Assembly: GCA_913060875.1 (NCBI GenBank)
Contig: CAJXSL010000021.1
Coordinates: 15,017-79,016, forward strand
Reading direction: 5' to 3'
DNA: 64,000 bases
Origin: an uncultured Desulfobacteraceae bacterium
GTDB lineage: Bacteria > Desulfobacterota > Desulfobacteria > Desulfobacterales > UBA5852
Shown: piece after piece, positions 1 to 64,000 of the stretch
Layout: every line of letters begins with the position of its first letter
How positions within the stretch are numbered: the stretch's first letter is position 1
Notes under the pieces: model-generated
Seen by the model: the letters and a program-made list of their open reading frames with translations, nothing else
Database searches by the model: none
Told to the model about the DNA's origin: nothing
Made by a program: the position numbers and the translations under genes

Positions 1-269
1 TCAACTTATCTTTAGGCTCGGCCGCCGACTATGAACTCATGCTGCGATTCTTATACAAGCACTGCATCCCGGCTCAATACATCCCCGAAGTGCTGGTAAA
101 AATGCGCTCCGGGGGTGTCAGCAACCATTCGCTGCGCAACAGGATCAAAGCCCACCGAATGGATTACAGAGCGTGGGAAGTAAATGGTTTGCAACCTTAC
201 CCATGGACCCTGTTGATGAAACCCCTTCGCAAGTTACCGCAATTTTTCCATATCCCCACTTCATACTGA
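1..269 (+). CDS. glycosyltransferase family 2 protein, C-terminal part (5' end outside window)
   Basis: Frame 3 is open from the window edge (..SAADYELMLRFLYKHCIPAQYIPEVLVKMRSGGVSN..) to the stop at 267-269. This stretch resembles the usual C-terminal region of GT2 enzymes. It sits next to an exosortase locus. Confidence 0.5.
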   Translation, partial: NLSLGSAADYELMLRFLYKHCIPAQYIPEVLVKMRSGGVSNHSLRNRIKAHRMDYRAWEVNGLQPYPWTLLMKPLRKLPQFFHIPTSY

Positions 270-536
270 GCGTCCGACAATCGGCCCCATCCTCCGGGCC
301 AACCAATTTCACTTTTATGACACTTCTCACAAAGCCCACGGCGGGAACATCCCGGGAAGGCATTCTTTCTTCCTACCGTCGGGCACTTTCCCATTAACGA
401 AGCGACACCGCCGGTCCGCCCATGTTGGACGGCAAGGCAGCCCAAAGAATATGGCAGGCCATTCTCCAACAATACGCCACCCTATCTTCATAGACGTGCA
501 ACCCGATCCTGAAACCGAACTTAAATCCTGAAGTCG

Positions 537-2189
537 ATGGAGCCTCTGGTGCTAAAAGACATCAACCTAAAAACCGAAAGCCTTATCAAAGGCACAATTT
601 ACAGCGGCCTGCTCATTGCCGTTTACTTTACCTCCCACCAGGTAATGTTCAAGTGGTGGCAGCGTGAGGACTACAACTACTGCTACCTGATCCCCTTTGT
701 GATCCTCTATCTCATCTGGGAAAAAAAGGATGCGTTGATAGCAACCCCGGCCCGACCGGGCTGGATGGGCCTTCTGCCCCTTGTTTTCGGGCTGGCTCTT
801 TTCTGGCTGGGGGAACTAGGGGGGGAATTCTACACCATGTACATTTCCTCCTGGTTCGTGCTGTTAGGTTTGCTCTGGCTGCATCTGGGATGGCGCAAAC
901 TGAGGGTCATCCTGTTTCCCATCGCTTTCATCCTGACTATGTTCCCGCCGCCGAACCTGATCTATTTCAACCTGTCCCTGAGGCTGAAACTCATTTCCTC
1001 ATGGTTGGGGGTATGGGTGCTCCAGTCCCTGGGCAAAACCGCCTATCGGGAGGGCAATATCATCGACCTGGGCTTCACCCAACTCCAGGTGGTGGACGCC
1101 TGCAACGGGTTGCGCTACCTCTTTCCCCTGATCGTACTGGCCATTTTAGTGGCCTATTTTGCCAGGGCGGCCTGGTGGAAAAAAGTGCTGGTGGTTCTTT
1201 CATCGATTCCCATTTCGATTTTCGTCAACGGCCTTCGCATCGCCTCGGTCGGATTGCTTTACCCGATCTGGGGCCCCCAGGTGGCCGAGGGTTTTTTCCA
1301 CGATTTCTCGGGCTGGGTTATCTTTATGATCTCTTTGGGTATTCTCCTGGGCGAACTGTGGATACTGAATTGGATATTCAAAGAGAAACAGGAGACATGG
1401 GCCAGGAGTCAGAAGTCAGAAGGTAAAAACAAGGAAAATGAGCGCATAGCTCAAAGCTCAAAGCAACTGCCTGCGGCAGAGCGCCAAGCTCAAAGCGTCA
1501 AGCTCAAAGCAACTTCAGAAAAGCAGAAAAAAGAAACCATAAAGATTTTTCAGCCTCAGTTTATTGTGGCGATTATGCTTTTGGGTGTGACGGCGGTTAT
1601 TGGCCAGACGGTTAATTTTCGCGAGGAAGTGCCCATCGCGAAATCTTTCGGTGACTTTCCCACACGTATCGGGGCCTGGGAGGGAAAACTCCAGACAATG
1701 GATCAGAAGTTCATCGATGGCCTTAATTTTTCAGACTACATTATCGTGAACTATCGCAATGATTCCAACCAGCCCGTCAATTTTTACACGGCTTACTATG
1801 AAAGCCAGCGCAAGGGCGAATCCATCCATTCCCCATCCAGTTGTCTGCCGGGCAGTGGATGGGAGTTTAACCAGGCGGGAAAAGTCCATATATCCTTATC
1901 TCAGTCCCGTCGACAATCGCTGCCGGTCAACAGAGCCGTCATGACCAATGTCGGCCAGCGCCAGCTGTCCTATTTCTGGTTTCCCATGCGGGGTCGGGTG
2001 GCCACCAACATGTGGGAAATGAAATTGTTCAACTTCTGGGATGCCCTCACCCAGCAACGCACGGACGGCGCTTTGGTGCGCCTGATCACCCCCATCGGCA
2101 AGAACGAAAAAGTCGATGATGCCGATGCCCGCCTCCAGGCCTTCACCCGCGAACTGTTTCCGGTACTCGATCAATTTCTCCCTCAGTGA
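537..2189 (+). CDS. exosortase (EpsH-type) fused to an EpsI-family domain
   Basis: 550-aa ORF. The N-terminal multi-pass membrane domain carries exosortase catalytic-type motifs (VDACNGLRYLFPL, FVNGLRIASV, FHDFSGW). After a low-complexity linker and one TM helix, the C-terminal domain has the EpsI-like motif SIHSPSSCLPGSGWE. Confidence 0.85.
   Translation: MEPLVLKDINLKTESLIKGTIYSGLLIAVYFTSHQVMFKWWQREDYNYCYLIPFVILYLIWEKKDALIATPARPGWMGLLPLVFGLALFWLGELGGEFYTMYISSWFVLLGLLWLHLGWRKLRVILFPIAFILTMFPPPNLIYFNLSLRLKLISSWLGVWVLQSLGKTAYREGNIIDLGFTQLQVVDACNGLRYLFPLIVLAILVAYFARAAWWKKVLVVLSSIPISIFVNGLRIASVGLLYPIWGPQVAEGFFHDFSGWVIFMISLGILLGELWILNWIFKEKQETWARSQKSEGKNKENERIAQSSKQLPAAERQAQSVKLKATSEKQKKETIKIFQPQFIVAIMLLGVTAVIGQTVNFREEVPIAKSFGDFPTRIGAWEGKLQTMDQKFIDGLNFSDYIIVNYRNDSNQPVNFYTAYYESQRKGESIHSPSSCLPGSGWEFNQAGKVHISLSQSRRQSLPVNRAVMTNVGQRQLSYFWFPMRGRVATNMWEMKLFNFWDALTQQRTDGALVRLITPIGKNEKVDDADARLQAFTRELFPVLDQFLPQ
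1448..1510 (+). repeat. CAAAGCT-family repeat segment embedded in frame in the exosortase-EpsI linker
   Basis: The segment agctcaaagctcaaagcaactgcctgcggcagagcgccaagctcaaagcgtcaagctcaaagc has the same units and the same CTGCC-GCG-GCAG mini-palindrome as the intergenic arrays. It is followed by aaaagcagaaaa, as at 14819-14830. It translates as ..AQSSKQLPAAERQAQSVKLKA.. Confidence 0.8.
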
Positions 2190-2858
2190 TTCCCGCAGGG
2201 AATCGGTTAATTGGGGAATTGGGTAACTGGGGGATTCGTTGATTGGTCAATTGGTTATTGCCGATTTCAGTAATTGAGAAACTAGGGGGCTGAGAAACTC
2301 CCTTAACTGCAGAAACTGGGGAAATAGGTAATTGGTCAACTGGGAGATTCTTTGAATCGTTTTAAGAAGAAAACCGGTTCAACAAAGGATTTTAGAGATC
2401 TTGAAGCTTATCAGCGTGCTGTTATTGTTCGTCAGGATATATGGGCGTTTTGTAAAAATCTTCCAACCGATGAGAAGTACCGATTGGTCGATCAGATGGT
2501 TAGGGCGTCTCGGTCGGCTACAGCTTGTATTGCCGAGGGGTATGGCCGATACCATTATTAGGAAACAATTCAATTTTGCAGACAAGCACGCGGTTCTCTT
2601 TACGAACTCCTGGACCATATCGAAACAGCCCTGGAATGTAAATCTATCAAGGAAGAACAGGCTGAAGTGTCTTTGGATAAAGTCAGCACGACCATCAAAA
2701 TACTTAACGGCTATATCGGCTACCTGCGGAAGCGAAAAGAAGACAACTCCTGAAATATCGTGCTATCGGTACTATTGATCCCATTGACTAACGATAAATT
2801 GGACTGTTTAGCCGATTACCCAATCGACGATTCGACTATTTACCCAATCAACTAATCC
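2190..2858 (+). repeat. IVS-like inverted-array element, octamer-arm subfamily (arms about 2207-2345 and about 2780-2855 around ORF 2352-2753)
   Basis: The left arm has about 8-nt periodicity: taattggg gaattggg taactggg .. tgattggt caattggt .. gtaattgg tcaactgg. The right arm carries the reverse-complement units: cccattga .. cccaatcg .. cccaatca. The small palindrome attccc-gca-gggaat at 2189-2203 abuts the xrt stop codon. Confidence 0.65.
2352..2753 (+). pseudogene. four-helix-bundle protein (23S rRNA-IVS protein family) interrupted by an in-frame TAG at 2559-2561
   Basis: 69 codons (..RLVDQMVRASRSATACIAEGYGRYHY) run into TAG. The same frame continues as ETIQFCRQARGSLYELLDHIETALECK..GYIGYLRKRKEDNS to TGA at 2751-2753. 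Both halves together give a full-length family member. Confidence 0.75.
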
Positions 2859-4496
2859 ATGATCTATCTCTCCACATTACTCTTATCTCTGTTCATCACC
2901 ATCTCGCTGGTGCCGCCGCTCAAGTCCCTGGCGATTCGTTTCCAGGCGGTGGACATACCCAACGAGCGCAAGGTGCATACCCGGCCGATCCCCAAGATCG
3001 GTGGGCTGGCCATGGCCTGCGGGGCCCTGATCCCAATTTTGCTGTGGGCAGCCATGAACGGGTTTGGCCATGCCCTGCTGGCCGGCTCGGCGGTGATCGT
3101 GATATTCGGCTTTCTGGATGATCTTTGGGACCTGCCCTACAAGGCCAAATTCCTGGCCCAACTGGCCGCGGCCCTGATCGTTGTCCAGTTCGGTCAATTG
3201 GAATTATGCTGCCTGGGCAACCTGGCCCCGGAAGGATTTCTGCTGCCCACTGCCCTGGCCCTCCCCCTGACCGTTTTCGTCATCGTGGGGGTGACCAACG
3301 CCATCAATCTGTCCGATGGCCTGGACGGCCTGGCCGGCGGCATCACCCTGATGACCTTTATCTGCATCGGCTACCTGGCCTACCAGGGCGGGCACTTTTT
3401 CACCCTGACCGTCTCTGTGGCTGCCATCGGCGCCATTTTCGGCTTCCTGCGCTTCAATACCTTCCCGGCCGTCATTTTCATGGGGGATACCGGCAGCCAG
3501 CTTCTGGGTTTCCTGGCCATCTGCCTTTCCATCCACATCACCCAGGGCAACCAGCCCCTGAGTCCCCTGCTCCCCCTGATCATCCTGGGATTCCCGATCC
3601 TGGACACCCTTACCGTTATGACCGAACGGATCATGAAAGGGGCCTCCCCGTTCAAGCCGGACAAGAACCATTTCCATCACAAATTGATGCGCCTGGGCCT
3701 CTTCCACACCGAGGCGGTTTTCACCATTTATCTCCTCCAGTCGTTCCTAATTCTGTCGGCCATTGTTTTCCGGTTCTATTCAGAATGGTTTCTACTCTTT
3801 TTCTACGCAATTTTTTCCAGTGTAATTATCAGTACATTTACCATCCTCGATCATCGTCATTGCCAGCTCCCGCGAACTGATTTTATCGACAAGATGATCA
3901 AGGGACGCCTCAAGGTCCTCAAGGAACGCAACATCATCATCAAGGTGAGCTTCCGCTGCGTGGAGTTCGGCATGCCCCTGCTGCTGGCCTCCACCTGCCT
4001 GCTGAGCCGCAACACTCCGGGTTATTTTGCGGTGGTAGCAGGAGGACTCAGCCTTTTGCTGATCGCAATCTTTTTCCTTCGCCGATCCCTGTCCGCCACG
4101 GCCATCCGCATCGGCCTCTACCTGGTCATCCCCTTTCTGGTCTACATCTCCGAAGCCGGGGCGGCCGACTTGCCCCTCAATATCCACCGTTCCTATTCCA
4201 TAGCCTTCGGCGTGATGGTGATGTTCGTGATCCTGACCCTCAAGTTCACCCGCCGCCGCAAGGGGTTCAAGACCACCCCCATGGATTTCCTGGTGCTCTT
4301 CATCGCCCTGGTGGTTCCCAATATCACCGGCACCCAGATCGCCTCCCTCAACATGGGCATGATCGCCGCCAAGATCATCGTCCTGCTCTTCGGCTATGAG
4401 GTGCTGATCGGCGAGTTGCGGGGGGAACTCAAGCGGCAGGTTATTTTCGCTGCTGCCGCCATGGCGATCATTCCGATAAAATTTTTTATTGGATAA
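2859..4496 (+). CDS. MraY/WecA-family (GT4) undecaprenyl-phosphate sugar-1-phosphate transferase with an extended C-terminal membrane domain
   Basis: 545-aa polytopic protein. It carries the motifs NERKVHTRPIPKIGG, VTNAINLSDGLDGLAGG and FMGDTGSQLLGF, typical of the WecA/MraY family. Confidence 0.85.
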   Translation: MIYLSTLLLSLFITISLVPPLKSLAIRFQAVDIPNERKVHTRPIPKIGGLAMACGALIPILLWAAMNGFGHALLAGSAVIVIFGFLDDLWDLPYKAKFLAQLAAALIVVQFGQLELCCLGNLAPEGFLLPTALALPLTVFVIVGVTNAINLSDGLDGLAGGITLMTFICIGYLAYQGGHFFTLTVSVAAIGAIFGFLRFNTFPAVIFMGDTGSQLLGFLAICLSIHITQGNQPLSPLLPLIILGFPILDTLTVMTERIMKGASPFKPDKNHFHHKLMRLGLFHTEAVFTIYLLQSFLILSAIVFRFYSEWFLLFFYAIFSSVIISTFTILDHRHCQLPRTDFIDKMIKGRLKVLKERNIIIKVSFRCVEFGMPLLLASTCLLSRNTPGYFAVVAGGLSLLLIAIFFLRRSLSATAIRIGLYLVIPFLVYISEAGAADLPLNIHRSYSIAFGVMVMFVILTLKFTRRRKGFKTTPMDFLVLFIALVVPNITGTQIASLNMGMIAAKIIVLLFGYEVLIGELRGELKRQVIFAAAAMAIIPIKFFIG

Positions 4497-4860
4497 AACA
4501 TATTCACCACAGAGACACGGTTGGCAAATAAGCCCCAAGCTCAAAGCTCAAAGCTCAAAGCTCAAAGCTCAAAGCTCAAAGCTCAAAGCTCAAAGCTCAA
4601 AGCTCAAAGCTCAAAGAAAAAAAACCGTGCGTAGGAACAGACGTCAAGCAAAAAATTTGATTTATAGAGGAAAAAATAGGAAGTGATGCCTTCGGCAGAG
4701 CTCGAAGCTCAAAGTTGAACCCGCCACCCTGAAAATTCTTTATTCTTTTTTTGTAGTTCCTTGGCGCTTTGAGCTCAGCCTTTAAGCTTGTTTTACCAGC
4801 TTTTCCCCTTTGAGCTTGACCCTTTGTGTTGTTTTTCCCAGGAGCGTTTCGCTCCTTTTC
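4497..4860 (+). repeat. IVS-like CAAAGCT-arm element, ORF-less copy
   Basis: Components: leader tattcaccacagagaca; (CAAAGCT)n at 4536-4616 (about 11-12 units); conserved module at 4617-4680 (ccgtgcgtaggaacagacgtcaagcaaaaaatttgatttatagagg); complementary arm at 4757-4826 (gcgctttgagctcagcctttaagcttg..cctttgagcttgaccctttg); GGAGCG-ttt-CGCTCC hairpin at 4842-4856. Confidence 0.8.
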
Positions 4861-4942
4861 TTATATGAAATCGTCACGTTATTTAATTACCCTATATGGT
4901 TTATTGTAACGATATCCAACCAACCGGGAGGTAAACCACCCC

Positions 4943-7348
4943 ATGCGACGCCGGATACAACTTTTGCTCTGCACCGCTCTCATCCCGCTCATGGTGCTTT
5001 CCTGCAGCGGGCCCGAAGAAAAAAAAGCCAAATTCTTCCAAAAAGGCCAGACCCTTTTTGAGCAGGGCGACTTCACCAAGGCCCGCCTGGAATTCAAGAA
5101 TGCGCTGCAGATCGACCCCGAATATGTCGAAGCCTACTTCATGCTGGGCCGCCTGGAAATGAAAGAAAAAAACTTCAAAAAGGCCTTCGGGTATTTCAGC
5201 AAGACCGTGGAACTCGCCCCGGACTATGACAAAGGACACCTGGAGCTTGGCAAGCTGTTTCTGGCGGCCCGCGCCCTGGACCGGGCCCGTGAGAAGGCCG
5301 ACCTGCTTTTGGCCAAAGATCCGGTCAACAAAGACTACCGCATCCTCCACGCTGCCCTGCTGGTGGCCGAACAAAAATCGGACGCGGCCCAGGAAGCCCT
5401 ACAGGCCCTGCTGGCGGACGGGGTGACCCAACCGGATATCTACTACATGCTGGCCACCAATTATTCCCAAATGAAGCAAGACGCACAGGCCGAGGCCATC
5501 CTGAAGGATGGGATTCAGCAAAACCCGGACTCGACCGCCCTGCACCTTATCCTGGCCCGCTTTTACGCCGGCACCAAACAGCCGGAAAAAGCCATTGGCC
5601 ATGTGGAGCAAGTGATCGCCCTGGAGCCGGACAAAAGCGCCTATAAGCTGACCCTGGCAGGCCTCCAGCGCGATGCCGGCCAGCCTGTGGCCATGGAAAA
5701 AACCCTTCAGGCGCTGCTCCAGGCCGACCCGTCCGATGAGGAAGTCCGTCTGCAGGTGGCCCGCTTCTGGCTCCAGTCCCGCAATCCTGAAAAATGTGAA
5801 CAGGTCCTCCAGGAAGGCCTGGCCACCAACCCGGATAGCTACGACATGCGGCTTTTCCTGGCGGAAGTCTACACCAACACCCAGCGCACCGACCAGGCGG
5901 TCACTGTCCTTCGGGAAGCCCTTGCCATCGGCAAGGATCCGGCCAGCCCGGACAACCTGCGCACGAAAAACAGCCTGGCCAAGGTCTATCTCAAGCGCCA
6001 GGAACCGGAAACCGCCGAACGCCTGGTGGACGAGGTCCTCGCGGAGAGCCCCAAGAACATCGATGCCCAGATGATGAAAGGCAATTTGCGCCTCATGGCC
6101 GGTGACGGTCTGGCAGCCATCACCGCCTTCCGCACGGTCACGGCGGAGAAGCCCGACATGATTCCGGCCCATCTCAGCCTTAGCCAGGCCCACCTGGTGA
6201 ACAAAGAGCCGGCCCTGGCCCTGGACACCCTGCGCCAGGCCGCCACCACCCACCCGAATGCCAAGGAGGTGCGCCTGGCCCTGGCCCGTCTGCATGCCGG
6301 ACGGCAGGAATACGATGCCGCCGAAGCAGAACTCTACAAAATCCTGGCCCAGGACCCTCAGGATCAGAGGGTGCGGGCCAGTCTGGGCGACCTCCAGGCA
6401 GCCCAGGGCAAAAACGATGCGGCCGAGCAGACTTTTATGACCATCCGCGTCCAGGCCCCCAGGATTCCGGCCGGCTACCTGAAACTGGCACAGCTCTACT
6501 GGCGCACGGGCGACAAGGCCAAGGCCGTGGCCACCCTGGAAGACGGCTATTATAAGAACCCCATGTCGGTGCCGCTCTTCACCAACTTGGTACGCATGCA
6601 TCTGGCGGCCCAGAAACAGGACAAAGCCATTGCGCTGTGCCAGGACGCCATCGAGCGGGCACCGGAAAGCGCCTTTCCCTACAATGCCCTGGGCAGCGTG
6701 TTGACCGTCACTAAGGATTATGACGGCGCCCTCGCGGCCTTCAAGCAGGCCATTGAACGCCAGCCCCTGTGGCAGCCTCCCCACAACGGCCTGGCCCGGG
6801 TTTACCTCCTCCAGGGGAAGACCGACGAGGCCATTGCCCGACTGGAAGAAGCTACGGCCACCAACCCAAAAAACCAGGCCGCTTTCCTGACCCTGGCCAA
6901 TCTCTACGAACAGCGAGGGGAAAGCACCAAGGCCATGGAAATCTACAACCAGGCCCTGGAAGCCAACCCCCAAATGTGGGCGGCGGCCAACAACCTGGCC
7001 TTTCTGCTTTCCGAAACCGGCAGCGCTTCGGCCGCGGACCTGGACCGTGCCTCGCTGATGGCCATGAAAGCCTATACGATGCAACCGGAAAATCCAGTGG
7101 TGCTGGATACCATGGGCTGGATTCATTATCGCCGGGGCAACCTCCCCCAGGCCCTGAGCTTTATCGAGCAGGCCGTTGAAAAGAACGACGACAGCCCCAT
7201 CCTCAACTACCACCTGGCGGTGGTACTGCATGAAAGCGGCCGCCCCCTGGAAGCCGAATCCGCCCTCAAGAAAGCCCTGGCCGGCGATGAGGATTTCCAT
7301 GGCCGTGACGCAGCAGATAAACTCATGCAGGAACTTCAGGGGAGTTGA
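4943..7348 (+). CDS. PEP-CTERM-system TPR-repeat lipoprotein (PrsT-like)
   Basis: 801 aa. Lipoprotein signal peptide (..LIPLMVLSCSG). TPR repeats run throughout. RBS gggagg lies upstream. The gene sits inside an exosortase locus. Confidence 0.8.
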   Translation: MRRRIQLLLCTALIPLMVLSCSGPEEKKAKFFQKGQTLFEQGDFTKARLEFKNALQIDPEYVEAYFMLGRLEMKEKNFKKAFGYFSKTVELAPDYDKGHLELGKLFLAARALDRAREKADLLLAKDPVNKDYRILHAALLVAEQKSDAAQEALQALLADGVTQPDIYYMLATNYSQMKQDAQAEAILKDGIQQNPDSTALHLILARFYAGTKQPEKAIGHVEQVIALEPDKSAYKLTLAGLQRDAGQPVAMEKTLQALLQADPSDEEVRLQVARFWLQSRNPEKCEQVLQEGLATNPDSYDMRLFLAEVYTNTQRTDQAVTVLREALAIGKDPASPDNLRTKNSLAKVYLKRQEPETAERLVDEVLAESPKNIDAQMMKGNLRLMAGDGLAAITAFRTVTAEKPDMIPAHLSLSQAHLVNKEPALALDTLRQAATTHPNAKEVRLALARLHAGRQEYDAAEAELYKILAQDPQDQRVRASLGDLQAAQGKNDAAEQTFMTIRVQAPRIPAGYLKLAQLYWRTGDKAKAVATLEDGYYKNPMSVPLFTNLVRMHLAAQKQDKAIALCQDAIERAPESAFPYNALGSVLTVTKDYDGALAAFKQAIERQPLWQPPHNGLARVYLLQGKTDEAIARLEEATATNPKNQAAFLTLANLYEQRGESTKAMEIYNQALEANPQMWAAANNLAFLLSETGSASAADLDRASLMAMKAYTMQPENPVVLDTMGWIHYRRGNLPQALSFIEQAVEKNDDSPILNYHLAVVLHESGRPLEAESALKKALAGDEDFHGRDAADKLMQELQGS

Positions 7349-7354
7349 AAAAAA

Positions 7355-8045
7355 ACGCATATTCACCACAGAGACAGGAGCGCTTTGCGCTCCGTTGAAA
7401 GTTGGAGACAACGGCAAAGCTCAAAGCTCAAAGCTCAAAGCTCAAAGCTCAAAGCTCAAAGCTCAAAGCTCAAAGCTCAAACAAAAAACAGTGCGTAGCA
7501 ACAAACGTCAAGTAAAAATTTTACTTATGAGAGGTAAAAAATAGATTCACGGATCAATAACAAAATGTTTGGATATGAAGAGTTGAAAGTCTGGGATCGA
7601 GCGGTGTCATTTGCCGTAATGGTTATCGAGGCATCGGAGAGCATTGACACCGGCCGGCAGCATTATCGCCTGATAGAACAAATCGAAGCTTCTTCGACCA
7701 GTATTGCGATGAACATAGCCGAAGGTAAAGGTCGATTTTCCAAAAAAGAATTCAAACATTTTTGCTACATTGCCAGGGGCAGTCTGTACGAAACCGCAAC
7801 TCTGCTGGAAATTTTCCACCGTAAAGCCTGGATACCCACGAATACCTATAATGAACTGAAATCCGAAGCCATAGAGATCGCCGCCATGATCAAAGGGCTT
7901 ATCAATTCTCTTCAAACGGAATAAGCTTGTTTGTTTTCCTTTGCGCTTTCATCTTTGAGCTTCTTTTATCGCAGTTCCTTTCAGCTTTGAGCTTTCAGCT
8001 TCGAGCTCTGCTGGAGGCAGCACTTTCAGCTTGACCCTTTTTTTC
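7355..8045 (+). repeat. IVS-like CAAAGCT-arm element, full-length copy with an intact ORF
   Basis: Components: leader tattcaccacagagaca plus GGAGCG-cttt-GCGCTCC hairpin; (CAAAGCT)n at 7415-7480; conserved module at 7482-7540; ORF at 7565-7924; complementary degenerate array at 7937-8040 (ctttgagctt..cctttcagctttgagctttcagcttcgagc..). Confidence 0.8.
7565..7924 (+). CDS. four-helix-bundle protein (23S rRNA intervening-sequence protein family)
   Basis: 119-aa intact ORF MFGYEELKVWDRAVSF..IEQIEASSTSIAMNIAEGKGRFSKKEFKHFCYIARGSLYET..IKGLINSLQTE. This is the family signature. It has close paralogs at 13529-13888 and 26015-26381. Confidence 0.85.
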   Translation: MFGYEELKVWDRAVSFAVMVIEASESIDTGRQHYRLIEQIEASSTSIAMNIAEGKGRFSKKEFKHFCYIARGSLYETATLLEIFHRKAWIPTNTYNELKSEAIEIAAMIKGLINSLQTE

Positions 8046-8130
8046 GATAGTTCCTTGAAACCCAATATAATTAGTGATAATTATTGATAATAAGACCATT
8101 TCTCCAACGGAATCATACCAGAAACTGACA

Positions 8131-8835
8131 ATGAATGACCATGAAGGACGGCATGCACCGATGAATCATCACGATCCTGTTTCAGCACATACCACAATAC
8201 CTGCCCCGCCAAACCCCGACGTTTGCATTAACGGGCTGCGTCCCCTGTTTCTGGGCGTTCTTATTATCTTCATGTTAGGCATTCCGGCCTGGGCCCAGGA
8301 AACACCGGCACCGGAAACGGATCAGCCCTCGTCTACCGCTGCCATACCGGGCCCGGCCTACCGGATCGGGCCGGGGGACGTACTGGATATTTCGGTATGG
8401 AAGGATGAGGCCCTCACCAAGATGATCCCGGTGCTGCCGGACGGTACCATCTCCTTTCCCCTGGTTGGCAAACTCGAGGCCGGCGGCCGCACCCTGGAAG
8501 ATTTCAAGGCGGACCTCGAAAACCGCATTACCCGCTATGTGCCCGACCCGGTGCTTTCGGTCTCGGTCCAGCAGGTCAACAGCATGATGGTCTATGTGAT
8601 CGGTCGTGTGAACAGCCCCGGCCGGGTGATGCTCAACCGCAATGTGACCGCCCTCCAGGCCCTGGCCATGGCCGGAGGGCCCAACCCCTTTGCCAAACGC
8701 AACAAGATCAAAATCTTCCGGGAAGAGACCGATCGGACCCTGATCTTCGATTTCCCCTACGACGACATCAGCCAGGGTGAACACCTGGAGTACAATATCG
8801 AGATGCAGCGCGGCGACGTGATGGTGGTGCCGTGA
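8131..8835 (+). CDS. polysaccharide export protein (Wza/EpsE-like; Poly_export + SLBB)
   Basis: Contains YRIGPGDVLDISVW..LPDGTISFPLVGKLEAGGRTLEDF..VYVIGRVNSPG..TALQALAMAGG. The ORF is open from 8074, but ATG 8131 (or 8161), preceding the signal-like segment, is more plausible. Confidence 0.85.
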   Translation: MNDHEGRHAPMNHHDPVSAHTTIPAPPNPDVCINGLRPLFLGVLIIFMLGIPAWAQETPAPETDQPSSTAAIPGPAYRIGPGDVLDISVWKDEALTKMIPVLPDGTISFPLVGKLEAGGRTLEDFKADLENRITRYVPDPVLSVSVQQVNSMMVYVIGRVNSPGRVMLNRNVTALQALAMAGGPNPFAKRNKIKIFREETDRTLIFDFPYDDISQGEHLEYNIEMQRGDVMVVP

Positions 8836-8870
8836 TGGCGGCTAACAGGACAAGCGGGTGAAGATCGATT

Positions 8871-10142
8871 TTGCGCAATCCCGGATTTGCAATAGCGCCC
8901 CGGTGCGCCGGGGGGCCATCAATCATTGTGGCCCTGCTGCCGACAGTGCTGTTCTTGCTTTTACAGCCCGTGGACGGATGGAGCGACCCGACCCAACTCA
9001 AGCTGACCATGGGGGTGCGACAGGAATACAATGACAACATTTTCTTCGACGAAGACGATGCCGAATCCGACTTCATCACCACCGGTATTTTCGGGGTGGA
9101 CCTGGGCTATGTGGTGGAGCGTCTCCAGGCCCACGCCATCGGACGCTGGGAAGGCTACACCTACCAGGACAACAGCGACCTGGACGACGTTGACCAGGAC
9201 TACCGCCTGACCCTGGACTACCGCTTCACCCCCCGCCTCAAAGGGGGGCTTTCAGGCGCCTACATTCGCGACTTCCGACGGGACCGGGAGGTGGAGACCA
9301 CCGGCGTGGTTTTTGAAAACGAAGAGCGCACCCGCTACCAACTGGATACCGCATGGGAATACCTGCTGACCGAAATTACGGCCCTTAACCTGACGGCGAC
9401 GTACTGGAAAGACGACTACGAGCGGGATCCCACCTTCCAGGAGGAGTTCCGCGACCTGGAAGCCTATGGCGGCAATATCGGATTGTCGCAGGCCCTGAGG
9501 GTATTCAACCGGCCTACCTATGGCCGGCTGAACCTGGGCTACTACAACTACCGCTACGAGTTCAGCGAAACCGACTACTATTACCTGAACCTGGGCTTCA
9601 GTACGCAGCTCAGCGAAACCTACACCCTGCTCCTGGATGCGGGCCCGCGCTATACGGAAAACGAATATCCGGTGACGCGCATCGTGGCGGGCAGCATCCC
9701 GGGCACGTTCCGGATTGTGGCTGAGGAGGAGACCAGCGAGGACTGGGGGGGCAGCGGCCGCCTGTCCTTGGCCTATGCCGGCGAAAAAACCAACTGGGAG
9801 GCGGCCCTGAGCCGGGAAATCACGGCCTCCAGCGGCCAGAACCAGACCGTGGAGCGCACCGAAGCGAGTTTCGACTGGCGCCACTGGTTCACCGGGGAGT
9901 GGCGGGGCATGTTGACCCTGCGTTACTTCAAGAGCGAAAACGATCGGGACGATCCCCTGCTGAGCGATATCGACGAAGACACTTTTGTGGTTCATCCGCG
10001 CATGCTCTACCGGTTCAACCCGGACTGGACCCTCCGGGGCAGCTACCGCTACACCTGGGAAAAGGATAACGAAGACGATACGACCAGAGAACGCAACCAG
10101 GTGATGGTGGAAATGGTCTACAACTGGCCCGTGTGGGAGTAG
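8871..10142 (+). CDS. PEP-CTERM-system-associated outer-membrane beta-barrel candidate
   Basis: 423 aa. Signal-like N-terminus. Alternating aromatic/polar, Y/W/D/R-rich composition typical of beta-barrels. It lies between the export and chain-length genes. The TTG start is uncertain. Confidence 0.6.
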   Translation: MRNPGFAIAPRCAGGPSIIVALLPTVLFLLLQPVDGWSDPTQLKLTMGVRQEYNDNIFFDEDDAESDFITTGIFGVDLGYVVERLQAHAIGRWEGYTYQDNSDLDDVDQDYRLTLDYRFTPRLKGGLSGAYIRDFRRDREVETTGVVFENEERTRYQLDTAWEYLLTEITALNLTATYWKDDYERDPTFQEEFRDLEAYGGNIGLSQALRVFNRPTYGRLNLGYYNYRYEFSETDYYYLNLGFSTQLSETYTLLLDAGPRYTENEYPVTRIVAGSIPGTFRIVAEEETSEDWGGSGRLSLAYAGEKTNWEAALSREITASSGQNQTVERTEASFDWRHWFTGEWRGMLTLRYFKSENDRDDPLLSDIDEDTFVVHPRMLYRFNPDWTLRGSYRYTWEKDNEDDTTRERNQVMVEMVYNWPVWE

Positions 10143-10530
10143 CGCCTTGCGGCAGTGCTCGAAGCGGCTGCCTGCGGCAAAGCTCAAAGCTCAAAGCTCA
10201 AAGCTCAAAGCTCAAAGCTCAAAGCTCAAAGAAAAAAACCGTGCGTAGGAACAAACGTCAATATAAAAATTGATTTTGAGGGGGGAAATAAGCCTTAAAG
10301 CTGAAAGAAAATGCGGTTTGTTCTTTTTACGTCAAGATATGGAAGGAACTTATTCTACCAATCGCAGTGCCCCAGCCCTGCCAAAGGCAGCCGATTGACG
10401 CTTCATGCTCTGCCGTAGCCCGCGTGTTTTTAGCTTGGCTTTTTTGCGATTGCTTTGAGCTTTCAGCTTGACGCTTTGAACTCTGCCGCAGGCAGCCTCT
10501 TTCAGCTTTGAGCTTGGCGCTTTTCCGAAG
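10143..10530 (+). repeat. IVS-like CAAAGCT-arm element, ORF-less copy
   Basis: It begins directly after the stop codon. Components: CTGCC-tgc-GGCA hairpins; (CAAAGCT)n at 10178-10231; conserved module at 10232-10290; shared remnant acttattctaccaatcgca; complementary arm at 10451-10523. Confidence 0.8.
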
Positions 10531-10610
10531 GCCCTAACGAACATAACGATCTAAACTATCGTAACGACCAAAACTAACATAGCTATCCAAACTATTTATC
10601 GGGAATCTCC

Positions 10611-12215
10611 ATGGAACAGGAAACCATCAATCTGAGCGATTTTACCGACATCATCCGCCGGCGGCGCTGGAGTTTCATCCTCCCGGCCGGTGCCATCTTC
10701 CTCCTGGCGGTCCTGGTGGCCCTGGCCCTGTCGCCGGTATACAAGTCCACGGCCACCATCCTGATCGAGGAGCAGGAAATCCCGTCGGATTTCGTCATCA
10801 CCACGGTCACCAGCTACGTGGAGCAGCGCCTCCAGAGCATCAACCAGCGCATCATGAGCTCCACCCGCCTGCTGGAGATCATCGACCGCTTCAACCTCTA
10901 TGCCGACGAGCGCGACAAGCGCACCACCGAAGAAATCGTCGAAAAGATGCGGGAAGACGTGCTGCTGGAACCCATCAGCACCGAAGTCATGGACAAGCGC
11001 ACGGGGCGGGCCACCATGGCCACCATCGCCTTTTCCCTGTCCTACGAAGCCAAGGAGACCCCGGCCAAAGTCCAGAAGGTGGCCTCCCAGTTGACCTCCC
11101 TCTTCCTGGAGGAAAACCTCAAGGTGCGCGAGCGCCAGACCTCGGAGACCTCCCAGTTCCTGCGGGATGAGAGTGCGCGCGTCAAAGCCCAGATGGACCA
11201 GATCGAGGGCGAAATCGCAGTTTTCAAACAGGCCCACATCAACGAACTGCCCGAGATGCTGCAGCTCAACATGCAGGAACTGAGCAATATCGATCGCAAC
11301 ATGGAGCGTTTGCAGGAGAACCTGCGCACCCTCAATCAGCGGGAAGGCTACCTCCAGGCTGAACTTTCCACCACCTCCCCTAAATGGCACAAAAGCTGGG
11401 TTGCTGAAAAAGACGAGGACGTCAAACGCCTGGAGTTCCTTGAAGTCCAGTTGATTTCCCTGAAGACCCGCTATTCCGACGAATACCCGGACGTAGTCAA
11501 AACCGTCCAAGAAATCGACACCATCAAGCGACGTCTGGACGAAGCTGGGGTGGACTACTCCCGCCAAAACGGCAAGGACCACGATACACCGGAAAACCCG
11601 GCCTATATCAGTCTGTCGGCACAACTGAGCGGGGTGCAGTCGGAAATCGAGACCATCAACCGCCAGATCGCCAGTTTCGAGGGCACCGCCCTCCGATACA
11701 AGCAGCGCATTGCCGCCACCCCGGCCGTGGAGGAAACCTACAACGCCCTGCTCTCGCGCCAGGCCAACACCCGCCTGAAATACAACGACCTGCTCCAGAA
11801 AACCATGGAAGCCGAAGTGGCCCAGGGCCTGGAAAAAGACCAGAAGGGCGAGCGCTTCACCCTCATCGACCCGGCCCGCCTGCCGGAAAAACCCTTCAAG
11901 CCCAACCGGCTGGCCATCGTGCTGATCGGTATTGTTTTGGGCATGGGCGCAGGGGTGGGCTGGGCCGCCCTGCGGGAGTTCACGGATGATGCGGTCCACA
12001 ATGCGGAGGCCCTTACCCGCAGCACCGGCTTCCCGGTACTCTCGGGCATTCCGGCCATCATAACCCCGTCCGAAACCGAACACCGGCAGCGCATGCAAAA
12101 AGTCAAAATCATCGCTGCCGTGGCCGCCGTACCGTTGGCCATCGTCATCTTCCATTTTTTTATCATGGACCTGGATATCTTCTGGGCCAAGCTGATGCGA
12201 CGGTTGGGGTTATAG
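10611..12215 (+). CDS. polysaccharide chain-length determinant protein (Wzz/EpsF-like, PEP-CTERM locus type)
   Basis: 534 aa. It has an N-terminal TM helix, a Wzz motif region (..SPVYKSTATILIEEQ..), a long coiled-coil periplasmic domain and a C-terminal TM helix. Confidence 0.85.
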   Translation: MEQETINLSDFTDIIRRRRWSFILPAGAIFLLAVLVALALSPVYKSTATILIEEQEIPSDFVITTVTSYVEQRLQSINQRIMSSTRLLEIIDRFNLYADERDKRTTEEIVEKMREDVLLEPISTEVMDKRTGRATMATIAFSLSYEAKETPAKVQKVASQLTSLFLEENLKVRERQTSETSQFLRDESARVKAQMDQIEGEIAVFKQAHINELPEMLQLNMQELSNIDRNMERLQENLRTLNQREGYLQAELSTTSPKWHKSWVAEKDEDVKRLEFLEVQLISLKTRYSDEYPDVVKTVQEIDTIKRRLDEAGVDYSRQNGKDHDTPENPAYISLSAQLSGVQSEIETINRQIASFEGTALRYKQRIAATPAVEETYNALLSRQANTRLKYNDLLQKTMEAEVAQGLEKDQKGERFTLIDPARLPEKPFKPNRLAIVLIGIVLGMGAGVGWAALREFTDDAVHNAEALTRSTGFPVLSGIPAIITPSETEHRQRMQKVKIIAAVAAVPLAIVIFHFFIMDLDIFWAKLMRRLGL

Positions 12216-12242
12216 ATTTGCCTGCGGCAAATCTATAACCCC
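12206..12242 (+). terminator. perfect 17-bp-stem hairpin overlapping the wzz-like stop codon (no T-tract)
   Basis: ggggttatagatttgcc-tgc-ggcaaatctataacccc. TAG 12213-12215 lies inside the 5' stem. It may act as a terminator or processing site, but there is no U-run. Confidence 0.4.
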
Positions 12243-12480
12243 AAGCTGAAAGGGACTGCGAAAAGATCGAAATATAAAATGGGAAAATAAGAAAAAGCTC
12301 AAAGCGGCAACCTGTAGGTTTTATCTATTTTCCTAATTCACTATTTTCCAATTTCTTGTTTTTGCCCTGTCTTTAAGCTTGGCGCTGCTTTTAACGCAGT
12401 TCCTTTGAGCTTTCAGCTTTGAGCTTCGAGCCCTGCCGCAGGCAGCCCTTTGAGCTTTCAGCTTGACGCTTTGAGCTTCA
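12243..12480 (+). repeat. CAAAGCT-family element, mainly the complementary (GAGCTTT) arm
   Basis: 12373-12478 reads cttggcgctgcttttaacgcagttcctttgagctttcagctttgagcttcgagccctgccgcaggcagccctttgagctttcagcttgacgctttgagc. Short sense units (aagctgaaagg, aaagctcaaagcgg) lie at 12243-12325. Confidence 0.75.
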
Positions 12481-12577
12481 TTATTGGCCTAAGGCCCCAA
12501 CTATCAAACTAACGAAACTATCAAGACTATCTTAACTGTCTACCATATTAACTCTTTAAACGATTATAAGGTACCCC

Positions 12578-13324
12578 ATGGCAACCGAGATACTTACCGA
12601 ACAAGACTTTATCGACAGTGACGATGAAACCAGGCTGGGGTGGAATTCACCTTCCTACACCCAGTCCCAGTCCGTGACCCTGGCGCCTGATGTGCTCATC
12701 GCCAACCGCTGCATCGGCATCGAGCCGGATTCGGACGAGATCGAGCACTACAAGCTGCTGCGCACCCAGGTGCAGCAGCGCACCCGGGACAAGGGCTGGA
12801 ACACGGTGATGGTCACCAGCGCCAACCCCGGAGAGGGCAAAACCGTCACCGCGATCAACCTGGCCCTGACCTTTGCCCTGGAATTCAGCAACACCGCTCT
12901 GCTGGTGGATGCCGACCTGAAGCAGCAGAACATCCACAAAACCCTGGGCTACCAGAGCAATTACGGCTTGAGCGACTACCTGCTGCACGACCAACCCCTG
13001 AACGACCTTATCGTCTGGCCCGGCATTGAAAAGCTCACCATCATTTCAGGCCGCCGGACCATTGAAAACAGCACCGAACTGCTCGGCAGCACCCGCATGC
13101 GCGAACTGGTGCATGAAATGAAGTCCCGCTACGACGACCGCTACGTGATCTTCGACGTTCCTCCCCTGCTGAACGTGGCCGATGCAGTGGCTTTCGCCCC
13201 CATTGTGGACAGCATCCTCATGGTCGTGGAGGAAGGCCGAACCGCCAACAGCGATATCCAGACCGCCCTCAAGATGATCCCCCAGGATAAATTTTTGGGA
13301 TTCGTGATGAATCGAAAGAAGTAG
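12578..13324 (+). CDS. exopolysaccharide-locus P-loop ATPase / tyrosine autokinase-like protein (EpsG-like)
   Basis: 248 aa. Walker A VTSANPGEGKTVTAINLA, Walker A' LLVDADL, Walker B VIFDVPP. No obvious C-terminal Tyr cluster. Confidence 0.8.
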   Translation: MATEILTEQDFIDSDDETRLGWNSPSYTQSQSVTLAPDVLIANRCIGIEPDSDEIEHYKLLRTQVQQRTRDKGWNTVMVTSANPGEGKTVTAINLALTFALEFSNTALLVDADLKQQNIHKTLGYQSNYGLSDYLLHDQPLNDLIVWPGIEKLTIISGRRTIENSTELLGSTRMRELVHEMKSRYDDRYVIFDVPPLLNVADAVAFAPIVDSILMVVEEGRTANSDIQTALKMIPQDKFLGFVMNRKK

Positions 13325-13339
13325 GGACGAAGGCTCAGA

Positions 13340-14030
13340 GGGCCTGAGCTCAAAGCTCAAAGCTCAAAGCTCAAAGCTCAAAGCTCAAAGAAAACCGTGC
13401 GTAGGAACAGACGTCAAGCAAAAAATTTGATTTATAGAGGGAAATAAGCCTGAAGCTGAAAGCTGAAAGCTGAAAGGAAAACCTAAAACAAAGGGCAAAA
13501 TCAAATAAATTCGAAAATCAATAATCAAGCGTTTGGATATGAAGATCTTAAAGTTTGGGATCGAGCGGTGTCATTTGCCGTAATGGTTATCGACGCAACA
13601 GAATGTATTGACACCAGCCGGCAGCATTATCGTCTGATCGAGCAAATCGAAGCCTCCTCGACAAGTGTTGCCATGAACATTGCAGAAGGCAAAGGGCGTT
13701 TCTCCCTCAAGGAATTCAAACATTTTTGCTACATTTCCAGGGGCAGCCTGTACGAGACCATGACGCTACTGGAAATATTTCATCGTAAAGACTGGATATC
13801 TTCGGCGAAATATGACGAGTTAAAAGCGGAAGCCATTGAGATCGCCGCAATGATCAAAGGGCTTATCAATTCTCTTCGAACGGAATGAGCTTGTTTGTTT
13901 TCCTTCGCGCTTTACGATTTTAGGAAGTTCCTTTGAGCTTTCAGCTTGACGCTTTGAGCTTGTTTTTTCTCCCTTTGAGCTTTCAGCTTGGCGCTTCTTT
14001 TCATCGCTGTTCCTTTGAGCTTATTTCCCG
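13340..14030 (+). repeat. IVS-like CAAAGCT-arm element, full-length copy
   Basis: Components: (CAAAGCT)n at 13346-13390; conserved module at 13391-13445; (GAAAGCT)3 at 13449-13477; ORF; complementary arrays at 13929-14023. Confidence 0.8.
13568..13888 (+). CDS. four-helix-bundle protein paralog; ancestral ATG replaced (GCG at 13529-13531)
   Basis: Homology to the 7565 copy starts at 13532 (FGYEDLKVWDRAV..), but the codon aligned to its ATG is GCG. The first usable in-frame starts are GTG 13568 and ATG 13583. It is possibly a decaying copy. Confidence 0.6.
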   Translation: MSFAVMVIDATECIDTSRQHYRLIEQIEASSTSVAMNIAEGKGRFSLKEFKHFCYISRGSLYETMTLLEIFHRKDWISSAKYDELKAEAIEIAAMIKGLINSLRTE

Positions 14031-14289
14031 TCTTTTCCCTTTTCACCCCCCTTCAGATTCCGGGCGGCCACGGCAAGCTCCGGACCCCGTCGCATCGCTT
14101 CCCTGAACATGCCCACCGCTTTTCCGTCTTCCCCCGCATGCGATAGATCATTCCCATATTGTTATGGGCCCGTGCCAGCGTATAGGCGCGCCGCAGGAGG
14201 TCGAAGGCCTCGTCCTGTCTGCCGTTCAGCCCCGGGCACAGGGCAGGATGTGTACATTTTAGGGTGCTTATGTTAGGTGGATGTTTCAT
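14021..14289 (-). pseudogene. small TPR-like ORF with a probable -1 frameshift in a G5 run (plus-strand ccccc at 14131-14135)
   Basis: The listed ORF (14053-14289) reads ..EAFDLLRRAYTLARAHNNMGMIYRMRG, then nonsense. Shifting frame after the G-run gives EDGKAVGMFREAMRRGPELAVAARNLKGG.., a good TPR continuation that ends at TAA 14021-14023. Confidence 0.35.
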
Positions 14290-14357
14290 CTCGTCCCTAT
14301 AACCCCGGATATTTTACGCGTTCGGGATAATGGATTCAAACGGAGGAGCACTAAAGC

Positions 14358-14753
14358 ATGCGCGGATTCTTGATTCGGTGGATCGTATTGGGCGTCGCCA
14401 TCAGCTTGGCGGCTTTTTTCCTGGACGGCATTCGTGTCAGCGGCATTCTGGCCACCCTGGGGGCCGCGGCCATGCTGGGGATCCTGAATGCCTTTTTCCG
14501 CCCTTTGGCCTTGATCATCACGCTGCCCATCAACATCCTGAGCCTGGGCCTGTTTACCTTTATCATCAATGCCGCCATGCTCAAGATGGCCTCCGCCCTG
14601 ATACCTGGATTCGATGTCCACGGGTTCTGGACGGCCATTTTCGGCTCACTGATCATCAGTATCGTCAGTTTTCTAATCAACAGTTTTGTCGATGACCGGG
14701 GGCAGGTGGACTTCATCGATCTGCATCACCGGGGCAACAATCGCTGGGAGTAG
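14358..14753 (+). CDS. DUF360 / phage-holin-4_2 family membrane protein
   Basis: 131 aa with four TM segments (..LGILNAFFRPLALIITLPINILSLGLFTFIINAAML..). RBS ggagga lies upstream. Confidence 0.75.
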   Translation: MRGFLIRWIVLGVAISLAAFFLDGIRVSGILATLGAAAMLGILNAFFRPLALIITLPINILSLGLFTFIINAAMLKMASALIPGFDVHGFWTAIFGSLIISIVSFLINSFVDDRGQVDFIDLHHRGNNRWE

Positions 14754-14755
14754 GA

Positions 14756-14818
14756 ACTGCCTTCGGCAGAGCTCAAAGCGGCTGCCTTTGGCAGAGCTCA
14801 AAGCTGAAAGCTCAAAGG
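14756..14818 (+). repeat. CAAAGCT-family half element (sense units only)
   Basis: The segment is ctgccttcggcagagctcaaagcggctgcctttggcagagctcaaagctgaaagctcaaagg. It is followed by aaaagcagaaaagagaaattaggaaaataag. Confidence 0.7.
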
Positions 14819-14925
14819 AAAAGCAGAAAAGAGAAATTAGGAAAATAAGTGTGCGACATGTAAATGGTTTGGTTTTCCATCCCAGTTACCTATTTCGCTA
14901 TTTTCTATTTGACTGAATTTCGACC

Positions 14926-15498
14926 ATGGATACCCAACAGGCTTTGGACATACTGGGACTGAGCGCCACCCCTTCCCTGGCGGAGGTCAAGAAAGCCTAC
15001 CGGGAGCAGGTCAAGCTGTGGCATCCCGACCGGTATTCCAACGGGTCCGCCATGAAGCATCTGGCGGAAAAAAATATCCAGGATGCCAACCTGGCCTACG
15101 CCTGGCTAAAGCGCAGGCTCCCGCCGGCGTCAGCCGCCCCCACAGTCCTGCAAGCCCGCCCCCCCGGACGAACTTACCGGCCGGATCGCCTGGCACGGCT
15201 CCTCGATTGGATCGGCCGCCGCTTTCCCCACCTCGAACTCCGACCGATCCTCGATTGGCTGCGGCGCGATGCCCGCAACCGCTTTCGCCCCTGGTATCGC
15301 TATCCCGACAGTTCGGGTGATGACAAGCCGCGAAACGCAAATGAAAGCTTTGACCATGCCCTCCAACGGGCCCTGCGCAATCCCTCCGCTATCCGGCGGA
15401 TCCAGCGCTCACCCGGCACGCCCCACCCCGACAATGAAGATGATAGGGTTAAGCCCGTTGGAGGGGTTCCCAAATCGGGCAAATCACCTCGTTCGTGA
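14926..15498 (+). CDS. J-domain (DnaJ N-terminal domain) protein
   Basis: The N-terminus ALDILGLSATPSLAEVKKAYREQVKLWHPDR carries the HPD motif. The rest is Pro/Arg-rich. Confidence 0.8.
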   Translation: MDTQQALDILGLSATPSLAEVKKAYREQVKLWHPDRYSNGSAMKHLAEKNIQDANLAYAWLKRRLPPASAAPTVLQARPPGRTYRPDRLARLLDWIGRRFPHLELRPILDWLRRDARNRFRPWYRYPDSSGDDKPRNANESFDHALQRALRNPSAIRRIQRSPGTPHPDNEDDRVKPVGGVPKSGKSPRS

Positions 15499-15513
15499 AA
15501 GAAGGGGGATCCC

Positions 15514-15960
15514 ATGACCACGCAATCAACCCCAAGCAAGGCAGCCAATATCAGTGCCGCCCTTTTGTTGGCGGCCCTGGCTTTCTTCGGCAATGGCTGT
15601 GCTGCCAAACGTCCTGTCCTCTACCCCAATCACCACCTCGCCATGGTCGGCCCGGAGGCGGCTGAAGCCGACATCGAATACTGCCTGGAACTCGCCCGGA
15701 ATTATGGCGCCGATACAGCGGCGGGGGAAAAAGTGGCCAGGGACACGGTCACCGGGGCGGCCGTGGGGGGCGCCACCGGCGCTGCCGTGGGGGCGATCTT
15801 GGGTGATTTTGGCAAGGGCGCGGCCGCCGGTGCGGCCGGCGGGGCGGCCGGATCACTGACCCGCAGCATCATCCGCTCAGACGAGCCGGACCCGATCCAC
15901 CGTCGCTTTGTGGAACGCTGTCTGCGCGACATGGGCTATGAACCCATCGGCTGGCGCTAA
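15514..15960 (+). CDS. glycine-zipper lipoprotein
   Basis: Lipobox FFGNGC. Gly/Ala zipper GAAVGGATGAAVGAILGDFGKGAAAGAAGGAAG. Confidence 0.65.
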   Translation: MTTQSTPSKAANISAALLLAALAFFGNGCAAKRPVLYPNHHLAMVGPEAAEADIEYCLELARNYGADTAAGEKVARDTVTGAAVGGATGAAVGAILGDFGKGAAAGAAGGAAGSLTRSIIRSDEPDPIHRRFVERCLRDMGYEPIGWR

Positions 15961-15984
15961 CCCCGAATACATCATGAAGCTAAA

Positions 15985-16283
15985 AAAAGCTCAAAGCTCA
16001 AAGCTCAAAGCTCAAAGCTCAAAGCTCAAAGCTCAAAGCTCAAAGCTCAAAGAAAAAACCAGCACAGAGAAACAAACGTCAAGCAAAAAATTTGTTTTAG
16101 AGAGAAAAAAAACGATTCGCGGATCAATAACCAAGTATTTGGGCATGAAGAGTTGAAAAGCACTTATTCTACCAATCGCAATGGCCCGGAAAAAAATCAG
16201 TCACCGGCCATATCTATTGCTTCGAGCCTTGCTGTAGGCAGTCCCTTTCAGCTTTCAGCTTTGAGCTCTGCCGAAGGCAGCCG
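15985..16283 (+). repeat. IVS-like CAAAGCT-arm element with an internally deleted ORF
   Basis: Components: (CAAAGCT)n at 15985-16052; conserved module; ORF leader and first codons (gattcgcggatcaataaccaagtatttgggcatgaagagttgaaa), then a jump to acttattctaccaatcgca; complementary arm at 16221-16283. Confidence 0.8.
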
Positions 16284-16944
16284 CCTCATACGCCGTGTCC
16301 GCCGGCAGGTTCGGCCGGGACATGGCCTGACCGGCCAATTGATCACAACGCTCGTTCCATTCATGCCCGGCATGGCCCTTGACCCATCTGAATTCCACCT
16401 GCAGGGATCCCAGCCGGTCCAGAAGCCGCTTCCATAGATCCGGGTTTTTGGCCGGGTTGCCGTCCGCTTTTTTCCATCCCTTTTTTTTCCAGCCAAACAC
16501 CCATTTTTTATTGATGGCGTCCACCATGTAGCGGGAATCGCTGTGCAGGACAACGGGTCGGTCCCCTTCCAGGTGTTCCAATGCCACGATGCAGGCCATG
16601 AGCTCCATGCGGTTGTTGGTGGTCCGCCGGTAGCCTCCGGATAATTCCTGCCTGTCCCCCTGGGGAGAAATGATCACAACCCCGTACCCTCCGGGGCCCG
16701 GGTTGCCGATGGCGCCGCCGTCGGTATAGACCACCACTCGGGTGCCGTCGTCTGGCTGGGATTTCTTGGCGGAGGGCCGGCCTTCGCTCAAAAAGGCTTC
16801 CGCCTCTCCGCGGGTAGGGAATCCCCGATATTGTGCTCCGGCAAATCCCTGCACCTGAATTTGAGCGCCTTCCGGCCCGAACCATTCTCTGAATATACCG
16901 GTCTTGTGCCCCCGTCGGACGGCATAAAATTTCTTTTTGGCCAC
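16255..16944 (-). CDS. rnhA: ribonuclease HI with N-terminal hybrid-binding domain
   Basis: KKFYAVRRGHKTGIFREWFG..FPTRGEAEAFL is an RNase H1-type N-terminal domain. VVVYTDGGAIGNPGPGGYG..TNNRMELMA..WVKGHAGHEWNERCD is the catalytic domain. GTG 16944 with RBS aggaaa is preferred over TTG 16962. Confidence 0.9.
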   Translation of the reverse strand: MAKKKFYAVRRGHKTGIFREWFGPEGAQIQVQGFAGAQYRGFPTRGEAEAFLSEGRPSAKKSQPDDGTRVVVYTDGGAIGNPGPGGYGVVIISPQGDRQELSGGYRRTTNNRMELMACIVALEHLEGDRPVVLHSDSRYMVDAINKKWVFGWKKKGWKKADGNPAKNPDLWKRLLDRLGSLQVEFRWVKGHAGHEWNERCDQLAGQAMSRPNLPADTAYEAAAFGRAQS

Positions 16945-17149
16945 GGCTGCTTTCCTGATCAATAGAAATGTTAGAAAAAAGTGCGGCTACCATGGCATAT
17001 CGTCTGGCATAGGTCCAGCCACATTTGGCTTTTTTTCTGGACGGTTTCGTAAAACGTCCGATACGGCGTTTTGTTCTCGACGTGAAGCGTCGTACTTTCA
17101 GCTTGGGGCTTTGGGTTTATTACTATTTCACCAACCGCTTCGCTCGAGG

Positions 17150-17290
17150 CAGGGTTTTGGGCCTTGAGCCTGTTGGAGGTCTTGGGCCTTCGGCCGTTGG
17201 AGGTTTTGGGCCTTCGGCCGTTTGAGGTATATGGTTTGAGGATTTTTTGCCTTCACCCTCCAACCTCAGACCTCCAACAGCTTGCGCAGC
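17150..17290 (+). repeat. short hairpin element with TTGGAGGT/TTGGGCC units and complementary CCTCCAAC units
   Basis: Left units: tgttggaggtcttgggccttcggccgttggaggttttgggccttcggccgtttgaggt. Complementary units: caccctccaacctcagacctccaac. Confidence 0.7.
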
Positions 17291-17329
17291 AAACCTCTTT
17301 GAGCTTTTCCCTATTTCCATATTTTCTGA

Positions 17330-17436
17330 TTTCTCCTTTCTGCTTTTCCTTTGAGCTTTCAGCTTTGAGCTCTGCCGCAGGCAGCCGCTTTGAGCTTTCA
17401 GCTTTCAGCTTCGAGCTCTGCCGCAGGCAAGAGCGC
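17330..17436 (+). repeat. CAAAGCT-family element, complementary (GAGCTTT) arm only
   Basis: The segment is ctgcttttcctttgagctttcagctttgagctctgccgcaggcagccgctttgagctttcagctttcagcttcgagctctgccgcaggca. Confidence 0.75.
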
Positions 17437-17438
17437 TT

Positions 17439-18227
17439 CTATAAGCGATGGTTGGCCTGAATGACCTGGCGGGTGGCTTGGATGAGATCGTCGAGATCTT
17501 CAGGGGATTTGCCCGTGGTCTCAATGGGATCGTCCACCACGAGTTCGATGATGCCTTTGCGGAACAATAGGCTGCCTTTGGGAAGCACACGCCGGCTGCC
17601 GTTGATGGTAATGGGCAGCAGGAGCATTTCCTGCTGCATGGCGGCGGCAAAGCCCCCTTTTTTAAAGGGACCGATGCGCCCCGTTGTCGAACGCGTCCCC
17701 TCGGCAAAACACATCACGCCGGCGCCGGCCGGCAGATTGTCCATGCCGTCCTGAATGCTGGCAACAGCGGCCTCCCGATCGGACCGATCGATAAAAATAT
17801 TGCGGGAAGATTCCAGGCAATGCCCGAAAATGGGAATGCGCAAAAGTTCCCTTTTAGCAATCCAGCGGAACTGAAGCCCCCCAAGCCCCCAGGCCAGGGC
17901 CGGCCCATCGAAGTGGGACTGGTGGTTGGCGATGATCATGTAAGCCCGCGACCGGTCGATTTTCTCACCGCCCCTGACCACCACCCGGACGCCGGTAACA
18001 CTTAAAATCAGTCCGGCCCACAACCGGGCCAGTTGAAACATGCTGTTGCCGGTTTTGCTGAACAGGGAAACCAGGGTAATGGGCGGAAAAACAAGCAGCG
18101 TGGCAATGGCCAGCCAGGTTGCCAGCCAGGTTATCTTAAGCCAGCGCAAGAAAAAACCGATGGGCGCGCTGTCGGCTTCCACCGCCGGAGAATTGATGGG
18201 CGGTATGGATGGAGCGGGCTTGGACAT
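17439..18227 (-). CDS. plsC: 1-acyl-sn-glycerol-3-phosphate acyltransferase
   Basis: 262 aa with an N-terminal TM segment. It has the NHQSHFD (HX4D) motif and an FAEGTRS block. Confidence 0.85.
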   Translation of the reverse strand: MSKPAPSIPPINSPAVEADSAPIGFFLRWLKITWLATWLAIATLLVFPPITLVSLFSKTGNSMFQLARLWAGLILSVTGVRVVVRGGEKIDRSRAYMIIANHQSHFDGPALAWGLGGLQFRWIAKRELLRIPIFGHCLESSRNIFIDRSDREAAVASIQDGMDNLPAGAGVMCFAEGTRSTTGRIGPFKKGGFAAAMQQEMLLLPITINGSRRVLPKGSLLFRKGIIELVVDDPIETTGKSPEDLDDLIQATRQVIQANHRL

Positions 18228-18353
18228 GCATCCCTCTTGGGCAAAGTCAGGTTACTTTGGATTCAACTTGATCGAATTGGGCATTGGTTTCAAGGGCTTC
18301 CATATTTTTTGACAAAAGTTTTACAATGCTGCCGGATGGGTTGCTGCGCAACC

Positions 18354-18381
18354 GTTGGAGGTTGGAGGATTGAGGAATGGG
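18354..18381 (+). repeat. GTTGGAG-type array (outer left arm)
   Basis: The array is gttggag gttggag gattgag gaatggg. Complementary units (cccctccaacctctaacgcc) lie at 18937-18956. Confidence 0.6.
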
Positions 18382-18389
18382 CGAAAAAA

Positions 18390-18775
18390 AAGTATTCACC
18401 ACAGGGACACAGAGGGGGACTATAAGCGCCAAGCTCAAAGCTCAAAGCTCCAAGCTCAAAGCTCCAAGCTCAAAGCTCCAAGCTCAAAGCTCAAAGCTCC
18501 AAGCTCCAAGCTCAAAGAAAAAATAGTGCGTATAAACAAACGTCAAGCAAAAAATTTGACTTTGAGATGAAAAAAATCGATTTGCGGATCAATAACCAAG
18601 TATTTGGCTATGAGGAATCTCCAGGTTTTCGGGTTCAGCTTTGAGCTTGAAGCTTTTGTTGCCGCAGTTCCTTTGAGCTTTGAGCTTGGCGCTTTGAGCT
18701 CTGCCAAAGGCAGTCCTTTCAGCTTGGCGCTGCTTTTCTCCGTGCCTCGAGCGCAGCGGGTGGTTAAAACTATAG
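18390..18775 (+). repeat. IVS-like CAAAGCT/CCAAGCT-arm element with an internally deleted ORF
   Basis: Components: leader gtattcaccacagggaca; mixed (CAAAGCT/CCAAGCT)n at 18430-18517; conserved module; ORF leader plus about 5 codons (gatttgcggatcaataaccaagtatttggctatgagg), then the complementary arm at 18634-18735. Confidence 0.8.
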
Positions 18776-18936
18776 TAATCAGTGAATAAGAAAACAGGCG
18801 ATTGGGTACGGATGGGAAACAGGAAATTGGAAATTAGGGAGATCGGAAACTCCAGGGAAGCAACATTAGCCAACACCATGTTTTCATAATTTTTTTACTA
18901 TTTACCTTATACTCTTTTTTCTAATTGGCTGGCATT

Positions 18937-19003
18937 CCCCTCCAACCTCTAACGCCAGAAGGCCCAAGCCCGCCAACGGGTCGCAGGCCCAATACCCAGG
19001 CCC
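18937..19003 (+). repeat. CCTCCAAC / GGCCCAA-type array (outer right arm)
   Basis: cccctccaacctctaacgccagaaggcccaagcccgccaacgggtcgcaggcccaatacccaggccc is the reverse complement of the TTGGAGG and TTGGGCC units seen at 17165-17250 and 18354-18381. Confidence 0.6.
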
Positions 19004-19593
19004 ATCCGTCGACAGCGCTGAAATGGTTTTCTCAATAGGCAGGGAATTTCTGGGCAAACAAATTCTCAATGGAAACCCAATATAAAAATATTTTTAATTA
19101 TTTCTATTAGTTATAAAATATAAAAATCTTGGCTTAACTTTTGCTAAAAGACTTTTCCGTACCGCGTTGCATCCATTTCAGCCACGGCATCGAAAGGTCT
19201 TGCATGACACCCATCCGTAGGAGTTCGGCCGGTGCGAGCGCTCCAGCGACAAATATCGTCCGCCTTCTGTCGCGCCGTGAGCCTGAGCGCTTAGAGCCCG
19301 TTCGCGACGTCCAGGTCCTGGAAAACCAATACCCCGCACCCCAATTCAGGACCATCGAGGGTTATGACCCCATGGGCGCCCCCGGCATCTACACAAGCAC
19401 AGGGGCTTGGGCGGACCTGATGATATGCCCCACCGGCCTCCTATTGAACCAATACGCATGAAACGCCCCCCCCTCAAAAATTATTCTGTCCCCGGTCTCT
19501 TTCTTTTATTGATTTTACTTGAAATTTTCTGTTTATCGACATAGTGTTTACAGGACACTCGGGTTCGGCCGTAACACGGTTGGGAGGAGGGTT

Positions 19594-20064
19594 ATGGCCA
19601 TTGATTTTGTGCATTACCACGATACGGATCTCGCCATCCACACCTGGACGGACGCATTCAACCTCAAAGGGATGTTGCGCGCCACCCGGGCCTACCTTCT
19701 GACCCCGGCCAAATTCGAGGTTCTCGACATCCGCGGCCTTAACCTGGACACGATCACCTCCATGGACCTTTTCAAACTGGCCGAGCACCTGCGTTTGGCT
19801 TACCAATCCGACCGCCACGTTCCCGGTAAAACAGCCATCGTTTACCATGAGGACGTCCCCCCCATCTACAGCAGTTCCCAACGCCTTTTCCACAGCTTTT
19901 CGATCTGGGCCAAAGAGCACCGCCTACCCCGGGATTTTGCCCTCTTCCCATCCATGGAGGATGCCATCGCCTGGCTGGGAAGCCGGGAAATACAAGCGGA
20001 TTTAACCGAGACCTTATCCTCTGATCCCCATGAAGAGAATTCCGACCAGGCCCTGACGGCCTGA
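19594..20064 (+). CDS. hypothetical protein (possibly STAS/SpoIIAA-like)
   Basis: ATG 19594 is preceded by gggaggaggg. 156 aa. No motif I can name with confidence. It lies directly upstream of a SpoIIE-type phosphatase. Confidence 0.5.
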   Translation: MAIDFVHYHDTDLAIHTWTDAFNLKGMLRATRAYLLTPAKFEVLDIRGLNLDTITSMDLFKLAEHLRLAYQSDRHVPGKTAIVYHEDVPPIYSSSQRLFHSFSIWAKEHRLPRDFALFPSMEDAIAWLGSREIQADLTETLSSDPHEENSDQALTA

Positions 20065-20125
20065 ATACCGTTTCTGGACTTCCAGCGTTTTTTCACCTCT
20101 CCACCTCGCACCCTACGGTAGGACC

Positions 20126-20329
20126 GTGGCTACGGTCTATCTTTGGGGCGGCAAGGAGCTGAATCTTGAGATCCTGAAGGCTGGGTTGGCATGGCACTAT
20201 AAGCGGTACTCAGATAGGCAGGACTATGCTGAAGCTGAGGAGATCGCCCGAAGGGCTGGGTACGGACTGTGGATTGATAGGAACCCTACGCCGCCATGGA
20301 AATGGCGGCGGGATAGGCGGAAGACGTAA
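20126..20329 (+). pseudogene. thermonuclease (SNase-like) C-terminal fragment
   Basis: 67 aa: ..ELNLEILKAGLAWHYKRYSDRQDYAEAEEIARRAGYGLWIDRNPTPPWKWRR. This matches only the last third of staphylococcal-nuclease-like proteins. The catalytic N-terminal part is absent. Confidence 0.55.
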
Positions 20330-20371
20330 GGGTTTCACGGAATGATCTGATCACTATAAGAGGAGGGATCT

Positions 20372-21745
20372 ATGCGCACTGCCATAGTGAACTATCTAAA
20401 AAAGGTTAGAGAAATTCCTGAAGGTAAATTCCCCCCTGTATATTATACCCCTCCGATGTTACGCATGTTTATCTTTGGTACTTTCGTCTACCCTCTCGGG
20501 TTTGCAACACATGCGTTATTCCTCGTCGTTTTTGCATTCCTCGGTGTAAAGTGGTTAGCGCTTTTTAACATCCTGAGCGTAACAATGTGGGCAACTTCTT
20601 TCTTCTTGCACCGGAATGGATATTTCAATCTTGGCTTTGCCATAGTAACCATTGAAGTCATTGCCCATGCTGGATTATGCGTCATTTTTCTTGGGTGGGC
20701 TGCCGGTTTTCAATTCTATTTAGTGCCCATTCCAGTTGTTGTATTTTTTACCCACTGGCACACGTCTCGCAAAGCATTAATTGCCCTTTTATTTTGTGTC
20801 TCGTTCGTTTTAATGCACTACTATATTCGACCATTGAAACCGATCGTTGAGCTTGATCCTATATATCTCTCCTTCCTTTACTACGGCAACTATTTTTCGG
20901 TAAGTTTTGTATTCGCGACCTTTAGCTACTCGTTCTATATCGCGACTATCAGTGCCGAAGAGAAGCTTGAAACAGCGCACCACAGAACAAATAGCGTTCT
21001 AAAGCAACTCAATGGAGAACTGTCAGAAGCAGCGGGATACGTCAAAAAAATCTTGCCACAACCCGTTACAAAAGGGTCTATAAGGACAAACTGGCGCTTT
21101 ATTCCTTCAACCTCATTGGGTGGAGATGCATTTGGGTACCACAAAGTTGATGAGGACCATTTCGCGGTCTATTTGATAGACGTTAGTGGTCATGGTGTAG
21201 GGGCTGCTTTGCTTTCAGTGTCTGTAATCAACATGCTGCGCTCTCAATCGCTACCGAGTACTGATTTCAAAGATCCCCAGCAGGTCTTGCAAGCTCTTAA
21301 TCTTGCCTTCCCGAGTGAATCCCACAAAGACATGTTTTTCACCATCTGGTATGGCGTTTACAATCTCAACACTCGGGAATTAACATATGCAAGTGCGGGG
21401 CATCCTCCTGCAATTTTATGCAGCGATGCGACCTCATCAGATTGTAAGATTGATCTGCTCAAGACTCCCAATTTTGTAGTTGGTGCGATTGGTGAGGCTG
21501 CTTACAACAAGAGTAAATGCAATGTCGAGAAGGGGGGCACTCTATACATCTTTTCCGACGGAGTCTACGAAGTTGAGAAATCCGATGGATCAATGTGGTG
21601 CTTTAAAGAGTTCGCTGAGTACCTCAAAACGATCAAACTCGAAAATAAGCCCATCCTTGATCGACTGTATGAATATGCCAGAAACCTCGGTAAATCTGAC
21701 CGTTTTGAAGATGACTTTACGATTTTGGAGGTTGCCTTCGTATAA
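20372..21745 (+). CDS. membrane-anchored PP2C/SpoIIE-family serine phosphatase
   Basis: 457 aa. About 190-aa N-terminal polytopic domain. The C-terminal part reads SLGGDAFGYHKVDEDHFAVYLIDVSGHGVGAALLS..YASAGHPP..LYIFSDGVYE. RBS aggaggg upstream. The region is AT-richer than its flanks. Confidence 0.85.
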   Translation: MRTAIVNYLKKVREIPEGKFPPVYYTPPMLRMFIFGTFVYPLGFATHALFLVVFAFLGVKWLALFNILSVTMWATSFFLHRNGYFNLGFAIVTIEVIAHAGLCVIFLGWAAGFQFYLVPIPVVVFFTHWHTSRKALIALLFCVSFVLMHYYIRPLKPIVELDPIYLSFLYYGNYFSVSFVFATFSYSFYIATISAEEKLETAHHRTNSVLKQLNGELSEAAGYVKKILPQPVTKGSIRTNWRFIPSTSLGGDAFGYHKVDEDHFAVYLIDVSGHGVGAALLSVSVINMLRSQSLPSTDFKDPQQVLQALNLAFPSESHKDMFFTIWYGVYNLNTRELTYASAGHPPAILCSDATSSDCKIDLLKTPNFVVGAIGEAAYNKSKCNVEKGGTLYIFSDGVYEVEKSDGSMWCFKEFAEYLKTIKLENKPILDRLYEYARNLGKSDRFEDDFTILEVAFV

Positions 21746-21789
21746 CACCACCCCGGTACTCGGGTTAACACCCTCGTGCCGTTAGTACG

Positions 21790-21957
21790 CCACCGGAATG
21801 TCCGCAGGACGTTCTCGCCGTCTTGTCGGACGATAACAGGTATTTTCTGGGTCGGAGCTACATTGTAGTTTGGGGACAGGATGGCTTCGACCCGGTGGAT
21901 GGGGTAGTGCTCCCGAAGCGCTTCGATATTCCGATATCCCACGAATCGTCCGCACAC
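21790..21957 (-). pseudogene. SOS-response-associated peptidase (SRAP/YedK) 5' fragment
   Basis: A GTG start gives (M)CGRFVGYRNIEALREHYP..LSPNYNVAPTQKIPVIVRQDGENVLRTFRW. This has the canonical MCGRF N-terminus and NVAPTQ motif. Similarity is lost after about 56 codons, and the frame runs into the 3' end of the phosphatase gene. Confidence 0.6.
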
Positions 21958-22301
21958 AAAGGTGCCTCCTGAGGGTTCGATTAGATCCTGCTGGTCAAGA
22001 TAAGGATGATGATATTGGATGTGACACACAGTGTTCAAGAAAAATGGGGGGAATCCGTGTGCGATATCCTATATGGTGGGGTGGTATGGTTTCCCCGGAT
22101 GGGGGTACCGGGTGACACCTCCCCCGCCCCCCCTTTTTATTTAAGACGATGCATTAAAAAGCGCTTGGCACGTCCGATTTGAATGATGTGGTATCAGAGG
22201 TCCGAAAAAGCAAGGTTCAACCAGTGTGGGACTATAGTGGGACAGAATGGCTTTCAAACAAAAATAGGTCACAGCTAAGTGCTGTAACCCATTGATTTTA
22301 A

Positions 22302-22379
<78 letters not shown>

Positions 22380-22610
22380 AACGTGTTGTGAATTCAACGA
22401 AGAGCTTCATAAGCCAATCCCCGTTCGATGTCAACGACAAATTGGCATTTGTTCCCTAACGGCATCTTCCCATCTTTCGGACCCGAAGGCCCCGCCCTTG
22501 TGCGGTCAAACCGTCCATCAACCTGATCCATATCATTTGCGTTCTTGCCTATTCGTCAATAATCCTCTATTAGAGTCGGGTTCATCCGAATTGACAGTCC
22601 CATCGAAGGT

Positions 22611-23075
22611 ATGGATAAAAACCGACATCATATCGACTGCATGCGTATGGCCCTGGAAGAGGCCCGCCAAGCCGCTGAAGAGCAGGAAGTCCCTGTGGGG
22701 GCGGTGCTGGTTGCCGAGGATGGCGATATCCTGGCCAGGACCCACAACCGCACCATTGGCGACAATGATCCCACCGCCCATGCCGAGATATTGGCCATCC
22801 GACAGGCAGCGGTACGTCTGCAAAACTACCGGTTGTTAAACACATCCCTCTATGTTACGGTCGAACCTTGCCTGATGTGCATGGGCGCCATCATACATGC
22901 GCGGATCCAGCGGGTTTTTTTTGGAACCCGGGATCCCAAATGGGGCGCCGCAGGATCTCTATACAACCTTGGCGAAGACCGCCGGCTGAACCATCACCCT
23001 GAAATTATGGAAGGTCTGCTGCTGGATGAATGCCGTAATTTAATCCAGGGGTTTTTCCGTGCGCGCCGCCGCTGA
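22611..23075 (+). CDS. tadA: tRNA adenosine(34) deaminase
   Basis: It has the motifs VPVGAVLV, DPTAHAEILAIR and TVEPCLMCMGAI (the CDA zinc motifs HAE / PCxxC). 154 aa. Confidence 0.9.
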   Translation: MDKNRHHIDCMRMALEEARQAAEEQEVPVGAVLVAEDGDILARTHNRTIGDNDPTAHAEILAIRQAAVRLQNYRLLNTSLYVTVEPCLMCMGAIIHARIQRVFFGTRDPKWGAAGSLYNLGEDRRLNHHPEIMEGLLLDECRNLIQGFFRARRR

Positions 23076-23113
23076 TGCTGTCATCTAAAATACGCCTGCG
23101 GCAGCGATACTAA

Positions 23114-24430
<1,317 letters not shown>

Positions 24431-24508
24431 CGGCCTGCGGCAGGTCGCCAAGCTGAACGCTCTTATAAAAAAAGGGCCTGCTGCAGTGGTCGTTTTGGGT
24501 ATTTCGAT

Positions 24509-24558
24509 GTCGACGCGAAGCGTCGCCCTTTCAGCTTGACGCTTTGAGCTTGGTGCTT
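24509..24558 (+). repeat. CAAAGCT-family fragment (complementary arm) with a CGACGCGAAGCGTCG hairpin
   Basis: The fragment is gtcgacgcgaagcgtcgccctttcagcttgacgctttgagcttggtgc. The same hairpin plus ctttcagcttgg occurs at 17078-17110. Confidence 0.7.
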
Positions 24559-24690
24559 TTTCCATGAATGATTAAACCGGCACCAGCCGGCGGCTTCGCT
24601 CAAAGGGAATTTAAACGAAACATCCATCCCAACTATCGGGAAAAACTGATTGACTTTTTAAGCCGTCTGCAATATTGAACCTTTTCTTGT

Positions 24691-24767
24691 CGGGAAGTGG
24701 CTCAGCCTGGTAGAGCACAGCGTTCGGGACGCTGGGGTCGCTGGTTCAAATCCAGTCTTCCCGACCA
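24691..24767 (+). tRNA. tRNA-Pro (anticodon CGG)
   Basis: CGGGAAGTGGCTCAGCCTGGTAGAGCACAGCGTTCGGGACGCTGGGGTCGCTGGTTCAAATCCAGTCTTCCCGACCA. The anticodon arm is CAGCG-TTCGGGA-CGCTG. Confidence 0.9.
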
Positions 24768-24780
24768 CAATTACCAACCT

Positions 24781-24817
24781 AAGGTCGATTCGTCATAGCG
24801 GATCGACCTTCTTTTTT
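24781..24817 (+). terminator. rho-independent terminator after tRNA-Pro
   Basis: aaggtcgat-(12 nt loop)-atcgacctt, followed by cttttttg. Confidence 0.65.
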
Positions 24818-24852
24818 GAAAGCATGCGACCAATTTGCCCCCGCGAGGAAAT

Positions 24853-25311
24853 ATGACGGAAGACAACTTTACCTATGAAGTTCGCTGCGAAACCTGCCGC
24901 AGCCGATTTAAAGTTCAACTTTTCGAAAGTCACGAAAGAAACCTGTTTCTGGTGGACAAAAAAGACTGGTATTGCGATAAATGCAAAACCGCCTATGCCC
25001 GCCGGCAAACCGCCCAATTGTCCCAGGCCCACCAGGAAATCGGATTTCCGGAACTGACCGGCTCAGCTAAAATGCTCACCTGGGCTGAAAAAGTTCGTGC
25101 CGAATTGATCAACAAGGTCAACTACCTCAAGCAGAATATCACCCACGCCGATGCTGCGGCCGAAAAACTAAGCAATGACGCTTTCGATAGCTTTTTCATG
25201 GAATGGCAGGCCCAAACCAGCGCCAAGTGGTGGATCGACAACCGCCGCATGACCGTGCGCGATATTTCCAAACGCATCGCGGAAATCTCCGCATCGCTCA
25301 AAAAATCTTGA
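24853..25311 (+). CDS. hypothetical zinc-ribbon protein
   Basis: ATG 24853 follows gaggaaat. It has CETC...CDKC cysteine pairs. No recognisable family. Confidence 0.55.
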   Translation: MTEDNFTYEVRCETCRSRFKVQLFESHERNLFLVDKKDWYCDKCKTAYARRQTAQLSQAHQEIGFPELTGSAKMLTWAEKVRAELINKVNYLKQNITHADAAAEKLSNDAFDSFFMEWQAQTSAKWWIDNRRMTVRDISKRIAEISASLKKS

Positions 25312-25390
25312 CCTCGCCGTGTGATCGCACTATAAATCGCCGTAAAGTTTATGCACTATATCCCAATACCCTTTCACCGGAGGCACAATC

Positions 25391-25822
25391 ATGGCGCCCA
25401 TAAATAATACATCCGAATTAGAGGCCCTGCTCGACGCATGGTCGGATCCTGCGTCGCAGACCAAGACGACATTTCTGGAACTGAAAAAACACCTCGCCAG
25501 CAAACCGGAGGTGGAACTCGACTTTGTGGCGCGCCCCGGCGTGACCTACTCCCTGCGGGCCAAACATGTGCGTCAGAACAAACGCCCCCTATTCGCCATG
25601 GTCGATATCATCGATGACGATCCGGACGACCGCTGGCTCTCGGTCTGCTTTTTCGGCGAAATGATTACCGATCCCGATGAAATCGGTGATTTTGTCCCCG
25701 AGGGTCTGATGGGAGAGGATGCCCATTGCTTCGACATCGAAGAGCGCAATGAACGCCTCAATCAATACGTGACCATGCGCCTCGACGAGGCCTATGGGAG
25801 TGCCGCGGCGGGAGAAGCCTAG
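25391..25822 (+). CDS. hypothetical protein
   Basis: 143-aa ORF with typical local codon usage. RBS ggagg upstream. No family recognised. Confidence 0.55.
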   Translation: MAPINNTSELEALLDAWSDPASQTKTTFLELKKHLASKPEVELDFVARPGVTYSLRAKHVRQNKRPLFAMVDIIDDDPDDRWLSVCFFGEMITDPDEIGDFVPEGLMGEDAHCFDIEERNERLNQYVTMRLDEAYGSAAAGEA

Positions 25823-25834
25823 CGGCTAAGAAAG

Positions 25835-26460
25835 GCAGCGCCAAGCTCAAAGCGTCAAGCTGAAAGGACTGCCTTTGGCAGAGCTCAAAGCGGCAAGCTC
25901 AAAGCTGAAAGCCCAAAGCTCAAAGGGACGGCAATAACAAGAAGCGTGAAGCCCAAAGCTGAAAGCTCAAAGGAACTTCCTAAAATCGTAAAGCGCGAAG
26001 GAAAACAAACAAGCTCATTCCGTTCGAAGAGAATTGATAAGCCCTTTGATCATGGCGGCGATCTCTATGGCTTCGGATTTCAGTTCCGAATAGGTATTCG
26101 TGGGTATCCAGGCTTTACGATGAAAAATTTCCAGCAGAGTGGTGGTTTCGTATAGGCTGCCCCTGGCAATGCAGCAAAAATGTTTGAATTCTTTTCTGGA
26201 AAATCGACCTTTGCCTTCGGCTATGTTCATCGCAACACTTGTCGAGGAGGCTTCGATTTGCTCGATCAAACGATAATGCTGCCGGCCCGGTGTCAATGCT
26301 CTCCGATGCGTCGATAACCATGACGGCAAATGAGACCGCACGATCCCATACTTTCAACTCTTCATATCCAAACTGTTGCATAGCTCTACCCTAGTCGCTG
26401 ATTGCTCCAAGGTCTTAATGGTTTTCCTTTCAGCTTTCAGCTTTGAGCTTTGAGGCTTCA
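25835..26460 (-). repeat. IVS-like CAAAGCT-arm element, inverted orientation, carrying a frameshifted ORF
   Basis: 25835-26010 is the mirror of the right arm of the 13340-14030 copy (..ggaacttcctaaaatcgtaaagcgcgaaggaaaacaaacaagc). 26425-26455 is the mirror of the left arm (cctttcagctttcagctttgagctttgagg). Confidence 0.8.
26015..26381 (-). pseudogene. four-helix-bundle protein paralog with a +1 frameshift
   Basis: MQQFGYEELKVWDRAVSFAVMVIDASESIDTG (frame A) and RQHYRLIEQIEASSTSVAMNIAEGKGRF..INSLRTE (frame B) are separated by one extra base. The plus-strand ccc at 26286-26288 corresponds to cc at the aligned position of the intact 7565 copy. Confidence 0.8.
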
Positions 26461-27759
26461 CGTCGACAGCAGGTAAGTCCTCAAATTGGTACCGGTGCGG
26501 TGCAGCCCCAGTTTGCGTCTTATATTAAGCCGATGCATATCCACCGTGCGGGTGGAAATATTCAATACCGACGCGATCTCTTTGGTGGTCCGGCCGTATT
26601 TGACCAGATTGGCGACTTCGATTTCACCGGGGGTCAACAGCATCAAACGCGGTGAAAGCCCCTTGTTATAGGGGGCGGTCATCTCTTTCAGATTCGCGGA
26701 TAGTAGATCCACATAAATTTTTTGCCGGTCATTCAACCCGCTAGTGCGAAGTTTGTCCATGATCGGATCGATCAGTTGATGCAAGCCCTTCGCAAAAGCA
26801 TTTTTTAATTCCGCTTTGTCGCTTTCACGCATATCCACCAGTTTCCGCAAGGCGGTATTCATTTTTTCCAACTGCTCGTTTTTCTTCTGAAGTTCTTCTT
26901 CCCTTTGGTGCAGCAGGTTCTCAGCTTCTTTTTTGGCGGTAATGTCAGTGATGATAGCAAAACTTATATCCGAACCTCCGTCGACATTGGAAAGTATCTG
27001 CGGTGAGATAATGCTGAATTTCGGCTCATCCTTTTTGCTTTTCCAGCGGATTTCAAACGCATGGCGTAAATTGCGCCCCTGCCCTGTCAGCCGTTGATAT
27101 ATCAGTTTCGATACATCCGGCGGTAAAAAATCCTGAACTTTGCGTCCGATGAGTTCATCGGAGCGGTAGCCGCTGATATTCTCGAGGTGTTGATTAACGT
27201 AAAGGATCCGCCCATCGTTATCCAGGATAATCAACCCCTCCTTCATGGTTTCCACGAGCCGCCGAAACCGCTTTTCGCTTTCTTCGAGCGCTATCAAGGT
27301 TTGCTTATGTTCATTGATGTTGTAAACCACAACTGACGCACCCCGTACGCTGTCGTTTTCAAAGAAATATTGGACCTCGAACTGGGCCCATAGGGTACGG
27401 CCATCCTTGATCCTTATCTGGTACTGAACACGGCTGGGAACAATTTCACCGCGTTGTATCTTTTCGAAGCGTTCAAGAAAATCATTAAGACTGACCTCGG
27501 TCAGAAATGCGGTCATTGGCATGGACAAAAATTCTTCACGCGTGTAGCCGGTAAAATCCAGAATTGAGCGGTTTACCGAGACACATCTTCCGCTGGCCAT
27601 ATCGATTTGATACATCCCCACGGGTGCATTATCAAAAAGTCGGCGATAGCTTTCCGCCACTGAAACGTTCTGTTGTACGGCACCGCGTAACGACCTGTTC
27701 TCCGATTCAAGTTCCTTCAAGCGGCTTGTAAGGGCGCTATGTTCCGCGTCATTCGCCAT
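26458..27759 (-). CDS. PAS-domain LuxR-family transcriptional regulator
   Basis: It has a coiled-coil, two PAS-like modules and a C-terminal HTH (LTPGEIEVANLVKYGRTTKEIASVLNISTRTVDMHRLNIRRKLG). The start is taken at ATG 27759 (MANDAEH..). The longer ORF, open to 28029, overlaps the upstream gene. Confidence 0.8.
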   Translation of the reverse strand: MANDAEHSALTSRLKELESENRSLRGAVQQNVSVAESYRRLFDNAPVGMYQIDMASGRCVSVNRSILDFTGYTREEFLSMPMTAFLTEVSLNDFLERFEKIQRGEIVPSRVQYQIRIKDGRTLWAQFEVQYFFENDSVRGASVVVYNINEHKQTLIALEESEKRFRRLVETMKEGLIILDNDGRILYVNQHLENISGYRSDELIGRKVQDFLPPDVSKLIYQRLTGQGRNLRHAFEIRWKSKKDEPKFSIISPQILSNVDGGSDISFAIITDITAKKEAENLLHQREEELQKKNEQLEKMNTALRKLVDMRESDKAELKNAFAKGLHQLIDPIMDKLRTSGLNDRQKIYVDLLSANLKEMTAPYNKGLSPRLMLLTPGEIEVANLVKYGRTTKEIASVLNISTRTVDMHRLNIRRKLGLHRTGTNLRTYLLST

Positions 27760-28666
27760 AACGTCTTCCGTAATCAATCCCAAATAGGGCGGCCGCATTA
27801 TCGCCCAAAATCTTCCGGAGCGATTCGGCATCCAACCCCATCTTTTCCATTCGACGCAACTCCCGGTCCCAGGCATAGGGAATATTCGGAAAATCCGTCC
27901 CGTAAAGGATCCGTTCCGTTCGCATGCCGGCAATGTCTGGAGGGCTTGCCATTGGCAAATAGTCTGCCAACACCATGGTGGTATCCAGCCACAGGTGGTC
28001 AAACCGCTCCAAAAGCCTCTGGTAGGCATCGAATTCGTCCGCCCCGAGATGCGGGACCACCAGTTTCAAGGCGGGATAGGCTTGCAGCACTTTTTCGACA
28101 TTGGTCCAGTGGCAGATCGTGTAGGGGTCGCAGGGATAAGCCGGGCTCTTGGGCTCGCGGCCTGCATGAATCACCAGCGGCCGGTCGTGATCGCAGCAGG
28201 CTGTGTAGACCGCGTGCATCCCGGGGCTGTCCATGGTGAAACACTGCACATGACTGTGCAGTTTAACCCCTTTAAGCCCATTTTTAAACGCCTTTGCCAG
28301 AATGCCCTCCGCATCCTCCTCTCCGGGGAAAACCGTGGCCAGACCGGTTACCGCCTGGTTTTTCCGCACGAGATCGGTCATATAGCGGTTCAGTTCGTCC
28401 GCCACGCCCGGTTTGTGGGCGTATTGGAGGGCAACAATATGGCTAATCCCTTTCTCGAGCAGGAAATCAATCAGATCGTCCGTATAGAGTCGGTAACGTA
28501 TCGGCCAACCGAACTGATCGAACCATCCCCAGACCGCATCGAAAAGCGCATCCGGAAAAATATGGACGTGGGCGTCCACCACCGGCGGCAAGTTATCGGG
28601 CACGCGTTCTCCTTCCGGGTCATCCAGGGCGGGCAGCGGCAGCGTGATGTTCTTCGTCGGTTCCAT
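27749..28666 (-). CDS. amidohydrolase-2 (TIM-barrel metal-dependent hydrolase) family protein
   Basis: It has VVDAHVHIFPD.., ..KLHSHVQCF.. and ..YGTDFPNIPY. ATG 28666 has RBS aggaga. Confidence 0.75.
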   Translation of the reverse strand: MEPTKNITLPLPALDDPEGERVPDNLPPVVDAHVHIFPDALFDAVWGWFDQFGWPIRYRLYTDDLIDFLLEKGISHIVALQYAHKPGVADELNRYMTDLVRKNQAVTGLATVFPGEEDAEGILAKAFKNGLKGVKLHSHVQCFTMDSPGMHAVYTACCDHDRPLVIHAGREPKSPAYPCDPYTICHWTNVEKVLQAYPALKLVVPHLGADEFDAYQRLLERFDHLWLDTTMVLADYLPMASPPDIAGMRTERILYGTDFPNIPYAWDRELRRMEKMGLDAESLRKILGDNAAALFGIDYGRRYGE

Positions 28667-28796
28667 AGTGTATGCTTCTCCTGAATTTATGATCGCGTTT
28701 TCGATTTTTTGGTTTTGGTTTTCCCTTTGTCCCGCGCCGAGCATCGGCGGGGCGGACGGAAAAAAGTGCTCGGACTGTCTGAGTCCCGCTGAAAAT

Positions 28797-28830
28797 TGAT
28801 TCCTTTTCTTTTCCGGAAAAGAAAAGGAAT
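28797..28830. repeat. AT-rich perfect palindrome ttccttttctttt-ccgg-aaaagaaaaggaa (copy 1 of 2)
   Basis: 13-bp perfect stem with a CCGG loop. A near-identical copy lies at 37078-37111. Confidence 0.8.
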
Positions 28831-28941
28831 AATGAAATTAAATCACTCCGGACCGATCGAACTTTGCCGAATTTTCAATTAAAGGTAAAAATGCGAAGCA
28901 TTCTTCATTTCCAATTAAGCCCTTCAGTATATCATCTTGCT

Positions 28942-29841
28942 TCACGCCACCTTTTTCAGGCGATGCCGCACCCAGGCCAGACCGGCGCGCCCTTTCATGT
29001 TGTACAACGGCAACGCCAGGGGCAGCACGGGAAGCAGGGCGGGTACGAGATAGCAAATCCGGCTCAATATCTCGAAAAGCGCCGGCATGTCATCGGCAAT
29101 GAAATGCACGGCATCCCCTTGGCATTGCACCCGCCAGCGACGCGCAATCTTTTTCGCCATTGCCGGGCCATCCCGGAACACCACTTTTACGTCCAGGGGA
29201 CCGCGGCCTTCCAGCGGTCGGGTGTGGCAATTGGTCAGGGCGGCCACCGCCGTTTGGGCCAGACGGCGCCTCCAGGCGGCAGGGTCGAAGCCATCCGGCC
29301 CCCCCGCCTTGTCGATCTCAAAAGTAGTGATCCCCGGCACCTCTTGCCGGGCCTGCCGGCAGGCGTCCGGACAGCCGGAGAAGAAAACCGGTCGGATACC
29401 GTAAGGAGCCAGCAGGGAGGCAAACAAGGCAACCTCCGGCACCAGTCGTCCGTTTACCTGCACTTCAGCCAGCCGCGAGGTCATGGTGTGCGGCAAAAAC
29501 CCCGAGGTACCAGAGGCGGCATGCAACCCCAGAAACATCACGGTATCAGTTCGGCCGGGATCGCCCATTCCCGGAATGGGCCCCAGGGCGTAGCCACTGT
29601 TGACCCGGGCCCGCGGATCGATATGCTCGGGCAATAAATTGTAGCCCGTACGGTGAAAGTCCTTGATGATGACTTCTTCGGCTCCGGCATCAAAGAGACC
29701 TTGCACCACAGCCTGGACATCCAAAGTCATGGCTTCACAGGCCTGCACCCACTCGCGCGTGAAGAAAAGCGAGGCCGCATAGTTCCAGCACCCCGAACTC
29801 CCTTCGATATCGGCGATAATCAGGACGCGTCGGCTCAGCAC
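28942..29841 (-). CDS. M55 family D-aminopeptidase (DppA-like)
   Basis: It has VLIIADIEGSSGC.. and ..FLGLHAASGT..LPHTM.., as in Peptidase_M55. 299 aa. Confidence 0.75.
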   Translation of the reverse strand: MLSRRVLIIADIEGSSGCWNYAASLFFTREWVQACEAMTLDVQAVVQGLFDAGAEEVIIKDFHRTGYNLLPEHIDPRARVNSGYALGPIPGMGDPGRTDTVMFLGLHAASGTSGFLPHTMTSRLAEVQVNGRLVPEVALFASLLAPYGIRPVFFSGCPDACRQARQEVPGITTFEIDKAGGPDGFDPAAWRRRLAQTAVAALTNCHTRPLEGRGPLDVKVVFRDGPAMAKKIARRWRVQCQGDAVHFIADDMPALFEILSRICYLVPALLPVLPLALPLYNMKGRAGLAWVRHRLKKVA

Positions 29842-30878
29842 GACGACAATACCTTTTTGAGGGCAGCGATGAACCCGTGAATATCCTCTTCCGTCGTGTC
29901 AAACGATGTCATCCACCGGACTTCCGAGGTCGCCTCATTCCAGACGTAGAACGGGCAGATCGCCTGGAGTGGAGCGATAATCTCCGGGGAAACGCGGGCG
30001 AAAACACCGTTGGACGCTACTTCCCGGTCGATGTGAATTTCCGGTAGCGCCTGCAGTTCCCTGGCCAAGAGCGTCGCCATCCGGTTGGCCTGTTCGGCAC
30101 AGTGCCGCCAGAGGTCGTTGGTAAGCAGGGCCTCGAACTGGGCGGCGATGAAGCGCATCTTGCTGGCCAGTTGCATGCCCTGCTTGCGGCGGTATTTGAA
30201 ATTCCGGGCAAGATCGGTACTGAAAAAGACGATGGCCTCGCCCACCATCATCCCGTTTTTGGTACCGCCAAAAGAAAGGATATCCACTCCGGCTTCGGTG
30301 GTCAGACGCCGAAGATTCATATCCAGATGGACCGCGGCATTGGCCAGGCGGGCGCCGTCCATGTGCAGCACCATTTTATGCGCATGGGCCAGATCAGCGA
30401 TCGCCCGGATCTCCTCCGGTCGATAGACGGTCCCCAACTCGGTGGCCTGGGTTATGGACACCACCCCCGGCTGAGCATGGTGTTCGAACCCGAAACCGTG
30501 CAGATGTTGCCGGATGCCGTCACAGGTCAACTTGCCGTCGGGCGAAGCCACGGTCAGCAATTTGCAGCCCGTGTGGCGCTCTGGCGCGCCGCACTCATCC
30601 ACATGAATGTGGGCGGTATCCGCACAAATTACAGAATTGTAGGGCTCGGCGGCGGCCTGCAGGGACAGGACATTGGCGGCCGTGCCCAGGAACACGAAAT
30701 AGACCTCGATATTTTCACCGAAATGTTCCCGGAAACGCGCCACCGCCGATGCGGTATAAGGATCGTCTCCATAGGCAACGGCATGCCCCCGATTGGCCGC
30801 TGCCATGGCCGCCATGATATCCGGATGAATGCCGGCATGGTTGTCGCTTGCGAGTCCTCGCCAAGTACCTTCAGCCAT
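29835..30878 (-). CDS. low-specificity threonine aldolase (PLP-dependent beta-eliminating lyase family)
   Basis: It has ASDNHAGIHPDIM..YGDDPYT..FLGTAANVLS..FGGTKNGMMVGEAIVFF. ATG 30878 has RBS ggaga. Confidence 0.8.
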   Translation of the reverse strand: MAEGTWRGLASDNHAGIHPDIMAAMAAANRGHAVAYGDDPYTASAVARFREHFGENIEVYFVFLGTAANVLSLQAAAEPYNSVICADTAHIHVDECGAPERHTGCKLLTVASPDGKLTCDGIRQHLHGFGFEHHAQPGVVSITQATELGTVYRPEEIRAIADLAHAHKMVLHMDGARLANAAVHLDMNLRRLTTEAGVDILSFGGTKNGMMVGEAIVFFSTDLARNFKYRRKQGMQLASKMRFIAAQFEALLTNDLWRHCAEQANRMATLLARELQALPEIHIDREVASNGVFARVSPEIIAPLQAICPFYVWNEATSEVRWMTSFDTTEEDIHGFIAALKKVLSSC

Positions 30879-31078
30879 ATGTGTTTCTCCGTTTGTGATA
30901 AATTGCTTGCCCCGTCGAATGGTCGGTTGGATTTCCCATAAGCCGGAAAACAGATTTAGCCCATTCATCCCTTAGGGGCAACCCCCGGGAAGGATTACAC
31001 CCCATGCTGCAAAAGTCTCACAGGATTCGCATCCTGTGCCCAAACGCAATGGCTTTTTCAGAAACTTGGAAGTGTCCG

Positions 31079-32332
31079 TCAGGCATTCTTGAGGGTGTCG
31101 CACTGGCTGCGAATAGCTTCGATCCGCTGGAGAACCGGCGGATGGGAATAGTTCAGGAAAACGTAAAAGGGATGGGGGGAAAGATTGGACAAATGATGGA
31201 CGGATAATTTCTGCAGGGCCAGGGCCAGGGCTTCACCCTGACAGGTGGTTTCCACCGCAAAACGATCGGCGGCATACTCGTTGCGGCGCGACAGGCTCAT
31301 CCACACCAGTCCGGTGAAAAAATCCACGGGCGCATACAGCAGTCCAAAGAAAACCAGGCCGGCGTAGACCGACGGCTGGGGCATATAAAAGGCCTCGAAA
31401 AGCGGGGGATATCCAATGCACAGGGACAGCAGGTAAAACATGATACCGGCCTGCAGGATGCCGGTGAAAAGCCCCACGATGACGTGGTGCTTTTTGTAGT
31501 GCCCCATTTCATGGGCCAGGATGGCCACCAGTTCACCCTGTTCATGCTGCTGGACCAGGGTGTCGAAAAGCACAATGCGCTTGTTACGGCCAAACCCGGT
31601 GAAAAAGGCATTGCCCTTTCCGGACCGCTTGGATCCATCCATGACGAAAACGTTCGCCAGCGGGAAATCGATCGAACGGGCGTAGTCCAGGATGGCCTTG
31701 GCCAGGTTTTTGTCCGTCAGGGGTTCGAAGCGGTTGAAGAGCGGCATGATCCAGGTCGGGGCGACATACTGCATTACCAGCATGTAGGCGACCACCACGG
31801 CCCAGGAATAAAGCCACGCCAAGGAGCCGGCTTCACGAAAAAAAAACAGGATGCCAGCCAGAAGGGGCGCGCCCAGAACCATGCCCAGGATAGCGCCCTT
31901 GATGCGATCGAGAATAAACGTCGGCCATGTCGTCCGATTGAAACCGAAATTTTCCTCGATCACAAAGGTGCTGTAGATGCTGAAGGGCAGCGAGAGGACC
32001 GCGCGCAGGACCACCAGGAGACCGATAAAGAAAAGGCCGGTCAGAAGCGGGCCCTGCCCCCAGGAGCGCACCCAGGCATCCAGGGCGGGGAATCCGCCGG
32101 CCAGCCAGAAAATAACGACCGCCGCCAATTGGATGCCCTCCGCCAGCCACCCGAACCGTGTATTGACGGCGAGATAATCCTTTGACCGCTGGTAATCCCC
32201 ATTTTCATAGAGGGAACGAAAACTATCGGGCGGCGTGGCGGGCTGCGCCTTTAAATTGAGCCGATCAGCCTGCCAGTGCAGCCAGAAATCCAGGAGAAGT
32301 GCGGCGAGTATGATCCAGGCGATAAGATTCAT
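31079..32332 (-). CDS. M48 family zinc metalloprotease (Ste24/CAAX-protease-like)
   Basis: 417 aa, multi-TM. HEMGHYKKHH (HExxH) and ..NEYAADRFA.. Confidence 0.85.
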   Translation of the reverse strand: MNLIAWIILAALLLDFWLHWQADRLNLKAQPATPPDSFRSLYENGDYQRSKDYLAVNTRFGWLAEGIQLAAVVIFWLAGGFPALDAWVRSWGQGPLLTGLFFIGLLVVLRAVLSLPFSIYSTFVIEENFGFNRTTWPTFILDRIKGAILGMVLGAPLLAGILFFFREAGSLAWLYSWAVVVAYMLVMQYVAPTWIMPLFNRFEPLTDKNLAKAILDYARSIDFPLANVFVMDGSKRSGKGNAFFTGFGRNKRIVLFDTLVQQHEQGELVAILAHEMGHYKKHHVIVGLFTGILQAGIMFYLLSLCIGYPPLFEAFYMPQPSVYAGLVFFGLLYAPVDFFTGLVWMSLSRRNEYAADRFAVETTCQGEALALALQKLSVHHLSNLSPHPFYVFLNYSHPPVLQRIEAIRSQCDTLKNA

Positions 32333-32557
32333 GGGTGATGGCCTTTTTTAATTTTTTTGGATTGAGCGCTGCCCTTGCCGAACGGTTTCAAGCATCAAAA
32401 AGGGCGACCCGGCAGGCCGCCCTTTGAGACGAGGAGATTGAGACCAACATCAATGGCCTCATGCTGATTTTACAACCCCTCCGGACAGTGTCAAGGGGAT
32501 TCCCCCTTCCCGCTGTCGGCTGTCCGTCATCACCCTCGACGCGATTCCAGTTATGAT

Positions 32558-32840
32558 GTCATTCCGGCGGAAGAGCCTGTGTCGCAATACTCAGATTTTC
32601 AGGCCGCGGATAATCGAGCATCAGGGCGGCAGGCAAAAGGCAGACGGCCGTGGCGGAGCAGTATCGGTGTCGGGATCGGGATCGTCCGGAATTTCCTGTT
32701 TTATTCTTGCAAAGATTCATCGGAACGACCGATTTCCATGCTTTAACCCTATCCGACCCCCTTTCGAACCCGATTCCGATACCGACCCCGACGCCGAGAG
32801 TCGTGGTTATTGCGACACAGCTTCGGAAGCCGGAATTTAT
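32558..32840. repeat. about 280-bp element bounded by about 33-bp imperfect inverted repeats
   Basis: The left end is gtcattccggcggaagagcctgtgtcgcaatac (32558-32590). The right end is ttattgcgacacagcttcggaagccggaatttat (32807-32840). There is also an internal inverted pair gtatcggtgtcgggatcgggatcg / cgattccgataccgaccccgac. A related half-site lies at 42581-42616. Confidence 0.65.
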
Positions 32841-32930
32841 CGATATGTAGAAGAAATCATTATTTCGAGGATATAAAGCGAGCGAGAACGCCGCCATGGC
32901 CGAAAGATGCCGTTTATGGCTGGGCACGGA

Positions 32931-35102
32931 CTAACCCTCCAGATTGGCCCGGATGTCGGCCAGGAAGTTGCCGATCACCCGATACACCTGCTCGCTGCCC
33001 GGGCCCAGGAGAATGCCGTGACGATCGAGATTGAACAGGATGTACTTCTTTTCCCGTGAGCCCAGCCGATCGAAAATATGGCGGGATCCCCGGGGATCCA
33101 CCACCGGGTCGGCCACGGACTGGACCACGACGGCCGGCACCTGCACATCTTTAAGGCAGTCCCCCACGCGATCCATCAGCCGCTCCAGTTCCCGAATGCC
33201 GGCAATGGGGTTGCGGTGGTAGTTGATGTGAGGGTTTTCCGGATGATTTTCGATGAATTCCTTGCGGGCCCCGTTGGTGCCGATGCGTTGCATCAGGCGA
33301 TTCCACATATCGACGGCCGGAACGAAGCGTGCTGAAAAATCCTGCAGCCGCATGGGCGGACTGACGGCAAAAACGCCTTTGATGGCTTCGATGCGTGCGG
33401 CCGTCTCCAGAGCTAAACCGGCACCATTGCTGAAGCCGCCCACCACCACATGGCGGCAATGACAGGCCATCAGGGCATAGGCCTCCTCCACACTGTCAAT
33501 CCAATCCCGGTAGGTCTGGCGGGCCAGGTCCTCCGGTGCCGTACCGTGCCCCTTCACCCGGGGGGCATAGACCCAATAGCCCTGCCGGTTGAGATAATCC
33601 GCCAGGCCGCGGACTTCTTCGGGTGCCGCCATGTAGCCATGCGCCACGACGACGCCAAGTTGCCGAGAGCGTCCTTTAAGAAAAATCGGGCGGCCGATGC
33701 CGCGGGGTTTGGACTCGTTTTCGATAAAAAAGGCCTCGTAGTCCTTTTCAAATTCCGCGAGGGCCTTCCGGCGCAGGTGCCGGGCGAGCCGATAGCGGGT
33801 CCAGGCCGCCGGCTGCCAGGCAATGCGGCGCACACAGCGCTGGAGTTCCTTGAGCGGCTCCACCTCGTTGGAGATAACGCGTAACGGATTTTCGATGCGC
33901 ACCCGATGGAATTCGAAGGGATGGGTCAGCCGGGAAGGATTCTTGAACAGCGCATCATCCGACCCTTCCAGCACTTCGGTCTGCCGCGCCAGCGAAATGA
34001 ACTCCCGGAACTTGCCAAAACGGTCGTCCGTAAGCAGGGGCAGTTGGCTTTCGCTAAGGCTGCGATGGTAATGGGTCGGGTTTTGGGCCACGCATTGATT
34101 GGCCGCCAGGTAGACTTTGCGACGGAGGTCGTCCGGCTGCACGCTGCGATAGGGAATTTGCCGCAGCATGGAAGCAAACAGGTGGTCGTGATTGATGGTG
34201 GTCATGCGGTAGATTTCATCCATATACCGCTGCATGATGCTTAGCGCTTCCCGCCGCATCTGCTTGCGAGACGCCAGCGTATCGTCAAAATTGATAACCT
34301 GGCGGCTGCTGATATCACGTTCGATTTTGGGGCAGGTCAGACATTCGCCGATGGGGATGGGGTGTCCGAAACGCATGTCGATATCCACACCGGACAAGAA
34401 CATGGTGCCTTCCGCCATCAACTCTTCCACGAGACGTTCGGAGAGGTTCTCATTGAATTTGCGGGCCAGATCGCTCAAGGCGTTTTGCTGGGCGCGAATC
34501 GGATAGTAGGTCAGGTTGACGGGCACGATATAGGTATGCCGGGACAGGAGCGGCGCCTCATTGTCGATTTTGAATTCCGACAGGAGGCGCCGGGCTTCCG
34601 GAGGGGACTCCTGCAGCAGCCGATGGATGCGCTGGCGGTAGAATTCGGTGCGCAGGGCCAGGGTGGCGGCACCGGTATGCGGCGGATGTTTGCCGCCGGC
34701 ATAGGAGATCATGTAGCGGCCCTTTTCCACGATCTTCTTGTTCTTGACCATGCGGCCTTCGGGGTAAATCACCCAGGCCGCCTCGCCGGTGAGCAGGGAT
34801 CGCACGATCAGACGATCCCGGTCGGGATCACGTGTGGAAACCGCGCCGACCGTGTCGAGATAGCTGCCTAAAGCCCCTTGGAACAATTCGTAGTCGGCCA
34901 GGGACCACACCGGCAGTCCCGTCAATTGATTGAGCCAATAGGGCAGCAACAGGGTTTCGATACGGGTGAAATGATTGATGACGAACAGGAGCGATCCATC
35001 CCGGGGGATGGTTTCGCTGTTATGGGTCGTGACCCGGGCTTTTGAAAACCATGAAAAAGCCTTGAGAGCCAAACCGGTTGTGCGATAGGCGAATCGGTTC
35101 AT
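32931..35102 (-). CDS. fusion protein: PlsC-type acyltransferase domain + alpha/beta hydrolase domain
   Basis: 723 aa. The N-terminal part has NHFTRIETLL (HX4-type acyltransferase block) and YPEGR. The C-terminal part has VVAHGY.., the GGFSNGAG nucleophile elbow and ..VQSVADPVV. Confidence 0.75.
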   Translation of the reverse strand: MNRFAYRTTGLALKAFSWFSKARVTTHNSETIPRDGSLLFVINHFTRIETLLLPYWLNQLTGLPVWSLADYELFQGALGSYLDTVGAVSTRDPDRDRLIVRSLLTGEAAWVIYPEGRMVKNKKIVEKGRYMISYAGGKHPPHTGAATLALRTEFYRQRIHRLLQESPPEARRLLSEFKIDNEAPLLSRHTYIVPVNLTYYPIRAQQNALSDLARKFNENLSERLVEELMAEGTMFLSGVDIDMRFGHPIPIGECLTCPKIERDISSRQVINFDDTLASRKQMRREALSIMQRYMDEIYRMTTINHDHLFASMLRQIPYRSVQPDDLRRKVYLAANQCVAQNPTHYHRSLSESQLPLLTDDRFGKFREFISLARQTEVLEGSDDALFKNPSRLTHPFEFHRVRIENPLRVISNEVEPLKELQRCVRRIAWQPAAWTRYRLARHLRRKALAEFEKDYEAFFIENESKPRGIGRPIFLKGRSRQLGVVVAHGYMAAPEEVRGLADYLNRQGYWVYAPRVKGHGTAPEDLARQTYRDWIDSVEEAYALMACHCRHVVVGGFSNGAGLALETAARIEAIKGVFAVSPPMRLQDFSARFVPAVDMWNRLMQRIGTNGARKEFIENHPENPHINYHRNPIAGIRELERLMDRVGDCLKDVQVPAVVVQSVADPVVDPRGSRHIFDRLGSREKKYILFNLDRHGILLGPGSEQVYRVIGNFLADIRANLEG

Positions 35103-35215
35103 GGGATGTTTATCGGCCCGTCAGCCTGCCGACCTGAATAATGAAAGTTGCGGTCAAGATGGCTTACAACACGTTGTGACCGGCGCTTTTCAGAAAGAAC
35201 CGCATCAATATTTTT

Positions 35216-35340
35216 CCCCTGCGGACGAGCCCGAGATTCTTATTGGCCGCGTTATCGGGCGCTTGCGGTCGCAGGCGTACAGCGGCGCCCCTGATGCCCT
35301 GTCAATGAACATCGCGAACACGTGAAATATCCGGGATAGG
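35216..35340 (+). repeat. about 125-nt dispersed repeat, copy 1
   Basis: cccctgcggacgagcccgagattcttattggccgcgttatcgggcgcttgcggtcgcaggcgtacagcggcgcccctgatgccctgtcaatgaacatcgcgaacacgtgaaatatccggg aligns in the same orientation with 42406-42532. The two copies do not share a conserved reading frame. Confidence 0.75.
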
Positions 35341-35592
35341 GTATTTATAGAAAAATCCGCCGCCTGAATCAACCATCTTCCCTTATCCGACCCCTTTCGG
35401 GGTGGTCCGGCCGTCGCCATTTTTGCCCGTCGCCCGCAATCGTTCGTCGTGACACTAAGGGGTAGCGGGGGCTTCCGTCCACATCACCAAACCGGCTTCG
35501 AGCTGTCCCGCCCGTCCCAGGCACTGACCGCAAGTTGACAGCAAGATAAATTGTCGTTAATGTGGCGTTTTTTAAAGTATCGGGAGGACGGC

Positions 35593-36024
35593 GTGTATTC
35601 CAAAATATTGATCCTGCGGTTTTCACAAAAAGTGGCCCAGAAACCCATCGTCTGCAACCTGACCAAGCGATTCGACCTGACCTTCAACATTCTGAACGCC
35701 ACCATCCTGCCCCGCAAGGAGGGGATCCTGGTTCTCGAACTGTCCGGTGAGCGGAAAATGTTCCGGGAGGGGGTCAAGTACCTCAAAGCTCAGGGGGTCC
35801 AGGTTCAAAACGCCGATCAGGAAATCAAGCGGGAAAAAACCAAATGCACCCACTGCGGGGCCTGCACGGCCGTATGCCCCACCGGGGCCTTGTTCCTCCA
35901 GCGTCCGGAAATGACCGTGGAATTCGACCAACGTAAATGCAGCCTGTGCGAACTGTGTATTCCCGCCTGCCCATCGCGCGCCATGTCGGTCCGTCCCAGT
36001 AACCAAAAATTCTTCGACGGATGA
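35593..36024 (+). CDS. NIL-domain / 4Fe-4S ferredoxin-domain protein
   Basis: YSKILILRFSQKVAQKPIVCNLTKRFDLTFNILNATI.. is NIL-like. It has two CxxCxxCxxxCP-type motifs (CTHCGACTAVCP, CSLCELCIPACP). GTG 35593 has RBS gggagg. The ORF is open from 35551. Confidence 0.8.
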   Translation: MYSKILILRFSQKVAQKPIVCNLTKRFDLTFNILNATILPRKEGILVLELSGERKMFREGVKYLKAQGVQVQNADQEIKREKTKCTHCGACTAVCPTGALFLQRPEMTVEFDQRKCSLCELCIPACPSRAMSVRPSNQKFFDG

Positions 36025-37073
36025 CAGTCATTGCCGTTGCCATCAGCGGCGGCGTAGACTCCCTGGTCGCCGCTTTTCTATTGAAACAGCAGGGTCACGA
36101 CATTGTCGGACTCCATTTCCGCACCGGATACGAGCAACCATCAGGTCGGCATGGATCTCCGGCCTCCCCGGCCCACGACATGGCCGAGATAAGCCGGCAA
36201 CTCGATATCCCGGTGGATATCCTTGATATATCGGAAACCTTTCGCCGGACTGTGGTGGCCTATTTCACGTCGACCTATCAGGATGGCCGTACACCCAATC
36301 CCTGCCTTTTTTGCAATCCGACCATCAAGTTCGGTCATATCCTCTCCCTGGCGCGCGAGCGGGGGGCGGAGGCCCTGGCCACCGGTCACTATGCCCGGTT
36401 GCAAACCGGCCCGGATGGTCGACGCCATCTCCACCGCGGGGTTGATCCCGGCAAGGATCAATCCTATTTTCTGGCTCGCCTGAATCAGGAGCAACTGCAA
36501 CAGGCCCTTTTTCCCCTTGGGGATCTGACCAAAGACGAGGTGCGCGCCATCGCCCGCCGTCATCACCTGGTTCCGGCAATGGGCCAGGAAAGCCAGGATA
36601 TCTGTTTTATCAAGGACACCCCCTATCACCTCTTTTTGCAGCAACAGGAGGGATTCCGCCCCCAAGAGGGCCTTATCGAGAATACCCAGGGACGCGTGCT
36701 GGGCCGCCATAAGGGACTGCACCTGTTTACCGTCGGCCAGCGCCGCGGCATCAACTGTCCGGCCCCGGAGCCCTACTATGTGGTCCGCCTGGACCATGCG
36801 CGCAACCGCCTGGTTGTCGGGAAACGCACCGACCTGGCCGGGGATACCGCCACGGTGGCGGATATCAACTGGATCCATCGTCCAGAACGGTTTCCCGCCC
36901 GGGTGACCGCCCAGATTCGCTACCGGCATAAGGCCGCTCCGGCAGTGGTGACGGAAACGGCACCGGCAGAAGCGCTGCTGCGGTTCGAAAGCCCCCAGGA
37001 CGCCATCACCCCGGGACAGGGCGCCGTCTTCTTCGATAAAGATGAAGTCCTGGGCGGCGGCTGGATCTTATAA
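36021..37073 (+). CDS. mnmA: tRNA 2-thiouridine(34) synthase
   Basis: PP-loop AISGGVDS. TPNPCLFCNPTIKF (Cys-x-x-Cys variant). QESQDICF. The start overlaps the upstream stop (ATGA). Confidence 0.9.
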   Translation: MTVIAVAISGGVDSLVAAFLLKQQGHDIVGLHFRTGYEQPSGRHGSPASPAHDMAEISRQLDIPVDILDISETFRRTVVAYFTSTYQDGRTPNPCLFCNPTIKFGHILSLARERGAEALATGHYARLQTGPDGRRHLHRGVDPGKDQSYFLARLNQEQLQQALFPLGDLTKDEVRAIARRHHLVPAMGQESQDICFIKDTPYHLFLQQQEGFRPQEGLIENTQGRVLGRHKGLHLFTVGQRRGINCPAPEPYYVVRLDHARNRLVVGKRTDLAGDTATVADINWIHRPERFPARVTAQIRYRHKAAPAVVTETAPAEALLRFESPQDAITPGQGAVFFDKDEVLGGGWIL

Positions 37074-37077
37074 TTTT

Positions 37078-37111
37078 TGATTCCTTTTCTTTTCCGGAAA
37101 AAAAGGAATCA
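37078..37111. repeat. AT-rich palindrome gattccttttcttttccggaaaaaaaggaatc (copy 2 of 2)
   Basis: Near-identical to 28797-28830. It lies just after the mnmA stop. Confidence 0.75.
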
Positions 37112-37126
37112 GCATAGACCATTACA

Positions 37127-38455
37127 ATGGAGCAGTATTCATTGCGATTTCATATCTCGACATTGGGCTGTAAAGTCAACCAGCACGAATCCGACGTGCT
37201 CACCGCAGCGCTGAGCGCCCATGGCTGGCAGAGGAGCGAAGACGGCGACAGGGCCGATGTCTGTATCGTGAACACCTGCACCGTTACCCAGAAGGCATCC
37301 ATGCAGTCCCGCCAGTTGATCCGGAAACTCCAGCGCCACCATCCGGGGGCCCGCATCATCGTTACCGGCTGCTACGCCCAGGTGGCCCCCGAAGAGATCG
37401 AAGCCATTGAAGGCGTACATGCCATCGTGGGACACAGCCGGAGAGACGAACTGCCCGACATCATTGTCCGCACCGTCGGGCACACGGAAGACGCTCCGAT
37501 CCGGGCCGTGGACGATCTCGCCCCCGGGCTGCGTTTTTTCAACCCGGCAACGGCCGCACCCGGGGCCCGCACCCGGCCCTTTCTGAAAATCCAGGACGGC
37601 TGCAACAGCTTCTGTACCTATTGCATCGTACCCTATGCCCGCGGCCGCAGCCGCAGCATGCGTCCCGGGCAGGTTATCCGCCACCTCCGTCATCTCGGGC
37701 AGCAGGGCTACCACGAGGCGGTGCTGACCGGCATCCACCTGGGAGCTTACGGACTCGACCTCCAACCGGCCACGGACCTTGCAACCCTTTTGGAACGGAT
37801 CGAAGCGGAAAAGCCGCTGGCGCGCATCCGTTTGAGTTCCATCGAACCCCATGAACTGTCCGATGGGATCATCGCGCGTGTCGCCGCGTCGGCCATTTTC
37901 TGCCCCCATTTCCATCTTCCCCTGCAAAGCGGCGACGATGCAATTCTGAAAAGGATGCACCGTCCCTACTCCCGGGATTTTTTCCGGCAGCGGGTTGTCA
38001 CCATTGCCAAACGTTTGCCCCAGGCCGCGATCGGCGCCGATGTGCTGATCGGCTTTCCGGGAGAAGACGACCGATCCTTTGAAAAGACAGCCGGGCTTAT
38101 AGAGGAGCTCCCGCTTTCCTATCTCCACGTATTCCCTTATTCACGGCGGCCCGGAACCCCGGCCTTCAACTATCCGAACCAGGTCCCTCCCCAGGTCGCC
38201 AAAGAGCGCACCGCCCTTATCCGGGCGATAGGCAATCGTAAAAAGCAGGCCTTTATAGAACAGGCCGTCGGCCAGAAAATCGATGTGCTGGTGGAAAATC
38301 GGCGCGACCGTGCCACGGGCCGGCTGAAAGGCCTTTCCGGCAATTATCTCAGCATCCTGTTGGACGGCGAGGACAGCCGCATGAACACCATTGCGCAGGC
38401 CATCGTCCAGGATATGGATGACACCGGGCGGCTTGGGGGCCAGATCATCGCCTGA
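37127..38455 (+). CDS. mtaB: radical-SAM tRNA methylthiotransferase (MtaB-like, MiaB/RimO family)
   Basis: UPF0004 N-terminal domain (FHISTLGCKVNQHESD), radical SAM motif CNSFCTYCIVPYARG, and a C-terminal TRAM-like region. Confidence 0.8.
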   Translation: MEQYSLRFHISTLGCKVNQHESDVLTAALSAHGWQRSEDGDRADVCIVNTCTVTQKASMQSRQLIRKLQRHHPGARIIVTGCYAQVAPEEIEAIEGVHAIVGHSRRDELPDIIVRTVGHTEDAPIRAVDDLAPGLRFFNPATAAPGARTRPFLKIQDGCNSFCTYCIVPYARGRSRSMRPGQVIRHLRHLGQQGYHEAVLTGIHLGAYGLDLQPATDLATLLERIEAEKPLARIRLSSIEPHELSDGIIARVAASAIFCPHFHLPLQSGDDAILKRMHRPYSRDFFRQRVVTIAKRLPQAAIGADVLIGFPGEDDRSFEKTAGLIEELPLSYLHVFPYSRRPGTPAFNYPNQVPPQVAKERTALIRAIGNRKKQAFIEQAVGQKIDVLVENRRDRATGRLKGLSGNYLSILLDGEDSRMNTIAQAIVQDMDDTGRLGGQIIA

Positions 38456-38564
38456 ATTATCGTTCGTTTTACCCAACCGATTTTCTATCGGTTCGCATAG
38501 GATCCTGAAAACATGATTTTATCACAAATAATAATCGATTACCTTAACCCCTAAGGAGAAACTG

Positions 38565-39089
38565 ATGAGCTTTGAAAAAGTCGATCACAAAGAATCCGTC
38601 GACCGGCCCGTAGCCGTATTTGAAACCAACAAAGGCACCTTCGAAGCCGAGCTTTATGCCGCCGAATGCCCGGAAACCGTATGGAATTTCATCAATCTGG
38701 CCGAAGGCCGCCAGCCCACTGAAAAGGAAGGCCCTTTTTATGACGGCTTGACGTTTCACCGGGTCATTTCAGGATTTGTCATTCAGGGGGGCTGTCCCCA
38801 GGGCACCGGCACCGGAGGCCCCGGCTACCGTTTCCAGGATGAATTCGACACGTCCCTGCGCCATGACGGTGAAGGCGTGCTTTCCATGGCCAATGCCGGT
38901 CCCAACACCAATGGCAGCCAGTTTTTCGTCACCTTGGCAGCGACCCCGCATCTGAATGACCGGCACTCGGTTTTTGGTCGCGTCACCAAAGGGCTGGATG
39001 TAGTGCAAGCCATCGGAGGCGTTGCCACCGGCCCCATGGACCGCCCTGTCGATCCGGTCGTGATTGAAAAGCTGACCATTAAGCGCTAG
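38565..39089 (+). CDS. cyclophilin-type peptidyl-prolyl cis-trans isomerase
   Basis: It has FHRVISGFVIQGGCP..GTGGPGY.F.DEF..LSMANAGPNTNGSQFF. RBS aaggag. Confidence 0.9.
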   Translation: MSFEKVDHKESVDRPVAVFETNKGTFEAELYAAECPETVWNFINLAEGRQPTEKEGPFYDGLTFHRVISGFVIQGGCPQGTGTGGPGYRFQDEFDTSLRHDGEGVLSMANAGPNTNGSQFFVTLAATPHLNDRHSVFGRVTKGLDVVQAIGGVATGPMDRPVDPVVIEKLTIKR

Positions 39090-39240
39090 CCATCCAAATT
39101 AAAGCCTTTTGTTGACCGCGGGAGTATCTATTCTGTTGCCTCGCCTATCCCCTCCCGCGGCCAGCCCCAATATTTCATAAAAATATTTTTGCAAATTTGT
39201 TTTGACATGACCCGATATACAGGCTAACCATTCCGCTATA

Positions 39241-39264
39241 GTTTACCTTTACGTTAAGGTTAAC
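39241..39264. promoter_or_regulatory. 24-bp imperfect palindrome, candidate MerR-family operator
   Basis: GTTTACCTTTACGTTAAGGTTAAC matches its reverse complement at 20 of 24 positions. It lies about 155 bp upstream of the MerR-type regulator/acyl-CoA dehydrogenase pair. A TTGACA hexamer is at 39202-39207. Confidence 0.4.
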
Positions 39265-39418
39265 TATTGGTCATCCATAAACGGCATCTTTCGCCCCCTG
39301 GCGGCTTTCTCGCTCGTTTTCAATCCTCGAAATAGTCTACTATTCCTCCGGTTGAAACTCGCTCGGGCCTTGCCAGAAACCAAAACCTACCGTTTATGGA
39401 CGGACACTAATTATACGA

Positions 39419-39889
39419 ATGCCATTCGATCCGTCCACCATTGCCATTAGGGAGTCCATATTCGTGCCCCGTTCAACCCCATATTCTGACTATTTTACCA
39501 TTTCACAGTTGGCCGGCGAACTGGACATCAGTACCCGCTCGATTCGCTTTTATGAAGAAAAAGGAATGATTACGCCCCGACGCACCCAGGGCAACCAGCG
39601 TATCTACAGCCGGCGTGACCGGGCCCGCTTGAGACTGATCCTGCGGGGCAAACGCTTCGGGTACAGTCTGAAGGAAATTGCCGAAATGATCGGCCACACG
39701 GATCTCGGCATGTCCGAAGCCGAACAAATCCGCAAAAGCCTTCAATATGGTGAAAAAAAACTGACCGAGATCCGCAGCCACATCGAAGAACTTGAACAGC
39801 TGGAAAATGATCTGAATGACGTCAAAAAAAAATTGATCCGTCGTTTGGCGGAACTCGAAAATGGCGACGCCTCCCCGGGGTCATCTTAA
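39419..39889 (+). CDS. MerR family transcriptional regulator (LiuR-like by context)
   Basis: HTH FTISQLAGELDISTRSIRFYEEKGMITPRR..QRIYSRRDRARL. C-terminal coiled coil. Confidence 0.85.
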   Translation: MPFDPSTIAIRESIFVPRSTPYSDYFTISQLAGELDISTRSIRFYEEKGMITPRRTQGNQRIYSRRDRARLRLILRGKRFGYSLKEIAEMIGHTDLGMSEAEQIRKSLQYGEKKLTEIRSHIEELEQLENDLNDVKKKLIRRLAELENGDASPGSS

Positions 39890-39966
39890 AGCTGACTGGC
39901 CATTACATGATCACGGACGACGGTTCATTAAACTGTACATTAATTACTGTATTCTAAGGAATTGTT

Positions 39967-41211
39967 ATGTTTAATCATTTACTTTCAGACGAATCATTGG
40001 CTCTGCGCCGGGAAGTCCGGGACCTGGTCAAGTGGGTACCCCGCCAGATGATTCTGGATATGGACAAGGACCGCATCCGCTTCCCCAAGGAATTCCTGAA
40101 AGAGGCCGGGCGCCGCAACCTTATGGGCTGCCGCTATCCCCGCCGATGGGGAGGTCGCGGACTGGACTGGGTAAGCACAACCATGGTCATGGAAGAAGTC
40201 GGAACATTGGGGTACATCTTCGCCTGCGTTTTCGGCGTGGGCGCCGAACTGGTGTGCGATGCCATTATCCAGCACGGCAGCGACGACCAGAAGGAACGCT
40301 ATGTCAAACCCCTTCTCAAGGGCGACATCTTTGCCGCCGAATGCCTCACTGAACCCCGCGGCGGGTCGGATTTTTTCGGCACCACCACCACAGCGGTCCG
40401 TGAGGGTGAAGACTACATCCTCAACGGCCAGAAGCGCTTCATTGTCGGGGCGGAGGGCGCCGACTATTTCCTGGTTTATGCCAGGACCGATCCGGATGCC
40501 AAACCCCACAAGGCCCTCACCTGCTTCGTCGTCGACCGGGGCCCCGGTGTGGAGACTGAATATCTCTACAACCTGATGGGATGCCGCGGCGGGGGAGCCG
40601 GACGCCTGGTATTTCGTGACGTACGGGTGCCTGCGGAAAACATCGTGGGCCAGTTGCACGGCGCCTATGCCGTGTTCAACACCATGATGATTCCCGAGCG
40701 GCTGGGCACCGCCGCCATGACCATCGGCGCGGCCCGTCCGGCCCTCGATGTGGCCACCCGCTACACCAGCCGCCGCAAGGCTTTCGGACAGATCATCAAC
40801 CAATTTCAGGGGGTCAGCTTCCAGATCGCCGAAGCCGCCATGTTGCTGGACGCCTGCCGTGCAATGGCCTACACGACCGCTCACGCCGTCGATGCCGGCA
40901 GTCCGCCTCACTTTATCCGCCGCCAGGTTTCCGAAACCAAGAAATTCATAACCGAATCGTGCCAGAAGGTCGCCCATAATGCCATGCAGGTCATGGGCGG
41001 CATCGGGTACACCGACATATTTCCGGTGGAACGCATTGTCCGCGACCTGCGCCTGGCCTCCATCTGGACGGGCAGCAACGAGGTCATGGCCATGATCATT
41101 GCCAATGAATGGTACCGCGAGCAAATGAATCCCGACCAGACCGGCAGTGTCCGCCTCATCGACGACGATGCGGAAAGCGCCTTTGTGGAAGGAGAAAAAA
41201 TTTATGAGTAG
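39967..41211 (+). CDS. acyl-CoA dehydrogenase family protein
   Basis: 414 aa. It has ..FAAECLTEPRGGSDF.. and ..QVMGGIGYT.. RBS aagga. Confidence 0.9.
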   Translation: MFNHLLSDESLALRREVRDLVKWVPRQMILDMDKDRIRFPKEFLKEAGRRNLMGCRYPRRWGGRGLDWVSTTMVMEEVGTLGYIFACVFGVGAELVCDAIIQHGSDDQKERYVKPLLKGDIFAAECLTEPRGGSDFFGTTTTAVREGEDYILNGQKRFIVGAEGADYFLVYARTDPDAKPHKALTCFVVDRGPGVETEYLYNLMGCRGGGAGRLVFRDVRVPAENIVGQLHGAYAVFNTMMIPERLGTAAMTIGAARPALDVATRYTSRRKAFGQIINQFQGVSFQIAEAAMLLDACRAMAYTTAHAVDAGSPPHFIRRQVSETKKFITESCQKVAHNAMQVMGGIGYTDIFPVERIVRDLRLASIWTGSNEVMAMIIANEWYREQMNPDQTGSVRLIDDDAESAFVEGEKIYE

Positions 41212-41273
41212 AATCTAAAGCCGGTTATCATCACGGGGCTCAGGTTATACGTACCGGCCACACCATCTATTGG

Positions 41274-42140
41274 GTGCCGGGCGAAAATACGCGGGATCAT
41301 TTGCTATCGGGAGCATCACCATTGCATCGCATCATCAAGAAAACTTTCGGTCCTGTTCATGCCGTTCATCTCGGATATGGCCCCATCGGCCCGCCCATCA
41401 TGGGTGTCTATTTTTATTATCTGGACGGTGTGCTGATCGACACGGGCCAGAGCAACATGCGCCGCCAAGCCCTCGCGGCCATGGAAAGCCTGCCCATCCA
41501 CACCATTTTGCTGACCCACCACCACGAAGATCACAGCGGCAATGCAGCCGCTTTCCATAACCAATTCCGGGCACCGGTTTATGGGCATCCCCTGGCCGCA
41601 GCCAAACTGGCAACAGGCTACCGCATTCTGCCCTACCAGCACCTGATCTGGGGCCGGACCGCCAGACTCCGGGTCGACCCCTTCCCCGACATCATCGAAT
41701 CGGGCACATACCGGCTGGAACCGGTGGCCACCCCCGGCCACAGCAAGGATCATGTGGCCTTTCTGGAAAAAAGCCAGGGCTGGTTGTTTGCCGGTGATCT
41801 CTTTATCGGCGAACGCATCAAATTCTTCCGTTCGGACGAGGACATCCACCAGCAAATCGACTCCCTGGAGAAAGTTCTGGCACTCGACTTCGATGCCCTT
41901 TTCTGCGCCCACAACCCCTGTCCACAGAACGGCAAACGCCACCTGGCGCGCAAGCTGGACTTCCTGCGGGCATTGCGTGAGAAAGTTGGGAATTTGAATG
42001 GCCGGGGTTATCCGGAAAAGGAAATTATCCGTCGCCTCGATCCGCGAACCGATCGACAAGTCAAATGGATGACCATGGGAAACGCCAGTTTTGCCAATAT
42101 GGTGAAGTCCGCCTTGCGGCCGGTCCATGCTTCGCCGTGA
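41274..42140 (+). CDS. MBL-fold metallo-hydrolase
   Basis: It has LIDTG.., the LLTHHHEDHSGN (HxHxDH) motif and ..TPGHSKDH. The start is uncertain (GTG 41274 or TTG 41322). Confidence 0.8.
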   Translation: MPGENTRDHLLSGASPLHRIIKKTFGPVHAVHLGYGPIGPPIMGVYFYYLDGVLIDTGQSNMRRQALAAMESLPIHTILLTHHHEDHSGNAAAFHNQFRAPVYGHPLAAAKLATGYRILPYQHLIWGRTARLRVDPFPDIIESGTYRLEPVATPGHSKDHVAFLEKSQGWLFAGDLFIGERIKFFRSDEDIHQQIDSLEKVLALDFDALFCAHNPCPQNGKRHLARKLDFLRALREKVGNLNGRGYPEKEIIRRLDPRTDRQVKWMTMGNASFANMVKSALRPVHASP

Positions 42141-42405
42141 TTCGGCCTACCCGATAGAGCGTCGGCGGGATGTCGCCATATAGCGCGCACCTGTGATAAT
42201 CCCGTAAAAAGTACCTTGACTGTCATTACGGGATTGATCCGGAATCTGTTGCATCATCATGTCATTCACTTAACCCGAATATTTCATGAAATTTTTCTGC
42301 GAAATTATTTTCCGTAAATATATCGCTAATATAAGCACTGTTCGAGGCGCGATTTCCGGTGACAGTTTGTACCCTGTGCCGATTTCCAGGCACGCAGTAA
42401 AAATT

Positions 42406-42532
42406 CACCCTGCGGGCGCGTCCGAGATGCCCATTGGCCGCGTTATCTGGGGCTTGCGGTAGCAGAAGTACAGCGGGGACCCTGATGCCTTGCCAATAAA
42501 CATCTCGAACGCGTGAAATATTCGGGTTGAGG
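42406..42532 (+). repeat. about 125-nt dispersed repeat, copy 2
   Basis: It aligns with 35216-35340. The 3' motif gaacgcgtgaaata(t/c)tcgg recurs at 42650-42667. It is followed by the gccggctttcgccggc hairpin and an attgcgacacagc half-site. Confidence 0.75.
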
Positions 42533-42675
42533 AGATGCCGGCTTTCGCCGGCATGACGGACAAGAACAAGAGACTTCGCGTAATTGCGACACAGCCTCTT
42601 TCGCCAGAATGACGTCAAAACGAAATTTGTAAATTTTTACGGTGCCATCAACGCGTGAAATACTCGGACTGACAC

Positions 42676-43434
42676 TCAGGAAATGCCGCGTTCTTTCTTG
42701 ATGGCCTCATAGGCCTCCTGAATTTCGCGGAACTTGTTTTCAGCAAAATCCGTAAACTCCTCGGGCAGTCCCTTGGAGGCAATACGATCCGGATGAAATT
42801 CCTTCACCAGCGTGCGGTAGCGGGCCTTGATCTCTTCTTCGGATGCCTCCGGCGTTACCCCAAGGGTGCTGTAATGCTGCCCATCCTTCTTACCAGGGTG
42901 AGCCCGCAGGGGCTCGTCGTCGGGTTCCGGCAATCCGAATATCCGGGCTGCCCGCCGGATCAGTTCTACCTCGGCGGCGCTGAAATCGCGGTCTGCCAGG
43001 GCCACCCGCCTGAGAATGTCCAGCATGAAGGCCAAAATTTCCGGTCGGTGCCGAAAGGCGTTGTAAAACTGGACCGCAAAATCATCGAAGGAGTGGGGCG
43101 ACGTCTTGGCGGTGTTGAAGATATCGATGGCCACCCGGCGGCTTGCCGGACTCAGCCTCAGGTCGTTCTTCATAAACCGTTCGATGGCCGCGATCTCGTC
43201 CTCGGTCACCCGGCCATCGGCCTGCACCAGCTTGGCCAGCATGGAGAAGGCGGCCACAAAAAACGTCATCTGGGCGTCCTCATGGGTGCTCAGGCGGGCA
43301 CCCGCCATCCCCCCCCGGGTCATCTCTTTCGTCTGGTCGAAAAAATGCCCGAATGTAGCCCCCGCAATGGCCCCCAGCGGCCCGCCCAACGCCAATCCAA
43401 TGGTGCCGCCTACGATTTTACCCATCCAACCCAT
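42676..43434 (-). CDS. djlA: co-chaperone DjlA (TerB-like domain + C-terminal J domain)
   Basis: N-terminal Gly-rich TM segment. The central region reads ..LVQADGRVTEDEIAAIERF.. The C-terminal part HYSTLGVTPEASEEEIKARYRTLVKEFHPDR carries the HPD motif. Confidence 0.85.
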   Translation of the reverse strand: MGWMGKIVGGTIGLALGGPLGAIAGATFGHFFDQTKEMTRGGMAGARLSTHEDAQMTFFVAAFSMLAKLVQADGRVTEDEIAAIERFMKNDLRLSPASRRVAIDIFNTAKTSPHSFDDFAVQFYNAFRHRPEILAFMLDILRRVALADRDFSAAEVELIRRAARIFGLPEPDDEPLRAHPGKKDGQHYSTLGVTPEASEEEIKARYRTLVKEFHPDRIASKGLPEEFTDFAENKFREIQEAYEAIKKERGIS

Positions 43435-43588
43435 CGCAAAAACCTTTCCTTTTGATAGCTTACTTCCAAAGAACTATTGTAAGGCTGTGGAGCTGTCAAG
43501 TTATCCGTCCGGATAGCGCGAGGCCGGAACATTTCCAGGATGCCACGGATTCTATACTACTTTTCGCCACCGGAGAGAATTATCCACT

Positions 43589-43629
43589 AAAAAAGGGGGC
43601 CAGAACTTTCGAAAGTGTTCTGTACCCCC
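43589..43629 (-). terminator. rho-independent terminator after tRNA-Leu
   Basis: The minus strand reads gggggtacagaac-actttcgaaa-gttctggccccc, followed by tttttt. Confidence 0.7.
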
Positions 43630-43640
43630 TGATTTTCCTG

Positions 43641-43727
43641 TGGTGCCGAAGGGGAGATTCGAACTCCCACATCCGTACGGATACTAGACCCTGAACCTAG
43701 CGCGTCTACCAGTTCCGCCACTTCGGC
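43641..43727 (-). tRNA. tRNA-Leu (anticodon CAG)
   Basis: The reverse complement is GCCGAAGTGGCGGAACTGGTAGACGCGCTAGGTTCAGGGTCTAGTATCCGTACGGATGTGGGAGTTCGAATCTCCCCTTCGGCACCA. It has a long variable arm. The anticodon loop is TTCAGGG. Confidence 0.9.
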
Positions 43728-43833
43728 ACACCGGAATGCGTGAATGAAAACCATTGATTAATCACGCAAGATGGACTATCTATACCGCTTTACTTTGCGT
43801 GTCAAGAAAATATTGCAGGATATTCAAATCCCC

Positions 43834-44769
43834 ATGAAAATCATCGAACGTATTGAGGACATTGACAAACCATTCACAAATGCCGTCGTAACCATCGGGA
43901 ACTTCGACGGCGTACACATCGGCCACCAGAGCTTGTTCCACGAGGTTGTCCAGAAAGCCAATCACCTCCGGGGAACCTCGCTGGCCATGACGTTTGACCC
44001 TCACCCGCTGAGGGTGCTCACTAATCGCCGCCATCCCCCGCTGATCACGCTCAATGAACAGAAAAAAGAACTCATCGCCGCCACCGAACTAGATGTCCTG
44101 ATCGTTGTTCCGTTTACCCAAGAATTCGCCGCCATCTCAGCCCGGGATTTTATTACCGAATTGTTGGTCAAGCGTATCGGCATGAAGGCGATCATCGTCG
44201 GCCAGGACTATTCTTTCGGGAAAAACCGCGAAGGTGATATTCATTTGTTGCAGGAATTGGGGAGGCAGGAGGAGTTTGAGGTCATTCTGGCCGATTGGAT
44301 CAAGTCCTCCCATCAAAATAAAGATCGCATCAGCAGCACCCGGATTCGCGAACTGGTTGCCGCCGGTGATATCGAAAAAGCCCAAAAGCTTCTGGGCCGG
44401 CACTACCAGATCCGTGGTACCGTAATCGCCGGGCGCAACCGGGGCGGCAAATTGTTGGGATTCCCCACCGCCAACCTGGCCCTGCACGACGAACTCTGTC
44501 CCAAGACCGGCATCTATGCGGTTACGGTGGATTGGGAAGGCGGGAATCATCATGGCGTCGCCAATATCGGGTACAGCCCGACTTTTGACGATCACCTCTT
44601 CACCGTGGAGGTTCACATCCTTGATTTCGATCAGGATCTTTATGGCAAACAGATTAAAATCAATTTCCTGAAACGTATCCGGGACGAGATCAAGTTCGAC
44701 AGCATCGAGGCTCTTTCCCGTCAAATTCGAAACGATATCGCTGTGGCGCGTGACTTGCTGAATGATTAA
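43834..44769 (+). CDS. ribF: bifunctional riboflavin kinase / FAD synthetase
   Basis: It has VVTIGNFDGVHIGHQ.. and ..GFPTANL..GVANIGYSPTF. ATG 43834 is preferred. The ORF is open from 43771. Confidence 0.9.
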   Translation: MKIIERIEDIDKPFTNAVVTIGNFDGVHIGHQSLFHEVVQKANHLRGTSLAMTFDPHPLRVLTNRRHPPLITLNEQKKELIAATELDVLIVVPFTQEFAAISARDFITELLVKRIGMKAIIVGQDYSFGKNREGDIHLLQELGRQEEFEVILADWIKSSHQNKDRISSTRIRELVAAGDIEKAQKLLGRHYQIRGTVIAGRNRGGKLLGFPTANLALHDELCPKTGIYAVTVDWEGGNHHGVANIGYSPTFDDHLFTVEVHILDFDQDLYGKQIKINFLKRIRDEIKFDSIEALSRQIRNDIAVARDLLND

Positions 44770-44893
44770 TTGCCAATACCGTTCCCGGTTTTGACAATAC
44801 CTTAAAAATTCATCATATTTTGTACAGTTCCACCTTGATAAAAATGCAACAATGAAAGATAGGGGCTGCGCACAACCAAAGTGAAAGGCTGCC

Positions 44894-45406
44894 ATGACCG
44901 TTCGCAACATTCTAACTTACCCCGACAAATTTCTGCGAAAAAAAACTGCACCCGTCACCGCCTTCGACGACAGCCTGCAATTGCTGATCGATGACATGAT
45001 CGAAACCATGTACGATGAACCGGGCGTCGGGCTGGCCGCGACTCAAATCGGTTCGGGCCAGAGTGTCATTGTCTACGACATCACCCCGGAAGAGGGCGAA
45101 CGCCAGGCTGAGGCTCTGATCAACCCCGAAATCGTTTTTCGCGAAGGGTCATTGCTGTCGGAAGGCGAGGGATGCTTGAGTGTGCCCGACTTTCGGGCTG
45201 ATGTGAAGCGCAATGCACACGTTCGTGTCGAAGGCCAGGACCGCCAGGGCAATCCGGTGGTTATCGATGCGGAAGGGTTTCAGGCCATTGTGCTCCAGCA
45301 TGAAATCGATCATTTGAACGGCATCCTGTTCATCGACCGCATCAGTTCCCTGAAGCGTGAGATGTACAAACGTAAACGCCGCAAACAACTTCGGCAGCAG
45401 ACATGA
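44894..45406 (+). CDS. def: peptide deformylase
   Basis: It has GVGLAATQIG, EGCLS and QHEIDHLNG motifs. Confidence 0.95.
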   Translation: MTVRNILTYPDKFLRKKTAPVTAFDDSLQLLIDDMIETMYDEPGVGLAATQIGSGQSVIVYDITPEEGERQAEALINPEIVFREGSLLSEGEGCLSVPDFRADVKRNAHVRVEGQDRQGNPVVIDAEGFQAIVLQHEIDHLNGILFIDRISSLKREMYKRKRRKQLRQQT

Positions 45407-46341
45407 AATCATTTCGCATCATCTTCATGGGCACACCGGATTTTGCCGTGCCGGCATTGAAAGCCCTGCACGCCAGCCGGCACGAAGTCCAGGCGGTTCT
45501 GACCCAGCCGGATCGTCCCAAGGGACGGGGCCGCAAACTGGCACCGCCTCCGGTCAAAGTGGCGGCCCAGCAAATGGGCTACGATGTCCAGCAATACGGC
45601 TGTATCCATGAGACGGAATGCCTTTCCTTCATGCAGGGCAAAACGCCGGATCTTTTCGTGGTCATTGCCTTCGGGCGCCTTTTGAAACCGCATCATTTCT
45701 GTATCCCGGCGGATGGGGTCATCAACGTACATGCCTCGCTCCTCCCCCGCTACAGAGGACCGGCCCCGATTCAATGGGCGCTGATCAACGGGGACCAGGA
45801 AACCGGCGTCACAACGATGAATATGGCCGAGGAACTGGATGCCGGGGACATCCTGCTGCAGGCCCGCACCCCCATTAAAGCCGACGATACCGCCGCCACC
45901 CTGCATGACCGCATGGCTGAATTGGGGGCGTCCCTGCTCATCGAAACATTGGATCAACTTGCTGAAAATCGCATCCAACCCGTCAAGCAGGACCCGGCGC
46001 TCGTCACCTTCGCCCCCCTCCTGGCCAAGAAAGACGGACAGATCCGCTGGAACAAGCCAACCGCTGCCATCGACGCCTTTATCCGCGGCATGACACCCTG
46101 GCCGGGTGCGTTTACCTTTCTGGGGGATCTGCGGCTGAAAATCTTCAAGGTCCGACCGGCCATCCTGCCGGAGCCCGCCCCGCCCGGCACCATCCTCCCG
46201 GGCTTTTCCAAAGAGATACGCGTGGCCACCGGCGACGGCGCCCTCTCAATCCTGGAAATCCAGAGCGCCTCCGGACGCCGCATGGCCACCGCGGACTTTC
46301 TCAAAGGGACCGCCATCATTCCCGGCTCACGGCTGGAATAG
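45403..46341 (+). CDS. fmt: methionyl-tRNA formyltransferase
   Basis: It has IIFMGTPDFAVP.. and ..NVHASLLPRYRGPAPIQWA. It overlaps the def stop by 4 nt. Confidence 0.95.
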   Translation: MKSFRIIFMGTPDFAVPALKALHASRHEVQAVLTQPDRPKGRGRKLAPPPVKVAAQQMGYDVQQYGCIHETECLSFMQGKTPDLFVVIAFGRLLKPHHFCIPADGVINVHASLLPRYRGPAPIQWALINGDQETGVTTMNMAEELDAGDILLQARTPIKADDTAATLHDRMAELGASLLIETLDQLAENRIQPVKQDPALVTFAPLLAKKDGQIRWNKPTAAIDAFIRGMTPWPGAFTFLGDLRLKIFKVRPAILPEPAPPGTILPGFSKEIRVATGDGALSILEIQSASGRRMATADFLKGTAIIPGSRLE

Positions 46342-46348
46342 CGCTGCC

Positions 46349-47701
46349 ATGAGCCTTGCTCCGCGAAAGTCGGCCCTTGCCATTCTGCTGGATATCGACC
46401 AGGGCGGCCGCACCCTGGACCAGCATATGGATCGCTTCCATACCGAAAGCCGTTTCGAACGCCGTGATGAAGCTTTCGTCAACGCCCTGGTCTATGGCGT
46501 CCTGCGCTGGCGGGGCCGGCTGGACTGGATCATCCAGGCCGTCGCATCGAAACCCCCGGCCAAAATGGATCCCGGTGTCCTGAATATCCTCAGGATGGGT
46601 CTCTACCAGATCATCTTCATGGACCGTGTGCCGAAATCAGCGGCGGTCAACACGTCGGTTGACCTGGCCAAATCGCTCAACAAAAAATGGTTGACCGGTT
46701 TCGTCAACGCGGTGCTTCGCAATGCGCTGCGAAGCCTGCCGGAAATCGCCTTCCCTTCAGTTGAGAACGATCCGGTGGGAGCCCTGGCCGCCGGTCAGTC
46801 CATGCCCAAATGGCTGACAAAACGCTGGGTCCATCAGTTCGGCCAAAAGGAGGCCGCCGCCCTGTGTGCGGTCTGCAATCAAGTTCCCCCGCTGACCCTG
46901 CGCACCAACACCCTTGGAACCGATCAAGCATCCCTCATAAAGACGCTGCAACCTTTCGCCGCAAAGGTCCGCCCATCAACGTATACACCGGAGGGTATTC
47001 TTCTGGACGGTCTGAAAGGGCCGATTTTTTCTAGTGATGCTTACAAAAATGGATGGTTCCAGGTGCAGGACGAGGCGGCCCAGGCCGTCAGCCATCTCCT
47101 GGCCCCACAGCCGGGCCAAACAGTTCTGGACGCCTGTGCCGGCCTGGGGGGCAAAACCGCCCACATCGCAGCGTTGATGAACAATGTCGGCCGTATCACG
47201 GCCACGGACCGTGATGCCGGCAAGCTTCACACGCTCGGCCTGGAAATGAGGCGCCTGGGGATCGATATCGTATCAACCCAATCATCCGACCTCCAAAAAG
47301 CCGTAGTTTCCGACCCGAACGAATCCTATGATCGCGTTCTGCTGGACGCCCCCTGTTCAGGTCTTGGGGTGATTCGGCGCAACCCGGATGCCAAGTGGTC
47401 GCGATCGCCACAGGACATTGAGCGTTGTGCCCGGCGGCAAACCCGCTTGCTCTTAAATCTTGCCCCTCGCGTAAAACCTGGCGGTCTGCTGGTGTATGCC
47501 GTTTGCAGCACCGAACCTGAAGAAACCCAGGCGGTCATCGATTCGTTTTTGAACAAACAGACTGATTTTGCTATAGACCAAGATCTCACCGACTTACCGT
47601 CTATAATGAACCCTCTGTTGGACAGCCAAAGCAGGCTGTCGACACTGCCCCACAAGCATGCAACCGATGGGTTCTTTGCGGTGCGATTGCGCCGTCAATA
47701 A
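46349..47701 (+). CDS. rsmB: 16S rRNA (cytosine967-C5)-methyltransferase
   Basis: N-terminal NusB-like domain. It has ..VLDACAGLGGKT.. and ..DAPCSGLGVIRRNPD..VYAVCS. Confidence 0.9.
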   Translation: MSLAPRKSALAILLDIDQGGRTLDQHMDRFHTESRFERRDEAFVNALVYGVLRWRGRLDWIIQAVASKPPAKMDPGVLNILRMGLYQIIFMDRVPKSAAVNTSVDLAKSLNKKWLTGFVNAVLRNALRSLPEIAFPSVENDPVGALAAGQSMPKWLTKRWVHQFGQKEAAALCAVCNQVPPLTLRTNTLGTDQASLIKTLQPFAAKVRPSTYTPEGILLDGLKGPIFSSDAYKNGWFQVQDEAAQAVSHLLAPQPGQTVLDACAGLGGKTAHIAALMNNVGRITATDRDAGKLHTLGLEMRRLGIDIVSTQSSDLQKAVVSDPNESYDRVLLDAPCSGLGVIRRNPDAKWSRSPQDIERCARRQTRLLLNLAPRVKPGGLLVYAVCSTEPEETQAVIDSFLNKQTDFAIDQDLTDLPSIMNPLLDSQSRLSTLPHKHATDGFFAVRLRRQ

Positions 47702-47724
47702 ATGATATTGAAAGGAAACAAAAA

Positions 47725-48381
47725 ATGAAATTGATCGCGCCGTCCATTCTGTCAGCCGATTTCGCGCGCCTCGGTGAAGAGATTCAAGCGGTTGAAGCGG
47801 CCGGGGCCGACTGGATTCATGTGGATGTCATGGATGGACATTTCGTACCCAACATCACCATCGGCCCCCTTGTGGTGGAGGCCGCCCGTCGATCCACCCA
47901 ACTGCCCCTGGACGTCCACCTCATGATCGAAAACCCGGATCGTTACATCGAGGATTTTGTGAAGGCAGGTGCCGACCTGGTGGCGGTTCAGGTGGAAACC
48001 TGCATGCATCTGCATCGGACCGTGCAACTGATTCGGGAATGCGGTGCCCGACCCGGTGTGGTTCTCAATCCGACCACGCCCCTCACCAGCATCGACTGGA
48101 TCCTGGAGGATGTGGATTTCGTCATGTTGATGAGTGTCAACCCGGGGTTTGGCGGACAAAAGTTCATCCCCAGCACCTTGGGGAAAATGCGGCAATTGCG
48201 ATCCATGATCGATGAGCGCGGATTATCAACCCTGATCGAAATCGACGGGGGCGTTAACCCAACCACCATCGGTGATATTGCCGCGGCCGGGGCCGATGTC
48301 TTCGTGGCCGGTTCGGCCATCTACGGCACATCCGACTATGCGGCTACCATCAAGGAATTTCGGCAAATCATCGGCACCTAA
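47725..48381 (+). CDS. rpe: ribulose-phosphate 3-epimerase
   Basis: It has APSILSADF..HVDVMDGHFVPN..MSVNPGFGGQKF..DGG. Confidence 0.95.
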   Translation: MKLIAPSILSADFARLGEEIQAVEAAGADWIHVDVMDGHFVPNITIGPLVVEAARRSTQLPLDVHLMIENPDRYIEDFVKAGADLVAVQVETCMHLHRTVQLIRECGARPGVVLNPTTPLTSIDWILEDVDFVMLMSVNPGFGGQKFIPSTLGKMRQLRSMIDERGLSTLIEIDGGVNPTTIGDIAAAGADVFVAGSAIYGTSDYAATIKEFRQIIGT

Positions 48382-48510
48382 GGCCTTTCGATTGTCCACC
48401 CTTCAATAAACCTGGATGAGGAATCAGCCAACTTGCCAACGGGGGCTGCAAGCCATATGATTTGAAAAAGCCAATGCAGCCCTCGTCGGGTCCAAAGGAA
48501 AGGCCAGCCA

Positions 48511-49065
48511 ATGCCGGCGACAAATTTTTACCATCGGCACCCCCTTCTTAACTCCTATCTGCTCTCTTTTCTCACCTTTTCCCTGCTGCTGCCCCCCTTT
48601 GCCCATCTTGCCATCGCTTCCATGACTGATCTCGAAAAACGCCAACGCGTCAAGAACATGTATACCGATTATCGAAAGGATTTTCCCGGCGTTCCCGAAA
48701 TCGATGCAGAGGCGGCCATCTCCCTGCTATCAGATCCGAATGTTGTTTTTGTGGATGTCCGTAAACCCAAAGAGCAGGCCGTCTCCATGATTCCAGGAGC
48801 GATCGGCGACAAGCAATTCAGAGCAAATCTGAACCGGTACCGCGACAAACGCATCATTGTCTATTGCACCATCAGCTATCGCAGCGGTAAACTGGCAGCC
48901 AAACTCGCGCGCAAGGGTGTGACGGTCATCAATTTAAGGGGGGGACTCTTAGGATGGGTGCATGCTGGTGGGCCGCTCGCCCGTGGGCAGCAACCGGTGA
49001 ATAAGCTCCATGTATATGGGCGCAAATGGGATCTGGCACCCTCTGACATCGAAACCGTTTATTGA
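48511..49065 (+). CDS. rhodanese-like domain protein with signal peptide
   Basis: It has ..VFVDVRKPKEQ..IPGAI.. and the IIVYCTISYRSG active-site loop. Confidence 0.75.
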   Translation: MPATNFYHRHPLLNSYLLSFLTFSLLLPPFAHLAIASMTDLEKRQRVKNMYTDYRKDFPGVPEIDAEAAISLLSDPNVVFVDVRKPKEQAVSMIPGAIGDKQFRANLNRYRDKRIIVYCTISYRSGKLAAKLARKGVTVINLRGGLLGWVHAGGPLARGQQPVNKLHVYGRKWDLAPSDIETVY

Positions 49066-49284
49066 TCTTTTTCAAGTGTCTGTAGTCACAACTCAACTGG
49101 AAACCACTGGCACCATTGGTCCTGTGATCGGCCAAAAGAGAAAAAGCCTCCTTCCCCGACATTCTCTATATATCGGTAGCGTCAAAAATCGTTCGTCCCA
49201 AGGAATAGCGCCACATCTTCCATCAAGATCATTACCAGGAAGCGGCACCGTCCACCTTATTCCAACACCGTAATTGCATGATTC

Positions 49285-50226
49285 TCATCGGTCAGAATTA
49301 TTTTCGAGAAGGCGGCTACTCAGAACATAGGAGCAACATAGTAACAAAATTAGATTTATAACAGTTGAAAAGCAGCGGTCAAACACCACGACCAAGGCGC
49401 TTAATCCGAAGGAATTCCCCATTAAATAGCTAATACCACCGATAATCCCTTCCCGAACCCCAAGGCCACCGGGCAGGATATTGACAAAACTTGATAGAAC
49501 GCTGGCGCCTGCGAATATCAAACATAACAAGAAGTTTATTTCATTTGAAAATATTGCAAATATAATCCAAAATCGTAAGGATATTAAACATATAAATATT
49601 ACTTGAATTCCAATTATGCGCACAAGCAATCTTTTGTTTTCTCTTAAGATTGACCATCCATTTTGAACATTATCGATTACCTTCGTGACATGGTGTGGTA
49701 AAAATCTATACTTCAGTGGGGCCCATTGAATGGCGATTGAAAAAGACATTAATATAAAGCCAACGATCAAATACAAAGATATTTGTACATCATAAAAAAT
49801 GGATAAAAGGAACAAGCTTATCAAACTTGTAATTCCATTCACGGAAAGGAAACAGGCAAATAATGCTACAGTCGCTGGTAAATAATGGCTAAATTGCAAC
49901 TGATAGCGCTTCTTCAAGTAAAGCCCCTTTGCAAATAACCCCCCAGATAACGGCAATAAATTACCAATTGTATTGAGAACGGCAATACTAATGCCTTCTA
50001 TTAATGACAATGGCGCATTTAAATTGCGGTAAAATTGAGTATTAATTAGACCTCGCGCAAATACAGAGCAAACAACCAGGAAGGTTAAGAGAAAGGATTG
50101 ACTGAATGACAGATCAAAAATTATCGCCAACTGATCAAAGTCAATTAATACAAAGTATAGAACTGTAGCAATAAAGATTATAAGGATAAAGTAATTATAC
50201 AAAATTCTAAAGTTCGTTATTGCCAT
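49285..50226 (-). CDS. UPF0104 / lysyl-PG-synthase-TM-type (flippase-like) membrane protein
   Basis: 313 aa, polytopic. It has the NILPGGLGVREGIIGG signature. AT-rich codon usage. Confidence 0.7.
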   Translation of the reverse strand: MAITNFRILYNYFILIIFIATVLYFVLIDFDQLAIIFDLSFSQSFLLTFLVVCSVFARGLINTQFYRNLNAPLSLIEGISIAVLNTIGNLLPLSGGLFAKGLYLKKRYQLQFSHYLPATVALFACFLSVNGITSLISLFLLSIFYDVQISLYLIVGFILMSFSIAIQWAPLKYRFLPHHVTKVIDNVQNGWSILRENKRLLVRIIGIQVIFICLISLRFWIIFAIFSNEINFLLCLIFAGASVLSSFVNILPGGLGVREGIIGGISYLMGNSFGLSALVVVFDRCFSTVINLILLLCCSYVLSSRLLENNSDR

Positions 50227-51125
50227 TACTCTACGCTAGAATAACCAAGTCTTTGCTTAAGCATAAGCATTTTGGATTCCAAAATCGCATGAATAGGCTG
50301 CGGTTCAATGGTTTTTATTCCGTATTCATGCTGAAAAGATGAATTCACTTTATGCATTAATAAATTTTTAAGTTTATAAACATATGTCTCATGTGACAAT
50401 TCAGGAATAATTTTGCCCAGAAATCTTGACAATTCTTCCTGGTCCTGGTCAATAAACAATTTTTCAAATTTAAAAATGGATGTTTTGTTAGGAAATTCAG
50501 CATTTAAATCACAAAATAGTTGATTCAAGAAACACCAGGTCCAATAAATCTTATCCGAGATAGTAAACTGGCTCCATTGGGATAACTCAATACCAATATT
50601 CGCCGGGGTAAGTCGCTTAAGCCCTAATATGTTAATCTTATACATATTATCTTTATCCCCGAATAGCCCTCTTCTCAACCATGAGGATGCCCACGCGTTC
50701 GGTTCACGTACGATAAAAACCACTTGACTATTTGGAAAATTTAATAGTTCACGTGTTAATCCAAAAAGCTGAAAGTTACACTCAACATAGGTATCATAAC
50801 CACTAGGAATCCATGTTCGATCCCTAATTATTCTTTTTATGACACCATCTGCATCGATTTGTTTTCTTAGTCGTTTTAATGAATAATTTCTAGTCCCGGA
50901 AACTCCCAATGCCTTTAAAAGTGTAAGTTTTATGACCCCCTGTTTGGCACATCTTCTTAGTGCCTCTTTAAGACTAAGAGTGTGAAGATCGATTTTATCA
51001 GGTTCATGTACCGCATAACAATTGGGAAGTAATTTGGGAATCGCTATGGATAAAAATTGTGTCCCTGTGCGACCAGCGGAAACGATAAATATTTTTTTTA
51101 ACCTCTTAAATTCTTCGGCATGCAT
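50226..51125 (-). CDS. putative sulfotransferase family protein
   Basis: KIFIVSAGRTGTQFL is a PAPS 5'-phosphosulfate-loop-like motif. FIVREPNAWASSWL is an RxPxxxxxS-like 3'-phosphate motif. Its stop overlaps the downstream start (TAATG). Confidence 0.5.
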   Translation of the reverse strand: MHAEEFKRLKKIFIVSAGRTGTQFLSIAIPKLLPNCYAVHEPDKIDLHTLSLKEALRRCAKQGVIKLTLLKALGVSGTRNYSLKRLRKQIDADGVIKRIIRDRTWIPSGYDTYVECNFQLFGLTRELLNFPNSQVVFIVREPNAWASSWLRRGLFGDKDNMYKINILGLKRLTPANIGIELSQWSQFTISDKIYWTWCFLNQLFCDLNAEFPNKTSIFKFEKLFIDQDQEELSRFLGKIIPELSHETYVYKLKNLLMHKVNSSFQHEYGIKTIEPQPIHAILESKMLMLKQRLGYSSVE

Positions 51126-51294
51126 AATAAACTCTGTTGTGAGATCGGCATTTCTATAAAATTTCTATAGTGTTAGACAGTTGCGCCTATGCCCGCCAGC
51201 TCAAACCACTTTTAAACCTTATCCATAACAGATGCTTTCAAATCCGTATTGCCAAGAAAACAATTGATATCGCCTAAATTTGATTTCCTGTTTT

Positions 51295-52377
51295 TCAGCT
51301 GTAGCCTTTCCTAATTAAGCAGTCCACAATTTTTTTTGACGGTGATATCGACGAACCTTCTTGTTTATCAGCAATCGTTTTCCAGTTAATAAATTTCTCG
51401 GTGATGTGCTTATCAAATCCCCAAAGCATCGCATTGATGCCAATTCCATCTTTTCGTTCTGTTTTATTCCTGATAATCAAGCACTTCTTGTTCAAAAAGG
51501 CGCATTCTTCTTGTATACTTCCGCCATCGGTTAATACCATTTCTGATGAAGTAACCAAATTTAAAAACTCCGGGTAATCCAACATACTTTTAATCATAAT
51601 ATTTTCATGTAGTTTTTCATTTAATTCAAATTTTTTTAAATATTTGATGGTTGGTTTGTGTACGACAAACACAACAAGCATTTTTTTTGCGACTTGATTG
51701 AGCAAATCAACAACCTCTGACAATCTCGCTCGGTCAGATATTGTTTCCAGTCTATGGCAGGTTGCAACAGCATACTTTTCTTTGTTATGTTTTTGGGGCT
51801 CATTTTTTTTAATGTAACGAATAGCGTCTATAACCGTGTTGCCCTCAACAAAAATTTTTGCACCTCTTACGTTAAGTTTCTTTAAATTTTCAAAAGCATC
51901 TCTTGATGGGGCAAACAATATTTTAGAGAAACGCATGCAAATCATGCGAATGATTTCCTCGGGAAATGGATCAAACCAATTGTAGCTTCTCAATCCAGCT
52001 TCAACATGACAGACTCTGACTCTAGCCAAAACTGCCATGAAGGCACCCAAAAGTGTGCTGATGGTATCACCGTGAATTAGACAAATACCTTTTTCGGGGA
52101 AAACATAATTTTTTAACCACTTTCTGTCCAAACTACTTTTAATTATATTTGTCAAAAACCAATGGATCGCCTTTGATATACTTGTAATATCTTTTGTTCT
52201 CGAATTGAGTGAAATATTAGGTTCCGCAATTTTGAATACCTTCCGCAATTCCCTCGTCAACTCAGCATGTTGACCGGAATCAATATAATTATAAGATATA
52301 CCTCGATTCTGGAGTTCCATAATTATCGGAACCATCTTAATAAATTGTGCCTTTGTACCAACAAATATGTGAATCAC
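51295..52377 (-). CDS. UDP-N-acetylglucosamine 2-epimerase-like protein
   Basis: It has IHIFVGTKAQFIKMVPI.., ..LIHGDTIST.. and ..HVEAGLRS.., as in the WecB family. 360 aa. Confidence 0.7.
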   Translation of the reverse strand: MIHIFVGTKAQFIKMVPIIMELQNRGISYNYIDSGQHAELTRELRKVFKIAEPNISLNSRTKDITSISKAIHWFLTNIIKSSLDRKWLKNYVFPEKGICLIHGDTISTLLGAFMAVLARVRVCHVEAGLRSYNWFDPFPEEIIRMICMRFSKILFAPSRDAFENLKKLNVRGAKIFVEGNTVIDAIRYIKKNEPQKHNKEKYAVATCHRLETISDRARLSEVVDLLNQVAKKMLVVFVVHKPTIKYLKKFELNEKLHENIMIKSMLDYPEFLNLVTSSEMVLTDGGSIQEECAFLNKKCLIIRNKTERKDGIGINAMLWGFDKHITEKFINWKTIADKQEGSSISPSKKIVDCLIRKGYS

Positions 52378-52445
52378 AAAATACCTCTAATTTTTTAGCA
52401 GCGTCTTCCTTCAAAATAAATGTCAACGGATACAGAATTTATTCC

Positions 52446-53327
52446 TCAATTATCGCGATCAGGAAATTTTTCACTTCTTTCATACACAATTTGACATATT
52501 TGTTCAGAGACCAACCCAATCATAAAAACGATGATTGCGGTTGTGAACATAAGGGCGCTCATATTAGTGAATCGTCCCCAAGAGATATAAGTATATAAGT
52601 AATAGCATAATCCGGTGACAAAAGTTAAAGCACTTACTGGCAGGAAAATTCTAAAAGGTGAAAAAAGTGTACAAATCTTGGTGATGATCAAAAAAAATCG
52701 GATACCATCTCTAAAAACTTTTATATTGCTTTTCCCACCTCGACGAGTTGACACATCAATATCCAAGTATTTCAGAGATCGTCCGGTTCGCAATATATAT
52801 AGAGTTGATGTCGTCGGATAGGAATACCGATTCGGCAAAAGGTATAAAAAACGATTTGCCACAGAAGATCTTACACACCGGAATCCAGAAGTCAGGTCTT
52901 TGACTTTAAACTTTGCGACATACGATGCGACCATATTGCATAAGAAATTTCCAACCCCTCTAAAAAGAGAAGCCTGCTGTTCCATTGATCTTGCTCCAAC
53001 TACCATGTCGTATTCAGATAAAGCATCGATCATGGGAGCAATATCCTTCGGGTTATGCTGTCCATCGGCATCCATGAAAACAAGGACATTGCCTTTTGCA
53101 TTTCGAATTCCCGTCTTAACGGCGGCACCGTTCCCGATATTATATGGATGCCTGAAAGGCTTCGCTCCCGCTTTTTTAGCAGTCTGAAACGTCGCATCAT
53201 TCGATCCATCATCGACGACAATAATTTCATACGCAGGATATTGAGCTCTAATTTCAGCAACGATTGAACCAATTGTCTGGGCCTCATTATAACAAGGAAG
53301 GATAATTGAAACGGACGATTCTGTCAT
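52446..53327 (-). CDS. GT2 polyprenyl-phosphate glycosyltransferase (GtrB/Dpm1/ArnC-like) with C-terminal TM helices
   Basis: It has VSIILPCYNEAQTI..VVDDGSNDAT..FMDADGQH. There are two C-terminal TM segments. Confidence 0.8.
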   Translation of the reverse strand: MTESSVSIILPCYNEAQTIGSIVAEIRAQYPAYEIIVVDDGSNDATFQTAKKAGAKPFRHPYNIGNGAAVKTGIRNAKGNVLVFMDADGQHNPKDIAPMIDALSEYDMVVGARSMEQQASLFRGVGNFLCNMVASYVAKFKVKDLTSGFRCVRSSVANRFLYLLPNRYSYPTTSTLYILRTGRSLKYLDIDVSTRRGGKSNIKVFRDGIRFFLIITKICTLFSPFRIFLPVSALTFVTGLCYYLYTYISWGRFTNMSALMFTTAIIVFMIGLVSEQICQIVYERSEKFPDRDN

Positions 53328-53362
53328 GATTTGACACCCTATATTCTGATTAAGCGGCCTCT

Positions 53363-55108
53363 TCAGTTATGAAAAATGGGGTCGTCGTCTAAGCCGTATA
53401 AGCCGAAACCATTCATTTCTTCAATTTTATGTGTGTGATATTGCAAGAAAGTATTTAGTTTTAAAATATCAGATGGCTCTAATTTCATTCTTAACCAGTT
53501 TTGGTAAAGATCCAGGCGCACCATCAGGTGCGTTATCTTTTTTTTATTTAAATGCTGTAATATATCATATGCGTTTTCTGAATCTGCCACAGCATTTAAC
53601 AACAACCCTTCATTAAAGGTTATGTCCCGATCAAAATAGTACATCCTTTGCCCGAGAAATAGCCCCAGTAGGACAGCATCCGGAGCCAATCGTTCATTGA
53701 CGTATTTGATAAGTGGGTACTCGGGACGCCGTTTAGTAATATACTCATCGCTTGACACTTTTCCGCTGACATACCCCATTGGCTGTACTTTTCGGATCCG
53801 TTCAGCCATGTAATTGGCATTATATCCAATCATCACGATCACAGCCATGCTTAAAAGTATCGTATAGAAGTATTTAAAGCCAACGGCATCTGTTTTACGA
53901 ATATAGTCCCATGAGCGATATATACCCATCATGCTCAGCACAACAATCGCTGGAAGTGCAGGAACAAGATATCGGATTCTGATTGGAGCGGTGAAAAACG
54001 CCATCAAAATAAAAATTGCACTAAACCAAAACCAAATGTGTTGTTCCGCTCGCAACTTAACCGTCATCGTTCCCACAGGTAAAATTCCAACGATTAAGAA
54101 CACGAGTAAAAATGGGTTAAGTTTGCCGTCAAAGTAGCGTGGACTGTCGTCACGACCTTCATAAAAAATTCTCAGAGGCATCAATGCCATATAACCCAAT
54201 GATTCCTTGAAAACCAAATGGCGGACAGTCATCGTACCGGATGTGTCTTGGACCATTGTTGATGTCCTGCTCCATTCGACGCCTTGTTTGTCATCCGCAT
54301 TGAACACCTGCTTAAACATCGGGTAGATAGGATTATTTTTCATAACCATGTTGCGAATCATCCAAGGAGAGAATACAGACAAAGAAATGACAGCAAAACA
54401 AATGGTGGCGTTCAGAACCGGCAGCATAGCCTGCTTGTTACCGATAGTTGAGGCTTGAATATTTTCCCGCCTAAAATCCTTCTTTTTCGTTCCCTCTCTC
54501 GACCGAATGAATGGTACCATTAGGCACAGTATAGCGAAGATCAAAAGCGCATTATATTTCGTTCCCAGCGAAAGTCCGCACCATACCCCGCTCCACATCA
54601 AGTGCCGCGTTTTGAATTCTGAATCTACCCAGCGAATCAGCATATAAATGGATGCAAATCCAAAAAAAGCCACTCCCAGATCAACATAGACTTCTGACGC
54701 CAACCGAACGACAATCGGTGTGGAAAGCCAGAGCAATGCTCCCATCAAACCGAACACTGCGCTCATTCGGGTCTTCAAATATTTGTACATCAACCAGGCA
54801 GTCAATAATCCGAAGACCAGATGAATGAACTTCGGCAGTATATCGTTTCCGAAAGCAAGCGCAGCAAGGTAAAGTAAATCCAGATTCATTGGATAGTATG
54901 AAAAGGGAATATTCGGGAGCTCTACTAAACCGCCATGTTTTAAATACAGCTTAGGCAGTGCGAGATGATGGGTAAGCGCATCGCGGCTTACGGGAGGGAC
55001 ACTAGCGGTTAACACAATCCCACCAATCAGAACAAAAAGCGCAAGTAATACACACCAATAAACCGCCTGTTGTGCTTTATTGGTGCTATGTTTTAACCAA
55101 TGTCCCAT
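53363..55108 (-). CDS. GT-C fold membrane glycosyltransferase (ArnT/PMT_2-like)
   Basis: 581 aa. It has about 11 TM segments followed by a soluble C-terminal domain. The first loop reads PVSRDALTHHLALPKLY. Confidence 0.6.
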   Translation of the reverse strand: MGHWLKHSTNKAQQAVYWCVLLALFVLIGGIVLTASVPPVSRDALTHHLALPKLYLKHGGLVELPNIPFSYYPMNLDLLYLAALAFGNDILPKFIHLVFGLLTAWLMYKYLKTRMSAVFGLMGALLWLSTPIVVRLASEVYVDLGVAFFGFASIYMLIRWVDSEFKTRHLMWSGVWCGLSLGTKYNALLIFAILCLMVPFIRSREGTKKKDFRRENIQASTIGNKQAMLPVLNATICFAVISLSVFSPWMIRNMVMKNNPIYPMFKQVFNADDKQGVEWSRTSTMVQDTSGTMTVRHLVFKESLGYMALMPLRIFYEGRDDSPRYFDGKLNPFLLVFLIVGILPVGTMTVKLRAEQHIWFWFSAIFILMAFFTAPIRIRYLVPALPAIVVLSMMGIYRSWDYIRKTDAVGFKYFYTILLSMAVIVMIGYNANYMAERIRKVQPMGYVSGKVSSDEYITKRRPEYPLIKYVNERLAPDAVLLGLFLGQRMYYFDRDITFNEGLLLNAVADSENAYDILQHLNKKKITHLMVRLDLYQNWLRMKLEPSDILKLNTFLQYHTHKIEEMNGFGLYGLDDDPIFHN

Positions 55109-55229
55109 CCCTTAATAATCGTCCAGGCATTTATGCCCTGCCATATTAGATGTTCAACAAAATATACGGGTAGGCTTTCGTATTGTTGAGGCGTCCGTTA
55201 TGGGATTTATTCCCTGAATGTGCCGCTCA

Positions 55230-56105
55230 TCAATCTTCATACATATAACGTTCACGCCGCATTACGCTAATTTGATCAACTACCAAACCGAAAAAAAAGA
55301 TCATCAAAGAAGCTAAAAGGCAAAGGAGGGCCCCGTTTGCCAGCGTCAACCGAACCGTGGCAATCACGTATGCAGCATAGGCCACACCCAAGCCAGCCAA
55401 TGCGAAGGAAACCGGAATAAAAATTCTCAAAGGACTGAATAGAATCACCAGTCGTAAAATAAGCATTAGTACCATGAATCCGTGCCTCACCTGTCGTACC
55501 GTACTAGTCCCTATTCTTTTACGTGTTTTAATGGGAACAAACTTGACAAGGAAACCCATTTTCATGGCCGCAACCGTCGACGTGGAAGTAAATGAGAATC
55601 CTTCCGGCATCAGGTGTAAAATTTTTTTAATGAAAGTTCGCCGAAAAACGCGAAGACCGGAATTGATGTCGGAAATCTTTCGCCCAACTATGATATTGGC
55701 AGCCCGTGTCAGAAGCCACTTACCGGGCACTCTAAAAATATCTACACGACTACCGGTTGCCCTTTCACCTATAACCATATCAAGTTCATAGGCTTCATTG
55801 TATAGTAGCAAGAGATCTTCAGGGCGGTGCTGGCCGTCCGAATCGTAGATAGCCAGCAATTCTGTTTCAGCGGCGCGTATTCCGGTTTTCAACGCTGCAC
55901 CGTAACCGCGGTTGTATGGATGGCATATCAACCGCAACCGATCGCTATAATGTTCAAGAATTGCGCCAGTACTATCATCTGAACCGTCGTTCACGACGAT
56001 TAACTGCCAGCCCTTCGATTCGATGTGAGGCAAAAGTTCATCTAATGTTTTACGAATCGCTTTTTCCTCGTTATAGACCGGAATAATGACGGTCATTTTA
56101 CTCAT
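55230..56105 (-). CDS. GT2 polyprenyl-phosphate glycosyltransferase (GtrB/Dpm1/ArnC-like) with C-terminal TM helices
   Basis: It has MTVIIPVYNEEKAI..VVNDGSDDST..YDSDGQH. There are two C-terminal TM segments. ATG 56105 has a GGAG RBS. The ORF is open to 56135. Confidence 0.8.
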   Translation of the reverse strand: MSKMTVIIPVYNEEKAIRKTLDELLPHIESKGWQLIVVNDGSDDSTGAILEHYSDRLRLICHPYNRGYGAALKTGIRAAETELLAIYDSDGQHRPEDLLLLYNEAYELDMVIGERATGSRVDIFRVPGKWLLTRAANIIVGRKISDINSGLRVFRRTFIKKILHLMPEGFSFTSTSTVAAMKMGFLVKFVPIKTRKRIGTSTVRQVRHGFMVLMLILRLVILFSPLRIFIPVSFALAGLGVAYAAYVIATVRLTLANGALLCLLASLMIFFFGLVVDQISVMRRERYMYED

Positions 56106-56241
56106 CAGATGCCACTCCACATATGAGATCGTCAATAAATAAAGGGCAAATTACTATGTTTGCTGTACCTTCCGGGTATTGTCATCTCTCTCGACATGCG
56201 ACAGCCACTTACATACAATTTGGCAGGCGATTATCTATCCA

Positions 56242-57216
56242 TCAGTCCAAGTCTTTTGACTTGGCGATCACCAATTCCTTCCGATGGTTTAGTCGCATCC
56301 AGAAAATTACGCTGATAATACCGACGCAGATAATGTAGACCAAATTGTACAAAAACGCAAAGCTCAGAGCACTGGCAGACGAAATTTCGAAACGCCCGAA
56401 AAGAAATATAAAAACAGCTTCGCGCGTTCCGAATCCGGCTATTGTTATCGGTATAAATCCAATCAAAATAGCGACCGAAACAACCATGGCGATGGTTGAA
56501 AAACCCAGGTCTAACCCTACAGAACGGCCAATTAAATAGGTCTGAAAAAAATAAATACCATAGCTCATAACGGTCAGTAGCAGCATAAATGCAATATCTA
56601 TTGATATAAGGCGTCCGGTGACTTTACTGAAAGTCTCAAATGCATCCGCCCATTTAGTGGTAAGACGGGCGGAAATGGATTCCCTGACCATACTCGAAAC
56701 ATGGCTGGTTCTCCAAAAATAAATTACGAACCAAGGCACGACAGCGACCGTAATGCAGAATATGCTGCCGACCACTGCTGAATTTACTCCAAGTTTCATG
56801 GGATATAAGCTCGTTACAGCAAATATCAACAGACAATATAGATCCAGACAACGATCGGCGAAAATACTGGGTAACGCTTCGCTGAGTGATGCCAAGCCTC
56901 TTTGTTTTAAAAAATATGCCTTGGCAACTTCCCCCAAGCGGCCTGGTGTTATCAACCCAATGTAAATTCCTGCAAAATAAAATGATAAGGCGAATCGAAA
57001 TGGGCAGTGAATACCTTGTCGAGCAAGCATTGTTTGCCAGCGAAAAGCACGCAATCCAACTTGGGGGAGGATCAAGATAATTGCGGCACCAATTAAAATG
57101 GGGTCACTTAACTTGAGTTGGCGCCAGACCTCTTCGAGATCGACATAATAAAGAATAATCGCCAATATCGCCAAGCCAATGAACTGGGAATATTTTCTCC
57201 ATTTCATTTTGGACAT
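56242..57216 (-). CDS. UPF0104 / lysyl-PG-synthase-TM-type (flippase-like) membrane protein
   Basis: 324 aa, polytopic. It has ..GLITPGRLGE.. and ..IAGFGTREAVFIFLF signatures. Confidence 0.7.
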   Translation of the reverse strand: MSKMKWRKYSQFIGLAILAIILYYVDLEEVWRQLKLSDPILIGAAIILILPQVGLRAFRWQTMLARQGIHCPFRFALSFYFAGIYIGLITPGRLGEVAKAYFLKQRGLASLSEALPSIFADRCLDLYCLLIFAVTSLYPMKLGVNSAVVGSIFCITVAVVPWFVIYFWRTSHVSSMVRESISARLTTKWADAFETFSKVTGRLISIDIAFMLLLTVMSYGIYFFQTYLIGRSVGLDLGFSTIAMVVSVAILIGFIPITIAGFGTREAVFIFLFGRFEISSASALSFAFLYNLVYIICVGIISVIFWMRLNHRKELVIAKSKDLD

Positions 57217-57368
57217 TGATTTTCCATTGATGAATCAGTAAAATTCATGTTGCACCAGAGCAAAGGTAACAACGTGATGCCTAGTTTTAGCAAAGCATAT
57301 GGGACAGGCCAAACCCATGTACGATTCGTTTGCTCATACCGCTCACTTCTATAAATAGCACCATCCTA

Positions 57369-58535
57369 TTACGGCAACGCTTTGCGAAGAATCTCCGGTG
57401 GTATCTGGGCCAGATACACCTTACCGTTAATAACATAGGCGGGTGTCCCCGATATATCCAATTTCATGCCGGCCCATATATCCTTTGCTAACAGCATCTG
57501 TAAATCAGTTCTTTCGCGCAGGGCTTTACGCATGCCCGACAGGTCAACGCCTGTCTGTGCGGCAAGATCTCGAAGATTTAATTCTTCCCTTTTGGAGCCT
57601 TTTTCAAATAAAAGATCATTCATTTGCCAGAATTTTCCCTGCTCATTGGCGTAAAGCGCCAGGATGGCCATTTGACCTGACCCTGTGTGAAAAGGCTCCT
57701 TCACAAGAGGATTGATGGCATGGTCCATTGGAAAATGTCGGTGCACGATACGGATACGTTCGGGATAACGGGCAACAAGCTTACGTAAATAGCGATGCAT
57801 CTTGCGGCATTGAAAACAGAGGTAATCCGTATATTCCGTTATTTCCAGCTCCGGACTCGATGCCCCGATCCAGGGATGCCCGTCATCGGTAATGCCGGTC
57901 GTCAGGGTCCCTATGGGCATTTCGTCACTATACTGCCAGTACGAAGGGAAGGCGACAATCGCCAGAAGCGATACCGATATGATAAAGACGCCACTCCAGC
58001 GCGTTATTGAATTGCACCACAACATGAGGAGGTCTTGCTTTAGCCCATTAAAAAATGAGGGGAGATAGAATCGTTTGCGAATGATCCAGATGTAAAACAA
58101 CAATAGCAGGTTTATGCCGTAGCTCAGGATGCACATAATACAATAGCTGTGGACATAATAGGTGGAAATGAATGCCAGAAGGACGCTATAGAGGCTGAAC
58201 AATACCGCGATCAATTGAAGAAGCGCCCAGCCGTTTTTTTCCCGGTGCCAATCCCCCTTTGCTTTGACGAGTAACAGTGAAAAGACCAGGTATCCCAGAA
58301 CGCCCCATACAGGCACCGGAACTCCTAATAAAATTGAAAATGGGCTTTGGGAAACCGTGTCGCAATTAATGGACTTACTGATGGCGCAAAAACTGCTGTA
58401 ACCGATATCGGCATATACCCTGTAATGGGATATGGACAGATAAACGGAGTCAGCCACCCCACATAGCGATAAGATGAAAGCCGGCCAGAAATAGACTGGA
58501 AATGGATATGCCTTGATTTCTTTTTTTGGATGCAA
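57369..58535 (-). CDS. vitamin K epoxide reductase (VKOR) domain fused to a DsbA-like thioredoxin domain
   Basis: N-terminal part: 5 TM segments with loop cysteines (SFCAISKSINCD) and CIMC in a TM helix. C-terminal part: periplasmic domain with YLCFQC (CxxC) and ..GTPAYVINGK. Confidence 0.8.
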   Translation of the reverse strand: MHPKKEIKAYPFPVYFWPAFILSLCGVADSVYLSISHYRVYADIGYSSFCAISKSINCDTVSQSPFSILLGVPVPVWGVLGYLVFSLLLVKAKGDWHREKNGWALLQLIAVLFSLYSVLLAFISTYYVHSYCIMCILSYGINLLLLFYIWIIRKRFYLPSFFNGLKQDLLMLWCNSITRWSGVFIISVSLLAIVAFPSYWQYSDEMPIGTLTTGITDDGHPWIGASSPELEITEYTDYLCFQCRKMHRYLRKLVARYPERIRIVHRHFPMDHAINPLVKEPFHTGSGQMAILALYANEQGKFWQMNDLLFEKGSKREELNLRDLAAQTGVDLSGMRKALRERTDLQMLLAKDIWAGMKLDISGTPAYVINGKVYLAQIPPEILRKALP

Positions 58536-58568
58536 ATTCTTCTACCTTGTTAATAACAACGCTGTTTT

Positions 58569-60644
58569 TTAACGTGGTGATTGGCTCCGCCCGATTGTGT
58601 GGATATGCTCTTGAAGAATTATCCGTAATTTTTCGGTATCGCCGATTTCATTGACCGAATCATTTAATATAGCAGCGATGGCACCAATCGAAAAACGGTT
58701 AAAAATTTCATTTATGATACGGTTTGCATTTGCCTGATCACGGCGGGCTAAATGATTCTCCAGCATGCAAAGCATGACGGTCAGATCTCCGGGAGCAACC
58801 CGGTAGGCCCGCCGTAAAAACCAGTCACCCTGGTCCGGATAGTCCATTTCTGTAAGCACGACCCCCATCTGAAGGTTAGCCGCCCGACTGTCCGGCTCAA
58901 GCTGCAACAGGCGTCGTGAAATCAATAGGGATTCTTCCAACCGATGTTGCTTCAACAGAACAAACCCTTTTAAATTCAGCGCATGGATATCATCCGGGTT
59001 ATTTTCAATCAGCCAGTCCAGATGCTCGGTGGTTCTTTCAAATTGACCGGTTTCCGTGTAGGCAACGGCAATATTATAACGCGATCTGGTTGTCGCCGGC
59101 AATATCTCCAGAGCCTTCTCATAATACGCGATGGCCCTGTCAAGATCGCCTTTTTTAAAGTAGATCGTACCGATGTTGGTCAAGGCCATGACCTCAAAAT
59201 GCTTTCTGCGCGGCGGCTGCAGCGACATACTCTTTATGTAAAGGATTATGGCCTGTTCATGACTACCCGCCCGTTCGAGTTCTTTTGCCAGATTAAAGAC
59301 CGGTCGCGCCCTTCCAGGCGCCTTTCGTTGGGTATCCGACCACAAACGGCCCTCGCTCCGCCAATCCATGTTGCGGGCATAGGTCCCTGCGCATAGCAAG
59401 AACACAACCAATATTGGCAAAATCCGGAACACTGCGGCGAATTGGTGGCTCCGCAACCGCAACTTTTTTTTTAAGTCAAACCATCCGGCTGCTATCGGCA
59501 AGAAAACAAAGATCGAAGATACATAATTTCTATGTTCAAAAACCAGTTCTAAAGGGAGAATGGAGGATTCAACAACATGGTTGAGAAAGAAAAACAAAAC
59601 AGCGAAAGCCTCAAGCGGCCGTTTGCGGATCATCAAAATCCCTGCGCCGATGAGGAGTCCTACGATTAAAATGGAAGGCAATGTGGTCCAGGGATGCAAC
59701 AAACTGGTGGATACCGTGAAATCGTGCTCCAAGGAAAGTCGCTGGGGGATCGGATAAAAAACGAGGCTAATATAAAAAACCAGCACCCGCGGCTGGGTCA
59801 TCAATCGTTCCATCAGTGAAAACGGCCTCATCTCAAAAGATCGTGTCAGTGAATGGACGATATCCTTATTCGACCCGTAAAAATATACGCCGCTGAAAAC
59901 AACGACTAACAAGCTGGCCATGATAATCGTGGCACCAAATCGAGGGCTGAGCACCCGCTCTGATTTTTCCTGGAAAAAAATTATTTCAACCAAAGCTAAT
60001 GCCAGGGGAAGCATTGAGGCGTTTTCTTTGGTTCCCATAGCCAGAATAAACCCTGCTAAAACCAGTCCTCCCCACAGGACCTTGTGCTTCATTCGGGTCG
60101 CTAATCGAAATTGGATAAAAGAGGCTAATGCCGCGATATAAAACAAGGCCATCAAGCTGGCCATCCGTTGGACAATATAAGTAACAGCCTGGGTCTGCAT
60201 GGGGTTTAGGGCCCACAGCAGGCTGGTCCCAAGTGCAATTGAATAGATATGCGCACGATGGCGCGCGGGGAAACGAGGTGTGGTTCCTATCAAAAGAATG
60301 ACCCGATAAACCAGCCAGGCATTAAGGATATGGATAACCAGGTTGATCAGATGAAACCCGGTGACATTGTCACCATGTAAAAACCAGTTGAGAGCAAAAG
60401 ACAAGTTGGCCACAGGCCGTGACAGGTTGTTGCCATAGAGTTGGTCAATGCCGACGGCCCGTAACAGAGATTCCCCGTTCCAAGCCGTCATCTGTATGGC
60501 AGGATTGTTGAGGATGTTGGGGTAATCGTCCATGTGCCAGGACGCATGAAAAGTGTTGCCATACGCCGCCAGCAAAAACAGGAGTATCGTCAGCAAGGCT
60601 GCCGCGTGTCTGCTTTTCGTTAAGGAAAATATCGGATCAATCAT
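58569..60644 (-). CDS. TMTC-like GT-C membrane protein with C-terminal TPR repeats (paralog 1)
   Basis: 691 aa. It has ..WHMDDYPNILNNP.., ..FHLINLVIHILNAWLVY.. and ..NPMQTQAVTYIVQRMASL.. About 10 TM segments are followed by TPR repeats. Confidence 0.7.
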   Translation of the reverse strand: MIDPIFSLTKSRHAAALLTILLFLLAAYGNTFHASWHMDDYPNILNNPAIQMTAWNGESLLRAVGIDQLYGNNLSRPVANLSFALNWFLHGDNVTGFHLINLVIHILNAWLVYRVILLIGTTPRFPARHRAHIYSIALGTSLLWALNPMQTQAVTYIVQRMASLMALFYIAALASFIQFRLATRMKHKVLWGGLVLAGFILAMGTKENASMLPLALALVEIIFFQEKSERVLSPRFGATIIMASLLVVVFSGVYFYGSNKDIVHSLTRSFEMRPFSLMERLMTQPRVLVFYISLVFYPIPQRLSLEHDFTVSTSLLHPWTTLPSILIVGLLIGAGILMIRKRPLEAFAVLFFFLNHVVESSILPLELVFEHRNYVSSIFVFLPIAAGWFDLKKKLRLRSHQFAAVFRILPILVVFLLCAGTYARNMDWRSEGRLWSDTQRKAPGRARPVFNLAKELERAGSHEQAIILYIKSMSLQPPRRKHFEVMALTNIGTIYFKKGDLDRAIAYYEKALEILPATTRSRYNIAVAYTETGQFERTTEHLDWLIENNPDDIHALNLKGFVLLKQHRLEESLLISRRLLQLEPDSRAANLQMGVVLTEMDYPDQGDWFLRRAYRVAPGDLTVMLCMLENHLARRDQANANRIINEIFNRFSIGAIAAILNDSVNEIGDTEKLRIILQEHIHTIGRSQSPR

Positions 60645-60673
60645 AGCGTCACTTTTGCCGTATCATCCAGACT

Positions 60674-62761
60674 TCACGGGGAGATCAAATGTTCTATTCG
60701 GGCACCTGCTAGATGGCCCGCGACAAATGGGCGGACAATGCTCATATCATAAAGAGGTGTGTCTTTCACGGAACTGGTGAATAACCCTGCAAGGATGCCC
60801 AAAGGAATTTGATAAATGAGTTCCCGCACGTAATCGTCCGCCGTTGATAGCTGACCGGATTTCAAACTCAGGTCGATCAAGCACAGTCGCGGTTTCAAAT
60901 TCCTCGGATCCAATCGTTTCGCCTTCTCGAGCGTGACGGCTGCCTCTGTCATCTCACCCACCCGAATCAGGGTCACACCCAGGTTCAGCAACGTATTCAC
61001 ATCATCCGGTTTCTGCGCTATCGATTGTTCAAACAGTTCTTGCGCTTCTTGCGGAAAACCCATCTGCAGCCGGATCAGGCCTGCCACATTCAGGTAATAT
61101 GGGTGGGATGGATTATGGTCCAATAGAGTTTGAGAGTGCGGCAACGCTTGTTTATATTTTCCCTCGGATATTAAAGCGGCAATCAAGTTGTAACGCGCAA
61201 TTTCATGCTCAGGAAAAACTTCAAGGGCACGGTCAAAATGTTCAATGGCGGGCCCTGTTTGCTGCCACTTTCGCAATAGCGTGCCCATGTTGGTCAGGGC
61301 GAGAGCGCGTGCACGCTGGGGGGAGGGGTCGTATAAACCCAGGGAATGTTTGTAGAGTTTGAAGGCCAATGGCAAATTGTGATGCGCTTCATAATAGGCG
61401 GCAAGCTGCAAGTAGGGTCGCGCCGTGTTTGGGGTCTTAACCAGGGTATCCTCCCAGAAAAGACGTTTGTTGCCCCACACCCGATTACGGCTGTAGGTGG
61501 CCGCGCCAAGGGCCACAATGACCATCACCGTCATCACCACGAGCAGGCCTTTTCGTAAACCTGCGCGGTCCTGGAAGGCCTCGATAGCATTTCTAAGAAC
61601 GGTTGCCACCGGAACGAATAAAAACATGGTCGGCAGGTAATTGCGATGCTCAAAAACCAGTTCTAACGGAATAATGGTTGATTCAACCACATGGTTGGCG
61701 ACAAAAAACAAAATCGCCAGTGCCACATAACGGTGTCGTCTTATGGCGGCCAGGCCGATACCGATCATCGCTCCGATGCTGATCAGGGATGGGATGGTGG
61801 TCCAGGGTTCGAAAAGAGAGGTTGATACTTGGAACTCGTGCACAAGAGAAAATCGCCCCGGTAAAGGCCACAATATCTGGGACAGATAAAATAGGACAAC
61901 CCGGGGCTGGGTCAGGAGTCTCTCCGAAAGGGTGAAGGGTCGCCCTTGGTAGGCACGCTCCAAATAATCGATGGGATTGCCTTTCCATATCCATAGAAAA
62001 GAAATGCAACCAAACAGCAAGACCGCGCCGACGCCGAGTGTCAACCGCACAATCCGCTTCCGAACGCCGGGCGTCTCCAAATCCTGAAAAAAAAGGATTT
62101 CAACAAGTAGGAGTGATGCCGGCAGTAAGGCCGTGTTTAATTTGGAGCCTAACGCCAGGGCGTAGCAAAGAGCACAACCAGCGAAAAAAACGATCCGGCG
62201 TCGGTGATTTGTTGGCTGGCGGCCGACAATGTATAAATAGACGGCCGTAATAAAGAAAAGAGCGGCCAGTGATGTGGATCGCTGCACAATGTATGTCACA
62301 GCCTGCGTCTGTAAGGGATGTAACGCCCACAAAACCGTGGCAACCAGGGCAATAAACTGTGCCCTTTCATCGTCGCGGCATGATTTGGGTGGGCTTCGGA
62401 GGAGAGCCTTCAGGGTAAGATAGAGAACCAGGGCCGACAAAAAATGAATCAACAGATTCACGGCATGGTAGCCAGCGACATCATTTCCATAAAAAAACCA
62501 GTTCAGCCCGAATGAAATCATGGCCACGGGCCGGTGGAGGATGCCGCTACTGCCGGGTTGGTTCGCGTGGTAGTAGGCACTTTTTAATATTTCAGTCGGC
62601 GAAAGATCGGCGATATGAATGGCCGTATTGTTGACGATGCGCAGAAAATCATCAAAATACCAAGGCACATGGAAAGTGTTGGCATAACAGGCGGCAACCA
62701 ATCCTAATATCAAAAGCGGTACCAGGTCGGTTCGTTCTGATCCTTTGATCTCGGACGGCAT
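60674..62761 (-). CDS. TMTC-like GT-C membrane protein with C-terminal TPR repeats (paralog 2)
   Basis: 695 aa. It is collinear with 58569-60644 (..WYFDDFLRIVNNT.., YHAVNLLIHFLSALVLY, HPLQTQAVTYIVQRSTSL, LELVFEHRNY). Confidence 0.7.
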   Translation of the reverse strand: MPSEIKGSERTDLVPLLILGLVAACYANTFHVPWYFDDFLRIVNNTAIHIADLSPTEILKSAYYHANQPGSSGILHRPVAMISFGLNWFFYGNDVAGYHAVNLLIHFLSALVLYLTLKALLRSPPKSCRDDERAQFIALVATVLWALHPLQTQAVTYIVQRSTSLAALFFITAVYLYIVGRQPTNHRRRIVFFAGCALCYALALGSKLNTALLPASLLLVEILFFQDLETPGVRKRIVRLTLGVGAVLLFGCISFLWIWKGNPIDYLERAYQGRPFTLSERLLTQPRVVLFYLSQILWPLPGRFSLVHEFQVSTSLFEPWTTIPSLISIGAMIGIGLAAIRRHRYVALAILFFVANHVVESTIIPLELVFEHRNYLPTMFLFVPVATVLRNAIEAFQDRAGLRKGLLVVMTVMVIVALGAATYSRNRVWGNKRLFWEDTLVKTPNTARPYLQLAAYYEAHHNLPLAFKLYKHSLGLYDPSPQRARALALTNMGTLLRKWQQTGPAIEHFDRALEVFPEHEIARYNLIAALISEGKYKQALPHSQTLLDHNPSHPYYLNVAGLIRLQMGFPQEAQELFEQSIAQKPDDVNTLLNLGVTLIRVGEMTEAAVTLEKAKRLDPRNLKPRLCLIDLSLKSGQLSTADDYVRELIYQIPLGILAGLFTSSVKDTPLYDMSIVRPFVAGHLAGARIEHLISP

Positions 62762-62963
62762 TGCAGCTCAACCTTCTTTTGCTGGATCTTTAGAAGAGGA
62801 TAGTTTTTAAATAGAGCGTTCGGCCACCAGCACAAACAGAATAATCTATTATCAGGGAAGGTTGAAAGGTCAAGCTCTTTTGATGTCAGGCCGTGCGGAT
62901 TGTCCTCGATGGACCATGATCGATAATTGAACGCGGCTAAACCATGGTATCTTTCTCCATATA

Positions 62964-62996
62964 AAAAAGGGGAGGCACTAGATGCCTCCCCTTTTT
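62964..62996 (-). terminator. rho-independent terminator after pilA
   Basis: The minus strand reads aaaaaggggaggca-tctag-tgcctcccc, followed by tttttt. Confidence 0.8.
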
Positions 62997-63025
62997 CGTA
63001 TTAATTATGTCAGGATCCTGGATGG

Positions 63026-63412
63026 TTACTGCATGGTAATCGTGTAGACACCTCCGGACCAGCGACTGTCACCAGCCTGGTAGTCGGCCGGGCAGCGATT
63101 GCTGCCGTCGGTGACGGCAACCGTAATAGCGTTGATGCTGCCGCTGATGGCCCCGCTGTTGCCTGCGGAAACTTCAATGTTAATCGCAGCTGGGGATGCC
63201 GGGACAGAATTGTTCCCAGGAATGGAGTAGTAGTCCGCCAGACCGGCCATAATGGCTTGAGCATCGGATTCGGCAGCCGAACAGAATGCCTTGTTACGGT
63301 AAGCAATGAAGTTGGGAATAGCGATCGCCGCCAGGATACCGATAATGGCGATGACGATCATGAGCTCGATCAGGGTGAAACCTTCTTTGTTGCTTCTCAG
63401 TTTCTGCAGCAT
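63026..63412 (-). CDS. pilA: type IV pilin (prepilin with N-terminal methylation motif)
   Basis: [35 protein letters not shown]. 128 aa. Two Cys (C44, C107). RBS agaggagg. Confidence 0.9.
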
Positions 63413-63539
63413 GGTTAATCCTCCTCTTAAGGTGTTAAAAAAATATTGAAATTGGGTTGACGAATGTTAGCTGCCGCCGGATGTCATTGGGCGCTTTCCG
63501 TCGCGCCGAGTACGACCTCATTCGTTGGCTTAAAGATCA

Positions 63540-63555
63540 AGCAATGAGCATGCCA
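63540..63555 (-). promoter_or_regulatory. sigma-54 (-24/-12) promoter for pilA
   Basis: The minus strand reads TGGCAT-GCTCA-TTGCT (GG-N10-GC), about 128 nt upstream of the pilA ATG. The adjacent gene is a PilR-like enhancer-binding protein. Confidence 0.7.
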
Positions 63556-63660
63556 GAATTCAAATCCCCACACACATTAAATTCATATGCCAGTATTTAT
63601 TGTAAAATTCTTCCAGAATCCCTGGAGGGCGAATTCCGACTCAGCCCATGAGGATCAAGT

Positions 63661-63681
63661 CTCTGACACAATTTGTCAGAG
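63661..63681. promoter_or_regulatory. palindrome CTCTGACA-caatt-TGTCAGAG, candidate enhancer-binding (PilR) site
   Basis: Perfect 8-bp arms, about 110 bp upstream of the -24 element. It contains TGTC/GACA cores. Confidence 0.4.
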
Positions 63682-63767
63682 CCTTGACATTTTTTGGCAG
63701 GGTGTAACGGTCTGTGCACCAAGGGGATACTTTTTTACAATAGGGAATGCTTATTTTGTTGCCCCCC

Positions 63768-64000
63768 CTATTTGTCGTCCGCCATCTTTCCCAGGCGGTG
63801 CCGGAAGGATCGGAAGGTGATGCCCAGCAATTCGGCTGCGCGGTTCTTGTTGCCATCGGAAAAGACCAGCGCCTTTTTGAGGTAGGCGTATTCGATTTCC
63901 CGCAGAACGACGTCCAGAGCCACGCCTTTGGCCACATCGTCCAAGTCGTAGCGCTTGCCTTCCACCCCTTCGATCCAGCGGCGCTTGTGCACCGAAAGCG
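63768..64000 (-). CDS. sigma-54-dependent Fis-family response regulator, C-terminal part (PilR-like; 5' end outside window)
   Basis: The frame is open to the window edge. The C-terminal Fis-type HTH reads ..ALVFSDGNKNRAAELLGITFRSFRHRLGKM. Confidence 0.75.
   Translation of the reverse strand, partial: LSVHKRRWIEGVEGKRYDLDDVAKGVALDVVLREIEYAYLKKALVFSDGNKNRAAELLGITFRSFRHRLGKMADDK

Follow-up and report, generated by a model that had tools for sequence, protein, structure and literature searches.

An arm of a mostly intergenic heptamer-repeat family translated in frame in the inter-domain linker of an exosortase D-EpsI fusion protein

The window, i.e. the whole 64-kb stretch of DNA analysed here, encodes an exosortase D (XrtD) of the VPLPA-CTERM type, in which an exosortase domain and an EpsI domain are joined by a linker of about 57 residues. 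This linker is largely made of translated heptamer-repeat DNA, namely a sense arm of an AGCTCAA repeat family otherwise located between genes, together with a short CAGRAGT tract. The fusion of the two domains is ancestral and the sense arm is old. We consider it likely that the linker is a passive spacer, probably cytoplasmic, which offers a permissive site where such DNA settles recurrently.

The product of the XrtD gene (Table 1) gives a whole-protein score of 595.8 bits against TIGR04152, for which the cutoff is 400, and this XrtD model of 486 positions covers both the exosortase and the EpsI domain. The EpsI domain is found at the C-terminus of the same polypeptide as the exosortase domain. 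The residues C189, R234 and H255, which we take to be the catalytic Cys, Arg and His of the exosortase family, are invariant in an alignment of 34 sequences. With its full-length match, its two domains, the conserved Cys/Arg/His and the TM helix before EpsI, the protein resembles the XrtD family; it differs by being about 64 residues longer than the model, the excess corresponding to the repeat-encoded linker. An identical protein is present in the public collection (P0001); the metagenome scan gave no relative closer than 66%. A PDB sequence search returned no solved structure of any relative, and no convincing VPLPA-type C-terminus, as expected of a cognate XrtD substrate, was detected among the ORFs of the window.

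The AlphaFold model, obtained with 34 sequences, presents pLDDT values below 50 for the linker residues 286-335, with confident helices on either side, up to residue 280 and from residue 340 to 358. The linker contains 14 K+R for 8 D+E, and one hydrophobic helix comes next. EpsI is generally regarded as periplasmic. Considering this location together with the charge and the single TM helix before EpsI, the linker is probably a disordered, positively charged loop exposed to the cytoplasm, which would connect the final helix of the exosortase domain with the TM helix that anchors periplasmic EpsI.

Table 1 Features of the XrtD gene and of the repeat elements, in nucleotide positions of the window.
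Feature	Position	Strand	Evidence
XrtD CDS (VPLPA-CTERM-type exosortase D), 550 aa, intact	537-2189	+	uninterrupted ORF; TIGR04152; C189/R234/H255
Exosortase (EpsH) domain, residues 25-276	609-1364	+	PF09721 E = 1.8e-70; AlphaFold helices up to residue 280
Inter-domain linker, residues 283-339, K/E/Q/S-rich	1383-1553	+	gap between two Pfam domains; pLDDT; composition
CAGRAGT (TRF: CAGAAGT) heptamer tract x2.9, short, encodes RSQKSEG	1403-1422	+	TRF
In-frame solo sense arm (half-element) of the AGCTCAA repeat family, 98 bp	1441-1538	+	BLAST and alignment to intergenic copies
(AGCTCAA) x2.4	1448-1464	+	TRF; 10-mer search
Mini-hairpin motif CTGCCTGCGGCAG	1467-1479	+	10 window copies vs 0.01 expected
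14-nt unit (AGCGCCAAGCTCAA) x2.2	1480-1510	+	TRF
A-rich tail AACTTCAGAAAAGCAGAAAAAAGAAACC	1511-1538	+	aligns with solo-copy tails at 14811-14836 and reverse complement of 17323-17345
TM helix anchoring the EpsI domain, residues 340-358	1554-1610	+	hydropathy peak 337-359; AlphaFold helix 340-358
EpsI domain, residues 344 to about 547-548	1566-2177	+	PF11984 E = 7.6e-59; TIGR02914 E = 1.1e-47
Different-unit element (GGGAATTG-like arms) around four-helix-bundle pseudogene 2352-2750, directly 3' of XrtD	2198-2860	+	
Intergenic sense arm (AAGCTCA) x11.4; antisense partner at about 4755-4837	4537-4616	+	
Full element: sense arm 7415-7481, four-helix-bundle (PF05635) gene 7565-7924, antisense arm 7936-8040	7415-8040	+	
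ORF-less element: sense arm 10141-10240, antisense arm 10450-10532	10141-10532	+	
Family copy, best match to the linker (79% over 87 nt)	12371-12478	-	BLAST, alignment
Second full element, four-helix-bundle gene 13532-13885	13347-14015	+	
Solo sense arm, two hairpins and tail, 4 nt past the upstream stop codon	14757-14836	+	
Solo sense arm, directly after the stop codon of the acyltransferase gene	17323-17429	-	

The 10-mer AGCTCAAAGC occurs 68 times in the window, where shuffled sequence would give 0.12; the linker contains four of these copies (starting at 1448, 1455, 1487 and 1501), and the remainder are intergenic, between 4.5 and 26.5 kb. In the same way, one of the ten window copies of the mini-hairpin motif CTGCCTKYGGCAG belongs to the linker. 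BLAST local alignment of the segment 1441-1538 showed 74-79% identity over 87-103 nt with intergenic copies (E 1e-14 to 5e-12), the matches being at 12385-12470 (-), 17323-17410 (-) and 10141-10240 (+). All the aligned copies present their parts in the same order, heptamers, hairpin, heptamers and a tail GAAAAGCAGAAA(A/G)GAGAAAT, and the mean identity of the linker copy to the intergenic copies, 71.5%, is that of the intergenic copies among themselves, 70.9%. By its AGCTCAA-type units, its CTGCCNNNGGCAG mini-hairpin and its A-rich tail, in the family order and with within-family identity, the linker copy is thus a member of the family. It departs from the other members in its position, as it sits within a CDS and not at an intergenic site just after a stop codon, where an antisense arm usually follows downstream; solo arms are also known from 14757-14836 and 17323-17429. 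No antisense partner of the linker arm was found in the window before position 4766, i.e. within about 3 kb, and no other CDS of the window carries an element of this family.

An earlier note on this DNA, made from the sequence alone, had described the linker as encoded by a sense half-element, and this is borne out: the peptide is found at residues 283-334 and the DNA at 1448-1526, within a continuous ORF. The span of 1383-1545 that it gave to the repeat does hold repeat-family DNA, although the homologous part is limited to 1441-1538, the solo sense arm representing about 60% of the linker. The in-frame translation of a family copy within an inter-domain linker also agrees with the proposal that repeat DNA was exonised, or domesticated, as a linker. 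The CAGRAGT tract upstream of the arm is the sole copy in the window; its unit is present, in identical frame and position, in Geobacter and Syntrophus XrtD linkers (L052, L053, L099 and L032).

The surroundings of the gene are those of an EPS locus, with XrtD, a GT4-family sugar transferase, a TPR protein, Poly_export, a beta-barrel protein, Wzz/GNVR and an AAA_31 protein, and nearly all the intergenic regions of this locus hold an AGCTCAA-family element. Each element begins 0-67 nt past the stop codon of the upstream gene with its sense arm, in many cases a perfect (AGCTCAA)n of 6-11 units, and a degenerate antisense arm follows downstream. Three elements contain four-helix-bundle genes (PF05635 / TIGR02436), those of the two full elements in Table 1 and a frameshifted one at 26372-26018. 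When 7340-8050 is folded at minimum free energy, sense and antisense arm pair with each other and enclose the ORF (z = -3.15). The different-unit element located directly 3' of XrtD has an orthologous arrangement in the relative L082. An Rfam scan of positions 1-28000 (E <= 0.1) gave no family for the repeats, the only matches being two tRNAs and chance matches on the arrays.

The intervening sequences (IVS) of 23S rRNA consist of a PF05635 ORF between inverted repeats and are subject to RNase III processing. The full elements of the window are comparable to them, in that a PF05635 gene is flanked by complementary arms folding into a long stem, but their place is between EPS genes instead of within rRNA, and heptamer arrays make up their arms. 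The copy in the linker is not itself IVS-like, being one arm with neither ORF nor antisense arm.

Among long SSRs, heptamers are reported to be the most frequent class in many bacteria, possibly via polymerase slippage (PMC4679880), and simple arrays with units not seen in the flanks are present in many relatives. Both points would suit a local de novo origin of the tract by slippage in a low-complexity linker, its likeness to the intergenic family being convergent. However, an architecture in several parts (units, 13-nt hairpin motif and tail) common to at least seven intergenic copies, with a family-typical identity, argues strongly for homology, and we regard such convergence as highly improbable.

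The earlier note had gone further and proposed that an element at the epsH/epsI junction possibly gave rise to the fusion, which would require read-through of a repeat separating two distinct genes. The sense arms of the family lie just past stop codons and are open in all frames, therefore the loss of a single stop codon would give read-through. Additionally, the XrtA model (261 positions) aligns to residues 25-275, which puts the start of the linker at the point where an unfused exosortase stops, and heptamer tracts recur in XrtD linkers of several orders. However, the fusion defines the whole XrtD family, as TIGR04152 spans both domains, and it is also found in XrtW. PF09721 and PF11984 occur together in all 120 homologues among the matches listed, and every one of the 162 XrtD loci examined is a single uninterrupted ORF. 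L081/P0002 (77% identity), which among the relatives with DNA is the closest, is also a fusion; its linker is shorter by 24 aa (72 nt) and keeps only a vestige of the repeat, GCTGAAGGCTGAAAAGG and the tail. P0005, P0006, P0009 and P0010 (67-73% identity) are fused through linkers devoid of any repeat trace. Relatives of this kind are what the earlier note had itself named as speaking against its fusion proposal. Fusion is found in all the relatives listed, with or without repeat DNA. Moreover, as each lineage has its own repeat families and these are replaced quickly, the element now present cannot be the founding event. From these sequence comparisons, the exosortase-EpsI fusion is ancestral and older than the sense arm; the repeat therefore did not create it, and read-through as the origin of the fusion is very unlikely.

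The openness of the sense arm in each frame also means that an ORF could run through such DNA by accident, and the single ORF could in principle be an annotation or assembly artefact hiding two genes around an intergenic repeat. We give this almost no credence: the frame is kept into the conserved TM helix and the EpsI domain, the length difference to P0002 is a whole number of codons (24 aa for 72 nt), the identical protein P0001 is found in the public collection, and all the relatives are fused.

The sense arm is not a fresh insertion either. At the orthologous site, L082 (63% identity), L163, L164 and L165, whose XrtD proteins are 63-70% identical to that of the window, carry the hairpin motif, AGCTNAA units and the tail. 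Considering that the segment is orthologous in relatives of 63-77% identity, it is old. In a DNA comparison with L082, identity reaches 76% over 83 ungapped nt in the 3' part of the linker, compared to 67% for the exosortase domain and 71% for the EpsI domain. The linker segment is thus conserved at least as well as the enzymatic domains, which is unexpected for a purely neutral spacer and may reflect a function of the peptide or of the RNA, or concerted evolution.

We then examined whether XrtD linkers of relatives contain comparable DNA, using the 7-nt autocorrelation in 63-nt windows with a threshold of at least 0.55. The initial caller of period-7 tracts was too permissive and the key arrays were re-checked with TRF. 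A first set of 83 XrtD genes comprised that of the window, those of the 80 nearest species-representative genomes and 2 from metagenome contigs; a second set comprised 79 linkers from metagenomes, which brings both sets to 162 loci and 158 unique genes. A period-7 tract was present in 21 of the 83 linkers of the first set, and the rest of these XrtD CDSs never exceeded 0.50. The threshold was reached by 2 of 385 other long ORFs at the same loci (Fisher p = 3e-15 against the linkers), one being a spurious ORF that crosses an intergenic array (L078) and the second again an inter-domain linker. Linkers of the metagenome set reached it in 3 cases out of 79, therefore the trait is restricted by lineage. 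Over the unique linkers, period 7 was found in 24 of 158. Of the other periods tested (4-12), period 6 gave 1 linker, period 8 gave 5 and period 9 gave 2, and the rest gave none. Since a period of 7 nt shifts the codon phase at each unit, these tracts reflect a process acting on DNA and not selection on the protein. The median linker length is 159 nt with a tract and 120 nt without (p = 0.009).

The repeated unit varies with the lineage: AGCTCAA, GGGAAAC, GGTTCAA, GGGCAGA, GGTCGGA and its reverse complement, and further CGCGAAT/CGAAAAT, AGGAGTC (in Geobacter), AATTCAA and CGAAATT. Linker and flank units were compared by 12-mers of the dominant unit, 9-mers having given swamping chance matches. 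At seven loci (the window, L023, L005, L052, L053, L164 and L165) the unit of the linker is that of the flanking intergenic arrays. Intergenic heptamer clusters accompany 10 of the 21 loci with a linker tract, compared to 5 of the 62 without (p = 2e-4). Heptamer DNA settles recurrently in the XrtD linker, and its units there track the arrays of the host genome. At most tract-bearing loci, however, the linker unit was not found in the 6-kb flanks on either side. In L082 the 10 kb upstream are devoid of such arrays although the linker carries the element, which indicates that a continuing exchange with nearby arrays is not required.

The orientation of the arm follows from its coding properties. 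(AGCTCAA)n encodes SSKLKAQ and is stop-free in all three frames, whereas its reverse complement contains TGA in each frame; therefore only the sense arm can persist within a CDS, with net length changes in multiples of three. The units AGCTCAA, GGTTCAA, AATTCAA, CCTTTCA and AGGAGTC are closed in antisense. As a rule for all linker units this fails, GGGAAAC, GGTCGGA and others being exceptions. (AGCTGAA)n is closed in the sense direction, and the linker of L058 carries the reverse complement of the L071 unit.

A role of the tract as nucleic acid would be either that of a slippage-prone contingency site, where gain or loss of a 7-nt unit shifts the frame and uncouples or truncates EpsI, or that of a site in the RNA recognised by a regulator that binds heptamers or is of the RNase III type. 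In favour of such a role, seven cannot be divided by three, perfect tracts are found in some relatives (4.4 units in L164, about 15 units of GGGAAAC in L023, 4-5 in L003 and L032), the linker segment is as well conserved as described above, and the intergenic arms of the family fold into long stems. Heptanucleotide tracts reportedly drive phase variation elsewhere. SSR contingency loci are long perfect tracts of varying copy number; the tract of the window, however, is short and interrupted, with 2.4 perfect units, and out-of-frame XrtD genes were seen in 0 of 162 assemblies, all 162 being in frame. An antisense partner is absent within about 3 kb, and the Rfam scan gave no family for the repeats. 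A function of this type is, in our view, unlikely.

In a broader version of this idea, the XrtD linker would be a relic intergenic spacer that is still exchanged with the heptamer/four-helix-bundle (IVS-like) elements, and its 7-nt tracts would form a frameshift-prone or RNA-level switch that couples and uncouples exosortase and EpsI. We hold this to be improbable; if true, it would imply phase-variable exopolysaccharide and PEP-CTERM protein sorting in sulfate- and metal-reducing bacteria.

We favour instead the reading in which a passive linker repeatedly receives heptamer DNA. A genome-wide heptamer process would deposit or homogenise tracts at the permissive XrtD linker again and again, and the linker units would therefore track the intergenic units of each genome. 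Entry and homogenisation may proceed by slippage, and by recombination or gene conversion with intergenic arrays. The tract would be tolerated because the loop is disordered and cytoplasmic, a role as passive spacer being the most likely one.

Among known systems, the Rickettsia palindromic elements (RPEs) occupy intergenic sites and are, in addition, translated in frame inside genes where extra peptide is tolerated (PMC10969869). The linker copy is similar in that it too belongs to a dispersed repeat family and is read in frame at a permissive site, here a segment with pLDDT below 50. However, each RPE is a whole palindromic unit, MITE-like and about 150 bp long, and RPEs are inserted in many unrelated genes, whereas the linker holds a half-element, one arm of 7-nt tandem units, in the linker of one enzyme family, where it recurs across species with lineage-specific units; the 385 neighbouring ORFs of relatives gave 1 real case. 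TAACTGA heptamer arrays of Beggiatoaceae and Cyanobacteria are genome-specific and mostly intergenic, lie occasionally within ORFs at peripheral or permissive positions, and have their orientation in ORFs limited by stop codons (PMC4679880). In Geobacter metallireducens, heptanucleotide families are both intragenic and intergenic, and the unit of one of them, MTYCTGA, is the reverse complement of the CAGRAGT of the window linker (PMC2700814). These reports differ from the present case in describing scattered ORF cases, with no single conserved linker repeatedly struck and no inverted arms around PF05635 genes. Our literature search found nothing on an XrtD linker built from heptamer repeats, and a text search for XrtD/VPLPA-CTERM gave no paper on the enzyme.

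In-frame translation of repeats is thus already known as a type of event, and what is added here is a recurrent hotspot specific to one protein family. The understanding of how exosortase-EpsI fusions arose is left unchanged. The XrtD linker provides a clear bacterial example of simple-repeat or selfish DNA translated within a conserved membrane enzyme, and it is not a one-off, as the linker of one enzyme family has repeatedly taken up lineage-specific heptamer arrays, and this explains why XrtD linkers vary in length and are of low complexity. The case is also a warning for annotators that ORFs may run through heptamer arrays. For the Desulfobacterota, the linker offers a natural marker for the spread and homogenisation of their poorly understood heptamer/four-helix-bundle elements.

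The CAGRAGT tract of the linker between the exosortase and EpsI domains of XrtD (window 1403-1422) is also found in the XrtD linkers of four other loci (L052, L053, L099 and L032). In the XrtD of the window's organism, Geobacter and Syntrophus, it reads xRSQxSEG in one common frame and at a common position, directly after the last exosortase helix. The reverse complement of CAGRAGT matches MTYCTGA, a heptanucleotide that the genome paper on G. metallireducens (PMC2700814) places in its 'class 3'.

In L023, a locus from another genome, the XrtD linker carries GGGAAAC in about 15 units, and this heptamer also forms long arrays immediately upstream of the gene, downstream and at more distant points of the locus. 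L023 is the strongest parallel case. Perfect heptamer arrays are present in L164, one of the relatives with an orthologous linker segment. Among 385 other long ORFs neighbouring XrtD, the sole genuine heptamer tract within a CDS was (CATCGTC) x4, in the inter-domain linker of the L021 fusion protein.

In the window, a sense arm of the AGCTCAA family always starts 0-67 nt past the stop codon of the same-strand gene upstream of it, and two of these arms have a conserved leader, ATATTCACCACAGAGACA, ahead of them (at ~4500 and ~7360). Each unit of the 24-nt tandem repeat contains a GGCCTTCGGCC hairpin. Matches of the AGCTCAA arrays to the Rfam miRNA family MIR7125 were sub-threshold and due to chance.

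Coordinates of repeats and associated genes
Feature	Locus	Position	Remark
Four-helix-bundle paralogues	window	7565-7924, 13532-13885, 26018-26372 (-)	
Four-helix-bundle (PF05635-like) gene	window	2352-2750	directly 3' of XrtD
Its ortholog	L082	11832-12240	
PF05635 genes	L163	3775-4128	
	L164	16230-16589 (-)	
	L165	11067-11528	
	L082	11832-12032	
GGGAAAC arrays	L023	5252-5510, 6441-6573, 7231-7366, 9261-9341, 10169-10278	
(AGCTCGA) x10.4, perfect	L164	11551-11623	begins 3 nt past XrtD stop codon
(AAGCTCA) x4.4, perfect	L164	10848-10878	XrtD linker
ADH_zinc_N/GFO_IDH-type fusion protein	L021	915-3104	XrtD neighbour; tract near 2065
Stop codon/sense arm	window	4496/4537, 7348/7415, 10142/10178, 13324/13347, 14753/14757, 15960/15986, 25822/25837, 17439/17430 (-)	
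GGTTTTGGGCCTTCGGCCGTTGGA x3.1, 24-nt tandem repeat	window	17153-17228	adjoins solo repeat arm
tRNA genes	window	22305-22379 (-), 24691-24764 (+)	

The three four-helix-bundle paralogues of the window, 86-96% identical in amino acids and the third frameshifted, each lie within an AGCTCAA inverted-arm element. In the MFE fold of 7340-8050, which covers the first of these elements, the two arms pair with each other (z = -3.15). This architecture resembles that of 23S rRNA IVS, but the elements of the window sit between EPS genes.

The gene directly downstream of XrtD has a single in-frame TAG (2559-2561), and its L082 ortholog a single in-frame TAA at a different codon; apart from the stop, both copies are conserved, without frameshifts. 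These stops could reflect either parallel decay or stop-codon read-through.

Among four relatives (L163, L164, L165 and L082), PF05635 genes occupy different intergenic sites in XrtD EPS loci that are otherwise syntenic, which is consistent with mobility of the elements carrying these genes.

Follow-up and report, generated by a model that had tools for sequence, protein, structure and literature searches.

An inverted short-repeat cassette with a decayed four-helix-bundle gene at an exosortase operon junction of an uncultured Desulfobacteraceae bacterium

Gene content and borders of the insert

The window analysed here is a stretch of 64,000 nucleotides from the genome of an uncultured Desulfobacteraceae bacterium; coordinates are counted from its first letter, and all features described at this locus lie on the + strand. 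An insert of 669 bp occupies positions 2190-2858, where it separates the xrtD stop codon from the start (ATG) of a gene for a family-4 glycosyltransferase. The first of these neighbours (537-2189), an XrtD-type exosortase/EpsI fusion gene recognized by Pfam and NCBIfam matches, ends in a TGA at 2187-2189 that forms the left border of the insert. The right border is the ATG at 2859-2861 of the second neighbour, a WecA-like gene at 2859-4496 that matches Pfam PF00953. Both borders follow from comparison with a related junction that carries no insert, L100, where the stop codon directly abuts the next ATG (...TAA followed at once by ATGATCTTTCTATCCAC, with which the ATG of the window aligns); the insert therefore begins exactly at 2190 and ends exactly at 2858.

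Straight after the xrtD stop codon, both the sequence itself and the predicted fold give a small hairpin, TTCCC-GCA-GGGAA (2190-2202), whose stem is kept in the orthologous locus L001 while its loop is changed to GCT. Overlapping it is the left arm of the insert (2198-2349), made of 19 in-phase degenerate 8-nt units and detected by autocorrelation, by TRF, and as direct-repeat family D1. The unit reads GKNAAYTG (a rotation of TTGGKNAA), is best preserved at 2206-2261 and 2318-2341, and gives way at the 3' end of the arm to a Shine-Dalgarno-like GGGAG box. A four-helix-bundle pseudogene of the Avd/S23p family follows at 2352-2756, identified by its matches to PF05635 and TIGR02436 and by its orthologue P0001; it has a TTG start, a premature TAG at 2559-2561, and a TGA stop at 2754-2756. 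The right arm (2757-2858) consists of about 12 units complementary to the left-arm unit (CCCATTGA .. TTACCCAA TCGACGAT ..), detected by autocorrelation, as repeat families D2 and D5, and as inverted pairs I1-I3 and I5. Its last nucleotide immediately precedes the next gene's ATG, and by alignment the arm is nearly identical in L001.

No promoter or terminator consensus was found on the sense strand inside the insert. Searches of Rfam returned no family for the arms, only chance microRNA-like matches to simple repeats, and no rRNA within positions 1-30000 of the window; a PADLOC screen found no defence family.

Periodicity and pairing of the arms

The initial annotation had described an upstream array with a period of about 8 nt, and the array proved to be real. 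Measured against dinucleotide-preserving shuffles, the autocorrelation of the upstream flank (2190-2351) was 0.48 at lag 8 (z = 6.6), and lag 16 gave z = 6.5. TRF independently called a period of 8/16 at 2198-2257, and the whole of 2198-2349 can be read in one register as 19 consecutive units without an indel (GTTAATTG GGGAATTG GGTAACTG GGGGATTC GTTGATTG GTCAATTG ...). Complementary units had also been reported downstream, and they too were recovered: the reverse complement of 2757-2858 contains about 12 units of the left-arm type, with a periodicity over 2754-2858 (z = 3.5 at lag 8, z = 3.9 at lag 24) weaker than that upstream. The ORF between the two flanks shows no comparable 8-nt autocorrelation. 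Within the left arm, five matches to TTGGTTAA were found at no more than one mismatch, and none to its complement.

The best inverted pair joins 2218-2257 with 2809-2848 (40 nt, 75%). When the two arms were paired with each other as RNA, the predicted duplex reached -61.4 kcal/mol, with z of about -3.1 and p of about 0.007 over 300 shuffles, so that complementarity as well as periodicity stands above the shuffled background. Folding of the region, which had been suggested as a check, gave a divided result: the outer arms of 2186-2862 are paired in both the MFE and the centroid structure, but the fold of the whole region has a z of only -1.5, which is weak, and the arm-against-arm duplex test was used in its place. 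This copy has complementary termini that enclose its ORF in a predicted stem-loop, as intervening sequences (IVSs) do. In L001, where the ORF is intact, the left arm has been rebuilt into a 24-nt (3 x 8) repeat and the pairing of the arms is weak and not significant (z = -1.5). The G-rich left arm also admits a G-quadruplex or telomere-like reading, which we rejected; as judged by eye it fits the window and L001 only, and not the other loci.

The four-helix-bundle gene and its nonsense codon

The PF05635 family includes the 23S-rRNA intervening-sequence protein, S23p, and the accessory protein Avd of diversity-generating retroelements (DGRs); no catalytic activity is known for its members. Assignment of the ORF in the insert to four-helix-bundle proteins in the initial annotation was upheld, although its end had been placed at 2753, before the TGA. 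The frame at 2352-2756 matched PF05635 (23S_rRNA_IVP) over positions 1-106 of 106 (E = 2.5e-27; 95.6 bits against a cut-off of 33.8) and TIGR02436 ('four helix bundle protein'; E = 1.6e-25; 89.4 bits against a cut-off of 24). The profile match runs across the TAG without a break, in keeping with the description of two halves that are otherwise intact.

Structure was approached through P0001, an intact relative of the window protein. Its AF2 model (pLDDT 86.6) consists of four long helices in a four-helix bundle, and Foldseek placed it with 2GSC (pentameric XCC0516; E = 9e-6, TM 0.9 on target), then with 2RLD (BT_0352; E = 9e-5), and then with the DGR Avd structures 8UB7 and 4DWL. By way of this model, the window protein belongs to the up-down four-helix bundles like 2GSC and 2RLD. 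A PHROG(s) match to 'Avd protein of DGR' was also obtained (E = 1.4e-4), with sequence identity to Avd of about 10%. The idea of a HEPN-like nuclease drew no support from the literature, and Foldseek gave only 2GSC, 2RLD, Avd, and generic helical bundles. The relatives 2GSC and 4DWL form pentamers (PMC10053308).

P0001 is also the closest homologue (86% identical) and lies at the orthologous site, in the order exosortase, four-helix-bundle gene, Glycos_transf_4, on several metagenome contigs. At the position of the TAG it has CAG, one transition away, and the glutamine of this column (Q70) is invariant in 16 aligned homologues. Between the window copy and this orthologue, dN/dS is 0.29 at a dS of 0.22, so that purifying selection acted on the gene for most of the time since the two diverged. 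As judged from these alignments, the TAG is a single C-to-T nonsense mutation, and because it is a single change we regard the copy as a recent pseudogene of the PF05635 family, as had been proposed; the window copy has no intact, expressible reading frame. The TAG may instead be a sequencing error. That the TAG codon is translated, whether by read-through, with a suppressor, or as pyrrolysine, and that the gene still functions is hardly credible. The two otherwise intact halves and the Pfam match that crosses the codon would suit decoding, as would its place at a glutamine, which a supE-type suppressor could restore; however, TAG is an ordinary stop in the window, where it terminates 8 of the 45 long ORFs, the three tRNAs of the window are all ordinary, with no suppressor among them, and the orthologue has CAG. 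Other copies carry unrelated lesions, namely a frameshift in the sister copy at 26018-26390 of the window and a TGA in L054. We accordingly rejected reassignment of TAG, and the read-through mentioned in the initial annotation found no support.

Occupancy of the same junction in relatives

Forty-two related junctions were fetched by means of the XrtD EpsI domain. In most of these relatives the junction is empty, as in L100, with the glycosyltransferase gene starting directly after xrtD, and in L103 it is nearly so. The remainder include very different occupants. An intact cassette of another family, with 7-nt units (AGCTCAA), sits between xrtD and the glycosyltransferase gene in L096, and remnants of the same family are found there in L094, where the ORF has been deleted, and in L095, which is ORF-less. 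The junction in L112 holds a third type of four-helix-bundle gene between TTGATTGG/CCAATCCA arms, that in L099 an antisense copy, and those in L102 and L108 only inverted arrays without an ORF. From the variety of occupants at one junction it follows that different lineages have entered it again and again, and such repeated invasion is the behaviour of mobile or hitch-hiking elements. A MITE or DNA transposon would be expected to have terminal inverted repeats and a target-site duplication. Inverted arms are present in the window insert; comparison of its borders with the empty junction L100 revealed no target-site duplication, and no transposase or recombinase lies in or beside the cassette.

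Survey across phyla

It had been proposed that the architecture of inverted arms around the ORF is conserved and that a survey of four-helix-bundle genes would find such arrays recurrently. One genome per species was scanned, yielding 80 loci with relatives of the window protein (subfamily 2) at 45-66% identity, from hosts in the Desulfobacterota, Bacteroidota, Ignavibacteria, Cloacimonadota, and Planctomycetota and from a gutless-worm symbiont. The survey covers this one subfamily, and the mock sites used as controls were taken in the same loci, mostly in coding sequence. Both flanks shared the same best lag of 7, 8, or 9 nt in 42 of 77 loci but in 3 of the 78 mock sites (Fisher p = 3e-13). 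For the arm duplex, median z was -2.1 at the real loci and +0.1 at the mock sites (Mann-Whitney p = 7e-13), and values of -3 or below were reached at 29 real loci and one mock site. Inverted short-period arrays around a four-helix-bundle ORF are, for this subfamily, a recurrent design general across phyla. Arrays picked out by eye include (CGAATTAA)x20 in L007, TGGTCGAG / CCACTCGA in L019, (TAATCGT)x7 / TAACGAT in L050, and (GTTAGTTGA)x10 / CATACTTAA in L078.

The genes are strongly oriented with their surroundings. At 57 of the 68 loci in which both neighbours were called, both lie on the same strand as the gene, and at two both lie on the opposite strand; among the 59 genes between co-directional neighbours, 57 are thus sense and two antisense. 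The gap to the neighbours has a median of 67 nt on each side and is filled by the arrays. Given the strands of the neighbours, the short gaps, and the lack of a promoter or terminator consensus in the window insert, the cassettes lie in sense orientation within operons.

Sequence and structure of the arms

Protein clade, repeat period, and repeat unit are inherited together. The nearest protein neighbour shares the period at 38 of 41 loci (permutation mean 14.7, maximum 28), and this holds across host phyla, as expected if the arms go with the element lineage, which the initial annotation had suggested. Its further claim, that structure and not a sequence motif is what matters, did not hold. 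Within the 8-nt clade, TTGGTTAA at no more than one mismatch occurs 35 times forward and twice in reverse in the upstream flanks, and 6 times forward and 35 times in reverse in the downstream flanks; the corresponding counts in controls are 2, 3, 1, and 0. The upstream arm is skewed towards G over C at 43 of 45 loci. Since this clade has kept a TTGGTTAA-like unit, in the same polarity, across phyla, sequence matters besides structure.

Mismatches between the arms show no bias towards G.U (41 G.U-compatible against 42 for the antisense equivalent), and the majority, 143, are transversions, so that they give no sign of an RNA stem being kept up by compensatory change. At 54 of 77 loci the duplex is more stable for the sense strand than for the antisense strand (p = 0.0015), whereas in controls this is so at 44 of 78 (p = 0.17), which is a modest point in favour of an RNA reading. 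The arms are often very unequal in length, as in L007, with 20 units against 6. This inequality, the missing G.U excess, and the weak whole-region fold of the window copy tell against the explanation that we favour below, as does L001, which keeps its ORF intact yet has a restructured left arm that does not pair significantly.

Proposed mechanism and alternatives

Our best explanation, to which we give about an even chance of being correct, is that the insert is a decayed copy of an operon-embedded, co-transcribed, IVS-like cassette whose arms pair with each other and are cut by RNase III, bound by an Avd-like pentamer, or both. Probably lacking a promoter and a terminator of its own, the cassette would be transcribed by read-through within the operon transcript. 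An arm cannot fold on itself because it is a tandem array of a non-palindromic unit; it could, however, pair with the opposite arm in any register, and the ORF would then be looped out much as in an rRNA IVS stem. The resulting long, imperfect duplex would be a likely substrate for RNase III, as in rRNA IVSs, and/or a platform for the encoded pentamer. It would also bring the xrtD stop codon beside the downstream ATG; in the empty junction L100 the two are in direct contact. As an insert, the cassette family may be selfish, mobile, or a hitch-hiker, and leave remnants in the form of hairpins without an ORF.

Alternatively, the arms could act at the level of DNA, as transposon-like inverted ends with multiple sites, synapsed by a recombinase supplied in trans or by an oligomer of the four-helix-bundle protein, with RNA pairing a by-product. 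Multi-site transposon ends of this kind are known from Tn7 and Mu. Conservation of the unit motif and its polarity rather than of pairing would fit such ends, as would the covariation of period with protein clade, the repeated invasion of one junction, and the existence of ORF-less, MITE-like derivatives. Paired octanucleotide arrays in operon junctions of G. metallireducens, moreover, often neighbour IS110-family elements (PMC2700814). Against this stand the lack of a transposase or recombinase in or beside the cassette, of a target-site duplication relative to the empty site, and of known catalytic activity in PF05635 proteins, as well as a spacing of 7-9 bp that is far below that of known transposase end sites and a strong sense-orientation bias that a DNA-only model does not demand. 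We consider this reading possible but unlikely.

Somewhat more doubtful still is the idea that the units serve as single-stranded RNA operators in the manner of TRAP or HutP, with a pentamer that wraps about five units of an arm (7-9 nt for each subunit) and thereby controls translation of the cassette's own or the downstream gene, and with the complementary arm acting as antagonist; the putative ligand of a cognate protein would be (UUGGUUAA)n or its complement. Arrays of at least five units with a conserved polar motif are what such operators call for, the period goes with the protein clade, the left arm overlaps the ribosome-binding site of the cassette while the right arm abuts the next ATG, and relatives of the protein are pentameric (2GSC, 4DWL; PMC10053308). 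On the other hand, arrays persist where the ORF is dead or deleted, free-standing members of the family have no known RNA-binding specificity, and the match between repeat period and subunit arc length is only an estimate. That the arrays have no function at all, being slippage-prone simple repeats in tolerated intergenic DNA with the gene as an unrelated hitch-hiker, is disfavoured as very improbable: perfect arrays such as (CAAAGCT)n at 100% identity do suggest recent slippage, and arm lengths are unequal and quick to change between orthologues, but slippage would hardly yield a concordant period in both flanks, an inverted orientation, a unit and polarity conserved across phyla, or a link to one protein family.

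Comparison with known elements

The IVS-like cassette that we favour has its nearest counterpart in the 23S rRNA IVSs with S23p ORFs of Leptospira and Coxiella, whose stems are cut by RNase III (PMC4990558). Both have a gene of the same protein family, PF05635, as an ORF of about 400 nt within complementary, stem-forming termini, and both are embedded in and co-oriented with a host transcript; the IVS is regarded as selfish. They differ in that the cassette is flanked by protein-coding genes in an exosortase/polysaccharide operon and is not set in an rRNA helix, and in that its arms are arrays of 7-9-nt units, 100-150 nt long, whereas the IVS has a unique 28-bp inverted repeat.

In DGR RNA, Avd binds a stem-loop beside a long-range duplex formed by the sequences that flank the template (bioRxiv 10.1101/2023.10.23.563531). 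The fold of the cassette protein is homologous to Avd according to the Foldseek and PHROG matches, and the small hairpin and pairing arms around a central segment parallel that RNA. The neighbours of the cassette, however, are xrtD and the glycosyltransferase gene, not a reverse transcriptase or a TR/VR pair. A DGR remnant was rejected on these grounds: no reverse transcriptase lies beside the gene, and 2100-2950 contains no long TR/VR-like direct repeat.

The ORF-less copies resemble classes 1-3 of the 'global regulator binding sites' of G. metallireducens, which have been read as IHF/HU sites (Aklujkar et al. 2009, PMC2700814). These too come in pairs, one tandem array of hepta- or octanucleotides on each strand with a variable distance between the two, and pairs occur in co-directional junctions such as nifD-nifK, proB-proA, and trpB2 (PMC2700814), just as the window has paired opposite-strand arrays in a co-directional junction. 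Their units differ (GTTGCTYN, TCTCCGTS, MTYCTGA), and no link to four-helix-bundle genes was reported. A second comparison is with short tandem heptamer arrays, namely the cyanobacterial STRR and the TAACTGA repeats known from Beggiatoaceae, Cyanobacteria, and Bacteroidetes (MacGregor 2015, PMC4679880). Like the arms, these are intergenic 7-nt arrays that do not fold on themselves, often end a few nucleotides from a downstream start codon, and are missing at the corresponding junction of close relatives; they have been described only as direct repeats, with no inverted partner or enclosed gene noted. A functional analogue of the ORF-less derivatives is offered by co-transcribed hairpin MITEs, namely the Neisseria Correia/NEMIS and enterobacterial ERIC elements, which insert in operon junctions and form mRNA structures that RNase III or RNase E processes. 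Those elements have inverted repeats of unique sequence and target-site duplications, with neither tandem-unit arms nor a four-helix-bundle gene.

Genes annotated as 23S_rRNA_IVP have been found wedged between cas genes (PMC3936711). Our literature search found no paper tying PF05635 genes to flanking tandem-repeat arrays, and the cassette, an IVS-type element outside rRNA with arms made of clade-specific tandem units, is apparently of an undescribed design. A bolder proposal, which we think improbable, is that PF05635 genes with inverted 7-9-nt arrays are the autonomous form of widespread mobile cassettes that target stop/start junctions within operons. Their Avd-like pentamer would read the clade-specific unit, and the cassettes may be copied by way of RNA, drawing on a reverse transcriptase of the host in the way that Avd draws in bRT. 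The Geobacter 'global regulator sites', the cyanobacterial STRR, and the TAACTGA arrays, all intergenic heptamer or octamer families that have long lacked an explanation, would then be what remains of such cassettes after loss of the ORF, and insertion into rRNA, as in the classical IVS, a special case.

Few unexplained small genes are commoner in Bacteroidota, Desulfobacterota, and Cyanobacteria than those for four-helix-bundle ('S23 ribosomal' or IVS) proteins, and short intergenic arrays of heptamers and octamers have been puzzling since the 1990s. The locus and the survey join the two in one recurring cassette design, with a conserved, polar, clade-specific unit, precise insertion between operon genes, and frequent decay to ORF-less hairpins. 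Testable hypotheses follow on the role of free-standing Avd relatives, on the origin of IVSs, and on how inserts spare their host operons. In genome annotation, the design accounts for many operon junctions rich in repeats and for many four-helix-bundle genes that seem 'interrupted'.

Other copies in the window

The genome from which the window comes carries both the 8-nt and the 7-nt family. From about 4.5 to 26.5 kb of the window, nearly all gaps in the exosortase/polysaccharide locus are filled by members of the latter, which comprise two intact ORFs (a sister copy at 7565-7924 among them), the frameshifted sister copy at 26018-26390, and several ORF-deleted remnants that retain the first codons of the gene. 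Of the four four-helix-bundle ORFs in the window, two are therefore intact, while a nonsense codon interrupts the third and a frameshift the fourth. CTGCY-NNN-RGCAG, with a loop that varies, also occurs 11 times in the 7-nt family, against an expectation of 0.2.

A second cassette family in the exosortase/polysaccharide locus

The 8-nt-unit cassette at 2190-2858 is not the only four-helix-bundle gene between inverted arrays in the window. A second and larger family, built of 7-nt AGCTCAA-type units, fills nearly all gaps in the exosortase/polysaccharide locus. Its left arms are perfect (CAAAGCT)n arrays; its right arms are degenerate and consist of CTTTGAG/CTTTCAG units. Copies or remnants were located at 4537-4830, 7415-8030, 10178-10520, 12370-12480, 13347-14020, 14757-14836, 15986-16280, 17300-17430, 18431-18730, and 25837-26451. 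Intact four-helix-bundle ORFs were found at 7565-7924 and at about 13529-13888, and a third gene (26018-26390, minus strand) is frameshifted, with 32 N-terminal codons in one frame and the remainder in another. All other copies have either lost the ORF or been reduced to one arm, and these remnants still contain the gene's first codons and a conserved spacer, AAAAAACCGTGCGTAGGAACAGACGTCAAGC. An in-frame stop was also observed in L054, a locus from a Cytophagia MAG carrying a 9-nt-family relative (2504-2890), at the position of a conserved Cys (..MRF*RHARG..); pseudogenised copies therefore recur.

Two further sequence features accompany the 7-nt arrays. One is the hairpin motif CTGCY-NNN-RGCAG, with 11 occurrences in the window as compared to 0.2 expected (positions 1467, 8008, 10378, 10483, 12433, 14757, 14782, 16268, 17372, 18701, and 25869), always among these arrays; its stem is constant and its triloops are variable (TGC, GGA, AAA, GCA, TTC, TTT, GAA). 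The box TATTCACCACAGRGACA lies immediately 5' of three left arrays (4501-4517, 7360-7376, and 18393-18409; three matches where none was expected), and the 7-nt elements thus reach past their arrays on the left.

Repeats of this type are also present within a coding sequence. At 1448-1510, the xrtD coding sequence (537-2189) contains AGCTCAA units together with a CTGCCTGCGGCAG hairpin; these encode about 21 additional residues (QLPAAERQAQSVKLKATSEKQ) in the linker that separates the exosortase domain from the EpsI domain, and the orthologue in locus L001 lacks them. Apparently, a fragment of a repeat arm has been domesticated in frame.

Other arrays and arrangements

Additional types of array were observed in the window. 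At 10535-10600 and 12499-12570, arrays rich in C and A, with units of 9 and 8 nt (TAACGAACA ..., AACTATCA ...), adjoin 7-nt right arms and extend to start codons at 10611 and 12578, respectively; they look like isolated right arms from one more family. Another element with inverted arrays, again lacking an ORF, lies at 17153-17290: a 24-nt unit, GGTTTTGGGCCTTCGGCCGTTGGA, is present in three copies that each contain a GGCC-TTCG-GGCC hairpin, and a complementary stretch of the CCTCCAAC type comes after them.

In three relatives, the junction between xrtD and the glycosyltransferase gene is occupied by other elements: in L102 (3130-3700) by a 590-nt AT-rich nest of inverted arrays (CCACAGATT / AATCTGCGG) without an ORF, in L108 (3135-3205) by a mini hairpin of 80 nt built of 8-nt units, and in L099 (1990-2560) by an antisense four-helix-bundle gene with arms GTTAGGTT / AAACCTAA.

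An atypical arrangement was observed in L035 (1150-1990), a related locus from a Bacteroidales MAG, where duplicated blocks, each with TTATTGG ... and then (AACGAAT)x10, precede the four-helix-bundle gene. The upstream and downstream arrays are in the same orientation, and the locus has the appearance of tandem or nested elements, not of one plain inverted pair.

Follow-up and report, generated by a model that had tools for sequence, protein, structure and literature searches.

Our analysis of the 64-kb window, i.e. the whole stretch of DNA that was examined, revealed arrays of (AAGCTCA)n, together with degenerate versions of the complementary sequence, in about a dozen gene gaps within a single 25-kb stretch. 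With moderate confidence, these elements can be regarded as derived from a selfish, IVS-like cassette that would form hairpins and reside in transcribed gene junctions, some being copies of it and others remnants. The cassette would consist of a gene for a ~120-aa PF05635/TIGR02436 protein enclosed by inverted arms, with AAGCT[C/G]A units on the 5' side and their complement on the 3' side.

Heptamer Arrays and Their Position Relative to Genes

A search with the 14-mer AAGCTCAAAGCTCA, allowing up to 2 mismatches, returned 89 matches against 0.40 expected, and just two of them, both with 2 mismatches, fell beyond 26.5 kb. Similarly, an unbiased lag scan detected 13 period-7 tracts within 1-26.5 kb, zero past that point and almost nothing at other lags, in agreement with the first-pass annotation, which had seen no array after about 26.5 kb. 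The elements are confined to 25 kb, and none was found in the second glycosyltransferase/glycan island of the same window. Left arrays are perfect, with 100% unit identity over 5-12 units (TRF, period 7), and right arms are degenerate. As in heptameric tandem repeats, the units are of 7 nt, intergenic and variable in copy number, and the arms are paired.

The insertion point lies exactly between the stop codon of one gene and the start codon of the following, co-oriented one, mostly in surface-polysaccharide operons, and the cassette is therefore presumably co-transcribed with the flanking operon genes. At 11 of 12 sites the AAGCTCA-sense strand runs in the direction of the upstream gene, the remaining site being ambiguous. 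All copies sit between or inside protein-coding genes and none in a 23S rRNA helix (9, 25 or 45); Rfam reported three tRNAs only in the window.

Two assemblies from the same population differ across 15.9 kb solely by 2 heptamer units, in the array of element J2 (11 vs 13 units), a difference that may itself be an assembly artefact. Together with the perfect arrays and the exopolysaccharide locus in which they lie, it would fit contingency (phase-variation) repeats, whose slipped-strand changes in copy number tune surface-polysaccharide genes. We regard this as highly improbable, given that the arrays lie 3' of stop codons, outside coding frames and promoter spacers, that housekeeping junctions carry arrays too, and that neither the inverted partner arm nor the ORF would be explained.

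Copies and Remnants in the Window

An ordered architecture is common to eight copies, and since ORF-bearing, internally deleted and arm-only copies share it, they belong to one family, as the first-pass annotation had proposed; all copies in its list exist, at or near the coordinates below (+ strand unless otherwise indicated). The complete copy, J3 (7349-8045), comprises a leader (7359-7375), (AAGCTCA)9.6 (7415-7481), a core (7482-7545), an intact 119-aa PF05635 ORF (7565-7924) and a right arm (7925-8040). J7 (13325-14030) contains (AAGCTCA)6 at 13347-13390, the core, (AAGCTGA)3, an ORF (13529-13888) that is open except that GCG replaces the ATG of the other copies, and a right arm at 13889-14025. 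The inverted copy J14 (25823-26460, - strand) lacks the core and is co-oriented with a - strand PAS-LuxR gene, the TGA stop of which abuts the first unit; its ORF (26015-26380, - strand) carries a +1 frameshift, a 1-nt insertion (GACACCGGGCCGG). The intact ORF, the ATG-to-GCG change and the frameshift had all been read correctly.

Two copies are internally deleted, and in both the ORF leader and first codons are kept, as had been noted for 15985-16283 and 18390-18775. J10 (15961-16290) has (AAGCTCA)9.6 at 15986-16052, the core and a short right arm containing the stop codon of a convergent RNase HI gene. J12 (18390-18790) has an array of alternating AAGCTCA/AAGCTCC units (18431-18517), the core, the ORF leader and a right arm, and is flanked on either side by one end of a CACAGAGAC-type inverted-repeat element, inside which it is nested; the orthologous locus L003 has this element intact. 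ORF-less arm pairs are J2 (4497-4870), with leader ATATTCACCACAGAGAC, (AAGCTCA)11 at 4537-4616, the conserved core at ~4617-4680 and a degenerate right arm at ~4698-4830, and J5 (10143-10530), which begins right at the end of a stop codon, comprises an array (10178-10231), the core and a right arm (10440-10525), and gives the strongest predicted hairpin (z = -5.5).

Two tracts previously taken for single arms, 12243-12480 and 24509-24558, turned out to have partners. In J6 (12216-12480) vestigial left units (12243-12310) accompany a long right arm (12370-12480), while J13 (24440-24560), located 3' of purA and upstream of tRNA-Pro, is a mini arm pair with a tiny left partner at ~24443-24460 and a right arm at 24527-24558. 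J8 (14754-14836) is a left arm only, made of 1.9 copies of the 25-mer unit CTGCCTTCGGCAGAGCTCAAAGCGG and heptamers. The arm reported at 17330-17436 exists as J11 (17323-17438, AAGCTCA-sense on the - strand), directly 3' of the stop of a - strand acyltransferase gene, and has to be reclassified as left-type relative to the flanking - strand genes.

The earlier list was real as far as it went, but it had missed a remnant, a second cassette and two further repeat families. The arm remnant at 1380-1510 is a heptamer tract in which CAGAAGT-type units are followed by AAGCTCA units bearing a CTGCCTGCGGCAG mini-hairpin, and is translated in frame within the linker of an XrtD exosortase-EpsI fusion gene (537-2189). 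The second cassette (2190-2858), of a different family, has a left arm of 8-mers (GGGAATTG/GGTTAATTG; 2198-2257), a four-helix-bundle pseudogene (2352-2753) interrupted by an in-frame TAG at ~2559-2561, and a complementary right arm of CAATTGG/CCCAATC type (~2770-2855); its units are GGGAATC-like, as in Xanthomonas. A hairpin of the GGTTKGA/CCTCCAAC family (17153-17290) neighbors J11, and ends of the CACAGAGAC-type element are found at 4502, 7361 and 18394-18790.

The Encoded Protein and the Search for a Transposase

The ORF matched PF05635 (E = 3.2e-30; second value 2e-29) and TIGR02436 (E = 4.1e-31), with 2GSC (E = 4e-9) and 2RLD as PDB relatives. Judged by its sequence, the encoded protein is a ~120-aa PF05635/TIGR02436 four-helix bundle of the S23p family; it is not a transposase, and the copy previously termed autonomous thus encodes none. 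Among the three ORF copies (J3, J7 and J14) dN/dS was 0.10-0.16, and the ORFs have therefore not simply decayed, as had been suggested, but diverged under strong purifying selection. The dS of 0.27 between J3 and J14 is lower than the 0.46 between J3 and its L003 ortholog. No obvious Shine-Dalgarno sequence precedes the ORF in the window copies.

The terminal inverted repeats, small size and many copies are those of MITEs, and internal deletions, nesting and the CACAGAG-type inverted-repeat element of L003 (5 copies, same junctions) would also fit a classical MITE family whose movement depends on a transposase supplied in trans from another part of the genome, with the ORF as passenger cargo. 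However, a Pfam scan of 39 ORFs of the window found no transposase or reverse transcriptase, and the full-length copy encodes a four-helix-bundle protein. In addition, no target-site duplication was seen by eye at five compact copies, in which the repetitive arms make the element ends hard to define. Copies are clustered within 25 kb rather than dispersed, insertion is precise from stop to start and always co-oriented, and the supposed cargo is under strong purifying selection. A classical MITE family is thus quite improbable.

Predicted Pairing of the Arms

RNA folds of the elements gave z = -2.4 to -5.5, and pairing of the left with the right arm was predicted in 10/10 folded elements over 14-87 bp. 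The predicted stem encloses the ORF and extends to the start codon; in compact copies its modeled length of 27-36 bp would be sufficient for RNase III. The ORF thus appears bracketed by complementary sequences predicted to form a stem, as in S23p-type IVSs. Mismatches between arms comprised 41 of G-U type, 48 of A-C type and 150 transversions; given this lack of a G-U bias, they do not specifically favor a stem in RNA over an inverted repeat in DNA.

Orthologous Loci in Related Genomes

In the orthologous locus L003, whose genes are 88-93% identical at the nucleotide level, arms occupy mostly matching junctions, and in L011 and L165 arms are present at the same junctions as in the window, most sites holding some arm. 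Since same-family arms occur at most of the same junctions in all three, occupancy is old and does not reflect a recent proliferation. Contents, on the other hand, turn over: ORFs have been gained or lost, other repeat families substituted and elements nested. For example, the J7 ORF is absent from L003, the single arm of J8 corresponds there to a full arm pair with core, and L003 carries a clear CACAGAG-type element. As regards the presence/absence polymorphism that the first-pass annotation had suggested looking for, junction contents differ at ~90% identity, but most sites are armed in both genomes. Conversely, ancient fixed elements, with the same copies at the same sites and conserved sequence, would agree with the matching sites and not with the differing sequence and content. 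No clean empty site was recovered among the orthologous loci compared. L012 (77% identity) is devoid of AAGCT[C/G]A arrays and of two other searched repeat motifs.

The arms could alternatively be host-selected intercistronic RNA structures, serving processing, stability or translational coupling in the exopolysaccharide and neighboring operons, the ORF being carried in the loop now and then as a passenger. Armed junctions shared with relatives (82-90% identity), the interchange of repeat families at one junction, as though any hairpin sufficed, the co-directionality with the upstream gene and the predicted stems reaching start codons would all be accounted for; the inverted GGGAATC heptamer pairs of Xanthomonas are also positionally conserved and transcribed (PMC4692102). 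Nevertheless, arm and ORF recur together by unrelated genes in other phyla, content and length are very unstable, and G-U wobble is not enriched. The state of L012 and of the second glycan island also speaks against a host function, to which we assign a fairly low probability.

Distribution Across Phyla

Homologs of the ORF with 65-76% identity are present in Planctomycetota (Brocadiaceae, Scalinduaceae) and other Desulfobacterota and have AAGCT[C/G]A arms as well, the arm sequence itself being conserved across phyla. The DegT genes flanking these ORFs are merely 29-33% identical, and the ORF with its arms therefore travels as a unit; its recurrence beside unrelated genes in other phyla points to the behavior of a mobile cassette over evolutionary time. 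To this extent the MITE-like mobile element of the first-pass annotation holds, except that neither a transposase, among the window ORFs scanned, nor an evident target-site duplication was detected. In a small sample, in part inspected by eye, of 23 four-helix-bundle genes from four phyla, period 7 came out as the best lag upstream of the gene in 18/23 and downstream of it in 21/23, and the flanks of ~16/23 were inverted-complementary beyond all shuffles. Within loci of 3-21.6 kb, period-7 tracts lay mostly at four-helix-bundle flanks or adjoining gene junctions.

It has also to be considered that arrays and hairpins are pre-existing intergenic simple-sequence elements, and that the ORF invades their apex or array middle by homology-driven gene conversion, dragging flanking repeat units along upon transfer. 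ORF-less arm pairs are indeed more numerous than ORF copies, the L095 four-helix-bundle gene, just 30% identical, likewise lies within AAGCTCA arms, and a cyanobacterial copy (Pseudanabaena) splits direct, not inverted, (AAAGCTA)n / (AAAGCCA)n arrays. Moreover, arm occupancy of the J14 site predates the ORF there, and elements nest at the center of other hairpin elements. Tetraloops of rRNA helices are replaced by IVSs (PMC4990558), and many bacteria have an excess of heptameric simple-sequence repeats that does not depend on any gene (PMC4679880, PMC4692102). However, in other phyla the arms of compact copies are restricted to the ORF, free arrays in the vicinity being few or absent, and arm type follows ORF clade across 65-76% identity. 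Invasion of pre-existing arrays therefore seems unlikely to us.

Relation to Known Systems

IVSs encoding S23p occur in the 23S rRNA of Leptospira, Coxiella and Brucella; the S23p ORF lies within a stem cleaved by RNase III, and the IVSs are regarded as selfish and possibly mobile, with a sporadic distribution suggesting horizontal transfer and an ORF that often has a poor ribosome-binding site (PMC4990558). The elements described here likewise have a PF05635 ORF in a loop, closed by a long predicted stem between the flanking inverted repeats. They differ in that the host sequence is a gap between protein genes instead of a helix of rRNA, that heptamers in tandem make up the arms, and that a single locus holds many copies and ORF-less derivatives.

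Heptameric intergenic repeats include the inverted GGGAATC pairs of Xanthomonas and GGGGAYT of Nostoc (PMC4692102), as well as TAACTGA of Beggiatoaceae (PMC4679880). Repeats of this type are transcribed. The STRR of Calothrix is a further example. Like all of these, the arrays of the window are intergenic tandem heptamers with variable unit number, often in convergent pairs, conserved in position between related genomes and variable in length and sequence. The terms S23, four helix and intervening are absent from PMC4692102 and PMC4679880, and thus seemingly no link between repeats and PF05635 was drawn there. In contrast, the arrays here and in the 23 sampled cases bracket a PF05635 gene or its remnant.

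Neisseria Correia, enterobacterial ERIC and REP/BIME are also small elements with inverted repeats that lie in operon spacers and are transcribed along with the operon, and their hairpins are processed by RNases and modulate the stability of flanking mRNA. They have defined, non-repetitive terminal repeats and either target duplications (TA for Correia) or a dedicated RAYT transposase (REP); REP/BIME are ~35-bp imperfect palindromes accompanied by a genomic RAYT (IS200/IS605-like) gene, and no RAYT was seen in the window. To our knowledge, a four-helix-bundle gene is found in none of the three.

Avd, the accessory protein of DGRs, has been linked to the 23S rRNA-IVS/four-helix-bundle family PF05635 (PMC10053308) and binds the reverse transcriptase and template RNA (PMC8632793, PMC10053308). 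The ORF shares this family link, through the literature assignment, but no reverse transcriptase domain accompanies it among the window ORFs scanned.

Proposed History and Significance

Under the IVS-like cassette that we favor, spread between genomes would take place as an ORF-plus-arms unit. Long ago, in a Desulfobacterales-like lineage, such a unit would have spread to a dozen junctions within a single 25-kb region. By analogy with IVSs, the arm stem would probably be cut by RNase III, which could make the insertion tolerable inside operons. Later changes may have followed from unit slippage, giving the perfect left arrays and the copy-number difference between assemblies, from internal deletion of the ORF, from nesting into, and by, other hairpin elements, and probably from arm-guided gene conversion. 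Several observations weigh against this reading: neither a mobility enzyme nor a target-site duplication nor a clean empty site came to light in the material described above, arm mismatches show no G-U bias, the cyanobacterial example has direct arrays, and a Shine-Dalgarno sequence is not obvious in the window copies. Confinement to 25 kb, with a second glycosyltransferase island free of elements, also counts against it, and the junction occupancy kept among relatives is compatible with host function too.

Any role of the protein is something that we infer. As a speculative proposal of rather low likelihood, PF05635 cassettes with heptamer arms might form one cross-phylum mobile class, in which a pentameric protein would recognise the 7-nt arrays, either in RNA or in single-stranded DNA form, and promote the processing of its own element or its spread into hairpin apices. 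If true, this would unite three phenomena hitherto regarded as distinct, namely S23p-type 23S rRNA IVSs, the heptameric repeats of cyanobacteria (STRR), Xanthomonas and others, and operon-junction hairpins.

Distribution and anatomy of the heptamer elements

The window begins with an exosortase/PEP-CTERM-type exopolysaccharide locus, comprising genes for an XrtD-EpsI fusion, a GT4 glycosyltransferase, a PrsT-like TPR protein, a polysaccharide export protein, an outer-membrane barrel, a chain-length determinant (82%, 77% and 76% identical to proteins from Desulfobacteraceae and Desulfobacterales MAGs) and a tyrosine autokinase. By the chain-length determinant, the host is Desulfobacterales-like. 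Housekeeping genes for RNase HI, an acyltransferase, a SpoIIE phosphatase, a deaminase, purA, two tRNAs and a PAS-LuxR regulator come next. The repeats reported in the first-pass annotation were found in nearly all gaps among these genes. Tandem Repeats Finder revealed perfect (AAGCTCA)n arrays of 5-12 units on the + strand of the window, with degenerate CTTTGAG/CTTTCAG arrays 3' of them. A 14-mer search of the window returned 89 matches against 0.4 expected, just two of them, chance-like, lying past 26.5 kb, while a motif-free lag scan detected 13 period-7 tracts before 26.5 kb, none after it and almost nothing at other periods. Both analyses bear out that the repeats are real and confined to the first ~26.5 kb. 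The low-GC island at 49000-57500 (GC 0.35-0.45; UDP-GlcNAc 2-epimerase, GT2, PMT_2 and two LPG_synthase_TM genes), a second glycan-related cluster of the window, is devoid of the repeat elements.

Alignment of eight copies revealed one fixed order: a leader (ATATTCACCACAGAGAC), present only in some copies; the (AAGCTCA)n array, or left arm; a 60-nt core (AAAAAACCGTGCGTAGGAACAAACGTCAAGCAAAAAATTTGATTT..., copies 69-94% identical to each other); the ORF or its remnant; and a right arm of complementary heptamers with interspersed 13-nt palindromes (CTGCC-NNN-GGCAG). The earlier ORF calls were confirmed: the ORF at 7565-7924 (junction J3) is intact, GCG replaces ATG at 13529 (J7), the inverted copy (J14) is frameshifted by a 1-nt insertion, and the two deleted copies (J10 and J12) retain the leader and first codons. 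The inventory had overlooked a linker remnant at 1380-1510, a cassette at 2190-2858 and more repeat families.

The left and right arms pair in every RNA fold (four copies in the window gave z = -3.7, -5.5, -2.4 and -2.8), and 14-87 left-right pairs are predicted in ten elements from six lineages, the stem extending to the start codon. Mismatches between the arms are mainly C/G transversions; a count of G-U-type versus A-C-type mismatches, intended to separate RNA-level from DNA-level selection, showed no bias (41 vs 48). Promoter and terminator scans gave counts equal to those of shuffles, and thus a role of the conserved core as a promoter is without support.

At J2 (array at 4537-4616) the window has 11 AAGCTCA units and contig L001 has 13; these two assemblies, from one and the same population, are free of mismatches over 15.9 kb, the two heptamer units being their sole difference. 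This is compatible with slippage, though it may be an assembly artefact. Together with the end of contig L165 inside an arm, it indicates that the arrays are either population-variable or assembly-breaking. Furthermore, the J10 right arm (16255-16290) contains the stop codon of the convergent RNase HI gene on the - strand, so that the C-terminal tail of RNase HI is encoded by element DNA; the protein has 235 aa in the window and 227 aa in L003, a 284-kb contig with the orthologous locus.

Other repeats in the window

The EpsH-EpsI linker of the XrtD exosortase (1380-1510, within ORF 537-2189) is also encoded by heptamer-element DNA, with CAGAAGT-type units followed by AAGCTCA units and a CTGCCTGCGGCAG palindrome. 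The linker is translated in frame (…IAQSSKQLPAAERQAQSVKLKATSEKQKKE…), lies between the two stretches that match the NCBIfam XrtD model, and resembles an exonised junction element. Dating of its insertion by exosortase comparison was abandoned, as the two exosortases are just 35% identical and not orthologs. The second four-helix-bundle cassette (2190-2858) belongs to a different clade (37% identity to the main ORF), has an in-frame TAG and carries arms of the 8-mers GGGAATTG/GGTTAATTG and their complement, similar to the GGGAATC repeats of Xanthomonas. At the equivalent position of L003, after the non-orthologous exosortase, a cassette from yet another clade was found, also with an internal stop.

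In addition, 9-mer runs (TAACGAACA / AACTATC-type) at 10535-10595 and 12499-12531 lie 3' of right arms and directly 5' of the chain-length determinant and tyrosine-kinase start codons; L003 and the more distantly related contig L011 have comparable AACT/TAAC-rich leaders. A GGTTKGA-type heptamer hairpin family occurs at 17153-17290, 18354-18368 and 18925-18990, with the 24-mer GGTTTTGGGCCTTCGGCCGTTGGA repeated 3.1 times opposite CCTCCAAC units.

Orthologous junctions and age of the sites

Genes of the L003 locus show 88-93% nucleotide identity to those of the window. The J3 ORF is common to both, the L003 arm having three units and no core. At J7 of L003 the ORF is absent and a right-arm remnant alone is left, while J8, where the window has one arm, carries a full arm pair and core. 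The other heptamer family (GGTTKGA / CCTCCAAC) occupies J2, J5 and J7 of L003, and a CACAGAG-type inverted-repeat element of ~190 bp is found at four junctions. The window leader is the end of this CACAGAG element, and the J12 AAGCTCA element, lying between two such ends, is therefore nested. L003 has five copies of the CACAGAG-type element within 11 kb (7596-8004, 8383-8640, 14680-14880 and 18290-18480), bounded by TTCACCACAGAGACAC...GTGTCTCGAGCGCAGCGGGTGGTGAA and containing internal hairpins; two of them bracket an inserted PDDEXK_3 gene, and just the ends remain in the window.

At J5, J6 and J7, L011 (82%) carries arm pairs of AAGCT[C/G]A units. The PAS-LuxR ortholog on L165 (86%), examined in search for an empty J14 site, has an AAGCTCA arm directly after its stop codon, the contig ending inside the arm. 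In L012 (orthologous locus, 77%) none of the three searched motifs was present. Arm sites shared among relatives and differing junction contents indicate that the sites are old and largely common and that their contents turn over. The alternative of ancient, fixed structural elements agrees with the sites, which are largely shared, but not with their sequence or contents, which differ in L003.

Pairwise dN/dS among the three window ORF copies and the L003 copy was 0.10-0.16, and start-codon loss and frameshift are therefore recent relative to copy divergence. With the ORF under purifying selection, simple decay is not supported, and arms at the same junctions in relatives point to old occupancy and not to a recent burst. 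dS between J3 and J14 (0.27) was lower than between J3 and its L003 ortholog (0.46), which makes the J14 ORF younger than the species split. A younger ORF at a site already occupied by arms suggests that gene conversion moved ORFs between arm pairs.

Protein family and transfer of the cassette

The ORF product is a PF05635/TIGR02436 four-helix-bundle protein, with XCC0516 (2GSC) and 2RLD as solved relatives. It is not a transposase and belongs to the S23p family encoded in 23S rRNA intervening sequences (IVSs), known from the early 1990s (Ralph and McClelland 1993, via PMC4990558). In an IVS, the S23p ORF lies in an inverted-repeat stem cut by RNase III, and these sequences are considered selfish and possibly mobile (PMC4990558). 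Avd of diversity-generating retroelements, which binds reverse transcriptase and template RNA (PMC8632793), has been assigned to the same family (PMC10053308). No transposase or reverse transcriptase was detected among the scanned window ORFs. The MITE-like interpretation was retained in part, for an inverted-repeat family of full, deleted and arm-only members that is mobile over evolutionary time; no target duplication was evident.

ORF homologs with 65-76% identity were found in 'Candidatus Wujingus' (Brocadiaceae, Planctomycetota), a Scalinduaceae MAG, a CG12 deltaproteobacterium and other contigs. Each has 2-4 AAGCT[C/G]A units beginning at or across the upstream stop codon and, past the ORF, 2-6 complementary units finishing 0-25 nt ahead of the next start codon. 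The adjoining genes run in the same direction and have sugar-modifying functions (DegT, epimerases, PA14/PMT_2, NeuB), and flanking DegT proteins are just 29-33% identical, against 73-76% for the four-helix-bundle proteins. Judging from these sequences, the ORF and its arms travel as a unit. Since neutral flanks should be randomised at such divergence, the arm sequence seems to have been either conserved or transported together with the ORF.

Searches for further relatives were less productive. No close relative was found in viral contigs and phage records, PADLOC defence models gave no match, and no Rfam family covers the elements. A metagenome scan with (AAGCTCA)4 alone yielded >119 matches (GC 0.33-0.71), many resembling eukaryotic foldback elements or plain microsatellites; one adjoins a four-helix-bundle gene, so the array by itself was rejected as diagnostic. 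Five metagenome contigs (L056, L068, L080, L093 and L106), microsatellite-rich and apparently eukaryotic, carry foldback elements with (AAGCTCA)4-5 opposite (TGAGCTT)2-3 and with outer ends that are conserved (GGGGTGACATTTTCGAA...). A relationship to the bacterial cassette is improbable despite the identical heptamer.

Heptamer arms of other four-helix-bundle genes

Different four-helix-bundle clades have different arm units: GGTTTTA / CTTAAAAC at junction 1 of L003 and in a Geobacteraceae exopolysaccharide locus (15 perfect units in the latter), GGTTYAA in Riemerella, GGGTGTA in Calothrix, GGTGACA in Anabaena sp. 90 (between cas6 and cas4), GGGAGTA in Nostoc edaphicum, and direct (AAAGCTA)n and (AAAGCCA)n arrays in Pseudanabaena. 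For 23 four-helix-bundle instances, the best tandem period among lags 4-12 was determined in 130-bp flanks. Period 7 was best in 18 of the 23 upstream and 21 of the 23 downstream flanks, and inverted complementarity of the flanks exceeded all 100 shuffles in ~16/23. In loci of 3-21.6 kb, period-7 tracts lay mostly at the four-helix-bundle gene or adjoining gene junctions. Extension to other phyla rests on this small sample of 23 instances.

Regarding gene context, two cyanobacterial plasmids, Pseudanabaena galeata pPg_01 (L169) and Anabaena sp. 90 pANA02 (L172), carry a four-helix-bundle gene within a CRISPR-cas operon, flanked by cas6 and cas4 and with long heptamer arrays at either side, and in Nostoc edaphicum it lies between two ribonucleotide reductase subunit genes. 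The Geobacteraceae MAG contig L021, with an orthologous type of exopolysaccharide locus, has junction hairpins at 1526-1581, 7656-7726 and 11572-11784 with GGAGTCA, GGCAATG/CCCATTG and GGTTTTA units, which looks as if different unit families had colonised this locus in parallel.

An early report of tandem heptanucleotides came from Calothrix, followed later by Xanthomonas and Nostoc. In the last two, over-represented intergenic heptamer repeats include convergent pairs that keep their positions but vary in length (PMC4692102). Intergenic heptamer direct repeats are also known from Beggiatoaceae (PMC4679880). Term searches (S23, four helix, intervening) of both papers gave no mention of the four-helix-bundle/S23 family, and our literature searches found no paper linking heptamer repeats with four-helix-bundle genes. 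A Geobacter metallireducens multicopy-sequence paper was dismissed as a match, its heptamers (GGGACCG, MTYCTGA) representing a different family.

Significance

The window elements are best interpreted as IVS-like cassettes that combine a four-helix-bundle gene with heptamer arms and a predicted stem and reside in presumably transcribed gene junctions. To our knowledge, no origin or function is accepted for either S23p-type intervening sequences or tandem heptanucleotides. Should inverted heptamer arrays prove to bracket four-helix-bundle genes in general and the two move as units into gene junctions, rRNA IVSs would form the rRNA-resident part of a wider element class, heptamer repeats would, at least in some cases, be footprints of that class, and the 7-nt arrays would be a testable candidate ligand of the protein. 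For annotation, this would account for the many genes labelled 'four helix bundle protein' and the unusual repeats across polysaccharide, CRISPR-cas and other operons, as well as for assembly breaks at such sites.

Follow-up and report, generated by a model that had tools for sequence, protein, structure and literature searches.

The window analysed here, a 64,000-nt stretch of DNA from an uncultured Desulfobacteraceae bacterium, carries at 7349-8045 a small ORF enclosed by inverted arrays of a 7-nt tandem repeat. The element lies where the initial annotation had placed it, between prsT-like and polysaccharide-export genes, which match PrsT (TIGR02917, E = 1e-98) and a PEP-CTERM polysaccharide export protein (TIGR03027). 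Its parts are as follows:

7349-7414, + strand: 5' leader, beginning directly after the PrsT stop codon
7415-7481, + strand: 5' arm, 9.6 perfect CAAAGCT (= AAAGCTC) heptamers (TRF period 7, 100% matches)
7482-7544, + strand: module of ~60 nt (AAAAAACAGTGCGTAGCAACAAACGTCAAG...AAAAAATAG), lineage-specific, present six times in the window (87-94% identity)
7545-7564, + strand: ORF leader (ATTCACGGATCAATAACAAA), also kept at 16116-16135 and 18581-18600 in copies lacking the ORF
7565-7924, + strand: intact four-helix-bundle ORF of 119 aa with an ATG start, PF05635/TIGR02436 (S23p, '23S rRNA IVS protein')
7925-8045, + strand: 3' arm, degenerate reverse-complement array of CTTTGAG/CTTTCAG/CTTCGAG units

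The leader includes a ATTCACCACAGAGACA fragment from another hairpin-repeat family and a small hairpin (GGAGCGC-TTTG-GCGCTCC); it shares 19 identical nucleotides with 4499-4517 and also matches loci L003 and L134. The roughly nine CAAAGCT units first counted at 7415-7480 proved to be the 9.6 perfect units listed above, and the degenerate reverse-complement array noted 3' of the ORF was likewise recovered: TRF reports 4.3 copies of CTTTGAG/CTTTCAG at 82% in 7978-8007, five exact T[CG]AGCTT units lie within 7956-8032, and more degenerate units occur from 7937 on. A further hairpin (GCTGC-TGGAG-GCAGC) is embedded in this 3' arm. The window arrays consist of head-to-tail 7-nt units in non-coding DNA, as identified by TRF. 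At the gathering threshold, Rfam returned three tRNAs and no rRNA for the whole window, and at an E-value threshold the region 7300-8120 gave only sub-threshold microRNA matches, due to the repeat. Searches for a defence or phage function with PADLOC and PHROGs gave no match.

The two arms pair with each other well beyond shuffled expectation. Their top ungapped inverted repeat (7415-7481 with 7978-8011) spans 34 nt at 88% complementarity, with six 7-nt registers, and the arm-arm duplex of the element reaches -79.2 kcal/mol compared to -46.3 +/- 6.9 kcal/mol in 200 dinucleotide shuffles, none of which did as well (z = -4.8), so that the ORF is bounded, like that of a 23S rRNA intervening sequence (IVS), by complementary sequences forming an enclosing stem. 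The arms also pair in the minimum-energy fold of the whole region, whether it is folded as RNA (-181.2, z = -2.3) or ssDNA (-91.7, z = -2.4), and the folding test against shuffled controls proposed in the initial annotation thereby came out in its favor. Its 'very long stem' was a generous description of arms that do pair, but as a series of 5-13 bp helices broken about once per heptamer. Inverted repeats of at least 24 nt lying no more than 900 nt apart number 73 pairs in 1-27 kb of the window compared to 2 in 27-64 kb, indicating that the arrangement of the arms is not due to chance. There was no excess of G·U among arm mismatches (80 G·U-type versus 79 A·C-type, with most mismatches, 319, being transversions), and cognate arms were barely better paired than arms combined across cassettes (-65.7 versus -64.2 kcal/mol, p = 0.07 by permutation). 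With neither G·U bias nor cassette-specific covariation, the arms give no positive sign of RNA base-pair selection beyond the shared motif.

The assignment of the 119-aa product to the IVS-protein family is secure, with scores far above the curated cut-offs of PF05635 (E = 3e-30, 104.9 bits versus 33.8) and TIGR02436 (E = 4e-31, 107.4 bits versus 24) and 77 bits with the PRK12275 subfamily models of NCBIfam. Residues 4-117 match PDB 2GSC (XCC0516, E = 4e-9), and the protein also matches PDB 2RLD (E = 1e-6); with five chains each, both are solved pentameric four-helix-bundle structures. Compared to its orthologue in L003, the ORF has a dN/dS of 0.13 (0.18 for PrsT), which indicates a generally functional four-helix-bundle ORF; at 89% protein identity dS has already reached 0.46, and synonymous sites saturate at larger divergences. 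However, no Shine-Dalgarno sequence lies within 12 nt of the ATG at 7565 and three of the four family ORFs in the window are disabled, suggesting that the protein is dispensable here.

We then compared the element with 67 distinct homologous genes from metagenomes (65-89% identity), and found that the same layout recurs. At least two AAAG[CG]T[CG] (AAAGSTS) units lie within 150 nt upstream in 52/64 homologues and at least two complement units lie downstream in 41/61, compared to 0/64 and 0/61 for the opposite orientations, while 54 of 58 cassettes have at least one unit on both sides. Control windows carry the motif in 22/904 and 17/904 cases (about 2%). When the upstream flank was aligned to the reverse-complemented downstream flank, the median local alignment score was 50, compared to 16 for direct and 19 for shuffled alignment, and it was the higher in 56/57 cassettes; lag-7 periodicity is present in both arms of the 67 cassettes. 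The gene upstream is co-directional in 53/53, whereas downstream neighbors are co-directional in 42 and opposite in 8, with a median spacer of 91 nt. Arms start a median of 8 nt past the upstream stop codon and finish a median of 24 nt ahead of the next start. Neighboring genes mostly concern sugars and polysaccharides (DegT aminotransferases, epimerases/dehydratases, Polysacc_synt_2 and PglD-type acetyltransferases), with the order DegT-4HB-PglD retained across diverged operons, and the cassette also sits co-oriented inside CRISPR-cas operons, where four-helix-bundle genes of this family have been noted (PMC3936711). Among the named hosts are anammox Planctomycetota, Deltaproteobacteria MAGs and Coatesbacteria, and culturable ones include Nostoc sp. 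ATCC 53789 (pNsp_c, 96.4-96.9 kb) and Anabaena sp. 90 (pANA02, gene order cas6-4HB-cas4). Some cyanobacterial members depart from the layout, with one-sided arrays or arrays that are direct rather than inverted (L214, L216 and L217).

A second subfamily of the protein, subfamily B, has a heptamer of its own, GTTAWTN, in the same inverted layout at 6/6 loci. Per locus, A flanks average 3.07 copies of motif A and none of motif B, B flanks average 4.67 of motif B and none of motif A, and other family members carry additional units (TGAGCTA, GGACAGA and GGGAAAA/TTTTCCC). Scanning viral contigs with subfamily B gave no hits. Arrays of (AAGCTCA)n also stand alone in the listed genome tiles of many phyla, as would be expected if a common microsatellite had merely come to lie beside an unrelated small ORF. 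However, such chance juxtaposition is refuted by the fixed polarity of 54 of 58 independent cassettes, in which the motif precedes the ORF and its complement follows (about 2% in control windows), and by the 6/6 loci of subfamily B with their own motif in this layout, and we give it practically no credence. Sequence comparison thus identifies in 7349-8045 a copy of a cassette that is both conserved and distributed horizontally, comprising a TIGR02436/PF05635 ORF and inverted, subfamily-specific heptamer arrays. Its polarity is AAAGCTS upstream and SAGCTTT downstream, and its site is the spacer between co-directional genes, mostly of surface-glycan operons. The presence of one gene-plus-repeat package in many unrelated environmental bacteria marks it as a travelling cassette. 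The initial annotation had proposed an IVS-like stem-plus-ORF design outside rRNA as a class of element, and the same inverted arms in dozens of unrelated contigs, together with a second subfamily that uses a different heptamer, strongly support this.

About ten related hairpin elements, most of them decayed and most ORF-less, occupy spacers over 1.4-26.5 kb of the window. Four of the window's elements are four-helix-bundle cassettes, and only the copy at 7349-8045 has an intact ORF. The related elements are listed below, with z values for arm-arm duplex energies:

2190-2862, + strand: second-subfamily four-helix-bundle cassette, ORF at about 2376-2752 with CAG>TAG at 2559-2561; z = -3.5
4499-4830, + strand: E1, ORF-less copy with leader, 11.4 perfect heptamers (4537-4616), module (4617-4680) and degenerate 3' arm; z = -3.4
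10143-10530, + strand: E3, ORF-less copy with 7.7 heptamers, module and 3' arm; z = -6.2
12216-12480, + strand: E4, decayed copy, chiefly the 3' arm (12371-12478)
13325-14030, + strand: E5, copy with 6.3 heptamers, module, (AAGCTGA)3, ORF and 3' arm; z = -3.8
14754-14830, + strand: E6, fragment with 5'-arm-type units and two CTGCC-TTYG-GCAG hairpins
15975-16285, + strand: E7, ORF-deleted copy with 9.6 heptamers, module, the initial ~24 nt of the ORF and 3' arm; z = -3.4
17290-17430, - strand: E8, arm-type array flanked by two minus-strand genes, AAGCTSA on the minus strand
18395-18770, + strand: E9, ORF-deleted copy with 12.4 AAGCTCA/AAGCTCC units, module, ORF stub and 3' arm; z = -6.0
25835-26457, - strand: E10, inverted copy, four-helix-bundle ORF 26015-26390 (-) with a +1 frameshift; z = -3.1

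The second-subfamily cassette carries GGnnAATT/GGTTAATTG-type repeats (2193-2360) and their complement at 2757-2862, with an inverted repeat of 40 nt at 75%. E3 has the best arm pair of the window, 55 nt at 84%, and the E5 four-helix-bundle ORF (13535-13888) has its ATG changed to GCG. E7 is 87% identical to 7416-7588, and E10 is 89% identical to 7567-8002 and points in the same direction as the PAS-LuxR gene at 26458-28029. E9 is nested within a CACAGAG-type inverted-repeat element. The conserved ~60-nt module pointed out in the initial annotation is real, but it belongs to this lineage: more than 200 other loci outside this population contain no copy and Rfam has no match, which rules it out as a general part of the cassette. 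Turnover is rapid. In a comparison with L003, spacers are wholly remodelled although genes are 87-93% identical, and a cassette that follows the tyrosine kinase in the window is absent from L003. The array of E1 has 11.4 units compared to 13.4 in the otherwise identical assembly L001, and this 14-nt (two-unit) difference in length is the sole difference between the two assemblies in 15.9 kb. In this population the cassette has also multiplied locally, giving ORF-less hairpin derivatives whose perfect arrays are expanded and prone to slippage and which carry a 60-nt module private to the population.

Terminal inverted repeats in multiple dispersed copies are also hallmarks of MITE or foldback elements, and the cassette may be a mobile element acting at the DNA level, with the inverted heptamer arrays serving as terminal inverted repeats or ssDNA hairpins for a recombinase whose gene lies elsewhere or which the four-helix-bundle protein recruits, and the RNA hairpin a by-product. 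About ten copies within 26 kb, some of them ORF-less through internal deletion, the nesting of E9, differences in presence and the full swapping of spacers between genomes with genes ~90% identical, and cassettes in distant phyla with proteins ~70-90% identical would all fit such mobility, as would the pairing of the arms in the ssDNA fold and the lack of G·U bias and cognate covariation, which is expected if it is the double-stranded motif that matters. However, no transposase or recombinase was found among the called genes within or beside any cassette examined, and between the window and L003 spacer replacement is seen with neither a clean empty site nor a target-site duplication definable. 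The strict co-orientation (53/53) and the restriction of arms to untranslated spacers fit action at the transcript level better, although selection after random insertion could also produce both, and the DegT-4HB-PglD order kept across diverged operons implies long residence rather than frequent hopping. We consider this explanation possible but doubtful; it is compatible with the one that we favor below, and the two are not mutually exclusive.

Slippage-prone arrays could instead be phase-variable simple-sequence repeats whose length switches or tunes the adjacent EPS genes, the ORF being incidental. SSR-dependent phase variation involving RNase III is reportedly documented in Haemophilus, the arrays here are perfect over 6-12 units, and the only polymorphism between the two near-identical assemblies is one of array length; heptamer copy number also differs among Coxiella strains (PMC4990558). 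However, the arrays are intercistronic and lie neither between promoter hexamers nor within reading frames, a repeat stem pairs in any 7-nt register so that gain or loss of units should matter little, and the inverted partner array and conserved linkage to the ORF are left unexplained. We therefore regard phase variation as very unlikely to be what these arrays are for.

The relationship between array and ORF proved to be asymmetric. The initial annotation had expected the two to be associated; the ORFs are indeed flanked by inverted arrays, but the arrays are not unique to the ORF, given the mostly ORF-less elements of the window and the solo arrays elsewhere. Among the matches listed, 120 genome tiles hold (AAGCTCA)n, mostly as solo arrays, and only 3 of these tiles have a four-helix-bundle gene nearby, indicating that association runs from ORF to arms and not from array to ORF, and ruling out (AAGCTCA)n as a general marker of four-helix-bundle genes. 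The same 120 listed tiles contain 201 perfect arrays of period 7, compared to 0-4 for periods 5, 6, 8 and 9, and the solo arrays favor neither orientation with respect to transcription (18 versus 28).

These arrays bear on a further explanation, in which protein and repeat would form a regulatory module: the protein may bind the heptamers of its own subfamily as RNA or DNA, with ORF-less arrays as operator-like sites, so that one protein would tune translation, stability or processing across the EPS cluster. Consistent with this, the heptamer follows the protein subfamily, motifs A and B being mutually exclusive; the motif persists at divergences that have saturated synonymous sites, with no fine tuning of complementarity; and a single intact ORF stands amid many arrays of its own heptamer in one cluster. 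The homologue Avd binds RNA and the reverse transcriptase in diversity-generating retroelements (PMC10053308), and an unidentified partner of cyanobacterial heptamer repeats has been postulated (bioRxiv 10.1101/2022.06.06.494920). However, the window protein is mildly acidic (pI 5.9), which does not favor nucleic-acid binding, although the subfamily medians are higher (7.8 and 8.75). Perfect arrays persist here even though three of the window's four ORFs are broken, a simple ssRNA-binding protein would need no inverted symmetry, and few listed arrays have the gene nearby, although action in trans requires no proximity. As a full account, a regulatory module of this kind is conceivable, though we think it rather improbable.

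Among known systems, the cassette most resembles the 23S rRNA IVSs of Leptospira and of Coxiella burnetii helix 45, in which an S23p/PF05635 ORF likewise occupies the loop of an inverted-repeat stem. In Coxiella this stem is 28 bp, two or three strain-variable GACAGAT heptamers lie 5' of the ORF and RNase III cleaves at the first of them (PMC4990558), so that tandem heptamers of variable copy number on the 5' side and a decay-prone ORF are common to both. In contrast, the window element lies between protein-coding cistrons rather than in helix 25 or 45, its arms are long arrays of a different heptamer, and it occurs in multiple copies, with derivatives that lack the ORF; excision by RNase III is demonstrated for the IVS and, by analogy, would apply to the window element. 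The initial annotation knew of no tandem-repeat arms described around such ORFs; Coxiella provides a precedent for the heptamers, while the class itself appears to be new. An open-access literature search for PF05635/TIGR02436/S23p with heptamers or polysaccharide loci returned, as relevant, only the Coxiella (PMC4990558), cas-locus (PMC3936711) and diversity-generating retroelement (PMC10053308) papers.

Intergenic tandem heptamers are familiar in their own right. The STRR sequences of cyanobacteria are intergenic tandem heptamer repeats. TAACTGA repeats occur in Beggiatoaceae, Cyanobacteria and Bacteroidetes (PMC4679880) and heptanucleotide elements in Geobacter (PMC2700814). All share with the window arrays a period of 7, intergenic location, patchy distribution over phyla and an unexplained function, but they are described as direct arrays, typically close upstream of start codons, whereas the window arrays are inverted pairs around a specific ORF family. 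The link to four-helix-bundle proteins is absent from the heptamer papers, with 'four helix' and 'S23' each occurring 0 times in PMC4679880.

Avd, the accessory protein of diversity-generating retroelements, has a homologous pentameric four-helix-bundle fold; PF05635 is treated as Avd-like in PMC10053308, and one cyanobacterial family member weakly matches the Avd model NF033474. However, the window protein has no NF033474 match at E <= 1e-3 and no reverse transcriptase was found among the called neighbor genes of any cassette examined, which places the element outside these retroelements. Integron gene cassettes are comparable as small promoterless ORFs with an imperfect inverted-repeat site and co-directional insertion, but the window element has two separate tandem-repeat arms rather than one attC, and cassettes of its type are scattered in ordinary operons, among glycan-pathway genes, rather than stacked in an array, which sets it apart from integron cassettes. 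No integron integrase was identified among the called genes beside the cassettes examined, which include one integrase-family neighbor, in Calothrix (L214). The long terminal inverted repeats of eukaryotic foldback elements are composed of short tandem repeats. MITEs and foldback transposons thus share with the cassette inverted arms of short tandem units, many and deleted copies, nesting and rapid turnover, but the cassette has no known transposase, no identified target-site duplication and a strict co-orientation with host transcription. Intercistronic RNase III processing stems are found in the polycistronic mRNAs of phages (the T7 early region and lambda). These long imperfect stems in the spacers of a read-through transcript are our working functional analogy, although they are short local hairpins with no enclosed gene, while the window stem spans a ~450-nt ORF-bearing loop.

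For the cassette as a whole we lean, with somewhat better than even confidence, toward an rRNA-IVS-type element resident in mRNA operons, in which excision or insulation by the stem would be combined with recognition of the heptamer; we infer RNase III-type excision or insulation of the transcript as the best analogy for its action. Since the spacer leaves no room for a promoter of its own and the direction is always that of the upstream gene, the cassette is probably transcribed by read-through from that gene. The arms would then pair in the transcript, as in the ORF-bearing 23S rRNA IVSs of Coxiella and Leptospira that RNase III excises. Such a stem would juxtapose the upstream stop and the downstream start, shield ~200 nt of untranslated RNA from Rho and provide an RNase III site freeing the ORF-containing loop, which together could explain why insertion is tolerated within an operon. 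Because what is conserved, and differs between subfamilies, is the heptamer and not the fine complementarity, the repeat probably doubles as a site of sequence-specific recognition, possibly, and most economically, by the four-helix-bundle protein itself.

Extended to the whole family, this suggests a broader conjecture, unlikely but worth stating, that S23p/TIGR02436 proteins are the missing sequence-specific partners of bacterial tandem heptamers, each subfamily recognizing and moving with a heptamer of its own (AAAGCTS, GTTAWTN, TGAGCTA, GACAGAT and others), that ORF and inverted arrays make up a self-contained cassette colonizing transcribed operon spacers, and that ORF-bearing 23S IVSs are the members that landed in rRNA. 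To our knowledge, IVS ORFs and bacterial tandem heptamers have both been known for about three decades with no accepted function. The locus and the comparative data indicate that the IVS ORF family and heptamer repeats belong together, and a curiosity of rRNA genes becomes, on sequence evidence, a widespread and apparently undescribed class of operon-resident cassette. Such cassettes account for many 'four helix bundle protein' genes found interrupting glycan or cas loci and previously read as functional partners of these systems, and their slippage-prone arrays are likely causes of assembly breaks and strain-level length variation. If S23p proteins are indeed the partners of the heptamers, two puzzles of some 30 years, the role of the IVS ORF and the purpose of the heptamers, would be joined.

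The element at window positions 7349-8045, a four-helix-bundle ORF enclosed by inverted heptamer arrays, lies between the genes for PrsT (TIGR02917) and a PEP-CTERM-type polysaccharide export protein, in a gene cluster that also encodes an XrtD-type exosortase, a chain-length determinant and a tyrosine kinase. Its parts are:

7415-7481, 5' array, 9.6 copies of CAAAGCT at 100% identity (Tandem Repeats Finder)
7565-7924, intact four-helix-bundle ORF, 119 aa (PF05635, E = 3e-30; TIGR02436 'four helix bundle protein', E = 4e-31)
7925-8045, 3' array downstream of the ORF, degenerate reverse-complement units CTTTGAG, CTTTCAG and CTTCGAG

The initial annotation had described this arrangement correctly, from the approximately nine CAAAGCT units and the degenerate complementary array to the intact ORF and its place between prsT-like and polysaccharide-export genes. 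Within the 3' array, 7978-8007 scores as 4.3 copies at 82%, and 7956-8032 holds five exact T[CG]AGCTT units. The very long stem that had been proposed held in part: arm-arm duplex energy is -79.2 kcal/mol versus -46.3 +/- 6.9 in dinucleotide shuffles (z = -4.8), and the arms pair in whole-region folds both as RNA and as ssDNA (z about -2.3 each), but the stem is a string of short helices, broken about once per heptamer, rather than a perfect duplex. The best ungapped match between the arms is 34 nt at 88%, and the 3' segment involved fits the perfect array of the 5' arm at six registers spaced by 7 nt. The ORF evolves under purifying selection (dN/dS 0.13, versus 0.18 for PrsT), and its product shows a sequence relationship to 2GSC and 2RLD, both of which are pentameric four-helix-bundle structures. 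Directly behind the 3' arm, at 8044-8071, stands a sigma-70-like promoter match (TCGATA-16-TATAAT), and the element that precedes PrsT closes with an intrinsic-terminator-like hairpin (4840-4856); a relative keeps both features, so co-transcription across the elements need not extend to every gene of the cluster.

The ORF and its inverted arms form a conserved unit. Homologues of about 70% identity in anammox Planctomycetota (Ca. Wujingus, Scalinduaceae) and one further contig occupy short spacers between co-directional genes, built of an AAAGCTS-type heptamer, with arms such as AAAGCTCAAAGCTGAAAG upstream and CCTTTCAGCTTTGAGCTT downstream. For a larger sample, a metagenome scan gave 518 relatives, the best 80 of which represent 67 distinct genes of this subfamily (A). 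At least two AAAG[CG]T[CG] units lay within 150 nt upstream in 52/64 of these genes and the reverse complement in 0/64, while at least two complement units lay downstream in 41/61 and the forward motif in 0/61; 54/58 had at least one unit on each side of the ORF, and 150-nt control windows drawn from the contigs of these genes gave 22/904 and 17/904. Upstream flanks aligned to reverse-complemented downstream flanks with a median score of 50, compared to 16 for direct and 19 for shuffled flanks, the inverted score being the higher in 56/57. The cassette is co-oriented with its upstream gene (53/53; downstream, 42 neighbours on the same strand versus 8 opposite), and its arms are restricted to untranslated spacers: the upstream spacer has a median of 91 nt, the distance from the upstream stop to the start of the arms a median of 8 nt, and that from the end of the arms to the next start codon a median of 24 nt. 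The commonest neighbours are DegT-type aminotransferases, nucleotide-sugar epimerases/dehydratases, Polysacc_synt_2 proteins and PglD-type acetyltransferases.

The repeat unit is specific to the protein subfamily. AAAG[CG]T[CG] averages 3.07 per locus in subfamily A versus 0 in subfamily B, and GTTAWTN 0 versus 4.67, so that the two motifs are mutually exclusive; a lag-7 periodicity peak is present in both arms. The sample beyond subfamily A is small, and all of its proteins pass TIGR02436:

Window pseudogene, about 2376-2752: GGnnAATT/GGTTAATTG-type upstream, complement downstream (40 nt at 75%)
Subfamily B, Ca. Desulfacyla (L084) and loci L218, L223, L226 and L227, all in glycan operons: GTTAWTN upstream, NAWTAAC downstream
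Gemmatimonadaceae locus: (TGAGCTA)n upstream, GCTCA-type units downstream, polarity opposite to subfamily A
Peribacteria locus, ending within the ORF: (TGAGCTA)n upstream
Locus L205, ending within the ORF: (GGACAGA)n upstream
Nostoc plasmid copy: GGGAAAA upstream, TTTTCCC downstream

In subfamily B locus L223 (2898-3387 and beyond), the gene caller merged an NTP-transferase with another PF05635 hit, which points to a second cassette directly downstream in this sugar operon; the fetched stretch ends before that point. Three more cyanobacterial copies have one-sided or direct heptamer arrays. Two of these, on Anabaena sp. 90 pANA02 and a Pseudanabaena galeata plasmid (L216 and L217), lie between cas6 and cas4 in type I-D CRISPR-cas operons; one gene of the pair has about 50 GGTGACA/GGGAACA heptamers upstream, the other (AAAAGCT)16 upstream and (AAAAGCC)n downstream. 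PF05635 genes have been recorded within cas loci without a cassette explanation (PMC3936711), and these array-bordered genes suggest that they are passengers of this kind.

Within the window, the CAAAGCT heptamer, forward then reverse-complemented, occupies spacers from 1.4 to 26.5 kb. BLAST with 7349-8073 as query mapped the shared parts:

4549-4679, 10178-10271, 13347-13447, 15986-16158 and 18452-18616, array plus a module of about 60 nt, 87-94% identity
13503-13960, ORF plus 3' arm, 81%
26373-25948, ORF plus 3' arm, inverted, 89%
12371-12457, 17344-17429 and 18626-18738, 3' arms only

The module had been called conserved; it recurs at the array-plus-module sites listed, but occurs nowhere else in the more than 200 loci examined. 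Local amplification has been accompanied by decay. Copies 15975-16285 and 18395-18770 have lost all of the ORF beyond its initial ~20 nt and are thus internal-deletion derivatives, and 7565-7924 is the sole intact ORF:

13535-13888, ORF copy, ATG lost
26015-26390, ORF copy, +1 frameshift
about 2376-2752, fourth ORF, different subfamily, nonsense codon (CAG>TAG)

Arm pairs of the window copies all exceed shuffled controls (z = -3.1 to -6.2), and the first 27 kb contain 73 pairs of inverted repeats (minimum length 24 nt, at most 900 nt apart) versus 2 pairs in the other 37 kb. Every copy has the orientation of its flanking gene(s), including the inverted copy, placed after a minus-strand PAS-LuxR gene. 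Elements past 14 kb fall outside the EPS operon proper, among genes for a holin-like protein (PF04020), DnaJ-domain and glycine-zipper proteins, an acyltransferase, a SpoIIE phosphatase, purA and the PAS-LuxR regulator:

14358-14753, 20372-21745, 23138-24430 and 26458-28029, neighbour regions
22305-22379 (-), 24691-24764 (+) and 43644-43727 (-), tRNA genes

One repeat element appears to have been taken up into a coding region: the XrtD exosortase/EpsI fusion gene (537-2189) carries in-frame AAGCTCA-type units and a CTGCC-TGCG-GCAG mini-hairpin (1440-1515) encoding a low-complexity linker (…IAQSSKQLPAAERQAQSVKLKATSEKQ…), around which its TIGR04152 match is broken in two. Degenerate 9-nt repeats (AACTATCNN / AACGAWCNN) lie beyond 3' arms at 10535-10595 and 12499-12531, each immediately 5' of a start codon, that of the chain-length determinant (10611) in the first case and that of the tyrosine kinase (12578) in the second.

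Comparison with relatives revealed rapid turnover of the spacers. In a related organism (L002/L003), genes are 87-93% identical at the DNA level in conserved order, and a four-helix-bundle gene (89% protein identity) again separates PrsT from the export gene; its cassette has a 5' array of only 2.4 units, lacks the 60-nt module and keeps the 3' arm. The cassette that stands behind the tyrosine kinase in the window is missing from this organism. A second assembly of the same population (L001) matches the window over 15.9 kb with 0 mismatches and one 14-nt gap, array 4537-4616 having 11.4 heptamers in the window versus 13.4 in L001 (9581-9674), a slippage-type difference that is either real polymorphism or assembly collapse.

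The relative's remaining spacers hold other hairpin-repeat families. One, with GTTGGAG/GTTTGAG units, complement CCTCCAA and GGCC-TTCG-GGCC mini-hairpins, predominates where AAGCTCA elements stand in the window (window 17150-17290, 18354-18375; L003 868-1000, 8729-8900, 10878-10950, 11760-12010). Another is an inverted-repeat element of about 196 nt with terminal CACAGAG-type heptamers (TTCACCACAGAGGACACAGAG … CTCTGTGTCTCGAGCGCAGCGGGTGGTTAA), in tandem copies in L003 (3600-3990, 4400-4600) and as fragments in the window (4499-4517, 7358-7376, and 18395-18420 with 18735-18770); one of these encloses the AAGCTCA element of 18.4-18.8 kb. Between PrsT and the four-helix-bundle gene, the relative alone has a small PD-(D/E)XK-type ORF (PF13366, PDDEXK_3; L003 4005-4382), which may be another type of small-ORF passenger, since the CACAGAG element stands on both of its sides.

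The heptamer itself is a currency of wider use than the cassette. Arrays of three or more AAGCTCA units are present in at least 120 genome stretches, which represent many phyla; among the matches listed, just 3 have a four-helix-bundle gene nearby, the majority of arrays are solo, and the arrays show no preferred orientation with respect to the genes beside them, indicating that the association runs from ORF to arms. Perfect period-7 arrays in these listed stretches number 201, versus 0-4 for periods 5, 6, 8 and 9, in agreement with the excess of heptamer repeats published for bacteria without explanation (PMC4679880, PMC2700814).

Several components were previously known: rRNA IVSs (intervening sequences) with an S23p ORF, intergenic heptamer repeats, stray PF05635 genes in cas loci, and the heptamers of the Coxiella burnetii 23S IVS. 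This last qualifies the earlier view that such an element class is undescribed, because the Coxiella IVS places a decaying, probably untranslated S23p ORF within an element with a 28-bp stem; on the 5' side lie GACAGAT heptamers, two or three depending on the strain, and RNase III cleaves at the first of them (PMC4990558). In the searchable open-access literature, we found nothing that describes, as a general rule, an operon-resident cassette in which this ORF family moves together with inverted heptamer arms specific to each subfamily, nor any description of the concentration of this cassette in glycan loci or of amplified ORF-less derivatives as in the window.

The cassette would be transcribed by read-through, and its arms would pair in the transcript on the model of the homologous rRNA IVS. 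Plausibly, RNase III would then cut out the loop, the upstream stop would be brought beside the downstream start, and untranslated RNA would be shielded from Rho. A purely RNA-structural role is disfavored by the arm mismatches, which show no G·U excess (80 vs 79) and are mostly transversions, and by the lack of stronger pairing between cognate than between non-cognate arms (p=0.07). Foldback or MITE-like mobility at the DNA level may coexist with a transcript-level role; no recombinase was seen within or beside any cassette examined. Conservation of the heptamer across divergences large enough to saturate synonymous sites, and its change alongside the protein subfamily, suggest that the repeat is recognized in a sequence-specific manner. 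The cheapest hypothesis is that the encoded pentameric protein recognizes its own heptamer; its homologue Avd, the accessory protein of diversity-generating retroelements, is a cofactor that binds nucleic acid and RT (PMC10053308).
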